Program-made: the position numbers and the translations under genes | In this document: positions 1 to 64,000 of the stretch, piece after piece | Layout: the number at the start of each line of letters is the position of its first letter | Position numbering within the stretch: the stretch's first letter is position 1 | NCBI GenBank assembly: GCA_905178155.1 | Contig: CAJINV010000003.1 | Coordinates: 7,859,882-7,923,881 of the forward strand | Length of the DNA: 64,000 nt | From: Amoebophrya sp. A120 | Lineage: Eukaryota; Protista; Dinoflagellata | Direction of reading: 5' to 3' | Notes under the pieces: generated by a model | Told to the model about the DNA's origin: nothing | Seen by the model: the letters and a program-made list of their open reading frames with translations, nothing else | Databases searched by the model: none

Positions 1-967
1 GCATTTGCGGCCTCCAAAAGTGTGAAAAGTCGCCCCCATGCCATTCGCATTCGCGGTTTTTGTTGTGTTCGCAGTGTTCTGGCGCCCCACTCTGGGCGAT
101 CCTTATCGGCGGAACCCAAGGCGGCGGGCGCCTTACAAGCACGCAGCTTTTCCCGCTTCCACTACGTCGCCTTTTCCGATGGCCAGCCATAGAATTCACG
201 CCGGCTCGTTTGATAGCAAAGCCCCGGCCAGGTTGAAGCTGCACTCCCGGCCGCTTCGAAAGAACTGCCGATCGTTTTTTAAGGTAAGGGTCAGTATCGA
301 AAAAGACGCCAAGATAGAACGTTCGGGTCCTCACTACATGCTACAGGTTGCCTGGAGCTTCATTCTATTCTTGTCCTTAGATGTCATGCTTCCATTGCAT
401 GTAAGACATAAGCATTCGCGGCCACAAATCAGCGCCTGAAATTCAGCTTCCGACTACGGAGAGGGGAAATTATTGCTCATGATGCCTGAACCCAGTTGCA
501 ACTCCAGCAGTATGCTCTGCAAATATGTGTGGGACTAGAACATCGCCAGACTTCTCATGTCGCTGCCGTTTGCTGTGAATCCATCTTGCGGACTGAATAG
601 TGCGGCTTCTTTGTATATGCAAATAACAGAAAAACGCGACCTCCTAGTATGGGGGCTGGGACCAGCGTTCACTTACCTGCCTGTGTACTGCAGTCATTGT
701 GTCACTCGTGAAGCAGCGCTATAGCTCTGTCTCCAGGGCCAGCCTACTCCTAGTACATGTTTGCAGTTGATAAACAGGGTCGGCAGCGGTACGGAGGCTG
801 GTTGTCCGTCCGGCGAAGCAGCAACCTTGTGCTGAGCAGACGCACTGCCCGCCTGATCTGACTTGGTGCTCGTCTCTGCCATAGTGTTGCCTGGCTACTT
901 GTTACTTGTCGACTCTCATCCTGCTTCCAGAATTTCAAGAACGGAGAGCAGACACAGGAGAAAATAT

Positions 968-1046
968 GATGCCTAACCTTAGCAAAGAACGAAGCCGATG
1001 CCTAACTTTAACACGACGCCGATGCCTAACCTTAGCAAAGAACGAA
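968..1046. repeat. Short tandem repeat (gatgcctaac... x3)
   Basis: gatgcctaaccttagcaaagaacgaa twice, with a shorter variant between. Confidence 0.8.
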
Positions 1047-2818
1047 ATCAAGGGAAAGCACAAACCCTACGAACCGACCGTACGCGAGTAGCAAACCATT
1101 TATGGCGAGAGTTGTTTCTTCATACCTGCAGCTATGCCACATCAGTCGTCACACGAGACGTTTCTGCAAGTGCGTACCATTGATTTTTGCTGAATAGTAG
1201 CACAGGAATCACTTCTGTAGTATGCAATAACATAAGCGCTATTGGTACTTCCTGTCCCAGCATAGGGAGAGGACGAGAAAAAACATTTCGTCATCTCGAC
1301 TGCCGCCTCATGCTCCCGCGCGGAGAAAAAACAAAAACCGACACCCTGTAGTAGTGCCGACTCAAAAAAAAAACCAGGAGCCGAGGCAGGTGCTCAGAAT
1401 CTAATGCTCATGGTCACTCCAATTCTAATTCTTGGGCTGCTCATGCATTTTGAGAAGCACCAACGAATACCAAAACAAAGAACCGAGTAGTCGCTTGTTC
1501 TCAAAGAATGATCGCGATTTCCATTTCTACAACCGAGAACGGCGTATATAAAGCGGTGGACCGATCGCGGACTCGCGACTGACGAAACCGCGCAAGATGG
1601 ATTTCGCAGTACAAAAAAATCCGAGAAAAGAGGTGTGAGCTCGAGCGACCAGTCCTGAAAATGCGTGCTGTGCGTCCTGTGAGAATTACAGGGTGCCCCC
1701 TCGTCTAGGAGGTCCACGGCCATTTTGCCGTGGGCCAATATTTTCAAAGCTTCCCGATCATGGTATGCACCGCAGTTTGCATGAAGTTCGAAGGCATTCT
1801 CTTTCTTGTGCTCGTTCAGTACTAAAAGTAGTTGTCATCATTTCATCGCCCTGCGGATTCTCGGACCGGGCACCAAGAAGGTCGCCCATCAGGGAGGCGA
1901 CCTGGATCTTGTATAGTTAAAGTTAAACTTATGTATGCACTCGGTCAAATGAACACGGTAGACCGACAAGGACATTGTGTGAGGGAGGACCGGAAGACGG
2001 TTTCAACATAACTTCCCCGGTTGATGCAATAGCTGGCACCCTTTCGCGTGAAATAGATGCAGATGCAGTATGAGTATCTATCTTTCTTTGTGTAGTTATA
2101 TATACTACCTACAATACTCGCGAAAGCCATACATACTTGATGCTTCCGAAACAAGCAAGTTCACTCTGCCAGGGATGCCACACGGCAGTGTGGCTCCGCA
2201 ATGCCTGGAAAGAAAAAAGTACGAAGTGCTCTCAAGAATGCTGTCGAAAAGCGTGCGGCCTCGCGTGGGAACGCACTGTCCGCCCCGCGTTGCTGAGGAG
2301 GTAGCCGACAGCGAGAACAAGAGCAGCAAAAGCAAGCTGCAAAATGTCTTCCAGGCGGTACAGTCGGTGCCGTGCGTCATCCTGTGTAAAAGCGTACTAG
2401 CCATCCTCCAATAGTCAGGATTATGGGCATTCTTCTTTATGCGAGGACATCCTTCATCTCCCGATTTGAGCCTGTTTTCCCCCTGATACGAGCCGAGCTT
2501 CCTTTTGTCTTTTTGCTCGCTCCCCCCCCGCCAGCATGCTGGCATTTGCGTCGTCCCCGATCTGCAACGCGTCCTCCGTACAACAAGGCACCGCGGAGGG
2601 CGAATTGGTATCGCACAAGAAAAACCATCGGGACTGCCGTCCCTCTATCCTGGTTTCACTTTCAGAATGGCAAATCCCTAACGAAGTAGAGACAACATCG
2701 GAAAGCGAAAGCACTCGCCCTCATGTTGGGGTGGGGCTAACCATGACACACATCCTGGGCTGCATGGAGAAGAAGATTTGCATGGATTCACATGACAGAG
2801 ATTAGTGTCGGTACGCTT

Positions 2819-5800
2819 TTACACAGGATACGCGTACGACGGGGCCACGTAGGCTAGAATGTAGAGAATCACGTCTGCCCGAACCAGTGGATTGCGCACG
2901 TGCGCGGCTTGGGCCAAAGCCAGCCAGTAGCGACGCTCGGCGCTTTGGTTGAAAAGCCGCCGAAGCAGCGCATACATGGTCGGAAAGAGTAGTCTAGTCA
3001 CAGCAATGCTGGTCTCGTCGGTCCAAAACGCTAACGCGCTGCTGGGTGATCCAAAGAGGAACGCACTACTTCTCCATGCTGGGTTGTAGTCTGGGGGCAC
3101 GGCTTCTGGACCTCGCCCAAACCAGGAGGCCGCATTCAGAGCTGCAGCGGCCACGCCATGGTCGCTGCCCTTGGTCAGTTGCCGGTCTTCCGCAAGAAGG
3201 GCCCACACTGTAGTCGCAAGCTCCGGTATGCGTGCCAAGAGCAGAAGAAAGAGCAGAGGATCGCGGCACAGGAGAAAGAGGAGCAGGGTGAAGCAGGCTG
3301 GGTTCAACCCAACCAGGACGACGGCGCCAACCAGTAGTATGGGCACCACGTCGCTTCTCAGAAAGGGCAAAAGCTGCAAGTCCACTTCCGCTGTCAGCGA
3401 GTCAACATATAAAGCTTGCGGCGTGTTGGTGTTCGTCTTCTCCAAGTGGATAGTTCCTTGTTCGTCTTGCTCCTTTCCCATTTTCGCTGGCTCATCCTCA
3501 TCCTCTACGGAGCTCGCGCACCGCTTTTGACTTGCAGATGATGCACTCTTCGAAGACAGTGGTGCTGAAGGTCCTACCTGCCGTGCCGCAGCCTCCGACC
3601 TACGCTCTGCAGCTTCCAACGACCATACCAGCCTTCTCCCATGGGTGCTATGCATTGCAAACGTACAGCTCAGGCAGTACTTACCGGACGAAATTCTGTT
3701 GCAGTCGCTTCAATCGGATTTACAAGTTTTTCCAAGTACAACGTTGCATAATTCTGCTCCTTCGTTACGTACTTCTAAATACTTATTTCATTCGTCAGAC
3801 ACAGAGAGAGCTGCTCTTCAGTCTTGCAGTCGTGCTGTAAGGTCCTCGCATACAATGGTACCTTTGCGAAGGATACGTACCAGGAGAGGTTGCTGTGCCC
3901 GCGTCGTCTGGTGCGGTGGCGGCTTGAGTTTCCGACTTCGCTGCGCTAGGACGTCGGGAGGAGCAGCTGCAATATCTCCTTCCAGCGCAGCAACCTAGTC
4001 GTCCTCTTAAGCAATTGTTTGTGGCCTCGAACAGTAAGAAGAAAAAGAGAGCAATGCCAAGCCCCAGAATAGACAGCAGGTACAGTAGTAGAAGATTGTA
4101 ATCCTTCTCGATGTCGGCGTAAGCGAAGCCACGCGGGCTGCGTTTGTGAGAAGAGTGCCGCGCACTTTCGTTGTCGAGCGCCACAACTTCCTGTCGAAGC
4201 AACGTAGCCAGTGCAGTCCGCGCCTTGGCGAGCATCGCGGCACCGGGTGCTTCCGGATCTGGGGCCATGAACGGACTGGAGAGGAGATAGAGTGCCCAAG
4301 TGAAGGTTGCGAATTCTGGAACAATTGTGAGCAGAAAACGGCTGCCCTGTCGCGCGAGCAGATTGTATGTAAACGGCTGGAAACCCGGGAGCCGTGCGAG
4401 CAGGAAGAGAGCCCCCGCGACCAACGAGCCCAGGAGGTACGGAACGTACACCCGGAAAATTTGCTTCAGACACGCCAGCAAGTTCCCTTTTGCGTACACT
4501 GCTTTACCCCGCTCCAGCTGCATGAAAGCGAGAAACACGGAGTTCCGACCGAGCCCCGGTGCGCTGATGGATCTGGTTTCTTGTCCGCTACCTCGTCCAT
4601 GTGCTGCACCAGCAGAACTCGTTCGCATGGCAACATCCTCCACGTTCCAACTTCGAGGGAGAACGGCCGCAAAAGCAGAAGACGCAATCCAGTCGAGTCC
4701 GAAGGGTGATAAAAACTGTGCACAGCTGCGGCGCAGCACGATAAGGAACCGCCACATCTGAGAATCAGGCACGGTTCTTTCTGGCCCCATTGCTGTGCTC
4801 TCGCCTGAAAACCCGCCGATGGAGCCTTTGCGCTGTGTTCTGCGACGGTGCTCATCGAGCGCTTCTTGCAGTTCCTTCTCGTCCGCCGGGGAAAAGAAAT
4901 CCTTCAAGTGAATTTTGCCGGAGGTGGCTGCCAGTTTTTCTGCATTCACGGCGGTATCTCCTCCCTTCCGCCGAAAAATTTCCTGGGCCTTGGCTTGCAC
5001 AATCCGCTGCTCCTCCTCATCGAATTCGCCTTGAGGCGAGGATTGCTGGTCTGCCGACGCGAAGAAAATGACGGGCTCCCCGCGGCTGGCGCGGCAGTGT
5101 GCCGCGAGGGAGAAACGCGGGCTCCATACTCGCGGATGGCTTTCTGCGTCCAACAGACCGAGGTTATTTCGCCAACTGCTTTTCGTGAGACCAGCGGTAC
5201 CAGCCGAGCCGAGGCGCCCGACCGAAGCCAAGTCACCGGAGCTGTCCCACGCGAGGCCGAGGCCCTCCGAGGTGGCGTCGTCCAGAGGGCCCTGGCCCGC
5301 CCCAAAGTCCGAAGAGGCAGCGGAACTCGTCGCGTGGTCCAATTCTTGCGGTTGTTCCGAGGCAGCCGTGAAAAAATCGAAGGAAAAGAGTTCGTAGTCT
5401 AACTCATCCTTCGATAGCACCACCCAGGTAAATAACGAAGTCGAGTCCGCCGGAATCACCTCCAGGGGCACGACCAACGAAGATACCCAGTCCCACAAAG
5501 TTAGCGATCGGAGGCGATTCAACCCCCAAGTTTCTCGGTGCGCCGCGAATCCACGAATCTGAAATTTCGAAGGGTTAGAGGCTGAGGATGCAGCGGCTGA
5601 GATCTTCGCGGACCCCTTCATATTTACTTCACCTCTCCCATCCTCCACTTCTTCGTCGATTTTCCCGCCGAAATCTTCATGATCCTCACGACCCACATCA
5701 TGCCCATCGTCCGAGAGATGAAATAGCTGCTCGTCATTCGTTTCGACCGCTCTTTTCTTTCCTCTGCTGTTATTCCGAGCTTTTGTTTCCTGTGTCGCGA

Positions 5801-7709
5801 AGAAAGCGTCTCCCGGACCGATCGCGACGAGACGCGACGGGTCGAATTCCAGCGTCGTGCGCGCGATGCGCTTTCCTGTGCGTGGCGGACTGTCCCCCGC
5901 TTTGCCTTTTCCCGTGGGCTTCGTACCGTCCGGCTGCTGTCCCACGACGCTATTGCGGACCAGGTAAACGCAGAGCTTCTGGGGATGCGACACAGAACCG
6001 ACCGGCATGATCTGCGACCAGACCTCGGAAAAATCGCTCCGCTTGTGCGGCCGATACTGCGGGCCCTTCTTCTTCGTTGCTTCGGACACCTCAAAGTAGC
6101 GCGCATACACTTTCACTTCGTCATGGCATTGAATGACATCTTCCGCGTCGAACCGGTCAAACGGCTCGCCGCCAGCGTGCTTGGAATGCCGGAAACGTCC
6201 TGCAGGTCCGGAGTTGAAGTCCTTTTGCAGCACCAGGACAAAGGGCTCCTCGGAGTGCGGAACCTCCCACTCGTAAAGCGGCGGCCGAGCATCGGCTGAA
6301 TTATCTGTATCGCGGCCCCTGATGGTGGTCCTGGAAGTGGTGGAGCTTGATGTTTTCTTCCCTGTGGTCTCTTCAGCAAGGTGCTTCATCCGTGCGGGGC
6401 GAAACAACCGCGCCAGGTCGGTTTCAAGCCGCAAGACGGCGCGCCCCTCCCTGAGGCTTTTCGCTTCCGGCAGGGCCACATCCAGCTCGTAGAGCTGGTG
6501 CGTGTCCAGCAACTCTTTCCGAAGTCCGCCGCGCGCGTTCCCCACTTCCGCGAAGAGCGAGTTGAGCCGGAAAAACGGGGACCGTAGGCTGTCCAGCGCA
6601 TCTGCGTATCCCTGGTCCACATCATCGGTGCTAATGGAGACGTCCCCTGCCTTCGAAGAGGACTGTGCATCTTCGTCCTGCTGCTCGGTGGAGGAAGTAG
6701 AAGTAGTGCTACTACCTTTTTTACTGGCGGACTTCCTGCGCGGACGATGCAGCTGCGGCAGGCTTACCGAACCCAAACGATGCAACACCGGTCGCGAGAA
6801 GAGCAGAGAAACGTGCGTCTGGTCGTTGTAAACGTTCTTCATAGTTATTGTCGGAATAATGGAACCGTCGGCACGGCACGTGAACTCGGGTGACAGCAAC
6901 TCGTCTCGGGCCCCGGAACTGACGCCCAGTACCTTCACGGCTTCGTCGGGCACAACCTCCTCCTCCGCCAAGCGCGCGAGTTTCGCGTCCAGAAACAGAA
7001 AGGGGTGGAATCGCTGCACGCAACTGATGCAGAAAACGTAGTCTACACGCTTGCGAAGCGCCGGGTATAGGTACAGTGCGTGTTTCGCTACCAGGTATCC
7101 CATGGAGTGCGCCACGAGCACCAGCGAGTGATTGCGCCTCGACCTTGTTGCTTGTTTCACCTTCTCGCCACGCTCTCCCCGAAGATGCTGCTCGTGCTCC
7201 TCCCCCCAACGGGTCCGGCGATCCGTCAGCTTCACGACGGACGCACGAAGGAACTCCGCTTGGTTGCGTAAGATGTGTGCGCTGAACGCAGTGGGTTGCT
7301 CCGCGAAGTCCAGCGAAAAAAAGTGCACCGCTCCGGTGAAGGAGCCTTTCAAGTAGAACTCGTGCAGGTTCAGCATCTGCTTCCAGCTGCCCTGGTTCCC
7401 CGGCACGAACAGCAGTGTGGGGGGTCGCACGCCGGCCTGGAAGTGCGCTGCCTCGTCGTCGACGTGCTCTTCGAAGTTGTCGTAAGCCTCCCGTGGGTTC
7501 AGCGACACCTTGCGAAGCGCAAAGTGCGTGCGCCTTGTAGTTTCCGTGGTTGTCCTCTCTACACGCTCCACCTCCCACTGGAACGCGCTCGTACGTTCCA
7601 TGTTCCACGTCCCCTTGTAGTGGTACAACCCACTCCAGGCCACAAGCATCCCCACGGCGAAGAGCAACCCCGACGCGTACGGGAACCAAAGAGCAGACGT
7701 TGCCTTCAT
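2819..7709 (-). CDS. PGAP1/BST1-like GPI inositol-deacylase (alpha/beta hydrolase plus C-terminal TM region), 2 exons, about 1550 aa
   Basis: N-terminal TM, LLFVPGNQGSWKQM and VAHSMG motifs. ORFs 3795..7709 and 2819..3655 join in frame (PGT|HGRRL) after removing 3644..3875. Confidence 0.75.
3649..3875. mobile_element. TIR intron element in PGAP1-like gene
   Basis: Ends tatgcattgcaaacgtac / revcomp tatccttcgcaaaggtac. Flanks in transcript sense GTACG/GCACC. Removing element+5 nt fuses two ORFs in frame. Confidence 0.75.
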
Positions 7710-8185
7710 TTTTTTTCAATTCGGGTGCCAAGAATTGTTCGCCCACGTACGAACGATGGCAAATAAATCTACATCTTTCAGCGGACAAGGATGCATCCGC
7801 GTTGTCGTCGTGGAGAACATGAAAGGTCAGTATTATATTGCAATTGCTAGCACTTCTGACGTTATTAAAGTAACGTAACTTAGCATCGGGAAGATCGACG
7901 ACGTGGACGTGCTACAAATGAAACAATGAACAGAGACATAGAAGTCGATCATGATCATCAGGGCATAGAGAGTATCAAAAAGCAAAAGTGCAGAGACTGA
8001 GAGGTAAAGTCACCGGCATGTCGAACACACAGGTATCATCCCGAACTGCATATGAGAGATGGTACCGCGGAGGTCGGGTATTTCGGCCACTTGCTTCTCC
8101 TGCATGCGTTTGCGTTTTCGATCACGTTACTACGCACGGGCAAAAGAAGCAGAACAGCACTCCTGACGCCCCCCGGTCTTTGTGC

Positions 8186-11100
8186 CTAAATTCGATGCTG
8201 ATAGGAGCCTGCCTTGGTGATGTAGCGAATCCACTTGACAGGGCGGTAGTTGCTTTTTTCCTGCACGCGCAGAAATCTTACCCGCAACCCTGTCGCTGTG
8301 AACATGGGCACCTGAAAGTCCATGCTGATCGGGGGTCGCACCCACTTCGTCGCGGTGCTCGCTCCAACCTGAGCAGTTCCGGGACCGCCTGCGGGTGCCG
8401 CACTCAGGGGCAACCCCGTCGTTAGATCGTCGCTGCTAAGTTCCACTTCGGCAGACAGCGTGTTTTCGGTGTTGCCGGGAAGCCTATGAAAAATAAAAAA
8501 TCCCCCTCTTCCCATGTACATATTGAAACTGGAAACTCTTGTTCTGATGCAGTAGATTTGTGCACACAAACGAAATCATGTTGTCTTCCAGGATTGCATC
8601 ATCTTGAGCGGATGCTACTAACTTAAGTAAAACTACTGCGTAAGAACTAGTAGAGTTCTAGCTGTTCGGCACCATGGCGGTAGATTCCTCACCTGCACTT
8701 ACTACTTAAGTGCCTTTTTGACCATGGCGGGTACTAAGTAGGGGGATAATAATTTTTCCTCATGATAAAACCGGCGTATCCGCCAGACTAGGTCGCTCTG
8801 TTCGTGCTTGGCTTTGCCGTTGGTGGCGGAGTGTACCATAACCCGGGTGGTGGACTTGGGTACCGGGATGGTAAGCACCACGTTTGTGGCGTAACAGTTT
8901 GCGTCGAACAGCGACTTCACCTTCAGCGAAACCTCGAGCCTATTCCGCCCCCGCTCTTGTACGAGCGGAAGGAGCTTGAAGGGGCACTGGATGTTTTCCG
9001 TGATCCGGTACTGCATCAATTCAAACGTGCCGTCGGGCGGAATAAAGGTGATGGTTTTCTCGGTGTCATACTTGCTCAGCCGCACACACTGATGGAAGCG
9101 ACAGTCGTCCATCACGATCTGACCTTGTTGACTCGTCTTGACGCCGCCACTTGCCCCGCCGGCCGCTGCCTGCCCGCCGAGTACCAACTTGTCGTTCATC
9201 CCAAACTTACCTTGTTGACGAGTATAATGTATTGCCTTCATCCGTCATCTCATGCTTCCAATCTAGAAGTGCTGAGAAGGAGAACCACAACAGCTTGATA
9301 CTTACTATGGGACGAACAAGCAAAAGGTAATAAGTACATTCGGGCATTCCGCTGAGCAGGGCTTTCACCATGATCTGTCCGGAAACATCGGCCCGGAGAA
9401 GTGTACCGGAATTGCTTAGCAAGACATTCACGGACTCGATCACGTCAATATAGACTTCGTTTTTCCTGGAACAAGATTTGGATTTTTCACTTCCTTATGT
9501 ACATCGTAACACTACTTCTGAGATCTTCATCTTTTTCCACATACGGCCATGTCACGAGTTACGTTGAAGATGATGTTGAAACTACACGTTTTATCTCTCC
9601 ATCACACACTACAGGAGCAAAAATATCACAATTTCGTCAGACACACACACACAGTGCAGTAATAGTTGTTCATGCTCATGCAGGAGCAGAAAGAATAAGA
9701 AACCATAACAATTACATAATATATTAATTTAGACTACCCATGTTTGACCCACGAGCAACCCATGAGGAACCCACCAGACCCACCACCGACCCACCAACGA
9801 CCCACCAGCGACCCACCAACGACCCACCACCTAACCCACCTTTGACCCATGGATACCAATGCGGAAATGGGATTTGCGGTGGTACCCCCGGGGGTGGGTC
9901 CCTGGTACCCCGGGAGGTGGTCTGCGGTACCCCTCGCCGTGGGTTTGATGGACAACCTCCGGCGAGGTCGCACAACATCCGGCGACGCTGCTTCCTTGGG
10001 GCGGGCGGGACCTTGGTGCCGCGACTCGAGGCACCAAGCCAAGCCCCGCTGGCTGCCGGGAGGGTGCGAGGGACGGGTGGGACCGTGGTGCCGAGAGTCA
10101 CGGCGCCAAGCACGCCCCGGGGGCGAGGGGTGGATCAATGGGACCTTGGTGCCGCGACTCGAGGCACCAGGCCAAGCCCTGCTGCCGGGAGGGGGCGAGA
10201 GACGGATGGGACCGTGGTGCCGCGAGTCACGGCACCAAGCTTGTTTTGGGGGTGTGGGGTGGATCGATGGGACCTTTGTGCTGCGACTCGAGGCACCTAT
10301 CCAAGTCCCGCTGCCGGGACGGAGGGGGCGAGAGGCGAATGGGACCGTGGTGCCGCGAGTCACGGCACCAAGCATGCCCCGCTGCTTCCTTGGGGCGGGC
10401 GAGACCTTGGTGCCGCGACTCGAGGCACCAAGCCAAGCCCCGCGGGCTGCCGGGAGGGTGCGAGGGACGGGTGGGACCGTGACGCCGCGAGTCACGGCAC
10501 CAAGCACGCCCCGGGGGTGAGGGGTGGATCGATGGGACCTTGGTGCCGCGACTCGAGGCACCAGGCCAAGCCCTGCTGCCGGTAGGGGGCGAAAGACGGA
10601 TGGGACCGTGGTGCCGCGACTCACGGCACCAAGCACGCCCCGCGGCTTGAGGCGGGTGGGACCTTGGTGCCGCGACTCGAGGCACCAAGCCAAGCCCCGC
10701 TGGCTGCCGGGAGGGTGCGAGGGGCGGGTGGGACCGTGGTTCCGCGAGTCACGGCACCAAGCACGCCCCGGGGACGGGGGGTGGATGGATGGGACCTTGG
10801 TCCCGCGACTCACGGCACCAAGCACGCCCCGCTGCTTGAGGCGAGTGGGACCTTGGTGCCGCGACTCGAGGCACCAACCAAGCCAAGCCCCGGTGGCTGC
10901 CGGGAGGGTGCGAGGGACGGCGACGGGTGGGACCGTGGTGCCGCGAGTCACGGCACCAAGCACGCCCCGGGGACGAGGGGTGGATCGATGGGACCTTGGT
11001 GCCGTGACTCGAGGCACCAAGCCAAGCCCCGCTGCCGGGACGGAGGGGGCGAGAGACGAATGGGACCGTGGTGCCGCGACTCACGGCAGCAAGCACGCCC

Positions 11101-13047
11101 CTCTGCTTCCTCGGGGCGGGCGGGACCTTGGTGCCGCGGCTCGAGGCACCAAGCCAGGTCCCGCTGGCTGCCGGGAGGGTGCGAGGGACGGGTGGGACCG
11201 TGGTGCCGCAAGTCACGGCACCAAGCACGCCCCCGGGACGAGGGGTGGATCGATGGGACCTTGGTGCCGCGACTCGAGGCACCAAGCTAAGTCCCGCTGC
11301 CGGGACGGAGGGGGCGAGAGGCGAATGGCACCGTGGTGCCGCGAGTCACGGCACAAAGCCCGCCCCGCTGCTTGGGGCGGGCGGGACCTTGGTGCCGCGA
11401 CTCGAGGCACCAAGCTAAGTCCCGCTGCCGGGGCGGAGGGGGCGACCGAGAGGCGAATGGGACCGTGGCTGGTGCCGCGAGTCACGGCACCAAGCATGCC
11501 CCACTGCTTCCTTGGGGCGGGCGGGACCTTGGCGCCGCGACTCGAGGCACCAAGCCAAGCCCCGCTGGCTGCCGGGAGGGTGCGAGGGACGGGTGGGACC
11601 GTGGTGCCACGAGTCACGGCACCAAGCGCGCCCCGGGGGCGAGGGGTTGATCGATGGGACCTTGGTGCCGCGACTCGAGGCACCAAGCCAAGCCCCGCTC
11701 CCGGGAGGGGGCGAGAGACGGATGGGACCGTGGTGCCGCGACTCACGGCACCAAGCACGCCCCGCTGCTTGAGGCGGGTGGGACCTTGGTGCCGCGACTC
11801 GAGGCACCAAGCCAAGCTCCGCTGGTTGCCGGGAGGGTGCGAGGGTCGGGTGGGACCGTGGTGCCGCGAGTCACGGCCCCAAGAACGCCCCCGGGACGCG
11901 GGGTGGATCGATGGGACCTTGGTGCCGCGACTCGAGGCACCAAGCCAAGCCCCGCTCCCGGGAGGGGGCAAGAGACGGATGGGCCCGTGGTGCCGCGACT
12001 CACGGCACCAAGCACGCCCCGCTGCTTGAGGCGGGTGGGACCTTGGTGCCGCGACTCAAGACCGAGGCATTGGGTGGAGAGCGACTGGGGGCGCCCACCT
12101 GCGACCAACGGATCCAGCGCCCCGGGCCGGGGCGTTGGATGGGGGTCGGTCGAGGCTGGCCAGCAGGCCTTGGAGGATCCAGTGGCCCGGGCTGAGGCGT
12201 TGTTTGGTGGTTGCGGCTGTCCACCTGCCATCGGCGGATCTAGCGCCCTGGGCCGGGGAGTGGGATAGGGGCCGGCCCGAGGTTGGCCAGCAGGTCGAAG
12301 AGGGCTTATCCAGCGACCCGGGCCGAGGCGTTGGATGGGGATCAAGGTTCCGGGTGGTCCGGTTCCGGGTGGTCCCGTTCCGGGTGGTCTGGTACTGGGT
12401 GGTCCGGGACCTATCCACAAGAGCGCCCGGGCTCCGCCCGGGCCAGCCTTGTAAAATAACATTAAAAAATGCGACCCTCCACACCTATATTTGATTCCTT
12501 CGCCCCGCCAGGAGCAATTTCCGGTGGCCTGAATGGTAATTTTTTTCAGCTGCTCTTCGTCTTGAACCAGGGCGGCTGAATTGCCCTGCGTGATGTACTT
12601 CTTCAGCACCTCCGCCTCCAGAACTTGAGGATATCCGAAATCGAGCACCTCGTCCAGCAGCTCGTAGATGAGAACGAAGTTTTTGTGGATGACTGCCTCG
12701 GTAAGCGCCCCGCTCGCGGGCGCGGAGTGAAAGGCCGAGGACATGAGCGAAGAGCCTGCGGTGCCCTGAAAGTAGGACTTAAAAAGCTCGGTCAGCTTGT
12801 ACAACAGCTTGAACACCAGCACGCAGTTCACGTCATTCTTTGTCGCCGCCACGAGCGTCACCTCGCCCGAGGTCACGTGCAGGAAGTAGCAGTTGTCCAA
12901 TTGATGAATCGGGCGTTCTTGGAGCTCCTTTGCGGACACTACCACCTCCGCGAACTTTTCTATTTCGCTTCGCAAAACGTCATCTTTGTAGGACCGCAAT
13001 ACCAGTATGTCGCCCTTCTGGTTCAGCAAAATAATGGAGCTGATCAT
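8186..13047 (-). CDS. AP2M1: AP-2 complex subunit mu, 4 exons
   Basis: MISSIILLNQKGD, NFVLIYELLDEVLDFGYPQ, YRKNEVYIDVIESVN, FHQCVRL, FIPPDG, PPISMDFQVPMFTATGLRVRFL. Introns 9466..12484 and 9211..9337 are GT-AG; a third 288-nt intron lies near 8480..8771. Confidence 0.93.
8485..8767. mobile_element. TIR intron element (TATCAAAAGGAAAAAT family) in AP2M1 intron 3
   Basis: Ends tatgaaaaataaaaaatccccc / revcomp tatcatgaggaaaaatt. Left arm resembles the 44305 and 53545 copies. Flanks GGTTT/GGCTT. Confidence 0.75.
10007..12060. repeat. GC-rich palindromic higher-order tandem array (32 cores) inside AP2M1 intron 1
   Basis: Core gggacc(t/g)tggtgccgcga(ctcga/gtcac)ggcaccaagc recurs every about 56-82 bp with four recurring linker types. 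Confidence 0.95.
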
Positions 13048-14086
13048 CGTGCCGCGGCCGGGATGAACAAGCGGAAGAAACTCTAGCCGTTTATGATCGT
13101 GTAGTCTCCAAAAGGCAGTGATGATCCAAGACCTCTTTCTTGCGGTGTGGCCTCCTTGTTTCTTGACTGGCGGCCGCCCCGAGGATGATCGACACGACAA
13201 TTGCGGTCTTCAGCCAGGACCCTCAGCACGAGCTGTTGGTCCACTTCGGCACAGCAGCAGAAGGTAAACGGTCAACGGCCTTCATCATGTTTAACGAACG
13301 CTACTCGAATCAGAATCACTGAACTGTAAATGCATTTTTGCCGCCACTCTACCTTTTTCTCCTCTTAATCGGTTCTCAACCAAAGTAGAAGTACGCTCTT
13401 GCTTCGGTATATTGTCGTGCTCCCACTCTTGTGTGTGTGCCGTTATCAATGTTAATCGGTGTTGGTCACTTGCGGACGAAGAGAAACGATTGTGGAACAT
13501 CAACTTACTTGGCTACGCACGGACGGAAGGAAGAAGAATTCCATTCGAACGTGCTCGCATTTTTCAAGGAAAAACGCCTTTCACAGCAAAGCTTTTCACA
13601 TTGAGTTGGTGCTGCCCTGCAATCGACTTAATCTATACTCGCTGTGTACTGTTTCGCTTGTTGCGCTTTGTTGCTCATCCGCAAAAAAAAACCTTTACCT
13701 TTTTCCCGTACAAACTACGAGGCTACCACCTATCACGGTCTCGATGCGAAGCCGCCCTCAGCGGGCTCGGTCAACTGAGCGAGGAACTACTGGAGGCAGA
13801 ACTTTAAAAAGTTTCTATGCAGGACTTCCTTGCGAGATGGTCGTGTAGGTGCCAAATTATCTGCGTGAATGAGCAAACAACAAGGACCATGGATAGCCGT
13901 GGCCATCTGTGGGCGTGATCGACGAAAATGTGGAAAATGGATGCTGTGATACGTCGGTGTACATGGTGATGAACATGATATATCGAAAATTCTATGTCCT
14001 AGTTGTATTCCTGAGAAAAGTAATACTGCCGACAGGTAGTAGAAGCAGTAGAGACTAGTCCACGACCTGCCGTTAATACTACTAAC

Positions 14087-16463
14087 TTACCTCACAACTT
14101 GGACGCGCGCACAATGACATGAAAAAAACGCTCCTAAAAAACCAGTGTTTGATGAAGACGGCTCGCTTATGACCACTTGGGTTTCTTCGATGGAGACCAG
14201 GGCGACTTCCGCAGCGTCACTCGTCTTGGGGGACGAATTATTAGCGCCCTGACGATAATTGGAGGTCCGGAGAATGCTTTCCGGACTGCTGTCGTCGCTG
14301 GCGAGCTGCGTGGAGTCGCAGGCTGTGCTCACCACCCGGCCGCTGGTGCTCACGGTCGCCGTACTCACCGCTCGCCCCGGCTTCCCGTCCTCGTCCTCGT
14401 TGTCCCCGGAGTCTTCCGGCTCGTTCTCGCTGTCCACCAGAATGTTCTCCGCGTCCGTTGCGAAGCTATCGTCGCTTTCGTCGCCGGACCCGATAGGATC
14501 ATCGCCGTCTATATCTTCGCGCAGCCTTGCGTCCTCGTCCCTAGAAGACGTTGTACCACCACGGGCATAACCACGGCTACCAATTATATCAGTACCTCCG
14601 CCTTCCCTCGCGGCGTCCGCAACGACGACTTCGCCTTCCTCCAAGCGCCCGTTGTCCGACGCCTCCAGCAGATTGTGGCGGTCCATCGTCGCCGAGTTGT
14701 TGTTGTTGGCCGAACCAGCTGCACCTCCCGGATCACTTTTTTTGCTCTTGGAGGACTGCCTGCTGCTGGCCTTCGACAGCGTAGTCATCGTCAGGTTCTT
14801 CAGCTTCTTGCTGCCGCGCTTGGTGTGCGTGTACCCGGCCCGCGCGATCTTCACGGTCTTTTTCGCGGGCGCAATCAGGACCGCGTTTGTGGTCTGCTTC
14901 GCTGCCGCGCCGACAAAGCCACGAAACCGCGAGCTGTTCTTGCGCCGCCGCTCGGGGGGAAGCTCCGTGCCATTCTGGCTATACATTTCGCAGTGCAAAC
15001 TCTCCCACATCGCACGAACCCCAACCTCGTCGACCTGTGATTTGTTGAAATTTGGGTGTGATGTTGATGTCACTTCATTGCGAGAAGTTAGTTGTTATTC
15101 TATGGTGCAGTAGACGAAGCAGGTGCAGAAGATTTATTATTCTGCAGGACAATTACTTCTCTGGCGAAAATAAACCTGACGATCCGGAACGCGCAATAGG
15201 AAATCGAAGAAAAGACTTGTAGCTCTACCTTTTGTAAAAATTCCGGGTCGTTCCAGATGTGATGTGGGTGATTGTCGTCGAAGACGATCTCGTCGGGTAT
15301 GCTGCCCCCGAGCCACTGCGGCAGCTGGCTAGGGTCTACATACTCGTGAATGTCCTCGACTTTCTTCTTCAGCACGACTTTCTCCGCGGTTTTGGGGTCC
15401 ACGAACTTTTTCAAAATGCCCCACGCGGTCTCGAACCCGGGCGGCGGACCAACGATGATGATGCGCTCGCAGGCCTCCGGGTAGTTGTTGCTGCCGATCC
15501 GCGAGATCAGTTTTACCTGTTCGCGGACAAACTTGGAAAGCACGATCCGAAGCCCCCGCCCCCGGACATCCAGGATCACCGTGTTCTGGTACACCGGGCG
15601 GCCCGTGTGCAGGGAAGTGGCCAGGTACTTCAGCCGCCGCGTGTGCTCCTGCTGGACGGCCAGCATCTGCTCCACCTCCAGCTCCGTGTACACCAACTGG
15701 GTTATCTTTTCCACGTCGTAGCCCGCAAGGTGGTCCACGTAAACGGGCCTTCCCTCCTTACAAAGCCCTGCGTACCCCTGGTGGCAAATCGCGCGAAACC
15801 GCGGCTCCAGTGTGCTCTCCCTCAGCTCGGGCAGCCCTATCTTTTCTCGCCACAGCAAGTGCTTCTCCAGCATCTCCAGCGTACCCAACCAGTCTCCCTT
15901 GCGGGCGCGGAGAAACCTGTCGTTCGATGTCGCGTAACCTAAAAATCATATCTACTGCTACTTTCAGATTGATACGCCTGCATTCATAGTAGTGTTGTAG
16001 AAGTCACCCACCTTGCTGCACAGTACCTGCAGGCCGCGCTCCTTCTAGTACTTCTATCTTCACATCGCCGTCCAAATCAACATTCGTCGAGATCAATGGC
16101 GTGCGAGAAAATCTTGATAAGTACATACTTACATGCGGAGGTGCTTTCTTCATCTACTCACGGTTTTCAGTGTTACTAGTGCTAACCGTCCTCGAAAAAA
16201 ACGTGGGTTTTCCGACGATAGAAAATTCTCTAGAGAGCACGCGCCATCGGAACCACTAGCAGGCGAAAGTGCAGATTGATCCTATACCTGAAAACGTCAT
16301 GCTCCGGCCAATAATCTGGAATCGTCGCCTTGCCGCGCTCCGCGATGGCCTCGCGTACCTGAGTAACCTCCGCTTGGTAGCGCTGAGTGGCTTGCCCCAG
16401 GTTTAGCGACAAGTCGTCGACGAAAAACTTCTCCGGTTTTGCCTTCGTTGCTCGACTGAACAT
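14087..16463 (-). CDS. SEC14/CRAL-TRIO lipid-binding protein with acidic low-complexity tail (3' end uncertain)
   Basis: DVFRFLRARKGD across GT-AG intron 15917..16287; GRPVY, VILDVRG, NYPE, ILKKFVDPKTAEKV, LPQWLGG. Confidence 0.85.
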
Positions 16464-18490
16464 GGTGACTCATCCAGTGTTCCTGATCCGGGTGCGGACG
16501 ACGACGAGACGCTGCCCAATATTATAGTCGCAGTTTGGTTGAATACGATTACGAACGTCCCTTTCTAGTTTATTAAGATTTCAATTTCTTCATTCATGCA
16601 CAAGACTCTATGCCAGCATTTCTATTTGTTTGACCTACAGACGCTGTGCTTTTTTTATCTGCTGCCTGTCACTATCACGATGATTTGGGCACAAACGATA
16701 ACTGCACTCAGATGATCATTGCTGCATCTACATGTCTAAAACTCTAAAATCACAACCTTCTAAAGAATGCAACAACTGTCTATATAAGAGAGAGGAGTAG
16801 TACATTTTCAGGAGTATCAACCCATTGGAAAGATACGATTAAAAAAAAAACGACTTAGCCATACAAACCAGATTCTTTTACAGGGGTCCAGTTTGCACTC
16901 TAAGGGCCGCGACAGGGAACTGTAGTACTAGTTTTTTCTTTCAACATTTTGCTTTTTCCTACTTTTGTCATTCGCTTAGCCTTAGAATCGCGCCTTTCGC
17001 AAACAACGCACGATTTGAGTACTTAAGTCCATACCTTAGCGTAAGTGCAAGAACACTTCCCACAAGCAGTTTGGTGCCCATGCCCGGGTTCTCGTGAGTG
17101 GGAAAAAACAAAATAAACCGACTGCTGCTATTGCCTATTGGTTTGCCTTTGCACTCGCACGAATCAGTCAGAGTCAGAGTTATCGGCCAACGTGCCCGCC
17201 GTCACACTGGGAGTCGTTTAGAGATAGATACAGATACCGAAGCTTTCCAGCAATCCAATGCAATTGCAACATACAATTGACATCATAAAAAAAAGCAAGA
17301 ACTTAATATTAATTGCCGGGGCAAGTTCTTCGGCAGTGGCGTTGTACGAATCGACTGTCATTCGAGCGCGTTGCCAGCGGTGAACGATGAAGGCCTGTGC
17401 AACTTTTCACCGATGCACGACGCACGAATAAGACCACGAGGAACGAGACGGAAGAGACGGAAAACTAAAGGGACGTCAAGGCATTTGCATTGACCGACTT
17501 TCGTGGAGGTCTTGAGGAACACAGTCACTCGATAGTTAGCCCCTCCCCAAGGGACTCGATTACTTATGGAATACTTTCCGACTTCGCGAGAGTCGCGGGC
17601 AGATACTTGACCTGGTATCTACTACAAATCAAATCAGTATGTTTCTTCCGTTGACGTGATTCGGTTTGTTTCTGCAGCAACAGACCTACACAATTGACGT
17701 TTTTCGGTGTAAATACCTCTGCAGAACTTTGCTGTACGTAGGGATGAACCCTTTTTCCGCCCCAGCACTCATGGGAAGACTAGAAAGTCATTTTTTGGAA
17801 AATCATGGCCTAATAGATACAGTGCATTTTTTTGATAATCGGATGGAAACAATCATAAATCTTAATCCTCTTATAGCTAAAAAATAGATTCACAAAATTT
17901 CCTGCTCGTACGACACAAATCTAAAAGAAGTTTGCCACGTTGCAGTGCCGTACAGGTGCCGCAGTTCGTTGTCGTCGTTGAAGATCCGCCAAAACTACAA
18001 AAGCCTGGCAGTGTTCTACATATAATACCTCCGCTGGAACTGCGTGTTTCTTCCGTAGGGTGAGTGCTTTGAGAACGCAAACTAACAAAAGTTAGGAAAC
18101 GTGGAGTGCTGCACATAAAAAAAAAAATGAAAAAGCATAGTGGTAAATCAAAACACCATCATATCATGGTCATTCATTGCAATCTTACAACAGACACGCT
18201 TGCAGATAGTTCTAAGTAGCTGAGATAATTTCATCGCAAAAACGAGCAGAATCTCGAAAAGACAGAGATATAGTACCCTGTTCAACTACAGGAGATTGTG
18301 CTGTATGAAACTATTCCTGTGCTTCGTCCTGTTTCCACTTACGCTCTTCATAAATAAAGTGCATCGCTATGTGTAGGAGTAAAATGCCAATGAACTCCAC
18401 ATCGTTAATCCATAGATATGTCGTAGTCGCCATGTCTGGTACATCTTGTCCTCGCTCAACAGACGCAATCCTCTGGATAGCTTTGGTTGT

Positions 18491-21278
18491 TTACTTCGGC
18501 GTGAAAGTTAAGTCCCGCTGCTGTGCAAAGTCCTGCATATGCCTATCCACAAACGGATTCGCTTCGTCCTGATCCATATCCGCAAAACAGTGATTGACGT
18601 CCCGATGATGCGTCTCGTCGGCCAGCAACTGAAGATGTGAAGATGAGAATAAATACATGAAAAATCAATCTTGTTTCAGTGCATAGAAATGGACTCTTTA
18701 CGACTTGGGAACAGTAAAACGAATTATGCAGTATAAGATTTTTAAATCATTATGATACGTTCTCGAGCACGTGCACCCACTCCGCGTCATCCCTCAGGTT
18801 CCAGTACGCCTTGGCCAAAGGCGGCGCCGGGAGGCCGTCCCAAGCCTTGTGCAGTTTGGTGCCCGGAGTTCTCGTCAGCCGAACCAAGTCCGTGTACGTA
18901 AGCACTGCCGTTTCTTCCAGGTACCCGACAAATCGGTGGAGGGCTTTGGGATGGACCTAAGGAAATATAGAGTGGCTGATTTTCCTAGGAGTGAGAGTGC
19001 AGTTCTTGCCTGGCGCGGCAATCGACCATTGACCGTCAGACATCTCTGGGTAGTGGTCGTGTCAACATAAGCACAAACTTATGGTCGTTATGTCGGTGCA
19101 CTGACTCTCGTCGTTGCAATAGCAAGCCACGAAGATGCCTGTGTCTCTCGAAACTCAATTGGTGGAAAAATCTATCTTTGCTACACACAGGACTCTTATC
19201 TTCTCGCAACAAATTGTATCTGCGTACCATATAAGTGGCAGTGAGGAAGGTCACGATTCCGATCTGCCCAAGCGCACAAGCGGTGCGGGTCAGGATTCCG
19301 GCATCGAACATCTTCATGCAAACAAGCAGGTGCATGCGTTTTTGTATCGCAGGAAAAACACTGGCATGTCCACGTGGCGCTGTATTGCGTCGAATGCAAG
19401 AAGACAGTAGAATGCATCCCAATCTCGATGTCCTGATGACAAAGACGCAAGAAAAGGCAAAACATTCATACAGCAGCGTTTGCGCAATCCCGATGGGGTC
19501 ACGCTCACAACGCGCTGGGCATGACCTAATTCGCGATGCAAACTACGCAACATTTTCGTCACAGTGAAAAAACAGGCTGCTTTTCTCTGCGATATCATTC
19601 TGGGCCTCTTCGATGAGTGTGTGAATCCAGCCGTGGTCTCTGCGCAAGGTGCGCAACGAATGAAAATGCCGTAGCACTCCTGCAACCATTCCGGGGACCT
19701 GTTATGTTTGTTTATGCATAACTTTGTGTCAGAAGAGTGCGATACAATTTTCAGCACGGTCTTGCTGGGATAGTATTCGTATTGGCAAGTCGGTAAAAAA
19801 CAACTATATGCGTTCCTCGTTGGCTCCCAAACAAACGAAGCCACGCCGGAGCTTTTCATCTAAGTATCTTTAATGTTATGCGTTGTACTGCGAAGTCCGA
19901 GAAATAAGTAAAAGTTGCGCGTGTCAGTCAAGCTGTACCCCTGCGATTGATTCCAGGATGATGAGCCGGTAGGCACAGGATCGCGGCGTAGGGTCCTTGT
20001 AGTCGAAGCCCGTGAGATATCCACTGCAAATATGTCTAGGTTCTCTGGGAGGATGCAGGTATTTGCGATGCAGACTTTTCATGCCCATCGAGGTCTGGAA
20101 TGAGTGACCTACTTAGCATCCCAGATTGCCGCAAGACTTTTACTTTACAACGTTTATCCCGCAAAAAAGAAGCTACACTCTGTGTCACAAGAAGAAAGAA
20201 AAGCAAAGGGCAGCTTTTCCTATTATACATTGATGTGATCTACAGGGGGCGTCACAAATTTGCGGTCTTGTTCCAGACCCACACACATTTACAATGCGTA
20301 TGACGAAGTTGAATCCCCGATACAGCACGGTCTTCACGAGGTGGTACATGAACTTGTCCGCCAAGGTATCCTGTGTAAAAACGTCTCCATCCCATGTTTG
20401 TCATGCAAATCTGTTTCTGTATGACTCAAATGCTTCTCATGCGCAGCGACGCAAGAGGCGTTTTCTAATCTTGTCTGGGAGTTGGTGATGCTAGAATCAG
20501 GAGAATCTGGGCCATTTCTGATGCGGCAACACTATCTAAAAACGATTGCACTACGATCCGAAATTTGTCGTACACGACAACAGCCAAAATTTGTTGAATT
20601 GTGTAGCCAAAGTCACACCTTGACTGTGGGGAGGTGGAGACGTTTCTGTACAGGATACCAGGTTTTAGGCACATGCACAGGCTGGGGCTTCTCCAGCCGA
20701 GCACGAATCTCCTCCTCGCTCCAAATGTGGTTCACCATTGGTATCATGTACGTTTGTTTATCATAAAAGTGGGAGTTTGTCCGCAGCATGCTGTTCTCCG
20801 TACTGCCCGTTTGCTCTTCCACGGCCGTAGAAGCAGTGGCGGCAGTACTGGTATCGACCGAGGGCGTTTTTGCGAAGTTGGTGTTCGTTGTCGGCTCCGG
20901 ACTTTTTCCCTTGTCGCGTGGAATGTGAAATCCGCCGAGTTTCGGGTGCAGCTCTCCGCCTTTACCTCGGGTGTCGTCTGTTTGTGAAGCAACACAGAAA
21001 AACTGTAAACTGAGAAGTGCAACAGCCTAGAGGACTTTCTGTTGAAAAGTACTTGTTGTGCGCTGTCAACATTGTTCAGAGCGGACCCACACGACATCGA
21101 GATCGACATGAAGTACCACTTATTATTAAACAAACTACTTACTTAGAAAGATAGGTCCGTGCTTACCTGTTTGCTTCGACACCGGGAACTGCTGCGCGAA
21201 GGACCTCGTGAAGAGTGGTCTCATTTGAGACGGTCTCCGTAAAGCCTGAGCACCACGACCAACGGCAAGGCGCATCAT
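18491..21278 (-). CDS. AOX: Mitochondrial alternative oxidase, 8 exons (4 GT-AG and 3 non-canonical introns)
   Basis: Spliced model gives [47 protein letters not shown], plus an Arg-rich N-terminal presequence. Not visible as a long ORF in the track. Confidence 0.92.
19345..19594. mobile_element. TIR intron element splitting AOX N-E-R-M-H
   Basis: Ends tatcgcaggaaaaaca / revcomp tatcgcagagaaaagca. Flanks AATGA/CAAAA. Removing element+5 nt gives AAT GAA CGC ATG CAC. Confidence 0.9.
20018..20300. mobile_element. Degenerate TIR intron element in AOX
   Basis: Ends tatccactgcaaatatgt / revcomp tacgcattgtaaatgtgt. Flanks CGTCA/TCTCA. Removal restores GFNFVTGFDYK. Confidence 0.8.
20367..20657. mobile_element. 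TIR intron element (TATCCTG family) in AOX
   Basis: Ends tatcctgtgtaaaaacgtctcca / revcomp tatcctgtacagaaacgtctcca. Flanks CCTGG/CCTTG. Removal restores PKT(W/L)ADKF. Confidence 0.9.
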
Positions 21279-22039
21279 TTTTGTTCCTGTACTTTTGTCG
21301 AACCAACAAAGGTAGAAAAAGCAGGTGAATGCTGTCCGAGACTAAGCACTTTCGAGAATAAAAAAAGTATGACTCATATGCCCATATCTTCAGGATAATA
21401 TTAATTGTGTACTACACATAAGATGAGCGGAGAGGTCGTTCCTTTGCGTGTCCAAAGGAGTTCAGGGAAGTGTATCGATGTTTCTGAAGGCTGTTCTTGC
21501 TCGGTTTTTATGAAACACATTCATCAGTACGCTTAGAATACTTCTCGCATGATGGCAGCATTGGTAGTAGGAGATCACTGTTTGTTTTTTACCGACATTT
21601 TACTCTTGTTGTGACTCTCTCGAACATGCTCGCAATCGTCGCATCACTCTGCTCATCCTCCTGATTTAGGCATTGGGAGCGAAACTACTGGGCAAACCGA
21701 TGGTCGACCGATTTCCTGGATCCATACCTGGCACTGATGAAGAACTTTTCACATTTTCTAAAGTAGATAGGGAGAAAAGTAGAAATCGAAAAACCGTCGG
21801 CGCATAATCATTTTTAAGTACTATAAGGAGTTCTGTCTCATTTGCGCTGCAGTTTGATGTGGTCAAAAGAATACGTACTACACACGCGATCAGTACCGCG
21901 GAGAATCTACCAGCGGGGGCTGCGGTTCACTATATATCGTGAACAGGAACGGGATTATGAGAATTTCTCCTGCATGCTTGATGAGGAATGTGCGCCATTG
22001 AGCCCGCCGTTTTTATTCAGTTCGTGTTCCAGGTCAATA

Positions 22040-23167
22040 TTAAACACAGCGTACACAATTGGCAGCCCGGACCCGTTCGCGCTCTTCGTCTTCCTGGCTG
22101 AGTCGAACCTCCTCCTGGTCAACGACGGCCTCTTCGTTCTTGGCAGCACCGAAACGGCTCGTCAAGAGCTGGCGGAAAGTGGCATTCGGATTGATGCACG
22201 GGCGGACTGCTCGCAACCACGAGTACGCATCTTGCAGAGACAAATTCTCGAGCGCACACAGGCAAGCGAGCGTGCACGTCGCTGCCCGACTGATCCCGGC
22301 CCCACAGTGCACGAACACGCGTCCCTGGTGGTCATCGCGCTCCGCGCGTACGAACTCCACCACACGATCCAGGTCCAGCGAACGCTCGGCAACGTGGTCT
22401 GTCACGCGCAGGCAGAGCTTGCGCCGCACGCATTTTGGCAGCTGGTTTGGGGGCTCTTTTGTCGCCGATAGCACCGCCGTGATGCGGTTCTCGACAAGCG
22501 CTTTCCCGCGCTGCAGAAGCGGCTGGTAGGGTCCGATGTACAGGTACTGCAGTACTTTCTGCATCTGTGTAAATTCCGGACGAGGCAGCTTGGCGGCCAC
22601 CTTTTCCCAAAGTTTAGTTTTTCGCAACCGCGCCACAATTTGCTGCTTCTTCTGAACGACGACGCCTTCCAACAGAATCATATTCGCGTCCTCGCCTGAA
22701 CTCTCTCCGCCACTCGCTTCTTGTATTTGTGCTGTTGGAGCATTTGTAACCAGCATTCGCAGTTCTTCGAGCATCTTTTCCAGCTCCTCGAGATTCCTCT
22801 CTCGCCGTTCTGGAGGTCCTTCGTCCGCCTTGCATACGGTCAGGCCGTTCGCCTCAGTCGCTGAGGCTTCAACCGACTTGAGTACAGAGCCACACACAAG
22901 TGTAAATTTGATCTCATCGGAAAACCGCTCCAGTACGCTCTGCTCCGGACGAGCCGATGCGTAGTTGCTCGAATCCTTGTCGTCCCCTGGTCGCGTTTCT
23001 TCATTATTAATGCCGCTGACAGAAGAGCGAGCACGGCCACGGGCTTCTGTCTGCTCTACTTTTTTACTAGCGGGCATGATGAAACATTCGTTTATCTTCT
23101 TGCGTATGCGTTTAGTTGTCCTGTATGGATCGTCTGGCGCTTCTTTCATGTATGTAAAATTTAGCAA
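22040..23167 (-). CDS. Dual-specificity protein phosphatase (ends uncertain)
   Basis: YLYIG, VFVHCGAGISRAATC (HCX5R), RAVRPCINPNATF. Confidence 0.88.
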   Translation of the reverse strand: MLNFTYMKEAPDDPYRTTKRIRKKINECFIMPASKKVEQTEARGRARSSVSGINNEETRPGDDKDSSNYASARPEQSVLERFSDEIKFTLVCGSVLKSVEASATEANGLTVCKADEGPPERRERNLEELEKMLEELRMLVTNAPTAQIQEASGGESSGEDANMILLEGVVVQKKQQIVARLRKTKLWEKVAAKLPRPEFTQMQKVLQYLYIGPYQPLLQRGKALVENRITAVLSATKEPPNQLPKCVRRKLCLRVTDHVAERSLDLDRVVEFVRAERDDHQGRVFVHCGAGISRAATCTLACLCALENLSLQDAYSWLRAVRPCINPNATFRQLLTSRFGAAKNEEAVVDQEEVRLSQEDEERERVRAANCVRCV

Positions 23168-23850
23168 GTTCTAACTGGTGGTCGGTGCAACAAGGAAGAA
23201 GCTCATATTATGCGGCTTCTGTATTTATAGCTTTCCGCAAAACTTGCAACAGCTGTCTTAGAATGAACTCCAAAACAAGAGGACAGCGAGTCTCTGGGAT
23301 CCTCGAAGGCCTGACCATTTCCATTTTTCCAACAACTGCTTCTATTGAAGATAACTATAGCGAGTATTGGTCAACACCGAGCGGCTCAACATTCGCATAT
23401 CGTGGTGCAATCGCGATAACAAAATTTTTACAGACACATCACCGCGTGATTCTAATGCTGCTTTAGCACACACCACGCTCGTCGCCGTAACACTGCGCGC
23501 TCAAATATCGACCCTGCTCACCGTCATCTTCACTCCCACTCTCAGATAACGGACAGTAGGTGAACACAGACAGAGACTTGTAGTCGTTGTGCTGCGCAAT
23601 AGTACAGGTAATTATCGTAATATATCCACAAGTCCTCGCTAGCACGAGAGGATTTCCGCACGCACACAACTCGTTCGACTGTGAGACAAAGATTCTTCCA
23701 CGTGGTGCGGTTTCGTTTCTTGGAAAAGGAGGAGCAAAGTACCTTGCTTGAGGAGCAAGTACTAGTCAGGGTTGCCGCCAGATGAGCATGCAGTGCGCAC
23801 CCGGGTCTGCTGCTTTTGTTTCGACCTCGACGCGGTCAGCGGGCTGGTCT

Positions 23851-24909
23851 TCATCGTCCCGGCGGACGGTATTGGCCACCGCCCGCACGCGAATCGCCCC
23901 CGGTGAACTTGCTACTGCTACCTCCTCCTCCTCCTCCTCCACCACCGCCACCACCGAATCCCCCCGCTCCAGTGGAGGAAATTCCGCCTCCCCCGATGTT
24001 TTGCCCCGTCGTGTTCTTCGTGAAAGACTGGTAAAGAAAATAGCCCAGACAGATGAAAGCCGAGATGCGAAGTATTTCGGTCTGCCCCATGACATAAAGT
24101 ACCACCACCAGTCCTAGCAACAAGGCGTAAATCAGCTGCATGTCCTGTCCCAAAATGTTTACTCGCCTCCCGCGAATCCCAAGCATTTGGGCCAGGTCCT
24201 TGGTTATGAGGTTGTCCCCTTCGAAGACTCCTCCCCCGCCAGACGGGGAGGATGAAGGTCCTTGGTGTGGTCGGTTGCCTGTGCAAATCAAGAATGCCAG
24301 CATCCTTCCGCTTCACAGGGAGGGGCGGAGTATGAATAGCATTATTTTCATTTCAGAGCAAGAGAAACGTGATGACGTTTTTCGAAGCCCAAAAAAAACC
24401 GCACTGTACAAGAAGAACAGTGGTGCTGATAGAAAGTCAAACTGAAAGTGGTAGTACTACTTGGAAAAATATTATAACGATGAAGGATTACCAGGCTGAT
24501 TGCTGAACTGCTGGAAGCTGTTGCTTCCTGACGAATTTGCATTGTCTGTTCCGGACCCTCCACCGAAAAATTGCGCGCTGCTGGCTTGCCTTGAACGTGG
24601 TTGAGTCGAGCCCTGATGTATTTTGATTGGATCGATAACTTAACCTACTAAGTGAATAATAGCGTGATCCTCATCATACAAAGACTCGAGTAGAACAGAT
24701 TTCAAAGAAAACGCTAGCTGGGACTTTGACCTTCCGCTGTGCTGTCAGATGCGCAATTCATTCAAGTCGGAGCTGGTGCTAGTCAAAGCTGCAAAAAGTA
24801 CTAAGTATTTACAAACACGAATCACACGTCGTACCGCTGAAGAGGATGACATATGCTTGGCCCGCGGGTCGTCATCGGGAACAATTTCGCCGTTGATGAT
24901 CTTCACCAT
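23851..24909 (-). CDS. FAM241/DUF4605-like small membrane protein, 3 exons
   Basis: Exon 1 encodes MVKIINGEIVPDDDPRAK, resembling the FAM241 N-terminus. It is followed by a Gly/Ser linker exon and a hydrophobic pair in ORF 23851..24303. Intron 1 (about 24617..24853) has no GT donor. Confidence 0.7.
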
Positions 24910-25424
24910 GTTTAACAATCAAGATAAATCTTCTTTATATCAAAAAAATGAAATGAAGGGTTGCCGCAGCTGCAGAAGCCGCTCCGAACAAAGCAAGCCC
25001 CGTGGGTAAACGCTCCTCTAGTCGTCCAGTTCTTTCCAATCCTTATCCTAGGCGGCCGTTGTCCTCAATACTTGTCAACTAGGGATCGTTAATATGGTGT
25101 AGCCCCCTGAGAATCCATATATCGCCAAGTTTGGCACGGCTTCAGTCTGATACAGGTACGAGGAGGAGTGGGGTCCTGAAAAGAACTAACATTTTTTTTT
25201 GTATAACTAACACTGAGTATTAATTCCTGAGCCAGCGGTGCTGGCATGATTGAAGCGGAAAGACCACAAGAAAACGTGTATTTTTCAGTACTAGCGAGCG
25301 TCGAGCTCGGAACATTTTTGTGATATAATTGCGTCGTATGCTTGTCTTTCAGGGAAAGTCATGTCGTGTTGCTCTTTCTTCTTTCATGATCTAGCTCGCC
25401 ACTACGATCGTTCATCATCTAAAA

Positions 25425-26963
25425 CTATGTATGATCATCAGCCTTCTGATGAGAGGCATCCTGACCTTCTGCTTGTTCTTCTAGTCGAAGATCCGAGCGC
25501 TCTAGAGGAGCAGTATCCTCGTCTGCCAACACGCTGGAATCAAAGTTGTGAAGTGCGCCCCAGTGCACCCAGTGCGAGTGTTCTCGCGGACTGTACGGCC
25601 TCGCGAAGCCACCCCGCGGAACAAGAAAGCGCGCACGCCAATGCAGCCGATCTCGCAGCTCGCGTTCCAGCAGCGTGAAAGCTGAGCCGGTGGTGCCGTA
25701 TTGCGCGCAGTTTTCCTCGAGTTTCATGGACAAGTAAGGCGCCGCTTCCAAGGCCTTTTTTTGCAGGCGTTGGCCGGTCTCGAGTGACACCTGCAGCACG
25801 GATTCCAGCGCCGCCGCAGTTTCATCCACCGAGTCGACGAGGTACAGCAGGGAAAACTCCTCGTACTGCAGGTAGGCCTCGAAGGGCAAGACCACATAGC
25901 TATCCTTGTGGTACACAAACACCGGGACGCACCCCCGCGTGAGCACGTGAAACAATCGCTGCGCGGTGTTGCCGTCGCCGGGCATCACGAGGCAGAACCG
26001 GGCGGACTCGTAGAGCAGCAAATACTCGTCCTGCTTCCGACGGAGCTGCTGCCGACTCCCGTCGTCGGCCGGGACCGGTTGGAAGTACACCGACTCGTCC
26101 CCCTTGAAGTGCCGCTGGACGGCTTCGAGCACATACAGGCGCTCCCGGAAAACAAAAGTGGTGTCCGGGATGTGCTTCACGGCCCCCACAAACAAAACGC
26201 GGACCGGGCGACTCGCAAAGTCCACCAAACCCTTGTAGGCCTTGTGGCAGTCGAACGACACAAAGTAGGGGTGTAGCACGAACCGCTGCAGCTCGAGGAG
26301 TCCGCCCCAGCCCGGCTCGAGCAGATGCGGGTGGGCGATCTCGGCCCCCGCCGGGGATGAAGAAGGAGGCTGCACGGGGAACGGGGGTCGTTCCCCCCCT
26401 GGTTGTTCTTGTTCCCCCGTAGTTCTAGTTCTTGAGGTGGCGTTCGCTGTTGTGCCGTTCTTTGCGTGATGTTGTAGATCCGCAGGAGAAAGTGCAAGCG
26501 CAAAGTTTCGGCGTCCCTGGTGCGTGTGCCCCACCGTGAGAACAAACGCGTTGCGGAGAAAGAGGTGGTACCCGTTCAAATCCAACAGTCGGTTTTCAGG
26601 TGGCAAGACGCGCGACTCCTTTTTCCAGTGCGGAAACTCGTGGCCGTAGTTGATCAGGTGGTCGTACCCCGCAAGCGCGCCAAAATCGTAGTCCTGAAAA
26701 AACTCGCGCACACACGTCAGGGACTCGGTGGACTCGTACCAGAAGAGCAACGGAAAGTAGACCGGCAGGTACACCCAATCGGCTTCCGTCCGGACTGGGG
26801 TTTCGAACTGCTGCAGGAAGGAGTGCACGGCGTCGAGGGTGAGAAGGAGCTCGGATATGTGGGAATGCAGTACGTGCGAACGCGTCTCGTTGCTCTCCCG
26901 CCACATCCCGCTCCACAAGCCCGGGTCCAGGCACATCGGAACCGCAGCAAAAAAAATCTTCAT
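25425..26963 (-). CDS. Exostosin (GT47)-like glycosyltransferase
   Basis: EADWVYLPVY, ARFCLVMPGDGNTAQRLFHVLTRGCVPVF, VVLPFEAYLQY. Confidence 0.8.
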   Translation of the reverse strand: MKIFFAAVPMCLDPGLWSGMWRESNETRSHVLHSHISELLLTLDAVHSFLQQFETPVRTEADWVYLPVYFPLLFWYESTESLTCVREFFQDYDFGALAGYDHLINYGHEFPHWKKESRVLPPENRLLDLNGYHLFLRNAFVLTVGHTHQGRRNFALALSPADLQHHAKNGTTANATSRTRTTGEQEQPGGERPPFPVQPPSSSPAGAEIAHPHLLEPGWGGLLELQRFVLHPYFVSFDCHKAYKGLVDFASRPVRVLFVGAVKHIPDTTFVFRERLYVLEAVQRHFKGDESVYFQPVPADDGSRQQLRRKQDEYLLLYESARFCLVMPGDGNTAQRLFHVLTRGCVPVFVYHKDSYVVLPFEAYLQYEEFSLLYLVDSVDETAAALESVLQVSLETGQRLQKKALEAAPYLSMKLEENCAQYGTTGSAFTLLERELRDRLHWRARFLVPRGGFARPYSPREHSHWVHWGALHNFDSSVLADEDTAPLERSDLRLEEQAEGQDASHQKADDHT

Positions 26964-27579
26964 CTTCCGGAAGACTCGACATTAAGTCGCTTAAATTCAT
27001 TGTTGTAATACCGAGCAGTCATATGATGGATGAAGATTATTAGAGCTGCCACGATTGCGACGCCGTTTTGATGAGGTCGTGGCTCTTACATTTGGATTTG
27101 GAAAAACACAAGTGAAAACAAATCTGCAGTTGAATTTCAACTGCCTTACACGACCGGGCGGAAAGAAATGAAAATGAAAAGACCTGCATTCCGTTACAGC
27201 AAAAAGCCAACCTTACCGATTGCGATTGCATTTGTTGAGCATAATTCAGACAAAATACACAAGACCTGAAAAGCAATCGTAGCTTGTATTCCTTTTCCTA
27301 TTCTTTCGCTTTCGCTACATAATCCCCGTGCATCCCCACAAAAAGTGAGCTCCATCCCCACAAAAAGTGAGAAATCAATCAGAAGTGGCCGAACACGAGA
27401 TAAAAGTCATTTTGCCACCTCGATGAAATATGCACTTTTGGATCAAGCCGGAGAAAAGGAAACCCCCAGAAGAGTACATTTATTTGAAACTCGCATCCCT
27501 GCCTGCCACTATATTCTGGCACACTTAGGTGAATACATTGGCAATCGAACTACAACCATCGATCACATTACAGGTTCGT

Positions 27580-28143
27580 TCATTGCACTAGTGTGGCGGG
27601 GTCCGAAACTTCTGCAGCGCTCATGGTAGGTCCCGGGTCGTGCAAGAGAAAATTTGCCAACTGTTCGCACCGCCTGAGCTCAGCGTCTCGAGCAGCGTTT
27701 TCGTCTGCTATAGCAGTGTTCCCCTGTGCCTGAATCGCGGATGCGCGCTTTGCGGCCTCTTCGTCTGCCCGGGGACGATTGGTCGAACCGTACTGTTGCC
27801 AGAGCGACTTCGGCGCGATCAGCTTTTCGCAGTCCTGCACAACGCGCGGCCTCACGCGCTTCAAGAGTCGGACCTTGCGATTGAACAGGTTCTCCTCGAG
27901 CTGGTTGACAGCAGCCTCGGTACGGTTCGCGTTCGTGCGTACCTCCTGCCCGAGCTGCTGCAGCCGCCGAGCCGCCAGGGCGCAATTCCGCTTGTTTTGC
28001 GCGGCCAGCAAAAGGCTTCGGTGCGCATCACGGAAAAACTTCTTAATGGTCGGGGTCGCACCCATGGGCACCATACCCGTCGGTGTCGGCGGGGGGTACG
28101 CCGTTACCATTTCCCACAGGTTTTCTCGAGAGGGTGCGGACAT
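27580..28143 (-). CDS. Hypothetical coiled-coil protein
   Basis: 187-aa GC-rich ORF, co-oriented with neighbours, helical composition. Confidence 0.5.
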   Translation of the reverse strand: MSAPSRENLWEMVTAYPPPTPTGMVPMGATPTIKKFFRDAHRSLLLAAQNKRNCALAARRLQQLGQEVRTNANRTEAAVNQLEENLFNRKVRLLKRVRPRVVQDCEKLIAPKSLWQQYGSTNRPRADEEAAKRASAIQAQGNTAIADENAARDAELRRCEQLANFLLHDPGPTMSAAEVSDPATLVQ

Positions 28144-29747
28144 CTTTTGACACCTCGAGAGCGAGTATGTCTGTACCTACGACACAAAGAGAAACCAGAG
28201 GAAACGCAAACGACACAGAAAGTTCAAACACGGTGAAGAGAAGAAACGTTAGCACACCTACACTCAGACAACCGGAAAAAAAAAGCACGAGAACTGTAAG
28301 TGCACTACGCATCGACTTAGACAATTCTATCTATCACCATACGTCACGCTACACAAATCTATCATACATTCCGCGCTAATATTCCAAGCGAGTATGTATA
28401 TCATCGACTGCACTGGAAGTAGACCGCGCGCACTCACAAACAGGCCAGCCACTTACTTACTAGACCACCACGCTCAGAGACTCAGTCGACTACTAGCATC
28501 TCACTGCAGTAACGCCAACGTTCCCTCAATGCCCGCTTTTTTTCTCCTTCGCACGAACTTCAATTCCTGCCTAAGTGTAGGAGTTCCTTACTCGAATCTA
28601 CTTTCAATCTCTCACGCTGGCCCTTTCTCTCAGCAACTCAATCATATGGATAACTAAAAAAATCTACCGCTCCCGACTCTTGTGTACATGGCTGCATTCT
28701 TTCGACCATGCCAGCAGTCTTGAGAGAAATACAACAATAAGCATAGCAAAGTAAACTAACCTAAAACATCATCATCATCATCTTTGTGTTTGTCCGTGAC
28801 ATTGGAATTATGTCTGTTCTCATCGTTCCTCTTGAGTGGACGTACACTCGAGCGCACTTTTTGTGACATCCGATGTCACTCCGCAACCCATGTCCCCTCG
28901 GGGCTGCGGTAGAAGGATTGGCCTGCAACGTCCTTGACTTCTCTTCCGGTGTTCTCACAAAAATCTTCGCTCGTCACCGTAAATTGAACTTCTGGGTCGC
29001 TTTCTAGTTGCCAGTTGTTTCCCGTGGCGCCTGGCACTCTGCCCCAGCGCTTGCCGCTGATCTTCTGAAGGAACGCCGCCCGCGCTTGCTCGCTTTCCTA
29101 CCTTTGTTGCTCTATTCGTGCGCGCTGCTCCTCGCTTCTTTTGCTCATTTTCTCTGTGGTTTGCCGCCTTTGCTTCTGCCGGCCGATTTGCACGCTTCTT
29201 TTGTCTCGCATGCTTTCCTTCAGTGTGATGGCGTCCGGGGGGGCTGTAAAAAAACAACCTAAATATAAATATAAAATAAAGCTAAAGAAAGCACACCTAG
29301 ATCGCTGATATTTCCATTTTTCAAGAGAGGAAGGAGGAGCATGGGGAACCTAAAGAGGGCGTAGAAGAAGAGAGCAAGCGAGTGTTCGTTTGTACATTTT
29401 CTGGTGGTCTGCTGGTAGTTGTGAACGTCTTCACTATCGCCTTAAGCACCGGCCTAAACCTGCACACCGTTTGCCTACGGTGCACAGCCCGATCATGATC
29501 TGCGGCTCCAGCCATGTGTAACTTGCTCGAGCGGGAGAAAAGATGGGCGCGGCAGCAACGCAGGTAGCTACAGCTACCAATTTCTCTCGGTTATTTCTCT
29601 CATGAAGATACAGGACGACGAAATGAAGAACACACTTCCAAAAGTAATTTTCACTAGCAACACAGCTATCGCTTTTGGATCAGCATCGCTAGAAGCATGC
29701 AAGGCAAAGATCAATATTTTGTAGACTTATAATTGCAATTCATTTAC

Positions 29748-30274
29748 TGTTAGTGGACTTGAGAACACTCGCACACACTTCCACACGTTTGCTCCACTGA
29801 GCTCGTTATCAACAGCAGTTCAATGAGTTCTCTCAATTGCAAGCAAGCAAGCAAGTGACGCAAGTCTCTCGCTGCGTTACATCCTGTAGGTTCAATTCAT
29901 CCAAATTCATCGCATTCATATGGACCAAACCTGGTCAGAGTCAAGTGGCAAAACAGCATGGGAGTCCACTCCTCAACCTGCTCAGATTGGTGCTCGACCC
30001 TGGCGGGAGTCAAGTCCCCCAGGGCGACCATTCTGAACGTCTGGACCGAGCTGAGTCCATTCATTTCACTACGATCCTGATGGCTTTGCCTTCGTAGTAT
30101 TTGGGGGATTCGCGGAACATGGTGAAGAGTTTCCTTTAGGATCTAGATAGATTCTGACCATTTCCCTAAGGATCTAGCTAGTTCAGGTCATTCAGAGCTG
30201 TCATTTCATTGGGAACAGGCGTCATTTGGGGCGATCGTGTTACGTGTGTGCGGGATCGATTTCCATGACCAACA
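29748..30274 (-). repeat. 3' LTR (527 bp)
   Basis: Near-identical to 35426..35953, about 14 differences by eye. Confidence 0.95.
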
Positions 30275-30367
30275 CCCCTCCTCAATCGCTGCGGCGGTGG
30301 TGCTAATCTGGATAGCGTCCTACCACACTCCCCTCCTGAGCGCGCTGTGGTGAACTAGCTATCCCCT

Positions 30368-33300
30368 CTAGAAACCAAAATAAATCGAATAAGTATAGCC
30401 TACTTTAGCCTTGCCCTTGTGATTCCCCTCTATAAACGTGTCTAAATCATCCTCATCGTCAGAGGAGTCACAAATAAAAGACTTAGGGTCGGGGTTATCA
30501 ATATGGTGCAAGAGTAAGCGTCTCTGCGGCACACTACACTCGAGCTTCGTGAGACCGTCTGCCTTCATTAGGTAGGTCGGGCAGAACATGATCTGGCTCG
30601 CTGCGTCTCTCACGCGGAGATATCGCAGTGCGTAGTGCCTCGATTTCGGTTTGTTGTCTGTGCTCTTAGCTGTAGTTATCGCGGACTGGTTGTCGATCCA
30701 CAATATGGCATCATCCAGGGAGGGAGATAAGCCATTCTGCTTTTCCACCATGACAGTGGGTAGAGGTTTGAAGAACTCTGTAAAGTCATTCTGCTCGCTC
30801 AGCACAATAGTGTCGGAAGCAGCTATATACTCCGCCTCCGCCGTGGAGTACGCCCTCACGGTCTGCCGGTTGCTACGCCAACAGATCGGGAAGCCGCGGA
30901 AGTACATAATGCTACCACTAGTGCTTCGCATGGTCTTGCAACAGTTCGCAAAACTAGCATCCGAAAACAGATTCACATCAGGCAAGTCTCTCCCGTCGGG
31001 CAGTAGCTTGCTGTAGATTCTGTTGAATTCTTCCTCAATTTCCGGACTATACGACAGACCCTGCTCCTTCGTTGTCAATAGATACTTCAGAATCTTCTTA
31101 CAGGCGTTTACGACAGGCCGAGTCGCCGGCTTGCCCACGTATCTGGCGACAGTGGCAACCGGGACAACAATGTCTACCCTGCAAGTGGTTGCAGCCCACT
31201 GCAGAGAGCCAACGACCTCTCGAAGGGGAAAACCTTCAATAACTTTAGCTCCTTCAACTTCTTTAGCGAGTTCAGACTCATCGAAGTTTGGCGAGTGGAC
31301 CGGCTTGCCCGCTTCTGAGACGTGGAATTTCTTACAAATCTTGGATATGTACTCTGTCATCACGATCCTAACGGTTCGTAGATTCCAGTTGTAGTACACT
31401 ATTGACCCTAGGAAGTCAAACTTCTTGGACACAGAGTTAAACTCCGGAACAAGCTCGACGTCGATCATGCGCCCCTTGACGTGGTGCAAGATCTCCGCAA
31501 GTTCTCCAGCCAACTCGGACCCAGTCGGAGGACCTGTGATAAGATTATCGTCGACATACACTGCCAACTTCAGAAACTTCCCAGGGTGTTCCAAGCTCGG
31601 TTTCTTCCACAGACCTGGCGCAGAGGGACAGGGTTCCCAACCTAGCTTGGTCAGTACTTCCTCATACTTCTTATACCAGAGCCTGGGGGCGTCTTTCAAG
31701 CCGTAAAGCGCTTTCTTGAGCTTGACGATCTCCACGCCGTGCTTCTTCGCCCAGATGGGTGGCAAGCGGCAGAAGACGTCGCGATCAAGTAAGGCATTGA
31801 GAAACGCACTATCAAGGTCGAACGGGATCACATCATCACCGTCTGCGGCTGCAGCGGCTAGAAGTAACCTGTTAGCGGCATGGGACACAACAGGAGCGAA
31901 AGTGTCCAGCTCGCCCGAACGATCTAGATTACCGAGTACTACTGCTCGCGCTTTCTTCGTACCGTCACGCTTCTCGGTAAGAAGGATAGCAATAGGCAAA
32001 ACCTGCTTTGCGGTCGCTAGCTCCTCGTCAGTAGCTGGCTCCCACACTTTATAGGCTTCAAGTCTACAATCTTCCTTGTTGGTTGCTGCGTTCCATTCGA
32101 CTGAGTCTTTGCAACGAGCAGGATCCAACTTGGCCGATGTAGTCAAGTAACACTGGACGTCGAGGAATTCCTCACCTTCCTCGCGATCATCCTGTGCTGC
32201 TATTGCTGCGGCAAAGGCACTAGCGTCCTTTCTCAATTCTGCGAGCTCTTTCTTAGTACGTCTCACGCGCTTTGTCTTGTCCTTTCTCCCTTTGGGACGA
32301 CCACGACCTCGCGGCTTGGAGTTGCGGTTGCCAGCCACAATCCTTGCCGGAGACGGGCTCGCCTTTCTTGGACTAGATAAGCTGCTGTGAGTGGGGTGAT
32401 CGTCCAGATTCCCCTCCTCAGGTTTAACACCTTCAGGCTCGGGATCTATCTGGCCCGGATCATCTTCCCTATCCAGACTTTCAACCACCAACGTCTCTTC
32501 AGGACCGTCAGGCTGCCTACCAGTGTGCTCCGAGACATCCACCCCCAGCCGGTGCTCAGCCCTTTTGATCAGACCGACACACGGGAGAGATGGCGCACAC
32601 GGCGCTCCACTAGGTAGGGCCTCGATTGCGTCACACTCGACATAGATACCTTTGGAGTTAGGAACTAGGTCTTCAATATTCTTCACGAGGTACTCCTCAC
32701 GGAACTTGACGTCGATGGTAGAATACTCCATCCAACGATGTCCCGCGGCGGACCGGCCGTCCGTGACATACGTCCCAACCCGCCAGCCCGAAGACTTAGG
32801 ACAAAGGCCGAGAAATACCCCACGACGAAATGGCGCGGACAGCTTTGGAGCAACCACTTCTACTCCCCCCTCAGGAGCTTCATGAACTTCGCCTTTCTTG
32901 ACTTGTTCACGAAAATAAACGAGACAACCAAAACGCCTTAGCATCCTTGTGCCAACTTTCGAACTGTTTCTTCCAGTTCTCTCATCCAGAATTTCTGCAG
33001 GAGTCTTTCCGTCGTACTCAGGCATTTTGCTATACTTATGCGGAAGGCGGTCCCAGCATGCTGCAGCGTACTCGACCGAGTAGCACCACAGACGCTTGTC
33101 CACGTTCACCAACATCGCACGCACAGCGCCGAATATGGTCCGCATAAAGCGTTCGCAGGTTCCGTTCTGCTCTGGGTTGTAGGGAACCGTAGGAGCATCA
33201 CCGACCCGCAGCGATTGCATGACCTTGGTCATGGAGTCACTGCCCAGAACTGGCTCATTGTCCCTACGGACGAACCATACCACTTTGTCCTCGAGGGTCA

Positions 33301-34186
33301 GAGCGTAGCTCTGGCGAATGCCTTTGATCAATTCTTCCAAAACCCCAACGCAGTCACTTTTCAGCTTAAGAGGGACACAGAAACACTTCTTGATGGCATC
33401 ACAGATGACAACAAGCACGCAGGTGCGTGACCGAATCGATACAGGTTTAATACCTACCGCGAAGTCCATCGCAAGTAGTTTCAATGGTTCAGGTTTGTAA
33501 TTACTAGTGTCGCGCTCTTTTGCGTGAGAGCTTCTTGCGCCCTTCGCTTTGTCGCATTCGGGACACTGGACATTAAGACCATCTACGTGAAAGTGTCCGA
33601 ATCTTCTATGTTGTTCTAAACGCGTAAGGTGACAACTAGCAATACTTTCTTCGATTGTAATGCATGCAATGTCTTCCGCGGTGTCACTAGTCGCCTGACC
33701 CCGGAGGCCCATCACGAAAAGATCACACCCAAGGACTGGGAGGCTCAACCTCTCGTGGTTCTTGATTGGTAGCATCTGACCGGATTCCCTGTTGACGAGA
33801 GAACCGCCAGAGCTGTTGTAGTTCAGATCCCACCCACGATCACTGAGATTGTCCTCACCGAGCCACGGAAGTATACGATCAATATCTCTTGGTAGATGTT
33901 TAAAGTAGACGCCGCAGGGTAAACCTAGAGCGTTTTCCTTCAATTTTCCTACAAAACCATCACGAGCCCCGGCCGTGCCGTTGATGCGACAGACGTTGCT
34001 CGAGATGTCAATAAAATCCGATTTGTGTCTAGATAAATACTTGTTTGCACATGAATCGACCAAGCTCACTTCGTCCTTGGTCTGTGCAATAAAACAGCTA
34101 GAATAATTTGAGTCAAATTCTTCTAAATTCTCGAAGTTCAGCATGCAAGTACCATACTCCGAGATATAAACACCTCCTTCATCTAG
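30368..34186 (-). CDS. pol: Copia Pol (protease, integrase, RT, RNase H), in frame with gag
   Basis: LVDSCAN (PR), H..C..C zinc site and RDNE/PEQNGTCER (IN), KKALYGLK and YVDD (RT), FSDASFA (RH). Confidence 0.93.
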   Translation of the reverse strand, partial: LDEGGVYISEYGTCMLNFENLEEFDSNYSSCFIAQTKDEVSLVDSCANKYLSRHKSDFIDISSNVCRINGTAGARDGFVGKLKENALGLPCGVYFKHLPRDIDRILPWLGEDNLSDRGWDLNYNSSGGSLVNRESGQMLPIKNHERLSLPVLGCDLFVMGLRGQATSDTAEDIACITIEESIASCHLTRLEQHRRFGHFHVDGLNVQCPECDKAKGARSSHAKERDTSNYKPEPLKLLAMDFAVGIKPVSIRSRTCVLVVICDAIKKCFCVPLKLKSDCVGVLEELIKGIRQSYALTLEDKVVWFVRRDNEPVLGSDSMTKVMQSLRVGDAPTVPYNPEQNGTCERFMRTIFGAVRAMLVNVDKRLWCYSVEYAAACWDRLPHKYSKMPEYDGKTPAEILDERTGRNSSKVGTRMLRRFGCLVYFREQVKKGEVHEAPEGGVEVVAPKLSAPFRRGVFLGLCPKSSGWRVGTYVTDGRSAAGHRWMEYSTIDVKFREEYLVKNIEDLVPNSKGIYVECDAIEALPSGAPCAPSLPCVGLIKRAEHRLGVDVSEHTGRQPDGPEETLVVESLDREDDPGQIDPEPEGVKPEEGNLDDHPTHSSLSSPRKASPSPARIVAGNRNSKPRGRGRPKGRKDKTKRVRRTKKELAELRKDASAFAAAIAAQDDREEGEEFLDVQCYLTTSAKLDPARCKDSVEWNAATNKEDCRLEAYKVWEPATDEELATAKQVLPIAILLTEKRDGTKKARAVVLGNLDRSGELDTFAPVVSHAANRLLLAAAAADGDDVIPFDLDSAFLNALLDRDVFCRLPPIWAKKHGVEIVKLKKALYGLKDAPRLWYKKYEEVLTKLGWEPCPSAPGLWKKPSLEHPGKFLKLAVYVDDNLITGPPTGSELAGELAEILHHVKGRMIDVELVPEFNSVSKKFDFLGSIVYYNWNLRTVRIVMTEYISKICKKFHVSEAGKPVHSPNFDESELAKEVEGAKVIEGFPLREVVGSLQWAATTCRVDIVVPVATVARYVGKPATRPVVNACKKILKYLLTTKEQGLSYSPEIEEEFNRIYSKLLPDGRDLPDVNLFSDASFANCCKTMRSTSGSIMYFRGFPICWRSNRQTVRAYSTAEAEYIAASDTIVLSEQNDFTEFFKPLPTVMVEKQNGLSPSLDDAILWIDNQSAITTAKSTDNKPKSRHYALRYLRVRDAASQIMFCPTYLMKADGLTKLECSVPQRRLLLHHIDNPDPKSFICDSSDDEDDLDTFIEGNHKGKAKVGYTYSIYFGF

Positions 34187-35380
34187 TCAGGCTGGCCCTT
34201 GCCAGACCCAACCACCCTTGTTTCCACCGGCTCCCTGCCCTTGATTCTGGTTGTTCGTCTGGTTCTGGTTCACCGGCGGACACCACTGCGGCTGCTGGTT
34301 TCCCCAGACACCACCCCACTGACCTTTCCCTTGATTGTTAGGATTCCAGCGGCAACGGTCAGCCTTATGGTTTTCCTTGCCACAGATCCAGCATTTGGGT
34401 TTGGTCGCAGTGTTGTAGGGAGTGCTCTGGTTCCGACCAGTCTTACCACCACCTTTCTGGCCACTTCCACCCTTAGCGTTAGACTTCGGGGGCAGGCCAT
34501 GGGCAGCCAGGACACTCGCTTCGGTCTGCTTGCGTAATTTGGCTTTCATGCGTTTCAAGGCTTTCGCCGAGAACACCTTGCCAGAAGCAGCATTTTGACC
34601 ATCATCAGCGGAGTCCGGCTCCTCATCGTCATCGTCTTTCTGACGTTTATTTCCCTTTCTCTTCTTCGACTTCTCCTCGATGACCGGAAAGGCCTTGCCG
34701 AAGGACGGACTCTCGATCTTGTAGGAACCTTCCTTGACCAACTGCGCGAGCTTCTTCTCGAGACGGTTCCCGATCTCCTGGAGGGTGATGCGATCGGACT
34801 CGTCCACGCAGCGGTCGATGGTCTGGCGGAAGGCCGACGCGAACATCTTGGGCAGCTTGTCCAGAATGTTCTTGACATGACGATCTTCGACCGGACGCCC
34901 GGGCTCCGGGACGTAGACACTCGGCGCCATCTCCATCAGCTCGTGGATCTGGGCCAGGAACGTCGGAGCATCCTTCGGCGCGTCGCGGTTGTCGAAATGC
35001 GTGGCGTCGATCGAGGAGGTCTTGATGTGCTGCTGGTCACGGGAGGCAACATTGAAGCGACCAACATCACGAATACGCATGAACAGCTGCGCAGCGTCGT
35101 CGTTGATGTAGTGCTGACTGTTGACCCACGTGGACACGGACCCGGTGCACGACTTGTAGATGGCATCCTTCAGGTCGCGCCACTTCTCCCGGATCGCGTT
35201 ACTGGCGGTATTGTTCGCTTGCGGAATCCCCGGAGGGTTACCAGCAAGACGATTATCCCAATACTCCTGGAGTCCGAGGCGAGAGACCTCGCTCGTGGCT
35301 CCACGATGCCAGATGCGCCAGTCCTGCGCACTGGACAACTTCTCAACCAGCTTTGCCTCTTGGCCCATTATTTCAATCAC
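34187..35380 (-). CDS. gag: Copia Gag with zinc knuckle
   Basis: CWICGKENHKADRC (CX2CX4HX4C), immediately downstream of the 5' LTR. Confidence 0.9.
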   Translation of the reverse strand: MIEIMGQEAKLVEKLSSAQDWRIWHRGATSEVSRLGLQEYWDNRLAGNPPGIPQANNTASNAIREKWRDLKDAIYKSCTGSVSTWVNSQHYINDDAAQLFMRIRDVGRFNVASRDQQHIKTSSIDATHFDNRDAPKDAPTFLAQIHELMEMAPSVYVPEPGRPVEDRHVKNILDKLPKMFASAFRQTIDRCVDESDRITLQEIGNRLEKKLAQLVKEGSYKIESPSFGKAFPVIEEKSKKRKGNKRQKDDDDEEPDSADDGQNAASGKVFSAKALKRMKAKLRKQTEASVLAAHGLPPKSNAKGGSGQKGGGKTGRNQSTPYNTATKPKCWICGKENHKADRCRWNPNNQGKGQWGGVWGNQQPQWCPPVNQNQTNNQNQGQGAGGNKGGWVWQGPA

Positions 35381-35425
35381 TTATCTGACTATAAGAGCCA
35401 GTTTGAGTCTCAAGGCGTAACGTAG

Positions 35426-35953
35426 TGTTAGTGGACTTGAGAACACTCGCACACACTTACACACGTTTGCTCCACTGAGCTCGTTATCAACAGCAGTTCA
35501 ATGAGTTCTCTCAATTGCAAGCAAGCAAGCAAGTGACGCAAGTCTCTTGCTGCGTTACATCCTGTAGGTTCAATTCATCCAAATTCATCGCATTCATATG
35601 GACCAAACCTGGTCAGAGTCAAGTGGCAAAACAGCATGGGTGTCCATTCCTCAACCTTTTCTGTTTGGTGCTCGACCCTGGCGGGAGTCAAGTCCCTCAG
35701 GGCGACCATTCTGAACGTCTGGACCGAGCTGAGTCCATTCATTTCACTACGATCCTGATGGCTTTGCCTTCGTAGTATTTGGGGGATTCGCGGAACATGG
35801 TGAAGAGTTTCCTTTAGGATCCAGATAGATTCTGACCATTTCCCTAAGGATCTAGCTAGTTCAGGTCATTCAGAAACGTCATTTCATCTGGGAACAGGCG
35901 TCATTTGGGGCGATCGTGTTACGTGTGTGCGGGATCGATTTCCATGACCAACA
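35426..35953 (-). repeat. 5' LTR (528 bp)
   Basis: tgttagtgg...gaccaaca, followed by TSD tttac. Confidence 0.95.
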
Positions 35954-36677
35954 TTTACTATGTTGAAGAGGCGGTGTTTACGACTTGGCAATCACCATAA
36001 ACTCAAATTACAAATTTCTGATGCTGAAGCGCCATGATTTCCAATTTGTCATGCTTAACAGACTGCGCGACTAAAGCCCGGGGGGGTGCGGGGTCCGAGG
36101 GGTGCACAATGCACGGCCCGGAACACCCTAACATGCCCCGCGACTGGCACAGGACCAGCAACACAACTATTATCGCCGATCTCAGTTTGTCGATCACGAC
36201 GTAGCTGCGAAGCCGTCCATAGTCGATTTCCAATTTGTCATGCAAAAACATAAGGTGGACCATCATAGATGGTGGCCCTGACTGACATATTTGGAGGCGC
36301 ATTTGAGAGACTGAATACAAAAAATACAAATCTCTGATGCTAAAGCGCCAATACTCCATAGTGTCATGCAAAAATAGAAGGAAAAGACCAAAAAATGGGT
36401 CTGGACTGACACTTCGGACGCATGGCAAATTAAGAGCAAAAATAGAAAGTGTCAATGCACTTGCACTAGATTTTTCGTACATCTTTTCATGAAATAGCTC
36501 TGTATTGACACAAGACGAAAGCGAAGACGTGAAGATACCGAGCTTGCGACTGAGATTCGAACTCAAGATTTCCGGATCAGCATTTGTGGACTTGATGCCA
36601 ACACTTTTTGAAAAACCACTTTTAAATGAGAGTTACCTCTATTCAATTTTAAATGAGAGCTACCTAATTGATGCCCG

Positions 36678-38738
36678 TTAGCTCCACCAGGGGTCCAGCT
36701 TCCACGGGAACGCGCTCTTCCCGTCAAACATCCACTGCACTACGCCTTTCGCGTCCATTCCATCGTGTTTCATGAGCATGCACACCCCTACGACGGTAGT
36801 GAGGGCTGCTTGCGTAAACAAGACGACAAAAAACACGCCGCTGCCTCGTTTCTGATCGTAACACGCTGCTGCGATATTCTGGCGCAGTTTAGCCACTGCG
36901 GCATGTACCACCAGGGTCTCGGTGGTCGTGGTCCCCGCACGTTCTTGCCCGACCTGTTCCGACAGGCTGGCCCGAAGAATCCACCGCCGCAGCGCGAGAC
37001 AAAAGGAGCCGCACGTCACGATCTGACCCAGAAACTGGATCCAGATGTTCCGCCACACTACGCGCAGCTCTCGATCATCGAAGTCCGACAACACATGAAA
37101 CATGCCGCGGTTCCAGGAGTAGTGATTGAAGCAGAGCAACACAAAAAAGGTCACTGGAACAATCAGTGCCACGTAGTGCCGTGCGAGCTGTTCAAAGATC
37201 CGGGACGCCAATGCGACCGCCTTCAGGTCGATGCATTTTCGCAATATTTTCTCGTCGCTTCGGCTTCCCAACCTAGCACTCAGTTGGTACAGCAGTTCTA
37301 GGTCATGGTCCAGCTGGATGAACGTGTTCCGCTTGGTCGCACGCCCCATCAAGACACTGATGAAGGCACTGACAACGACGGGCTGCACGCCGCGCGCAAC
37401 GACCGGTAAAAGGAAACAATTGTAGGTTTCATGGAGTCCTTGGTAGAAGAAAACCTTGAAAAGCACGCACAATGTTTCTAGCTCGTGGAGTTTCTGCGCA
37501 AAGAGGTCCTCCGCGTGTTTCCCTCGAGTTCTTGTTCTGCCCCACCAGTTCGGCATGTTCTTGCCGGAAACAGGCAAAGACTTTCATTACGCATCTCCGC
37601 ACTGCTTGATCTCCCCGCAATTGAGCTAGGTGGCGTGCTGTAATTGACAGCACCGGCGGAGGACATCGTTTCACCATCAAGCTCGGCGGTGTCTTTCTCG
37701 GTCGCCGAGCTGAAAAGCGATATCCGCGCGGGCTGAACTGCAACACAGGGCGCTGCGCCATCGCTATCGAGTACTTTGCACTTTTGCTTCACGGCCAGGT
37801 CGCCTCCGCTTTGGTCAACATCACTTCTGGGAGTCTTTCTTTCGGAGTCGCCCCTTTTCTCCGTGCGGTCGCAGACGCGGCTCAACAGCGCGTAGGGGTC
37901 GGCAAAAAGTATGAAATCTTGCGCCAGAGCCAGAACGACGGCCATGAAGTCGTCCAACACTGGAAAGAGCATCATAAGGCACTGCACGGAAAAGTAAGTG
38001 ACCAAGTTTGCCAAAGTCAACGCAAAAAACAGCACCAGGATTTTCGCCGTTCTACGCTGAATGACGCTGCGCTCTGCGCGTGTGCAGGGGTGCGCTGACG
38101 CAGCATGTACAGCCAGACCCTCAAAGTGCCACAGGCTCCACCAACTCAGCAGAAAACAAGGGAGGCCCAAACTCAGCGTGCCGAGCGGGAACGGACCGCC
38201 GGCAAAAATGTACGCGCACAGGAACAGCAGCACTGCGAAGACCGTCGGTACCCAGACCGACCTCCGCACACTAAGACGGCCCAGAATGCGCGCGAGCGTC
38301 AGTGGTAGGAGCGAATCGGCGCTGCCGGGCGCATTGCCATTCATCACCGCGTAGTTGTCGCTCCGATCGCGGGTCCACAAAACCCCGCGCTGCAGTGCCG
38401 CCATCTGCTCCAAGACGCTGACGAACTGCAGATACCATCCCACATGCACGGCCCACAGGAAGGACCAGCCAATCACGTTGTACCCGCAGAAGTACCCGGC
38501 GTTCCGCAGGTATCCGTGAAAAGTCACATCGTATGGGTCGCCAAAGGGGGGGAGGACGGGACCCAGCGAGAGGGCGATGGAGACCGGTACGAATACCGTC
38601 ACGCTGTATAAAATTTTAGCCGTACTCGGAGCAGCCGCAGCGCTCTTTTCTACATCTCGAGCAATGCTACGTGAGACGCGCCGCAGCGAGGCTTTACCTT
38701 CGGGGTCGTGCTGGCTCTGGTCTTCGGCCGCCGACATT
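36678..38738 (-). CDS. Multi-pass membrane protein split over two frames
   Basis: Hydrophobic ORFs 37478..38881 and 36678..37577 overlap with a frame change near 37510-37600. Likely start MSAAEDQ. Confidence 0.6.
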
Positions 38739-39185
38739 GCCGCGTACTGCCACTGCGGCTTGGAAGACCAGCCACAAAGACCGCCTGACGTAAATATCCT
38801 AAATAGAGATATTTCTGGGCTGCAGCCCCTGGCACAACACGAAGTTATAAATATTTTCCGTCTGCTAAATATTTCGAGCACGCCTTCCTCTCCCTATCCC
38901 TCAACGAGGTTGCTTCTGCGGTGCCGACGTAAGTACTTAGTGTCGCTACAGAAAACCATCGATCAAGAGCATGCGGCGCGCCCTTGTGAAATCGCGATCT
39001 TCAGGAGCACGGTGTAGTGCAACACAAGTATTGCGTCGTGTCAGCCTCCGCCATAGAACACGCCCGGTAGGAAAATCAGTTGTGTATGTTTCATTCCCCG
39101 CTTTATTTTCATCGGAGGTTCTCGTAATAGCTACTGTCGTGATGGTATGTTGCGAGGTGAAAGTCAAAGTATATCGATGATCTTA

Positions 39186-41309
39186 CTACAACTTCAATGT
39201 GATTTTCACCGCCGAGGATGACGAAGTGCGCTTGAACGGGTTTCCGCCACTATAAGCAGCTTGACATGAAGATACTACCGCAACCTCCTCGTCCTCCCTT
39301 TCGGCGTTTGCGGTCCCTCGCTCCATGCTTTCTGACCATCGTCCAGCTTGCACCAATCGATAGAAGCAGCCAGATGCCTGAAACAAGGTGAGCAATTCGC
39401 CCCGTGTCTGGTACTTTGGCCGAAAGCATAACGGTTGGCGCATCACCCAGTAAAGGCGTCTTTCCGTCTCCCAGTGGTTTATCCAGACCCATGCATTGCG
39501 TTGACAGTGGCTTTTTCCTCTTTGCTGGTGTCCTCCAAAAAAGTAGTCCACCATATCCGCGCCAACAGTAGCATACCCCAACATCGCGTAAACCAGTCCT
39601 CCTGGGGCTAAAGCAGCAATCATCTTTAGCAGATGCGCGTGCGCGCCGCTTCTCTTGTGAATTCGGGCAATACTGGCGGAGTTGATAAAGCTGGAACGAA
39701 GTCCTGTGATGCTGCAGTGCGGATCTTCACTCCACGCAATAACAAAACTGCTGCGCTGTCTGTTCGTCTCGTAAGGTTTTCCAAGCTCCACACGGACCCA
39801 GTCAGCGTAATCGTCGCGCCGAATACCAGCCCAGTCACCTGAACAGTACCTGTGAATTCGCTCAGTGTAATGCATAGCAGACAATAACGGAGTGAGAAGA
39901 CAGCAGTGCAATGTTGCCGATTTTTGGAATAGCGACGAGTTCACCACACAGAGCACGGGCGCCACGAGCAATGCGAAAAAGCGAACTGGTATCCTGCTAC
40001 GCTTCACTCCTCGTTTCCTCCAAAACCGTAACTGCGACGCTCGTATTAACTTTTCAACCTTCCACCGAGCAGTATCAAAAGCAGAGCAGCTACTGTTTGC
40101 GTCTAGATGATAGTGGAACACGAAGAGGCTGTGCTCGATCTGCGCCAGAACAATACGCAGACAGTTTCTTATGAGGCTGAGAATCGAGGTCATTCGAATC
40201 ATTACTGCCAAAAAGCACTGTATTCCACGAGCCCAAAAATGTGCTTTCATTTCCAAAAGTTTTTTCTCCCATTCCGCTTCTGCATCTCGAGTAGGGATTT
40301 TTGGTAAAAATTCCATCATTTTTCGCCATCTCCATCGACGGCTCTCCACGTAGCCTAGGCGCTTCTGCAGATTGGTGTTTTCGAGATAAGGGTCCCAGAT
40401 CTGTTCGCTCTGGACCTCGAGCGCCTTCCTCATCTTTTGTTCCTGCTCGTGCAGCGTCTCAGATTCCTGAGTAAGTTCCTTCATGTGGGTGGTCCCGCCG
40501 ATCGTCACAAAGAGGTCGTATACCAAGGAGAAGATAAAGAAGAAAAACCGCCCGAAGAATGTGACGCCGCCGAGGGTAAACTCTACCCGCTGGCACCACG
40601 CTTCATCTTCGTCGGTAGTTGTAGTTGTAGAACTGCAGGGAAAAAAATCCAGATCATTGCTTTTGTTATCGTTTGTTTCATTGTGCGCCGATTTTAGTGA
40701 AGGTAATTCCGCATGAGGTGCAATGGTGTTCGCACTGCTTTCTTGACTATCATGAATCTGCTCGGCCAGCGTCATCTGCTGATCTTCGTAGGACTGCACT
40801 GGTAGTGCTTGAAAAGATTGCTTTGCTTGGTGCAGTAAGATCCTGGATCTACTTGTTTCTTCGGCATTGGGATTGCTATCTACGCGGACTCGCCACGACT
40901 GCTGCTTGCCATACCGGTGCCTCCGCTTGCGTTTCCGTTTCCTGTGTGATGATTTTGTAGATTCTGGACTTCGCGAACCAAAACTGCACTCTTCCGCTCC
41001 CACGCCTGTCTGTCCATATGCAACATCCGAATCATGCATACTGCCTTCACTCCACATCAAGTCTGTAATGCTATCATCACACTTTTTCATGAGCGCAAAT
41101 TCACATTTAGGTACAAGGATCTCACCTGCTGACCCAGTGAAGAATCCTCCAACGCGACCGAGTAACGACTTGGGCTGCTCTTTCTGTACCTGCTGTTCAT
41201 CACCCATTTCCACGTCGTCAGGAAGATATCCGCCCTCTTCGTTGTTCGACATTTTGTCACGCTTAGCCGAGGGAGAAGTGGAAGCATCCGCACTGGCACT
41301 GCGCTTCAT
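39186..41309 (-). CDS. Hypothetical intronless protein (about 707 aa), mosaic composition
   Basis: Long open frame. The likely start MKRSASAD lies just after the stop of the upstream gene. No recognisable domain. Confidence 0.45.
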   Translation of the reverse strand: MKRSASADASTSPSAKRDKMSNNEEGGYLPDDVEMGDEQQVQKEQPKSLLGRVGGFFTGSAGEILVPKCEFALMKKCDDSITDLMWSEGSMHDSDVAYGQTGVGAEECSFGSRSPESTKSSHRKRKRKRRHRYGKQQSWRVRVDSNPNAEETSRSRILLHQAKQSFQALPVQSYEDQQMTLAEQIHDSQESSANTIAPHAELPSLKSAHNETNDNKSNDLDFFPCSSTTTTTDEDEAWCQRVEFTLGGVTFFGRFFFFIFSLVYDLFVTIGGTTHMKELTQESETLHEQEQKMRKALEVQSEQIWDPYLENTNLQKRLGYVESRRWRWRKMMEFLPKIPTRDAEAEWEKKLLEMKAHFWARGIQCFLAVMIRMTSILSLIRNCLRIVLAQIEHSLFVFHYHLDANSSCSAFDTARWKVEKLIRASQLRFWRKRGVKRSRIPVRFFALLVAPVLCVVNSSLFQKSATLHCCLLTPLLSAMHYTERIHRYCSGDWAGIRRDDYADWVRVELGKPYETNRQRSSFVIAWSEDPHCSITGLRSSFINSASIARIHKRSGAHAHLLKMIAALAPGGLVYAMLGYATVGADMVDYFFGGHQQRGKSHCQRNAWVWINHWETERRLYWVMRQPLCFRPKYQTRGELLTLFQASGCFYRLVQAGRWSESMERGTANAEREDEEVAVVSSCQAAYSGGNPFKRTSSSSAVKITLKL

Positions 41310-41415
41310 GTTCGTAATGTCTTTGGTGCGTCCACCGCCAATCACTAGCACCCCCTGCGTCTGAAGAGTAGCACTGCACGGCTGCAACGAAGTGCGCTGG
41401 AACGGGTTTCCGCCA

Positions 41416-42202
41416 CTATAACTCCTTCGAAGCCGCTGGTGTGCCTGTTCGGTCCAGGGCTCCAGGAAAACCGACGACAAGCACCATGTAAGCCAAGCCG
41501 AGTGTCGCAAACAAAGCGATGTTCAGATTTACAGTAAAAGAAGTGCATGCTTTTAAGTAAGTATTTTAGGCAGATGATTACTCGACGTGGCCTGTGCTTG
41601 AAGTTGAAGGGATGCAGCACTTTCTGATTTAGGTCAATATACCCGTCTTTTCCCCTTGTGCGTAACGATTAGACGCAGAAGAGGGGGGGGCGGGACACCA
41701 GAGAAGTCCGGGTCCCAGTTTAGAAGCGATTTGCGCTGCAGACTCTTCATGTTGCGGCTTTGCAACAAGAGAAATGACAACATCGAATGACAATGTGGAA
41801 AACTACCGCACCTGAACAGGAAACGCACACACTTCACTTCCATATCAGAGGGTGCCAGTCATTCCACCGCCCTCTCGTGTGTGCGTACACGCCTGCTGCC
41901 ACGGCTATCGCGAAGGAAAGTATAAACACTCGCGCAATATACAGTCGCGCTTTCGGATCCAAATACAGCGAGCTGGCCGCAAAAAACGCAAATCCGAAAA
42001 TGAACGGGGCCGACCAGCGTATGCAATCGGCGGTGATGGATTCTGCTGGAATGTTGGATTTACTGAACAGGGAAAACATCTCCGGTTTCACAAATGCCAC
42101 CATTGCGAACGTAAACGCAGAAGCAGCATGCATAGCCACGAAGGCGTCGGCGTAGAATGCCGCACCAGCGACTTCAAAGGGACGAGAGACAAATGCCATC
42201 AT
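41416..42202 (-). CDS. Small multi-TM membrane protein, 2 exons
   Basis: ORF 41834..42202 continues as WHPL|NIALFATLGLAYMVLVVGFPG...KEL* after removing 41523..41844. Confidence 0.7.
41528..41844. mobile_element. Degenerate TIR intron element
   Basis: Perfect 5-bp repeat TCTGA on both sides, weak inverted ends, internal ATGACAA x2, no GT-AG. Confidence 0.75.
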
Positions 42203-43121
42203 GTAAATATTCTATGCGGTACTCACTGTTCTTGCTCTGCATCGCAGACACAAAAATACCGTACAGCTGGTCGCACGAAAGCCGCGACCTCCAGCTGGAA
42301 CTACTGACGCTGCGTGTCATGTTACCCACACCGAACTGACCATGAAGAAAAAAAGCCTCTCCCTCTCGTCGCTTACGAAGATCAAAACAGACCTGATAAA
42401 TGAAAACAAAGTGGAGAACATAATTGGTAAAGAATCGCATTCGCACCTTCCAATCGACTTCATAGCCACTGTTCATCTTCATTCCTCACATGCACAATGC
42501 CATGAAAAGCAGCCCGACACAACATTGCTTCAATATCGTTCATTCTCGGAATACCGCTAAATTATGCCAGACGAGCAAAAAGCTACGCGGGCATTGATTT
42601 CTGTAGTGCAAAAGTAAGTAAGTACATAAAAATGCATTGAACCCTCTTTCTCTCTGGGTACAAAATGCACGAAAAGTACTAGGATAAGGGACCCTGTCTT
42701 CCTCTTGCTCTTCAATGCAAAAACTGCATTAATTATTTGCGTTTAACAATTTGCATTTTCATCCGTAGCACTGATTCGAAACTTAGGCAGTGACACAAAA
42801 CTAAATGATGATCCCCGGACAGTTCCAACTTTTGGAGCGGCACGGACAGTTCCAACTTTTGGAGTAGTTAGACACCAACTCGATTCTGCATTTCGGTGCG
42901 CGCCTCTTAGTTTTCCGTGACTGCCAACATCGAAGCTTCCTACGGAAATCACCACTTGTCATAGAATCTTCATACGGAAATCGAAATCGCCAGTAGTCTT
43001 ATTTACTGTACAAGGCGGAGGGGTGCGTCCTGGAGAGCCGTGATGCAACCGTCGAACTTTCCTAGGACATCAATCGGAACTCCAAGTACAAAGTCGCCGC
43101 CCGTGATGCAACAGTGAGACG

Positions 43122-45167
43122 CTACCTGGTGGATGGCGCCCGCAATCCGACCCGAAGTTCGTGCTCCTGGGGAAGAATATCCTCGTAGGAAACGAAGATT
43201 CATTCTGTGTAAAAACTCTCTATACAAGCCGAATCGACCACGCGTTACGCGCAAACGAATGCAGCACACGCAAACCACACGCTCGTCATGCATTTTCGCA
43301 TGCAGCTATCCACCCGAGCCACTTTCCAGCTACGTTACTTTAGAATTAGATAGAAACTTGCTATGGTCTCTTCAGAACACGATAGATGACGCAGACATGG
43401 TAACTGACCGCAACTAGGACTATTCTATGCTGTCACGCAGAACTCCTATCACTTGTTGATCTGAACAGCAAAACCCCCGTGGTCGTGCTTTTGAACGTAG
43501 GAACGTTTTTACACAGGGTAGCTCTGTTGCCGTAGCAAGGGTTCGGTTTTGTTCCTGGAGCGCCGACCGGCAAACGCCTCGGCCGCTTCCATGGTCGAGT
43601 AGTGTCCAACCGCATTGCATGGTCGGCGAATGAGGCGCATTCTGGCACATCGCAGCCGTGTAGTGATCTCGGCACAGGTCGTAAGTGGGCTCGCCCCTGC
43701 AACCTTTTCCCGGATGAAGCGAGCATCGAGGAAAAAGCTCATTGCACTGTGATTATCAAATGAAAAAAAGCAAAATGAAGCAGACAGCGACGTTGGCGTA
43801 GTTCCTGCACTGCAAAGAAAGTATATGCAGTAAAAAACAATGGATGCTTGCACAGTGCTGCAGAAGCAGACCAAAAAATTTTTAGTTTTAGGCATGCACA
43901 GCACAGCCATTTGCAGGGAAGTATCATCTTAATACTATATCGACCCCGTTCTGTCTGTTCATCCCTTTTCTTTGTTTTGCATACTGAGTGCGTGGTCGCC
44001 TGACGGCATTCCTTATCGAGAATGACGGCCGGATCTGGTGTTTGTTGTCCGGGGAGGTTCCAATGTACTGATGAGCGTCATGCTCTCAAACTCTGTCTGC
44101 AATACCACGTACGCAGAGAGTGAAGCGTTCTTTTTGCATCAAACAAAGATGATAGATTATGATGGGATGATCTATCACGCAAAGCAAATAGGGCACTTAC
44201 CTCGTTTCGCCTGGTTGATGCAACGGCTTCCCGTCCACAGACACGCCCCCGCGCAGCCCGCTTCCTGTGTGTTGCGACCGCAGAAATCCTGATGGCACTC
44301 TTCTTATCGTAAGGAAAAATCCCCCCTCCCCATATCAAAAAGAAGTTTCTGATGTTGGATTTGGGTACACAAATCAGGTCTGTCTTGCAGAAAGTGCTTG
44401 GCGGCATTTTGTAAGCCTGTTTGAATGTGCAGAAGGCTAGCAATAAGGCATGACAAACAGGTTTGCAGTAGTCAAAAGCGAATGACAGACTGGCTGTGGA
44501 ATGCGCCACATTGCTCCCATTACCCTATAGGCAAGACAGAGGGTATTTGTGACCACAAATCAGCATGACAAATTTCCTTTTCGATATGGGGAGGGGGGAT
44601 TTTTCCTTTTGATACTTCTTCGGGCTTCTTGACGGCCTCTGTCGCGTAAAAGCCCTCGGGATCCGCCACGTCTTTGGCGGAGAACACGCACTGCTCGTGC
44701 TATGCAATACAAATTTCCTGTACATGTACAAAATGCATCACAAATTTCACCAATTTGGGGCGTAACACTTGTCATGCTAAACTAGGATCGAAGCCCAATT
44801 TTGTCATGCAAAAACCGCATTTTTACGTGTACGGGAAATTTACTGTGGATACGTGCGCATTACACACTACACGTCCTTCCCCGGTCAGCACGGAACAGAG
44901 GTCGTCAACATAAGCGTCGGAGGACTCAGCTTCACGGTCAGAAGATCTCACTGTGTTCAGAGCTAGCGGCTTCATGCCCACTGTTATTCTAGAAAGCAGA
45001 ACTATCCTCGCGCCGGTACCAGCAGAACGGCGTGAACAACCTGATGCTGCTGGGCAGCTGCAACTGGACTTAGCTGAGAAAGCCTGAAAAAACGGAGAAG
45101 GCCGCTGGTGCCTCTTCCTCTGCTCCCAAGCGGCCCGCTCCCTCGCCCTTGCGAACGTCGCTACCAT
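43122..45167 (-). CDS. Cys-rich repeat protein, multi-exon (partly reconstructed)
   Basis: Splicing out three TIR elements yields modules DLCSVLTGEGRVVCNAHEQCVF, DFCGRNTQEAGCAGACLWTGSRC and DLCRDHYTAAMCQ...CGW...GVC. Start and two junctions unresolved. Confidence 0.6.
43201..43520. mobile_element. TIR intron element (TATCCTG family, degenerate)
   Basis: Ends cattctgtgtaaaaact / revcomp taccctgtgtaaaaacgt. Flanks AGAGC/AATCT. Element+5 nt removal keeps the frame. Confidence 0.7.
44305..44614. mobile_element. TIR intron element (TATCAAAAGGAAAAAT family)
   Basis: About 35-bp TIR tatc..aaggaaaaatcccccctccccatatc, perfect TSD cttct. Homologous along its length to 53545..53865. Confidence 0.93.
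44701..44851. mobile_element. Short TIR intron element
   Basis: About 35-bp TIR (aaatttcc.gtaca.gta.aaaatgc), perfect TSD cgtgc, two internal ttgtcatgc. Confidence 0.9.
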
Positions 45168-46145
45168 CTCGATGACTACTCAATCGCAAGAACCATGCTA
45201 ATTATGTTCCTGCAATTATGTTGAATACAACAGCATACTAACTCACTATATTTTCTGCTGTACTTTCAGTTGCGTGTAAGTACAAGAGCACCACGCATCT
45301 TCACGTGTTGTTGTTCATTTGCACCTCGTGTCTGTTAAAACCTAACGCCCTAGATCCTCTTTTCTCTCTCTGTTCCCTCCACTTGTGAAATTCCACCTAA
45401 ACCCAGGCACCTTTTTCGACTTCCTTGCGAAGAACTTGTTCGCTCGAAGTAGCATCTGCATCTCTCGTGGCACCTATTTTGATGTACAATTGCGTGAACA
45501 GCAAGAACGAAAGATCCCGGAATCTTCGGTATTCCAACAGCGTACCTACGTACATGGGCTCTGCAGCCCGACTTCTCCGGTCGGCAGAAGCAGGTCGGTT
45601 AACACCGGTTAGCACGCTAGTAATATCACAGTCATTTTCTTAAAAGCGTCAACGATTGAACTAGAGCTGGTCGGCAAAAAACAAAGTTCTCGATTCTCAA
45701 GCAAAAAGGAGAAGCGACGTTTCATCAGAAGAAGCAGAACTGAATTATATCCATCTCGACGGGGGCGGCAATGTTTGTATATTGCTACGTCGCGGGCTGC
45801 TCTTGCGGAAGCTGGTGAAGCTCTCCAGTGGATGAGCTGCATCTGAAACGCAAACACCTACTGCTCAGACGTGGACTTCAAAATATCAGCCTCGTTTGTT
45901 CATAGTGGCGAGATCCTCCTCCGCGAGTTCCAGCGTCAAGTCACGCATGAAACAGCACCAAGCAGTAGACCCAACAGCATCAGTTCCCTAGTATCGTCCG
46001 CACTAAGTTGTAACTAACGCTGCAACTTAATATCTATCACGTTCATCTTCGAAGTGCGCATAAGAAATTGCGCAGCTCTGGGGCATGGGCAACAGCTACT
46101 TGTCAAGTCAATGTTGAGATGACGGCCTCGAAGATTAGTCCATCT

Positions 46146-47390
46146 TCAGACGAAGCCCGAGATGACTTCGTTGCAGCCTATACAGACCACGGGGGAGCTG
46201 GAGAGCGTTCCTTGCACCAGATCGTGGCTGACGACGTTGTAGAACTCCGTGAGACAGTAGGGACACCGCGTCTTCTGGTTTCTGCTGCCCGTGAACGTCT
46301 TTACAATGTACGGATTACGCGGAATCACGCTCGAGGTGATGATTTCCTCCAGCCCGCTGCCTTTGATCACGTTCGCGGAAAGCGCGCTGGAGTCCTCACT
46401 GCGCCCGGCAGAGGAGGTTGCTTTGGTTTCCGACTTGTTTACGACGCCGGTGCCCTTGCTGCTACCCGAGTGATGGCTTTTCGCATCGTCGTCTGGTCCA
46501 GCGTCCTCATCGAACAGCGCCTTCGATCCGGCCTTCTTCTTTTCGGGGGACCCGGTGACGGACTTCTTTTGCTCCTTCTGTGCCTTCCGCGCCATCTCTG
46601 CGGCCTCTTCGGCGATGTCGCGCTCCATGTTCTTGATATTTTGCTCGACGAAGAAATTCACGTTTGCGCGCGCGGCAACACAGACCACAATACCAACCAA
46701 GCCCAAACACGCCACAATCTTCAGCATAGCCTCGAAGTTGCATTGGCTGTTTACCTCCTCGCAAGCTGCGGTGCATGTCGCAAGCTCCGCGTCGGCAGCC
46801 GCTTGAATGGCAAACTTCTCAGCCCCCCGAAGCAACGTCAGGGCTTGTCGATGTTGCTCCGTGCAGACCGTATTGCAAGACGCCAGCGTGTCCGCGCAAT
46901 CGCCCAACTCACTGTTACCTGGAGGATAGAAGTCGGAGCGCTCTGCTCATGATCAATCATGGGCTCGGACGCTCGAAGCCGACATCAAAATTGAGGAAAA
47001 ATGTACTCTAGAACAGGGCTTTTAAAGCTTGCAGCAATTCTTTTTCAAAAGTATCCGAGTGAACTAACTGACTCTGCTGAACAATCGACATTTCGTTCGA
47101 AAAGGCAGTAAGTACGTACCTTGTATTCCGAAGAAGCTTATTGGCGCCAAGAAAATCACCAGCATAGTGCATAGGGTCGGAAAGCTTGATATTTTTTCCA
47201 ACATCGGATGGTCAGGCTCTACGGAACGGTCGACGGCTTGGCCAATACCAGAGGGGGCGACTTTTTGCATTTTGAACTTCGTCCCTTTCACCTGATTCTT
47301 CTCATTGTTTTGTTGCGTCGTCGTGCCTGTACGCATCGCTGACGTTTTGGCGCTCGTAGCGCCGGCAGCACTCCGCTCCGTCTTCGGCAT
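46146..47390 (-). CDS. Hypothetical 2-TM protein with C-terminal CxxC...CxxC, 2 exons
   Basis: GT-AG intron about 46919..47119 joins FFGIQ to GNSELGDC. CPYC...CIGC at the end. Confidence 0.6.
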
Positions 47391-48284
47391 TGTTTGATTT
47401 TTCGTTTTCGATGAAAATCTACATAAAGAAAAATTTCCAATGGAAAACTGTAACAACGAGGATAAAATGTAAGTTGTTTGACGTTCTTTACTTAATTACT
47501 GCAGGTGATGACGCTTGGCGGGGGTCGGAGCAGAGTCTGCTCCGAACAAGCGCTACAGCTTCCGCAAGTGCAATCTTCCCACTACCAGGCTACACGTACA
47601 CTGGAAAAAAAGATATGTTGATATCGGTATACGAATAAGCAAATAATGATCAAGAGGAATACGATCCGTCAATGCCCGAACAGGAAAAAACGCTACGCAG
47701 GACCCTCATAATTGGCATCCCCAACACCGAAGTCTCTTCTTGCTTTTGCTCTCCACTATTTTCTTGCGGTCACGAGACCCGTTATTTTGTGGTCAACTCT
47801 GACTCCCTCAAAAAGTTTCCAAATTTTTCTCTCTCAACGATCGCAGGCACTCAATCGCTCGCCCACTAAGCGTCGACCGCTTCTCAACTTCTTCGCAAAT
47901 CAAATACAAATGCAAAACGAAAACGACCTTATACGAAAACCTATACTTAATGATGTCTCTGCTCTTGATAATTACTTTTTCCAACTCTTCCGCTATCAGC
48001 GAAATCGAACACATCCTGCCAGCAACAGAATCCATGCGCCACCATCTTCGGTGGGTCCGATTGTCGTGGCCTCATCCAGTCAGGTCATCTACTTTTCAAC
48101 AATCCCGGTTTCGTTTTCACGACACGTGTTCTGCTTCTTCGAAGCCTCTCGTACTCCTACTCGTCTTGGTGGAACGCCGTAATTGTAAAGAAAGTATGAG
48201 GATTTACTTGCGAGGACCACATCATTCACCTGCACTGATTACTTGTTACGCAAGCGCTCTGACACAGAAAGAGACAATCATACC

Positions 48285-51065
48285 CTATTTGTCTTTTTTC
48301 GCAGTAAGTTCCACGGCGGCAGCATCAGCGTCGATCGCCTTGAGACGTTCCAGCAGAGTAAAGAAATCCCGGAAAAAAACTCCAGCACAATCACGGTCAT
48401 TTGATGCAAGCATGATGAAACAATCGTAGTTTTGTCAGATCTGGATCTGTTGAAATAATCGAAAATTTTTCAGAACGTCCAACTCAGTTCCAGTCACGAG
48501 CAGTACAAGAGGAGTGTACTCCATTATTCTGCTAAAGCCAGGAGGACCGGGTCGAGATATGCAAAGCTAGCATGCTTTTGATGTCAACACTCCATCAGTC
48601 TTTTACTCTCTCTGGTTTTATCCTGAATATAGATGCAAAACAAGCTCGTAGACACTGTGAGGCCTTAGAAGTTTTTTTCTCTTCCGTAAGGATGGGAAAG
48701 GTTGTACCACGCCCAGAGCGGATCCTCGTTGAACCCGCTCTTGTTGTCATCCGCGAGCTTGATCAAGCCCTGCTTGAGCCCGGGGCCGCGGTTCAGCTCC
48801 ACGTTGGCGAAACGGTCCGCCTGAAACTCGAAGACCCGGGTGAGGCAGGTCATCGCGCGGTCCAGGACCGTGTCCAGCGGCTCCAGGAGCATGCTGATCA
48901 GCATCACCCCCATCATCTTGCTGTGCAACGCGTGCTGCATGCCAAAGGAGGCAAAAATCGCCGCGCTCTCGGGCGAGTAGAGCACCATGCCGATGATGTA
49001 AAACACGCAGAACAGCTGCACGCTGCCGATCACCAGGTTCCAGAGCGTGTGGCCCTTCTTCCAGTGCCCCAGCTCGTGCCCCAGAATCGCGAGGATCGCG
49101 TCATGCGGCAAGTGCAGCAGCGTGTCGTACAAAACGATGCGCCGATACTTCCAAATGCCGAAGAAAAACGCGTTGCTGTGCGCGGACCGCGTGCTGCCGT
49201 CCATTTGAAAAATCTTGTAGAGCGGAAAAGACAGCGAACCGGCAAGATCCTCGATCTTGGTTTTTAGCTCCGCGTCTTTGATGGGCTCATACGTGTTGAA
49301 CCGTGATGCAAGGAAATAAATTGGTGATCCTCATTAATATAGTGCGGGCCCCAAGTAGTTGTAAACTTCGTACTACAGAGTTTTTCATTGTCATGTCTTT
49401 CTGTCATTTCTCTTCGCATATAATGCTGCTACTTGTCTACATTTATCTGTCTTCCACCTGCTCGCACGACATGGGCCAGAACCAGGATTACCATTTCTTT
49501 TCCTTTCGTAAAAGTGGCATGATGTAATTTGGCACCAACCACATCATAAAAACACCAAAAACCTGATGTGCGTATATTCATTTGATGGTGGGACTTCTTT
49601 TTAAAGTTAGTAGGGCGTGCTAGCTTTCTTCACACAGCTTAATATAATCCCATGGAGCTGCAACCAAACAAATCAATCTAGATGTGATGCTGCTAAGTAA
49701 TCATTCATCCCGTTCCCGCCCGTCGTTGTGAGGAAGAGGAACTATAAAGAATTTTGAGAAAAGACATTAATTGACAGCAAGTACACACCTGCAGGAAGGC
49801 CCAGAGGTAGATGTAGAAAAGCTCGCCCGCGTAGTGGACCAAGTGGATCAGCACTGGTATGAGTAAAAGGGTAAAAACCGTGGACAGCAGCTCGGACTTA
49901 AGCAGGTCGGAAACAAAGAGCTATCACATTGAAAAATGCCCTCACCCAAAAAAGTGGGCGCTTTTGTGTAGCGAAAGTTCCCCATGTAAACACGACCTGC
50001 CATCTTGCATGTATATAAGTAAGTCTGTGCTGCTGCACGAGAGAGCCGCCACAGTATAAGCAATGTCTGTTTCGATTATGTTGAAGTTGCGTATGCATAT
50101 CTGAGTCATCTGACTTTGATTCGGAAATTGCCTCGCGCTCACATTTGCAACATTTCCTTCATGCAATACAAAAAGTTTCCGTGTGGACGAAAGAAGTTTG
50201 GAATGCAAACTGTTTAGTCGGACTGCACTTTTCAATATGATAAGAGCCGCATGGTCTTCTTGTTGAACCCATGCTTTTCTTCGAGCACGAAATCGCTGTA
50301 CAGGCTGGTGACCAGTCCCAGGGGTAGGTCGATGTAGTGCGTAAGAAAGTGAAAGACCAAAAACTCGGGCACCTCCCGGGACGCGCCAGTGGAAGTGCTG
50401 TCCGTGAAGTTACTATCAAACGCAAGTATGGCCTCGTGTCTGGAAGAACGCAGATGTTCGTCATGCTCATACACACTTTGCATACTAGCCCATCATGATC
50501 ACTTCTGTGCTGCATGCTCTACGACCATCACAGATTTTTTGAGGGCCTCTTGATGCCTATCCCGCATGAGAAATGCCCTGCTCTCCGCTTAGCAACCCTT
50601 GGAGAAGCCTCTTGCTGATCTTGCAATTTTTACACAGGATTTTTATAAAATAATCCAGAGGCAGTGCCAGAAGTTGCACTTTATTACCCGACCCAGACAT
50701 ACTTGCAATGCATACTTCCACTGCTCCGCCAGCTCCATGCTGGTGCGCCACACCCACGGCTTCACGCGCAGCAGCATCACGAGCCCGATCAAAAAGTTTA
50801 TCCAGCTGCACACCATACCGAACACGCGCTTGTCGTAGTTGTACTGCCGCGCCTTCTCGAACTTCTCGTACGCCTTCTCCTTGTCCTTCTCGTCCAAGAT
50901 CCCGTACGAGAAAACCTCCGGTGGGATGGTCTTCTTGCGGTCCTGTCGGAGTTGCCGCCATTCTAGATATTCCTCAATCACATGCAGGCCAGCGGAGAAC
51001 ACCAGGTACAGACGCAGGTAGTCGAAGAGTTCGGAGGGCATGGTGGAAGGAGCTGCGCCCATCAT
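48285..51065 (-). CDS. STE24: CAAX prenyl protease 1 (peptidase M48), 6 exons
   Basis: EEKHGFNKKT, PLFN, DGSTRSAHSNAFFFG, RIVLYDTL, LGHELGHW, EFQAD, SHPTLLERL. One GT-AG and four TIR-type introns. Confidence 0.93.
48365..48688. mobile_element. Degenerate TIR intron element in STE24 (SHP|TLLERL)
   Basis: Both ends carry gaaaaaaact in inverted orientation. Intron 48360..48688 reads TA...TT with no AG. Confidence 0.7.
49305..49510. mobile_element. TIR intron element in STE24 (PLF|N)
   Basis: gatgcaaggaaataaattggtgatcc vs revcomp tacgaaaggaaaagaaatggtaatcc. Flanks ACTTT/ACGGT. Confidence 0.85.
49922..50242. mobile_element. TIR intron element in STE24
   Basis: tatcacattgaaaaatgc / revcomp tatcatattgaaaagtgc, perfect TSD agagc. 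Removal restores MRLFVSDLLK. Confidence 0.92.
50414..50714. mobile_element. TIR intron element in STE24
   Basis: tatcaaacgcaagtatg / revcomp tatgcattgcaagtatg. Flanks GGAAG/GTAAC. Confidence 0.78.
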
Positions 51066-52614
51066 ATGTAAGAGGGGAAGCGGCTTGATTTCCAACAAAG
51101 TCAAAGAGAGGGATAGAGCATGAATTAAGCTCGTCGTACTTACACCAAGGAAAATGAGATACTTTTTCTGGCCCAACAAGACACAACAAGGGAAAAGCTT
51201 TATTTTCAGATGAATCACAATATCTTTCTGACAATGAGAAGGTAGCTAGTGGACTGAGAAAAAATGGGAAATGGAGAAATAGACTTGTTCAACAACTAGT
51301 TCCAGAGCGGTGCCCAGGTGGCTCCACAAGTACGTTGCTGGGAGTGATACTTCACTGTAGAAAAATTCACTAACTTGGACCCTGATAGCATATTCACATG
51401 ATATTTAGGATTAGCCGACAGGTACTGAAAATAGAATGGAACAATCTGAATCTCGATCGCTTCCGATGAAAATGACAGTGCAGCGAGCAGACCACACCTT
51501 AAGTAGATCTTTCCCGAAAAATAAGCAAGCTTACACTCACCACAAAATGAACGGATCGATTTTTTCCACCGGATCTTTTTAAATAGGCGTGGTCGTGGAA
51601 CTCAGAGTGACAAACTGCATCACGTAATTGAGGTTAGGCGGGAATTACAGTACCATTCGCAGATGATACCGGGAGAAACAAACAGGCCATCATCTGCCAC
51701 GTCTGCGCTGAATATCAAGTATTGAACAGACACAGCGGCTCTCCGTCTCCGCAAAACATATTGATATGTAAATTGGCCCCAGTCATGTTGATGTGGTGTC
51801 GCAATTCCCTCTTGCTGTAGAGGTAGGCATAGGCAATTGTGTCGCTTCTTGGAAGACAGGGACACACGCACAGACGTCCAACAATCCTGCACCGTACATT
51901 TCCACTCGGCAGATCGGGTCCCTCGTCCGAATTTTCCGTACCCAATTTTCCAAAACGGGAACTCCTCGTCCTCCGTCTTGAATGACTGCAGCACGGCCAC
52001 GCAAAGTCCTTCCACTACATCACGCACTGACTCGAACGATAATTGTACTTACGTTCTCGCACCGCATAAGTAGGGGCGCTAGAATCGTCGGTCGTGACCG
52101 TGAGTAAATAAACCTCAAATCAACATTATTATCATGTTCATCGGGACCTTTTTTCTCTTCAGTCCGACGGATCGGGACGCTGTCTCTAAGCAGCGGACGT
52201 TGGTTGTGGTTCCCCTGATTTCTTGTGATTGCGCCTCACGGGTTCTGCTGAAAGATGGCCACTTTGATTCAGTCGCTTTCCTTGACCTCCCTTCTCCGCC
52301 CGACGGTCGCTCTTTGCGCGCTTGCGCGAACGAGCCCGAGCGCACGATGCAGGCCGACTGCCGGGCTCTTGCGGTGTTATTGACGTAGCCTTTTTTTATT
52401 GGGGGCGTCGAGCTCCGATATGGCTAGTTTTCATTCTCAGGGACCACATCCAGCAAACATCTTCAGCCATCGAAAGATACGCATCAGCTTGCAATGGTGC
52501 ACGTGCCGACCAGATAGTTGTACGTAGTCCTCAGGTGCTGCACCACCCTGATGTCTTTATTCCTCCGCCACGTGCTGGCCTAGAAGCTACTGCCGTCGAA
52601 CTCGCTTGTTCCTT

Positions 52615-55600
52615 CTACCGCTTTTTGCCGTGCCGAAAAACGACGTTGCCCTGCGGTTGCCGCTGCTCTTCCGGTAGCACGTTTTGGCTCAGGTAATTTC
52701 CCGCATCTTTTTTGTTTTGTTTGGGCTGCGAGTGCATGGAAAAAACGTCATCCTGGTGAGAATTCATCGCCGCCTGCAGCGTCCGGCGCTTCAGCAGGTC
52801 CTCCTCCTCTTTTTTTCTGGTCGCAATCTGCGTGTGCTATCCTGAGTAAAAACGTCCCCTCCCCATCCTCGAGTTGGGAACTCTGCAAGAAAAAACAAAC
52901 AAATGATCTTTGCCGTGGCACAGGACAAGAACAGTCGGCCCGTAGTATGATCCTCTTGAGGTAGTGCAGCCGCATGAGAAATCGAGAAGCTTATCCTGAT
53001 TGTAGCATGACAAGCTCCCAAATCATAGCACGTAGAAAATGCCTCGCATGTCGTGGCTGCGCATGAAACAAGTAAAACGTGTCACGCATGCAGTTATGCA
53101 TGATAACTCTGGGATGGGAGCATGTAGTTCGCTCAGGATATTTGCTGTGAAATGTTGAGCAGGCAGGCTTGCGAAAGCATGTTGTCCTCCGGCACGTGTA
53201 TCACCTTGGGCTCGCGCTTTGGACCACCCGGCTGGTTTGCGCTGCGGGACAGCACTTTGAAATCCAGAAACCCCGGACGCGACTGCTGGGTGCCGCCCGA
53301 CGCCGGCGCGGCCCCCGGCGTCACCTTCGAAAAACTGCCACTCGTACTAGACGCCGCGGACGAGGAAACCTCGGCCCCCGCGGTGCGCAAACTATTCATC
53401 GTGTTTCGGCCTCCAACATTTTGGGCGTGTCGGTGCCGCTTCACGTCCTCGATTCCTGCGTTTGTCATCGCCAAAATTTCTTGGTCCATTGCGACCTGCA
53501 TCAGGTCAGCCTCGGACATCTGCGGCTCTGCGGGCGCCGGCGGATATCAAAAGGAAAAATCCCTCCTCCCCATATCAAAACGCAGTTTCTGACGCTGGAC
53601 TTGCGTACACAAATCAGATTTGTCTTGCTGTAGAGGACTGCAGGCCTATGCTGAGCCTGAGTAGCGAGGTTTTGGGCTAGGTGCCGAGTATGGCAAAGGT
53701 CTACTCTGTAGGGGCGACAGCATGACAAACCGCCCGCAGAATGCAGCGGAGTCTGAGGAGTTGCGTTCTTGCAAGACAGAGACGATTTGTGGCCACAAAT
53801 CAGCATTGCAAATTTTCTGAGACGTACCTTTTCGATATGGGGAGGGGGGATTTTTCCTTTTGATAGCGGAAGCCCGAGGTTTTGGTCCTCGTCCGTGTCG
53901 GTGTACTCGTCCGTGCTATCGTCCTCGTCTTCCTCGCTGGACGACGACTCGCTGTCGCTGGGACTGCCCGAGGACGAGGGCGAACCGCCATCCGCCTTCC
54001 GCGCGTCCTTCGCTTCGGCCGCCTCGATGGCTTTCTCCGACGCCTGCCGCACGGTTAGCAAATCGTGCTTCAGAATCTTCAACACATCGGTATCCGCCTT
54101 CAGCGCGTCTCCGATCGGCTCCTGCACCAGTTCCAGCGAATCCTCCACGGCATTCAAGGCGCGAATCGTAAGCATTTCCGGCCGGACCAGCGCAAACCGC
54201 CGGAAGAACACGCAAAACTTCTGCATCTTGATCTGTTTTGAGAGGGGATTTTTCACAGCAAACATCTTTTGCTATCAGCCCCCGGTGACCACCTCGAGCA
54301 TCATCTTCAGGATCGAACGAACGAGTAAAAGTAAAATAGCAAACCTCCAAAAAACAATTAATGAAATATTTCGCGATGCTGAATCGACACACAATTTACT
54401 TTTGTTTCAGCTTCCGCAGCTGTCACATCACCGGGCGGCCAGTGATGCCAGCGAAGAACGATGAAGATTTCTTGTCTACGATATTGAATACCTTAGCCGC
54501 GCCAGCTTTGAAGAAGTGGCCAATTGAGTCGAGCAGGACGCAAACCTGGCGCAGGCGGAAGGTGTCGGCGAAGTCCGCGCCGACGTGATCTGGGTGGTGG
54601 ATGCCGTGGGGCCACAGCCAGAACTTCGAGAATTCGTGCCAGAGCTCGTAGTCCTTTTCGAAAAAATCCAGGGCCCGCGCCACCGCGTCGATGTTGTCGT
54701 TGTTCGGAAGGTTGGGGAATTCCGTGGCGAGCATCTGCACGTAGGTTGGTTTCGAACGGTTCCGGCGGCTGAACCGCTGGCTCTTCTTGTCCACCTTCCC
54801 GTTCCCGTCCGCAGTAGACGCATTAGTTTCGTCCGCCGGAGAGGGGCGGTTCCGCTTCGGCTCCGTCCGGACGTAGTCTTCCCACACCGCGAGGATGCGT
54901 TGGCCAAACAGGTCGTAGAGCCGAGTGAGGTGGGAAGCCCGGTAGCTGGTGGCGCCGCCCCACCCGATCAGCTGGTAGAGCACGTCGAAGACCACCTGCG
55001 AGTCGACCAGGCGGAAGGCGTAGAACTCCCCCAGCAGCTTCAGCTGCCGTGTGCGGAGCGGCTGGTCGCGGAAGTCCGCCTTCTCCAGGCCCAGCTGGAT
55101 CTCCTCCAGCAGCGTGTCCACGCAGTCCAGCGTGAAGTCCTCCCGGTACTCACTGAGGTCCTTCAAAAAGTGCGCCACGCACCACAGGTGCTCGTAGTCG
55201 GCGTGCAGATTCAGGTCCAGCAGTCCGCGCTTCAGCCAGACCTCCACCTTGGACGCCTCCTCCTTGTACACGCACCCCGTCTTCACGCGCAGCTTGGCGC
55301 CGCTCTTCCGCGTCGCACGAATCGTGGACCACGGCAGCTGCAGCACCAGGTGCACCGCGGAGTGGACGTCGTCTGCGATGTAGATGTAGGTGGAGCACAA
55401 CCACATAATCAAGCGCTCGATCTCGCTCTTTTTCATTTGCCCCTCCTTGTCGGCCAGTTCGCGCTTCTTGTTCTCCGGCGGTTTCAGCTGATAATACCTG
55501 TGGCGGAAGGGAACTAGATAGAAAACCACTCACCCCGACATTTCTCTTTTGCGTCATCATGGGGTGAACATACCAAGTAAAACTACCGTGATGTTGATAC

Positions 55601-58337
55601 TATGTAAACGTCGAAAAAATCGAAATTCTTCTTCACATGGCTCGAATTAATAAACAAATTGAACGTATTGACATAAACGATACGCGTCATCAATGGCCAT
55701 TTCGTCGCGCAGGTCGAGTCCCTTTTTGTGATTTTTCAGGCGCATCATCCGCTCGAGAAGATTCTCGAACCGGAGTTTCGTCTCCTGGGTGTGCAGCAGC
55801 CAGCGGCCGCAGTGCTCGAGCAGGCAGCAGGAAGTGGACACTTCGTGAAAGTCGTCCAGAATCTGCGAAAAGGTGTCCAGAATTATACCCGGCGGACAGA
55901 GCCGGAACTTCACGAGCTCCGCCAAGAACTTGATGTTGCGCTGTTTCCGCTCCATTACGACCGGGTCTGGGCTCTTGTCGGGTAAAACCAGGTCGCGCTC
56001 CTTCAGCAGGTCTTTTGTGACCATGTCCGCCACGTCCCGGAAGTAGGGGTTCACGGTGGCGAGCCACCGGCAGTGGAAAGGAATGTAAGCACTGTGGATC
56101 CGCTTCACCCGGGACAGCACCGTGGCGATGCGCCGCCGGCACGCCTAAAGGTTTTATTTTAGGGTTTTTTAACTGAACAACATTTATTCGCGTCACTTGT
56201 ATATTAAACATTTCATGCATAGTACCCGACTGCACCTCAGAAACTCCGTTGCCGCAAGCAGCTTCGGACGCAGGAGATCTAGACCCAGAACCGCGAAAGA
56301 CCACATCGCGAGTATTTCATGCCGTAAGGCTAAATTTGCGACGAAAAAATGAAATTGCGCACTACAATGAAAAAACACCTTGCTGCTCCAGTCGTGGGCG
56401 AAGGTCATCGCGAGTTCGTTCAGCCGGTCGATCCGGTCGCTACTGGCGAGCTTGTCCAGGAACACCTCAAACTTCCCGGTGTCCATTTCCGTGGTGCGCT
56501 CCAGGTGCTGCGTCCGTTCGTCCTTGGGCGCGAGCCCCAGGTACTTCTCGGGCACCACGTCCTTCAGGTCGAGTAGGTCTTCGTACATTTTTGCTTCGGT
56601 GGAATCCAGATACCGGAGGTCGGGGTTCACGCCGCTCGGGTGGTGGTCCCCCCCGTCGTGGTCTTTTCTGGAGGACGAGGACGCCCCGGCACCCTCCGGT
56701 GCGCCGCCCCCCGCCGCAGCGGTGCCCCCGCCAATGGTGGTGGTCGTCTCCTCCTCGCGTTTCTGGGCGGCCGTCTTGTAGTCCGGCATGTCCAGGTCGA
56801 GGCTCTCCGCGAGCGACTGCAGGTGCTTCTCGAGCGTGGCCTTGTGCTCCTTGAACCGCGTCAGCTTCCCGTCCCACTCCGCGTCCACCACGCCCTTGTC
56901 GATCATCATCGCGTCATTCAACCGCTGCTGCTCGAGCACGTGCTGGTTCGCGTGGGCCAGCCCCCGGCCCCCGGCTTTCTCATATCCTGAGTAAAAACGT
57001 AGCCACACCAGAGTCAGGATGGGGATTTTGCAACACAAACCTAGGAGCTTTTTGAGCCACGCATGACAAGTTTCAGTCCGTAAGGTAGTGCAAGTTAGCA
57101 AGGAAAGCCGCATCACAAATCGACCTTCTGATCCTCTTTACAGCATTACAAGTTCCCAAACACGATTGAAAATGCCTGTCATGGGGTTGCGCATCACAAA
57201 TGTTCCTGTCATGGCAAATCTGCATGACAACTCTGGGGTGGGTACGTTTTTACTCAGGATATCTCAAACACCGACTTGATCGCATACGCCAGCGTCGATT
57301 GCGTCGTGTCGTTCAGCACGCACAAGCGAGTGCGTTTCCACCTGATGTGCAAAAAGCGTCAGTAGAGGTGCAAAAAACTTTTGCAGTCGAGGAGGTCTGG
57401 TTGCAGTAGGTACAACCCGCCGCTGTGCACCAGAAACTACCGTACGCCCCGGGCTGGGTCACTTACTGCGACACTGGAAAACTCTTGATTCTAAACAAGA
57501 TTGTTAGTGTGTTACGTCGAATGACGAAAAGCAAAAGGTAGAAGGTCGTTGAAAAACTAATACAAGAAAAGCTGTGCCGGCAAGCGTTAACACGCGAGTC
57601 TTCTTCAGAACGCCCTTCTTCTATCTAGTATTAGCAAAAATGCGGAAGAACAAGCACAATGCAATAGGCTTCGAAAAACAATACTCGCGGCCGATCCCTT
57701 CTTCCATTTCGCGCTGCGTTTTGGACAAAACACCTGTGCATGCAAGCCCCTGTTTCTGCATCACCGAGGCCAGGATGGCGAACGCGTTGCAGAGCTGTTC
57801 GTCATCTTCGCCCTTGTCGCATGCCGTGCACACGTCCTGCAGGAAGATGGCAAAGATGCGCTCGGGTACGATTTTCAGCAGCGCCAGTTCTCCGGCGAGC
57901 CGGCAGTAGACGCGGCGGCGCGGAAACAGGTCCTTGCTGAAGCTCGCCTGGCCCCAGGCTTTCTGGAGGCTTTTTTCCAGCGACCCCGCGAAATTTTCGG
58001 CCTGGTACCCCGCGTGGAGGTGCGCGAAAAGCTCCACAACGGCGGGCAGATCCTTCAACTTGAAGGCGCCCGTGGTCACGCACTCCACGAAGCACTCCGA
58101 CAGCTCCTCCACGTATTTGCCCAGGTCCAGGCTGTCCAGGTCCTTTTTCAGCGAGGCGAGGTCGTTCGTGGTGAACTTCTTCAATTTGTTCTGGAACTTC
58201 TGGATTTTCGGGATGCTCTTGTCCTTCCCGCGCTTGTTCTTCTCCAGCTGTGACCAGCCGAACCGCGCCTCCTCCTCCTGCTTCTCCGCCCGCCATTTCG
58301 CCTCCCACTCCTTGTTCACCTCCGACTTGCCCGCCAT
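52615..58337 (-). CDS. UPF2: Regulator of nonsense transcripts 2 (MIF4G domains), 8 exons
   Basis: KDLDSLDLGKYVEE, NIKFLAELVKFRLCP, CLLEHCGRWL, LKLLGEFYAFRL, FRLRQVCVLLDSIGHFF, acidic tail. Four GT-AG and three TIR introns. Confidence 0.9.
52838..53140. mobile_element. TIR intron element (TATCCTG family) in UPF2
   Basis: tatcctgagtaaaaacgt / revcomp tatcctgagcgaactac. Flanks GCAAA/GCACA. Confidence 0.87.
53545..53865. mobile_element. TIR intron element (TATCAAAAGGAAAAAT family) in UPF2
   Basis: 32-bp near-perfect TIR, perfect TSD gcgga. Removal restores GLPPAPAEPQM. Confidence 0.95.
56983..57261. mobile_element. TIR intron element (TATCCTG family) in UPF2
   Basis: TIR tatcctgagtaaaaacgta.ccac.ccagagt, perfect TSD tctca. 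Removal restores SVFEKAGGRG. Confidence 0.95.
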
Positions 58338-61195
58338 TCCGTTCCGGCGCCGACGAGAGCAAGGACTTCTGGGAACTCCAAATCGGGTCGAGCGTGAGAG
58401 GAGAGCATGTAATGAATGTAGTGGTTGAAAAAATGTTCTTGCCTTGTCTCCGACCAAACGACTGATGCCATGCTCATGTTCAAATCCCGCTTACGCTAAT
58501 TTGCTGCGACATCGACAAAAATTTACTGTCAAACAAGAATGCCGCTGCGCTACTTTTATAAATACCTAAATGACTACACAACATTGGTTTACTACTGTCA
58601 AAGAGACCTACCACGAAACTATTTGGTCGCTGCTCAATCGGAGTAACAACAGATTGTTTTTCCTGATCAGTTGCATCCCAACTTGCTTCTTGTGTGCGCG
58701 CGTACAGGATCTTCCGGATCGAAGCTTCCGCCAAGAGAAGTGCAGCAGAAGCCTGTTTGACAAACAGAGTTAAGATCCCTTCATGAGAAATTCGTTTTTC
58801 AGAATAAAAATAAAAAATACGCGGGAAAAATCATATACGGTATGGCCGGACGTTTTGTGAAAATGACTTTCTACACAATATCCAGGTTCCACTTTTTTGC
58901 GAGGTACACTCCTATCGAAGAGAAGCAATGAAACAACAGCACAAAAATAGGTCTTTCTCAACACCAAGGATCGGCAGCAGCCTAGAGTGCAGTGGAGCTG
59001 GAGACACGATCTTTCTTGGAGTTGCAACATGAAAGCCGAAGTCGGGATCACGTTCAAGAACAGAAGGAACTCGTATCATACCACACAATACTTTTGTGTC
59101 CGACAGTTTCTCATGAATGTTGTCAAAGCGCTTCTTTCGCAATTTTGCGTTTTTATTGCGGTGCAATGCTTCACATTAAGAATTGGAGTTCTTTTTTGGT
59201 GGTCCAACTTGCAATACAGCGGAGCCGCACGTCAATAACGGTACTGAATGTCTAGCAGTGCGTTTAAGATTCAAATGACATCAAAAGGATTGACTTGCAT
59301 ACATTCACTCTTGTGCGATGAACGGCCGCCATTTTCCACCTGTGCGGTCAAGCGCTAAATCAGCATTTCCCTACGTCCTATCGAGATTATCCACAAGAAA
59401 ATTACACCCATACCAGAGTCAACATACAATATTTGCGCTGTTTTAGTGACGCCAAAAATTCAGATAAACGACAGAGACCAACATTCGTGATGTAAAATGC
59501 ACTTTGTCACAGAGGGTACGAGAAACGTTTGCGCTCAACAATTTTCTGTAACATACATGGTATGAGTGTATTTTCTTGAATGATAGAGAATTTACGTGAT
59601 ATCTCGGTCAGATAAGTATCTTGATGCTCATAGTGCAGCTTAGAGTTGTGCGCAAAAAGTCGAAAGCTCAAGCTAGCTCTTTCAGCTTCAGCGGGGGTTG
59701 CGGGCCTTGTGTTTTGTTCGCCATAGTCGTTTGGTTTAAGATGTCTCTTCTAGAAAATTTAATCACAAAAACAGGAATCAATACCAACATAGAATTAGAA
59801 AGCAGCCACATTTTCCACGTAATCATATTTTTCGGTAAAATCCAAAACAATACTTTCTTAATATCTGGGTACTTCCCATTGATTCGTTAGTATCTATATA
59901 ACGCTCAAAACCAGCAAGGTCGTAGTTCAAAGTCATAGCGAAAAAGTACGTGCGTTGAAAATGTCAAACTCTGACACTCATTCATGCTGTACCTGTACTT
60001 ATTGTTATATCCATCCCGTTGCAACAGACTGCATTCATTATTTGCGAAGCAAGTGGTACCTAGTTCGATTTTCGCCGTTCCTTCAAGAGGATCCATCTAT
60101 CACCACCGCTGACCCTTATACCGAACTTGCTCGACTTTTGCTCCGAAGAGCCCATCCGTAAACTTTGCCTCCTCCCGGCGTACCGCTGGCAAGTCTGCCC
60201 AAACCACATGCTGCCAAGCTCGCACAGACCGTATCATGCTGAAAACGCTTCCCTTTCCCTGCCTCCTTCTGAAAATCTTTGCAATAGGTGACTCTTACAG
60301 ACATGCAGAGAAATGCCTCCCACATCCTGCATCAGACTTGCACACAAGGAAGTATATCGACTTTAGAAGCGGTCAGATAGAGCAAAATGGCCGCTCAGTT
60401 ACCTCAATATGAACCTAGGCGTTGTTCTTGTGAATGCGTGTTAGAGAAAAAGTCGAGTTCGTGTGCTTGGGTTGGGGGCTCTCGCTCGAAATGGGATGGG
60501 ACATGGGTGGCGGTACAACAGGGGCTTTTACCTGACTCATGCCTGATCCCCCCGGCAGCGAGGTTCTTTACTGAACCACAGAGACCTCATTTTGTGTGTG
60601 GTGCGGAAAGAGTTTTCAACATGATAGATGGAGAATTGTTGTAGTATTCCCAGGGATTGCCGTTTCTTGAATATCGCACCAGAAATTTCTTTGACCGGTC
60701 GAGCTGGCACGTAACAAACACGATCCTGCGGCGCTGAACTTCATACTCATCTGTGTTGATTTGTTTTTGCCGCGTTTTCAAAATATTCAATCTGTACGTG
60801 CAACGCCAAACATGCCTTGCGCTGTCTTTTGGGCGTGAGTCTTGCTTTTACTATCCCGACGGACTGGAATCCTGGCAAATCAGTGTATCTATAGATACGC
60901 AGGCAAAGATCATGCGTTTTTTGCTAATATCCAAGTGCAGATAGAAATACCGCTGCCATAACAACTTCATGCTGCCCGCACAAGTGACATCAGCAGAACA
61001 TCAAGCAAATTGTGAATCCTAGTTTTTTTTGTTTGCTAGGCAATTCGTACACCGGTCGGCTTTCACTGTTTTTTTCGCATTTTTTTCTTTTCTTTTTTTT
61101 TTTTTGTGCTTTTCTCTTTCTTTTTTCTTTTTTTTTCTTTTCTATTCCGACACAGCTGGCGCACAAAAATCCTAGTTTTTGCCAGTACAAATTTA

Positions 61196-64000
61196 CCTGC
61201 GCTGTCATCCCACGTGTCGTAGCCGCGATTTTCCGAGTTCCAGTTATGCCCTCTCCCCGGTTGATCTCCCTTCGTCAGAAGTATGTTCATCTGATTCCTG
61301 TCAAACTTTGGCAAGAGCGTGTTCACTGGCATCTCGTATTCGGCCAGAGAAGAGTAGTCAGCGGGATTTGATGACGGTTCCGGAAAGATGGTCTGCCGCT
61401 CTGTGCTACCTTCCGCACGGGGCGCACGCGAACTGGACGACTGTGCACTAGAATGCGGCCGCGAAGGTGCGCCTTCCCGCGAGCTCCGACTTCCAGTTCC
61501 AGCAGTTCTCCCCCGCGATGCTGCCCGCACTGTCCCAGAAGAATAGGCCCCACGAGCAATATCAGATCCTTCCCCGGAGGGCGCACGAGCAATACTGGAT
61601 CGAGCCCGGGCAGCGGACCCCGAGGACCCTCCGGGGGCTGCGGCATTTGCTGCCCCCGCTGTCGCAGACTCTCGAGGAGACGTGGACCTTCGTGAGGGGC
61701 TACGGCCCCTATTGGATTGTGGCGAGGAGAGCTGCTGCTGCTGCTGGACTGGTTGCGGCGACAGTTCCGGCGTCACCAGGGTCGCCTCCGCCTGCTCCGG
61801 TACCTGTGACCCCGGCGCATGCGGTGGCTGCTGCGTTTTCTGCTCCTGCTCCTGCTCCCCCTGCTTCTGCGGAACTTGTTCCGACTGCGCGGTTTGTGAT
61901 TGCTCCTGCATGGGGCGTCCCTCCGGCGCCGCCTCCTGCTGCTGCTGCTGATCCTCCTCCTCCTGCTTCGACGCCTCCACCACGTCCTGCGGATCAGTTC
62001 CAACGCCCTCTTCCGGTACCTGCGACCCCGGCGCATGCGGCGGCCGCGGCTGCTGCGTTTCCTGTTCCTGCACACCCTGCTCCTGCTGAAATTCTTCCGA
62101 CTGTGCGACCCGCTGCTCCTTCATCGGGCGTCCCTCCGGCGTAGCCTGCTGCTGCTGCTGCTGATCCTCCTCCTGCTCGAGCTGAGCATCACCAACCACC
62201 TCCTGCGGTTGCGGAGCTCCAGGGAGCGCGACAGCGGACCACAACGATTCTACTCCGGGATCAGCGCGTGGAGTGTTGAGAGGTGTCTCAAAATTGGGTT
62301 CGGCTACACCAGGCGTGTCATCAGACAAACTCAGTGGTCTGACAGCCTCCACCGCTTCACTACGCGCGTCGTGGTGATCCGGCACACTCAGTCGTGGTGG
62401 TAAGTCAGTCGGTCTAAGGGACGCCTCGGCAGTTGGGGATGACGTGCCTGTGTTACAAGATGAAGATCATTTGCTTCAACATAAACACGACGTATGTATT
62501 GCAGCAACGTCATTTGAACATTTCAACACGACAGTAAGCAAGTCATTCTGAGAAAGAAGCCCAGCATCAGTACTCAACATTAATCGAAGCTTGCAAACCT
62601 CTGTGTTCGTCCTCAACAGCGTCCGAAAATTCATCACTGCTGCGTGTCGCTTCTTCTCGTTGCAACCCCAGCTCCGGTCCTTCGACAACGTCTGCTGATC
62701 CTTGACCCGCAGAAGGTCCTCGGCCTGCGGCATTCTCAGCTTCGGTGCTGCCTTCCTCCGAGACCGGAACAACGGCACGGGCTGCACCATCGATATTGTC
62801 GCCCGGCTGCATAAGGTTCTGCGACCTCAACGGAGCTTCTTCTGCGACCTCGGCACCCGTACCTGTGGCTGCGTGTTCATCCGCTACTTCCTGTCCTTCT
62901 TCGCCTTCACGTACAACCTCGGAACCCGTTGAAACTCCCGCATAGCCGGCTGCTGACAGGTCTACCTCGTGGGTGAGGTCCGTATGGGCTTGAGCATTTC
63001 CCGACGTCGCCGCGTCTCTACTCTCTGTACCCTCGTCATCGCGAGTCTCAGTGTGGTGCAGGAGGCCTGGCGATCGCGGCGGCGACGAGCCGCCCAACTC
63101 TCCTCCCGGCGCAGCGTGACTCGGTTGCGATTCTGCACCACCCGCATTGCGGTCTTCGCTGGCAAGCGCGTTGCGCTCTTCATCTCCACTCCGGTTCGAA
63201 GCATGAGGTCCCGTGGCACCCTCCACCAGTGATTCAGCCGCAGCAGCTGTTGGCCCAGCCGACGGGTCCGGCACGGTATCGACGCTGGCGCCCTGTGCGG
63301 ATGCCGATTCTGCGTCAGACCCTGGTAGCTGCGGTGCGCTCGTCGCTGGAACGACCGCCGTAAATCCTTCTGCCGGGACTGCGGCCTCGTCCGCCGGAAC
63401 GGCTGCGTCAGCCGGAACGGCTGCCGGCACCGCGGTGGCGCCTTCGTCGCTGCGGTCGGGCAGTCCGTGCTGCGCAACTTCTTCCGACGGTGCTTCGTTT
63501 CCTTCTGCATCTGCCTCAAAAGTGGTATGCACCGTTTGTTCCGCAGCCATATTGGGACTACCTGGTGTCGTCGGGGACGCACCTGAGCGATCAGCGAGCA
63601 CTGTCTCCTCCGCTGCCCTAGTTTCCGCACCCCCGGCTTGCGCAGACGCGTCATCGATCGTAACAGTGCCAAGTTGCGAATGGCTGTCCACATTCGTATC
63701 CGGAAGGCCACCTCCCGCAGAGGCCACGGAGTGCTCCGGCGGCGGCGCTGCCCCTTCCTCGGGAGTGCTGCCCGCTGCGGCCTGCTCGTTGGAAGCTGTA
63801 GTTGTCCCTGACTGTTGCAGCACTTCATTATCCTGCTGCTGGCCGTTGCCCGCGCCCAGCACCTGGATGTGTCCCGCTGGTGCAGCCTCCTCGTCCGCTG
63901 CAGGGTTCGAAGTCTCTGAGTCTGCAACTCGTGGACCGGTAGCTTCAATTGCAGCTTCAGCAGGTGGAAGCACATTGCGGGCACTGGAAGGAGAGCGACT
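61196..64000 (-). CDS. Large low-complexity Ala/Glu/Gln-rich protein (partial, starts beyond window)
   Basis: ORFs 62567..63973 and 61063..62385 can be joined by a GT-AG intron about 62448..62599. Internal duplication of an about 70-aa Q/E block. Further 3' exons unresolved. Confidence 0.55.

What the first reader, a model, noticed from the sequence alone, without database searches (positions are those of the whole stretch)
3649..57261. Multi-family system of TIR/5-bp-TSD elements acting as non-GT-AG introns (16 copies in 7 genes)
Seen: 16 elements of about 150-325 bp, mostly ending TAY...RTA with inverted termini and a 5-bp flanking duplication. All lie inside CDS of PGAP1-like, AP2M1, AOX (3), a TM gene, a Cys-rich gene (3), STE24 (4) and UPF2 (3). 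In every case removing element+5 nt restores the frame, including core motifs (AOX NERMHL, STE24 SHPTLLERL). At least two families recur (TATCCTG x4, TATCAAAAGG x3) and the others are distinct. Known: MITE-like introners and inverted-repeat non-canonical introns are reported in Amoebophrya, but how they are excised is unresolved. Inference: these are transposon-derived introns removed by a non-standard mechanism.
Basis: partly seen in the sequence, partly recalled or inferred. Interest (0 to 1): 0.88.

Follow-up and report, generated by a model that had tools for sequence, protein, structure and literature searches.

The report
Amoebophrya transposon introns, fixed cut position
These are the already published transposon-like introns of the marine parasite Amoebophrya A120; likely RNA assemblies and gene models lack each element plus five bases, and the only cut that fits them all lies one base before and four bases after the element, likely made by a relaxed spliceosome that passes over nearby GT-AG signals.

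Summary
The window is Amoebophrya sp. A120. The elements are real and are the introner elements of Farhat et al. 2021 (PMC7789003), so the system is already known. Only 6 of the 17 keep a perfect 5-bp duplication, and 13 of 17 have exact TAY...RTA ends. All 19 are removed as element+5 nt in likely-RNA contigs (12; 4 as listed joints, 8 from piece ends and lengths) or in public gene models (7). Decayed duplications fix the cut: the intron starts 1 nt before TAY and ends 4 nt after the element. In three places a canonical AG or GT-AG option is not used. Farhat's Table S4 fits: all 9 top A120 non-canonical types start NT. In 85 oriented copies from a metagenome assembly, G at +1 and AG at the end are not enriched, and both orientations occur. 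A relaxed spliceosome is likely (about 0.55); a separate Euglena-like machinery stays open (about 0.3). I did not find the fixed register in the papers searched. This scan reported it before on other pieces of this genome.

The parts
   Evidence: joint 505>773 skips 267 = 262+5 in X6; registers 0/-1
   Evidence: joint 2373>2832 skips 458 in X5 and X6; excludes register 0
3649..3875 (-). introner in PGAP1-like gene; intron GT..AC; an AG at +1 is not used
   Evidence: joint 3644>3877 skips 232 in X4 and X6; registers -1 to -3
8485..8767 (-). introner in AP2M1; an in-frame GT-AG alternative (-4/+1) is not used
   Evidence: joint 8479>8768 skips 288 in X6; registers 0 to -2
19345..19594 (-). introner splitting AOX NERMHL
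   Evidence: removed in gene model P0001; registers 0/-1
20018..20300 (-). introner in AOX
   Evidence: P0001, gap 288
20367..20657 (-). introner in AOX, TATCCTG family
   Evidence: P0001, gap 296; registers 0/-1
41528..41844 (-). introner in small TM gene; perfect 5-bp duplication, decayed 3' repeat
   Evidence: removal reproduces gene model P0060
43201..43520 (-). introner in Cys-rich gene, duplication 1/5
   Evidence: X6 contig piece ends at 43196, the +4 position; the far side is not listed; gene model P0059 instead reads into this element
43754..43983 (-). introner in Cys-rich gene
   Evidence: P0059, gap 235; registers -1 to -4
44305..44614 (-). introner in Cys-rich gene, TATCAAAAGG family
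   Evidence: P0059, gap 315
44701..44851 (-). introner in Cys-rich gene, 151 bp
   Evidence: P0059, gap 156
48365..48688 (-). introner splitting STE24 SHPTLLERL, duplication 1/5
   Evidence: X6 record 11 piece starts at 48689; contig length 1910 equals the model
49305..49510 (-). introner in STE24
   Evidence: record 11 piece ends at 49298; inner length 348 = 348
49922..50242 (-). introner in STE24, perfect duplication
   Evidence: contig length only
50414..50714 (-). introner in STE24; intron GT..AA; an in-frame pyrimidine-CAG 30 nt upstream of the used 3' site is skipped
   Evidence: record 11 piece starts at 50716; 1910 fits, 1940 would be needed for the AG
52838..53140 (-). introner in UPF2
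   Evidence: record 12 piece ends at 52832; inner length 766 = 766
53545..53865 (-). introner in UPF2, TATCAAAAGG family, 16/16 TIR
   Evidence: contig length only
56983..57261 (-). introner in UPF2, young TATCCTG family copy, 16/16 TIR
   Evidence: record 13 piece ends at 56977; the far side is not listed; up to 96% identical copies elsewhere

Best explanation
These are likely non-autonomous cut-and-paste DNA transposons with TAT...ATA inverted ends and 5-bp target duplications; likely-RNA contigs and gene models lack exactly element+5 nt, the one cut that fits every case lies 1 nt before the TAY end and 4 nt after the other end, and a relaxed, U1-independent spliceosome likely makes it by measuring from the element's ends. 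Shown: the anatomy, removal of element+5, and the bypass of available AG or GT-AG sites. Inferred with good support (about 0.85): one fixed register, exon|N-UAY...RUA-NNNN|exon. The mRNA keeps bases 1-4 of the upstream duplicate and base 5 of the downstream one, so the original site is restored whatever its sequence and in either orientation. Inferred more weakly (about 0.55): the element's first T serves as the usual intron +2 U, and the 3' site is set by distance rather than by AG. The guide could be the paired ends, a protein bound to the end motifs, or an adenosine at -7 acting as branch point. The mover is inferred to be a DDE transposase elsewhere in the genome; none lies in this window.
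For: Joints listed: skips of 267, 458, 232 and 288 nt, each element+5. STE24 contig: 9 T plus the model gives 1910 nt, as observed; the upstream AG would give 1940. UPF2 inner length 766 = 766. The allowed registers of 12 junctions intersect only at -1, and all 7 elements reproduced by gene models allow -1. Farhat Table S4: all 9 predominant A120 non-canonical types are NT-NN and all 9 for A25 are TT-NN, so +2 is T throughout. In the -1/+4 register a target ending AGG gives a perfect GT-AG intron, and Farhat reports the same repeat organisation in 15% of canonical A120 introns. Farhat found 83 of 89 spliceosomal proteins but no U1; Amoebophrya sp. Kv has U1 and mostly GT-AG introns. In the window +2 T is 19/19 while its pairing partner (-5 A) is 15/19, and -7 A is 19/19 while its partner (+4 T) is 15/19. 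The 3649-3875 element is cut in register with almost no predicted end pairing (2.4 expected pairs). Canonical and element introns share transcripts.
Against: No lariat, branch point or snRNA dependence was tested. The end asymmetry is not significant (Fisher p = 0.105 each), and the 85 younger metagenome copies do not add to it. There is no sign that the machinery prefers canonical letters: G at +1 27/85 against 0.30 background (p = 0.72), AG at the end 9/85 against 0.063 (p = 0.12). A drift towards G at +1 seen in the window (4 of 5 position-5 mismatches) is not repeated there (2 of 6). The ends are predicted to pair in 17 of 19 elements, which fits a hairpin-guided non-spliceosomal route equally well. 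The RNA label of X3-X6 is the tool's guess; they are contigs from one study, and the gene models may rest on the same data. For 8 of the 12 junctions the far side was inferred from lengths or from the model. The strand of the 511-772 gene is assumed. Gene model P0059 does not remove 43201-43520.
Confidence: 0.55

Rival explanations
1. Same elements and same -1/+4 register, but cut by a separate non-spliceosomal system (a structure-guided endonuclease plus ligase, or a dedicated complex) that reads the paired ends, convergent with Euglena nonconventional introns.
For: 17 of 19 elements have predicted end-to-end pairing (at least 16.9 expected pairs, against at most 11.9 in 10 canonical introns). 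Canonical AG sites are ignored in three cases. There is no G or AG enrichment. Euglena uses a spacer rule around a paired motif, and its authors favour distinct factors (PMC12501133).
Against: T at +2 is constant in both strains although their repeats differ. The register coincides with GT-AG when the target ends AGG. Two spliced elements have weak predicted end pairing.
Confidence: 0.3
2. Removal is real, but the cut position varies within the duplication from element to element, and the common register is a coincidence of few cases.
For: Farhat describes splice sites as variable, 1-5 nt from the repeats. Gozashti's family tables list mixed GT, GC, GA, AT and other donors. Only 43201-43520 alone pins -1, and its far side is inferred.
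Against: Six junctions with listed joints or piece ends allow 0/-1 (or +1 to -1 or 0 to -2), four exclude 0, and none excludes -1. Perfect duplications make aligner placement arbitrary, which would explain the published spread (inference).
Confidence: 0.08
3. The joins are reverse-transcriptase template switches at hairpins flanked by direct repeats, and the true mRNA keeps the elements.
For: A hairpin plus direct repeat is the known substrate for such artefacts (my own knowledge). All transcript evidence here is cDNA-derived contigs.
Against: Joins occur where only 1 of 5 duplicated bases still matches (48365-48688, 43201-43520). They keep the upstream copy, not the downstream copy that the enzyme would copy first. 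Unspliced forms break AOX NERMHL, STE24, AP2M1 and UPF2.
Confidence: 0.04
4. The elements are removed at DNA level in some cells, or these loci are dead pseudogenes.
For: Only the 15 best of 155 joints were shown, so a rare joined form in DNA is not excluded.
Against: X1 contigs run through five STE24 and UPF2 elements with no other letters (records 3 and 4). A poly(T)-ended contig equals the spliced STE24 model. The 100%-identical database proteins lie on this genome.
Confidence: 0.03

Closest known systems
Introner elements among non-canonical introns of Amoebophrya sp. A120 (Farhat et al. 2021, PMC7789003; Gozashti et al. 2025, PMC12130899)
   Same: Same organism; repeats starting TAT, seven freer bases, then AAA; 3-5 nt direct repeats (5 bp in their Fig. 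S19 legend); many families; non-GT-AG borders; mixed with canonical introns; no transposase inside.
   Different: The paper leaves the borders variable or unknown (1-5 nt from the repeats) and sees no clear splice signature. Here one register, -1/+4 with T at +2, fits all cases, and canonical alternatives are bypassed.
Euglena nonconventional introns (PMC12501133; review PMC11282704)
   Same: Probably MITE-derived, paired ends, duplication-like repeats, cut at set spacer lengths from a paired motif, coexisting with GT-AG introns.
   Different: The Euglena code is N3-CDG...CH'G-N5-6|R; here it is N1-TAY...RTA-N4 with no purine rule seen. Euglena introns come out as circles; the product here is untested. 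The lineages are unrelated.
Micromonas and Aureococcus introners (as summarised in PMC11282704 and PMC7789003)
   Same: Non-autonomous TIR transposons with target duplications that become introns, part of the duplicate lying inside the intron.
   Different: They carry or co-opt canonical splice dinucleotides; these need neither G at +1 nor AG.
hAT5 and IS3EU/GingerRoot DNA transposons (PMC12730594, PMC10045372)
   Same: hAT5 makes 5-bp duplications; IS3EU/GingerRoot end in TA..TA (TAYGG..CCRTA in rust fungi).
   Different: IS3EU/GingerRoot usually make 6-bp duplications. hAT5 termini were not given in the passages I read. No transposase is in the window to test either.
Fritillaria borealis non-canonical introns (bioRxiv 10.1101/2025.08.15.670264; PMC11282704)
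   Same: Transposon-derived non-GT-AG introns handled by a modified major spliceosome: a precedent for the preferred mechanism.
   Different: They keep preferred termini (AG-AC, AG-AT) and U1, with duplicated U2AF; here only +2 is fixed.

Membership tests
Amoebophrya A120 introner elements (Farhat 2021) | Located in the A120 genome | tested here: met
   three exons 100% identical to proteins named Amoebophrya sp. A120
Amoebophrya A120 introner elements (Farhat 2021) | 8-20 nt inverted repeats starting TAT with an A run after seven bases | tested here: met
   8-16 of 16 terminal matches in the 18 of these elements scored; the TM element's 3' repeat is decayed
Amoebophrya A120 introner elements (Farhat 2021) | 3-5 nt direct repeat at the borders | tested here: met
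   perfect 5 bp in 6 of 17 in range and at least 3/5 in 14 of 17; 71 of 95 perfect in family copies
Amoebophrya A120 introner elements (Farhat 2021) | Removed from transcripts at non-GT-AG sites | tested here: met
   (likely-RNA contigs, one study) and gene models
Amoebophrya A120 introner elements (Farhat 2021) | Repeated in the genome | tested here: inconclusive
   6 of 19 have interior matches among 182 metagenome copies chosen around one family; DNA depth is very high over several; the other 13 could not be tested without the genome
MITE / non-autonomous TIR DNA transposon | Short, non-coding, TIRs, fixed-length target duplication of varied sequence | tested here: met
   151-453 bp; duplication length peaks at 5 (71 perfect, against 9 at k=2, 1 at k=3, 1 at k=8); both orientations 22:8
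MITE / non-autonomous TIR DNA transposon | Cognate transposase and empty sites in other strains | not testable with these tools
   no whole genome held; no transposase among 30 window frames scanned except a Copia reverse transcriptase
IS3EU/GingerRoot | TA..TA ends and 6-bp duplication | tested here: not met
   ends fit, but the duplication is 5 bp (0 perfect at k=6; definition)
hAT5 | 5-bp duplication and hAT-type transposase | tested here: inconclusive
   5 bp met; transposase not in the window; suggested only by unchecked scan notes
Canonical U2 spliceosomal intron | GT (GC) and AG termini | tested here: not met
   0 of 19 are GT-AG in the -1/+4 register; 1 of 19 in any register, and that one is unused
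Canonical U2 spliceosomal intron | Lariat with 2'-5' branch; U2/U6 dependence | not testable with these tools
   only contigs cover the window; raw-read runs X9 and X10 gave 2 and 20 reads
Euglena nonconventional intron | N3-CDG...CH'G-N5-6|R signature | tested here: not met
   the conserved ends are TAY at +2 to +4 and an A at -7; signature

The most novel reading that the evidence does not exclude
A120 runs a second splicing code, exon|N-UAY...RUA-NNNN|exon, executed by machinery that is not the ordinary spliceosome and that reads the transposon's own ends as a ruler. Any TAT-ended, 5-bp-duplicating transposon would then be erased from the mRNA wherever it lands and in either orientation, even in preference to good GT-AG sites. 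It would be an invention parallel to, and independent of, Euglena's.
Probability: 0.3. Interest if true: 0.85.

Novelty: already known. Interest (0 to 1): 0.5.

Why it matters
The element class is published for this genome, but how about two thirds of its introns are removed is an open question. A fixed -1/+4 register turns 'variable borders' into a rule that can be tested by spacer and point mutants, lariat sequencing and spliceosome inhibition. It explains why insertion into exons is nearly harmless: the target site is restored base for base. It would also correct gene models such as P0059. The three bypassed canonical sites (AP2M1, STE24, PGAP1-like) are ready-made test substrates. I did not find the register in the papers returned by my searches. 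Figures of PMC7789003 (Fig. 3, S19-S25) and Roy et al. 2023 (Curr Biol, seen only as a reference) were not readable and could already show it.

Tried and rejected
No whole genome is held, and the metagenome records are not searchable as genomes, so there was no genome-wide count, transposase search or empty-site test. No listed holder is on record as RNA. In one search the DNA run filled the joint table (15 of 155 rows shown, none a splice joint), so those junctions rest on piece ends and lengths. The loose TAY...RTA plus 5-mer pattern is at chance, as is a TA...TA scan at 10/16 or better (593 seen against 482). A stop-free frame test on 40 metagenome copies was weak (26 of 40 for +5 and +8; 18-20 for the other offsets; 3 unspliced). 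A codon-model version gave 7 of 7 for keeping one duplicate, but 37 of 44 clean copies were dropped as not confidently framed. Drift towards G at +1 was rejected as unsupported (2 of 6). A candidate element at 41906-42221 was rejected: it lies in the coding exon of P0060. No match in viral contigs. Of 134 metagenome loci, 18 not from JACKZZ01 were dropped; 3 of them gave weak pairs with 1-2/5 duplication. No Rfam match in the window. PMC6004678 gave no passage for hAT5.


Full report
Identity. Three exons match database proteins named Amoebophrya sp. A120 at 100%. Pfam confirms PGAP1, AP2M1, CRAL-TRIO, STE24 (peptidase M48), two MIF4G pieces of the UPF2-like gene, a dual-specificity phosphatase, exostosin and a Copia reverse transcriptase among 30 frames. 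All are on the minus strand. No whole genome is held.

Observation. Lengths are 151-324 bp in range, and 453 bp for 2378-2830. The 5-bp duplication is perfect in 6 of 17 and matches 4/5 in 3, 3/5 in 5, 2/5 in 1 and 1/5 in 2. Exact TAY...RTA ends occur in 13 of 17. The bare end-plus-5-mer pattern is at chance (14 against 13.0). Pairs with at least 10/16 repeat and 3/5 duplication matches number 14 against 0.9 (maximum 3 in 40 simulations). Removing element+5 opens AP2M1 (469 aa), the PGAP1-like frame (1597 aa, against 1306 unspliced) and STE24 (461 aa).

Removal. Eleven runs were listed, none on record as RNA among the holders. X3-X6 hold 0.63-0.65 of the words and are guessed to be RNA; they are contigs from one study. 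On 200-9600 they show five joints: four skip element+5 (267, 458, 232, 288 nt) and one is a GT-AG intron. On 40500-58500 the joint table was filled by the DNA run, so I used piece ends and lengths. The STE24 contig is 1910 nt, equal to 9 T plus the model with four elements and one canonical intron removed. The UPF2 contig has 766 nt between two pieces, equal to the model. Two further elements are supported by one piece end each. Gene models remove the three AOX elements (P0001), three Cys-rich elements (P0059) and the TM element (P0060). P0059 reads into 43201-43520, which the contig appears to skip. These models may derive from the same RNA data. DNA contigs run unbroken through five elements, and depth rises from about 27 to as much as 69,000 in bins with young elements; the tool warns that this is not a copy number.

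Cut position. Where the two duplicates differ, the transcript shows which copy it keeps. The three listed joints in genes of known strand allow -1 or -2 together. The STE24 48365-48688 and UPF2 52838-53140 junctions, and two AOX junctions in the gene model, allow 0 or -1. All 12 RNA-supported junctions intersect only at -1, and the 7 elements reproduced by gene models all allow it. The intron is therefore N-TAY...RTA-NNNN: one base of the upstream duplicate, the element, and four bases of the downstream duplicate. None of the 19 is GT-AG in this register. Three canonical options are passed over. In AP2M1 an in-frame GT-AG at -4/+1 is unused. In the PGAP1-like gene an AG at +1 is unused. In STE24 a GT donor is joined to an AA end although a pyrimidine tract and CAG lie in frame 30 nt upstream (1910 observed, 1940 required). 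Farhat's Table S4 independently shows T at +2 in all 9 leading A120 and all 9 leading A25 non-canonical types.

Wider sample. Its copies are up to 96% identical to the UPF2 element. I did not establish whether it is A120 itself or a relative. Of 145 end matches, 95 paired uniquely; 71 have a perfect and 16 a 4/5 five-base duplication of varied sequence. Of 182 elements found in these loci, 85 could be oriented by a codon model trained on the window. G at +1 (27/85) and AG at the end (9/85) are not enriched, 1 of 85 is GT-AG, and the family lies both ways in genes, 22 against 8. Seven of 7 confidently framed cases keep exactly one duplicate; 37 of 44 were dropped. A subterminal motif (GCAT-G/T/C-ACAA) is the commonest interior 9-mer; its CAT[CG]ACAA form is absent from 15.7 kb of window coding sequence. 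It may be a transposase-binding site (inference; lead from note e1-10628275).

Mechanism. The mobility step is inferred from anatomy: inverted ends, a fixed-length random duplication, both orientations. The ends resemble IS3EU/GingerRoot (TA..TA, but 6 bp), and the duplication length matches hAT5. No transposase is in the window. For excision I favour a relaxed spliceosome (0.55). The fixed +2 U is the base the spliceosome normally keeps. The register collapses to GT-AG when the target ends AGG. Most spliceosomal proteins are present and U1 was not found, whereas strain Kv has U1 and mostly canonical introns. One element is cut in register with almost no predicted end pairing. In old copies +2 T and -7 A are invariant (19/19 each) while their pairing partners vary (15/19 each). 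This hints at sequence reading, with a possible branch adenosine (lead from note e1-10600586), but p = 0.105 for each and the younger metagenome copies add nothing. Against the spliceosome: there is no preference for G or AG, good AG sites are ignored, and 17 of 19 elements are predicted to pair their ends, as a Euglena-like dedicated system would need (0.3). Template switching is unlikely because joins persist with 1/5 identity and keep the upstream copy.

Literature seen. PMC7789003: abstract, passages, sections 11, 12 and 16, supplement legends and Table S4 rows; figures not held. PMC12130899: passages, and 22 of 58 A120 rows of supplement file 8; files 13-14 not searched. PMC12501133: abstract and discussion. 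PMC12005148, PMC11282704, PMC10045372, PMC12730594 and bioRxiv 10.1101/2025.08.15.670264: passages only. Roy et al. 2023: reference listing only. Farhat describes these elements in this genome, including the TAT-N7-AAA repeat and 5-bp direct repeats, but leaves the borders variable or unknown. Searches returned no paper stating a fixed register; the unseen figures could.

Verdict. The added value is the -1/+4 rule and three bypassed canonical sites, which make the open splicing question testable. I had reached the register before opening the scan's notes; several unreviewed notes report the same on other pieces of this genome, which is not independent evidence. Interest 0.5.

Noticed in passing
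window:29748-35953: Full-length Copia-type LTR retrotransposon with TG...CA ends, two near-identical LTRs of about 530 bp, a perfect 5-bp target duplication and long open gag and pol frames separated by one stop. It looks recent.
   Followed up: partly
window:9730-12480: A GC-rich (about 72%) palindromic tandem array with nested periods of about 56-68, 133 and 257 bp, inside a 3.0-kb GT-AG intron of AP2M1. A loose contig end at 9467 continues into the upstream exon, so the intron appears spliced.
   Followed up: partly
window:13444-13895: Candidate introner (452 bp, TAT ends, perfect 5-bp duplication) between the 14087-15094 frame and AP2M1, probably in a UTR; not tested against RNA.
   Followed up: no
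   Followed up: no
window:43201-43520: The public gene model P0059 reads into this element and stops, whereas a likely-RNA contig resumes at 43196; the model's C-terminus is probably wrong.
   Followed up: partly
window:18629-18758, 19696-19935, 54233-54491, 55498-55680: Several canonical GT-AG introns begin G-TAY, as an element in the -1 register would; some may be old elements that became canonical.
   Followed up: no
L001-L134 (JACKZZ01 records): A public metagenome assembly carries the same element families; elements make up about 48 of 120 kb in the fetched loci. It could supply empty-site comparisons if it is a different strain.
   Followed up: partly
window:52423-58338: UPF2, a nonsense-mediated-decay factor, itself carries three of these elements; failed removal of any of them (each +2 frame) would shift its frame.
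   Followed up: no

Follow-up and report, generated by a model that had tools for sequence, protein, structure and literature searches.

The locus and its introns

Amoebophrya is a marine parasitic protist that infects algae. The window considered here, the whole 64,000-nt stretch of DNA that was analysed, is eukaryotic, and its genes lie on the minus strand. Its STE24 gene has a large exon that is 100% identical to a protein of Amoebophrya sp. A120. Both STE24 and the alternative oxidase (AOX) gene, the latter recognised by Pfam AOX and by AOX structures in the PDB, are interrupted by canonical GT-AG introns and by introns that consist of terminal inverted repeats (TIRs) flanked by a target site duplication (TSD) (Table 1). 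One TIR element of the AOX gene measures 250 nt and occupies 19345-19594 of the minus strand, and the coordinates 19340-19599 given by the first-pass annotation are correct, this segment comprising downstream duplication copy, TIR element and upstream copy. Such elements are MITE-like, being short, bounded by TIRs and associated with a constant TSD. The elements at 44305 and 53545 form a related pair within the window, and window copies match many copies in a larger set of loci (L001-L043), the best among the matches listed reaching 93%. Rfam gave no matches within the window, and the TIR motif gave none among viral contigs. An exonic TACG lies just upstream of the TIR at 2374 and at 3645.

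Table 1. Genes, spliced TIR introns (named by their terminal dinucleotides) and parts of one AOX intron in the window.
Feature	Position	Strand	Remarks
Alternative oxidase gene	18491..21279	-	372 aa after removal of 7 introns (3 TIR, 4 GT-AG); joints, ORF, Pfam PF01786, PDB AOX
AOX TIR intron, register -1/+4	19341..19595	-	AT...AA, 255 nt; joint 19339-19595 in X1-X4, ambiguity 1 nt
Upstream TSD copy AATGA	19595..19599	-	first four bases exonic, with 19595 (base 5) taken as intron +1 by the common register
5' TIR arm (TAT-N7-AAA)	19575..19594	-	gives donor +2T +3A +4Y
3' TIR arm	19345..19364	-	T-run -15..-17, GAT -8..-6; A at -7 is 19347 (candidate branch point)
Downstream TSD copy CAAAA	19340..19344	-	spacer within the intron (bases 1-4); exon resumes at base 5 (19340)
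AOX TIR intron AT-TC	20014..20301	-	joint in X1-X4
AOX TIR intron GT-TT	20363..20658	-	joint in X1-X4; rules out -2/+3
STE24 (CAAX protease) gene	48285..51065	-	4 TIR introns, 1 GT-AG intron; end coordinates by eye
STE24 TIR intron TT-TT (HPT motif)	48361..48689	-	degenerate outer stem; rules out -2/+3
STE24 TIR intron TT-GG (PLFN motif)	49301..49511	-	rules out -2/+3; 3' arm call marginal
STE24 TIR intron TT-TC	49918..50243	-	TSD copies identical
STE24 TIR intron GT-AA	50410..50715	-	rules out 0/+5
TIR intron GT-GC, PGAP1-like gene	2374..2831	-	joint in X4 only; rules out 0/+5
TIR intron GT-AC, PGAP1-like gene	3645..3876	-	joint in X4 only; rules out 0/+5
TIR intron TT-CT, adaptor medium-subunit gene	8481..8768	-	joint in X4 only
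TIR intron CT-TC	43197..43521	-	joint in X1 and X4, ambiguity 0; only uniquely placed junction, exactly -1/+4
TIR intron GT-CA	43750..43984	-	rules out 0/+5
TIR intron GT-AA	44301..44615	-	TSD copies identical; silent on register
TIR intron GT-AC	44697..44852	-	TSD copies identical
TIR intron AT-AC	52834..53141	-	rules out -2/+3
TIR intron CT-CG	53541..53866	-	TSD copies identical
TIR intron CT-GT	60228..60627	-	RNA-supported joint

Transcript and genomic data

Junctions were taken from transcript contigs aligned to two 20-kb stretches of the window. Runs X1-X3 represent one sample and X4 a second, both from one study; their RNA origin is presumed, and GT-AG introns are likewise skipped in X1-X4. 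The first stretch (X1-X4) yielded six TIR introns and eight GT-AG introns in 14 of 14 joints, while the 15 joints listed out of 24 for the second (X1, X4, X14 and X15) comprise 11 TIR introns, three GT-AG introns and one strand switch. Only 2 and 20 reads mapped from the raw-read runs X14 and X15, respectively, and the junctions are therefore contig-level; contig assembly drops minor junction forms. All counts of spliced TIR introns given below refer to the resulting 17 TIR-intron junctions. Each TIR arm was placed separately by the published TAT-N7-AAA consensus, one 3' arm call (at 49305) being marginal at 4.5 against 4.25, and all placements equivalent to a joint were enumerated.

The larger set comprises 43 loci from another assembly, retrieved by TIR pattern and represented by DNA only. 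These hold 137 elements, located by an element finder that had the 17 window introns as its training set, recovers 16 of them and is biased to intact ends; strand was assigned by a codon model, which called 18 of 21 window bins minus. Perfect 5-nt TSD copies flank 104 of the 137 elements, copies matching at no fewer than four of five positions flank 124, and one element, at L003:1501-1780, has a perfect 8-nt duplication.

A common splice register

In all 17 RNA-supported introns the stretch skipped is exactly 5 nt longer than the TIR span, in keeping with the first-pass annotation, which held that the downstream copy stays 5 nt long. Since the TIR and 5 nt are always removed, exactly one TSD length is lost and no scar remains in either orientation; the element, being near-palindromic as well, would splice cleanly at any target whichever way it is inserted. 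Sixteen of the 17 junctions permit 2-7 equivalent placements and one is unique; a register in which the cuts fall 1 nt before the TAY of the 5' TIR and 4 nt past the 3' TIR, written (-1,+4), is compatible with every one of them. Other registers fit fewer junctions: 12 of 17 for (0,+5), 11 of 17 for (-2,+3), which is ruled out at the remaining six sites, and 5 of 17 for (-5,0). Random assignment of registers produced a shared register in 11 of 200,000 draws, and we hold it to be very probable that each ambiguous junction truly uses the common one.

The mRNA junction is chimeric, joining bases 1-4 of the upstream TSD copy to base 5 of the downstream copy. The earlier claim that the upstream copy is exonic accordingly stands for bases 1-4 but fails for base 5, where the RNA has the downstream copy's base at five of the 17 sites (2374, 3645, 43197, 43750 and 50410). 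The first-pass annotation had also placed the acceptor 4-5 nt beyond the hairpin and the 5' cut either at the first T or one base earlier, as N-TAY; the distance of 4 nt and the N-TAY cut are retained (17/17), whereas the distance of 5 nt and the first-T cut are not. All three sites that it had named as separating the two models of the 5' cut (3649, 43201 and 50414) did so, each against the first T. A splice rule that cuts at the first T and leaves the entire upstream copy in the exon suits 12 of the 17 junctions, the AOX site included, but it is refuted as a general rule by the five discordant sites, and at 50410 it predicts K116 in STE24 where both the RNA and the annotation have N; we give it almost no credence.

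Alternatively, no single rule might exist, with cuts varying inside the duplication among introns or even among molecules. Legends to Fig. 3 and S23 of Farhat and colleagues, in the accessible portion of that paper, describe variable sites 1-5 nt from the inverted repeat (PMC7789003), and the placements allowed at 16 of our junctions, together with the minor forms that contigs hide, leave room for such variation. We nevertheless consider it improbable, as 17 of 17 junctions share one register (null about 2e-5), no second joint was seen at any site in the first stretch (14/14 joints), and aligner ambiguity within direct repeats would by itself yield the published spread.

Consequences for the encoded proteins

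At the AOX intron, 19340-19594 is missing from contigs of each of the four runs (X1-X4), the joint being ambiguous by 1 nt. The spliced product reads AQNERMH, where AQQKRMH would be expected had the downstream copy been kept, so that the earlier choice of NERMH over QKRMH is confirmed by the joints in X1-X4. The RMH half of this motif we take to be conserved. Solved AOX chains in the PDB have EAEN at the position aligned to the junction; when the exon that follows the intron downstream served as query, the PDB yielded unrelated repeat proteins only.

The spliced STE24 model is identical to the annotated protein P0001 across 459 aa. A model built from the downstream copies would instead introduce W115C, L231R, H434L and P435F. 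Position 115 is without conservation among the homologues, while L231 is found in 100, H434 in 117 and P435 in 117 of the 119 homologues, and these three residues are kept by the upstream copy, as had been noted for the PLFN and HPT motifs.

A hairpin with flanking repeats is a classic substrate for template switching by reverse transcriptase, and joints of this kind could in principle arise across such hairpins, which are present here in data that are presumably all cDNA-derived. Several observations make this explanation highly improbable. Only 0-1 nt of repeat is available at five of the 17 joints, and joints also occur where the stem is predicted by folding to be weak. The joined form dominates at AOX, with a depth of about 700-1000, whereas the listed contigs that retain the intron reach 10-20. 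Finally, 11 of the 17 introns have lengths that are indivisible by three and break the frame, yet all joints reopen their reading frames, and removal recovers long ORFs and conserved residues.

Splice signals

No GT-AG or GC-AG placement is possible at any of the 17 joints. Placements of any kind that end in AG exist at three of the 17 and at none in the common register, and at 3645, 8481, 50410 and 52834 an upstream AG, ending 3 nt before the acceptor, is used by no allowed placement. TIR introns are removed at a fixed length and independently of AG, in one common register, which bears out the earlier proposal of an acceptor set at a fixed distance. GT donors in seven of the 17 TIR introns fall short of a U2-type GT class, and AT-AC ends in one of the 17 fall short of a U12-type class.

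Four positions are invariant in all 17 introns, namely +2T, +3A, -7A and -6T. The first intron base varies (G 7, T 4, A 3, C 3; n=17), the last four bases are free, and the triplet at -8..-6 is GAT in 12 introns, CAT in four and AAT in one, which resembles the branch consensus only in part. Among the canonical introns of the window, GTA donors are found in 9 of 11; an excess of A at -7 is absent (5/11, background 0.34, p=0.30), as is the T-run.

Differences between the duplication copies may point to a preferred first base. Where base 5 of the two TSD copies is discordant, the intron-side copy carries G in 8 of 10 cases (4/5 in the window and 4/5 in the loci), half of which depend on the strand call of the codon model, whereas for discordant bases 1-4 the intron side carries G in 13 of 44 (Fisher p=0.005). 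This G excess is as expected from a donor that prefers GT; 24 of the 137 locus elements were left out of the test for a strand margin <12 or <3/5 TSD matches. The two arms were compared across 94 elements, including the 77 locus elements kept once seeded ones were removed. Here +2T never departs from T while its pairing partner at -5 departs six times (p=0.03, uncorrected), and C stands at +4 in seven elements, against a single one with G at -7 (p=0.07, uncorrected), the latter asymmetry being the reverse of what tolerance of G-U pairs predicts. Confidently stranded locus elements, which are DNA only, include one with G at -7 and two with C at -6.

Evidence for and against a stem ruler

The first-pass annotation had suggested that the distance to the acceptor is set by the stem, in a manner reminiscent of euglenid nonconventional introns. 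Such a reading would have the TIR helix itself measured by Euglena-like or other structure-guided machinery, with overhangs of 1 nt at the 5' end and 4 nt at the 3' end. In its favour, the +3A/-6T pair is present in 17 of 17 introns and the pairing of A-run with T-run (+12..+14/-15..-17) in 16-17 of 17. Substitutions in the 5' A-run are mostly A to G, so that pairing is retained. In nine of the 17 introns folding also gives the terminal pairs a probability of 0.5 or more, and no U1 was detected in A120, in which spliceosome parts are present and minor snRNAs are reported absent, according to the available part of the genome paper (PMC7789003).

The outer stem fits this reading poorly. Folding predicts a terminal-pair probability of 0.4 in one further intron and of 0.1 or less in seven; the pair +4/-7 is broken in four of 17 introns and +5/-8 in eight, and the register is unaltered. 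At 48361 the outer pairs are mismatched (T-T, C-A, G-G) with no shift of register, and the helices predicted at 3645, 8481 and 48361 are shifted or missing while the same register is used. A symmetric stem would moreover leave unexplained both the preference for G at +1 and the invariance of +2T against a variable -5.

As far as the accessible text on euglenid introns goes, these share with the present ones TIR pairing, TSD-like repeats, the lack of GT-AG, fixed spacers and an acceptor-side triplet at -8..-6 (PMC12501133), and the conserved triplet with its 5-nt spacer matches the spacing of the Euglena CTG; around the ATY and RAT triplets the spacers are 2 nt and 5 nt here against 3 and 5-6 in euglenids. 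The same source requires N3-CDG...CH'G-N5-6 and a purine at the exon start (PMC12501133), whereas the introns here follow N-TAY...RAT-N5, may be succeeded by any exon base and favour G at +1: CDG occurs at +4..+6 in one of 17, CH'G at -8..-6 in none, and a purine begins the exon in seven. Euglenid introns are also described as circles in the portion of a further paper that was available (PMC11282704). Taken with the broken outer pairs, the missing Euglena motifs lead us to regard a stem ruler as rather unlikely.

Relation to known introners

The window elements are the published introner elements of Amoebophrya sp. A120 (PMC7789003). From what is accessible of that paper, A120 introners have inverted repeats that start TAT-N7-AAA and direct repeats of 3-5 nt, and over 60% of the introns of strains A25 and A120 are non-canonical, with no clear signature and by a mechanism then unknown. 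Strain AT5 has canonical introns. The features held in common are TAT-N7-AAA at both ends, short direct repeats, a length of 150-460 nt, RNA-supported removal and organisation into families; in the window we find the terminal motif, a 5-nt repeat, non-GT-AG removal at 17 joints and repeated families. The two accounts differ at the borders. The same portion of the paper has splice sites that vary relative to the hairpin, with borders called unknown, whereas the 17 junctions here show one register, an NTA donor and a constant 5-nt TSD (PMC7789003). In Table S4, as far as its entries were accessible, all nine listed predominant A120 classes begin NT (GT, CT, AT or TT), and all nine A25 classes begin TT, the A25 inverted repeat starting TTA (PMC7789003); on those entries an NTA donor would be shared by the two strains, an agreement to which aligner bias may contribute.

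Comparable elements from other lineages are described in the available parts of the respective papers. The MITE-derived introns of Fritillaria borealis likewise combine TIRs with a TSD and are removed without GT-AG (PMC11282704; bioRxiv 2025.08.15.670264), the U2 spliceosome being reported to remove them (bioRxiv 2025.08.15.670264), but they end in AG-AC or AG-AT and their host retains U1, whereas here the final four intron bases are unconstrained and no U1 was detected (PMC11282704; bioRxiv 2025.08.15.670264). The introners of Symbiodinium, Polarella and Aureococcus resemble those of A120, in the excerpts at hand, in a constant TSD, a splice position fixed to the TSD and a drift of the boundary toward a preferred donor (bioRxiv 2020.10.14.339549, PMC9860276). 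They need a G-starting donor or an AG supplied by the TSD or the element, which limits their sites, whereas any 5-nt target in either orientation apparently works here (bioRxiv 2020.10.14.339549, PMC9860276). Acceptors at a set, short distance from a branch motif are known from Yarrowia (2 nt from motif to AG) and from Trichomonas and Giardia (4 nt), according to the part of that study available (PMC2483917), which makes them a parallel insofar as the branch proposed here is correct; these organisms keep both AG and CTRAY, neither of which is present in the TIR introns (PMC2483917).

The elements themselves had been described before; what is new is the register, as a rule for their removal. 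It is not stated in the accessible portions of the literature searched (including PMC12130899, PMC9860276, PMC11453091, PMC11282704 and bioRxiv 2020.10.14.339549), though figures of PMC7789003 (the logos of Fig. 3, and S19-S25) may show part of it.

A proposed mechanism

We favour, with a probability of roughly 0.6, a relaxed U2-type spliceosome that would combine an NTA donor with an acceptor fixed 7 nt from an A in the 3' TIR and not at AG. In introns of the form N-TAY...RAT-N-NNNN, the register common to the 17 junctions puts the cuts 1 nt ahead of the 5' TIR and 4 nt past the 3' TIR. The NTA donor may be recognised as a GT whose first base is free; a candidate branch nucleotide is the A at -7, and the acceptor would be chosen by its distance from this A, independently of AG. 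Pairing of the TIRs would draw the intron ends together without setting the cut, and might perhaps substitute for U1, which was not detected in A120.

More tentatively, and at slightly less than even odds, we suggest that this spliceosome has given up the G of GT as well as the AG, and that it recognises NTA at the donor and counts from a TIR-borne branch A. Any insertion with a 5-nt TSD, in either orientation, would then be an instantly scarless intron, older copies would drift to GT, and one code would account for the non-canonical majority of introns in A120 and A25.

A single register makes sharp predictions, namely a branch at -7, an NTA donor and matching changes in U5/U6 or Prp8. It would also explain how these elements invade exons without a particular target, both signals coming from the TIR and exactly one TSD length being removed, and it supplies a rule by which tens of thousands of annotated junctions could be normalised.

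Transcript forms

Intron-retaining contigs of the alternative oxidase (AOX) gene lie at 18928-19255, 19670-19966 and 19986-20330, at least these among the contigs listed, with a depth of 10-20 as against about 700-900. The introns retained in such low-depth contigs include, among the contigs listed, at least two of the GT-AG type and one TIR (inverted-repeat) intron. One spliced contig of 3734 nt in the transcript run X1 (42471-47602) covers two separate ORFs of 382 and 286 codons, and represents either an assembly merge or read-through. Two TIR introns of the PGAP1-like gene have an exonic GTAC ahead of the donor, at a distance of 4-6 nt (2832-2837, 3877-3880), which is unused in the contigs.

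Other features of the window

Features located in the window
Feature	Position	Character
Full-length LTR retrotransposon	29748-35953	Long frames on minus strand; TG...CA ends; LTRs near-identical
Predicted TIR element	511-772	TSD match 4-5/5
Predicted TIR element	56983-57261	TSD match 4-5/5
Predicted TIR element	59388-59585	TSD match 4-5/5
GT-AG intron, adaptor medium-subunit gene	9466-12484	3019 nt; removed in contigs of transcript run X4

The LTR retrotransposon, which we take to be copia-like, is flanked by a perfect 5-nt target duplication, TTTAC, equal in length to that of the introners. Homology of A120 TIR introners to LTR elements is reported in PMC12130899. The three predicted TIR elements have no joint among the transcript joints listed.

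Elements with unusual duplications or arms

The elements with L numbers come from the other assembly. The duplication at L003:1501-1780 is perfect over 8 nt in place of 5, and an acceptor placed at a fixed distance would here leave 3 extra nt, in frame. At L012:764-1018 the repeat measures 4 or 7 nt, inside a GAA run. The sole 5' arm lacking +3A (TGTC) is that of L037:278-602, where the preceding G results in a GTG donor, as in two canonical introns of the window; this is a single case. L031:125-403, which lacks a matching duplication, shares an identical downstream flank with L001:1501-1780 while their upstream flanks differ, and is perhaps a recombinant or an assembly chimera.

Large adaptor-gene intron

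Inside the adaptor-gene intron, a GC-rich tandem array with units of about 60-70 nt spans about 9950-12400.
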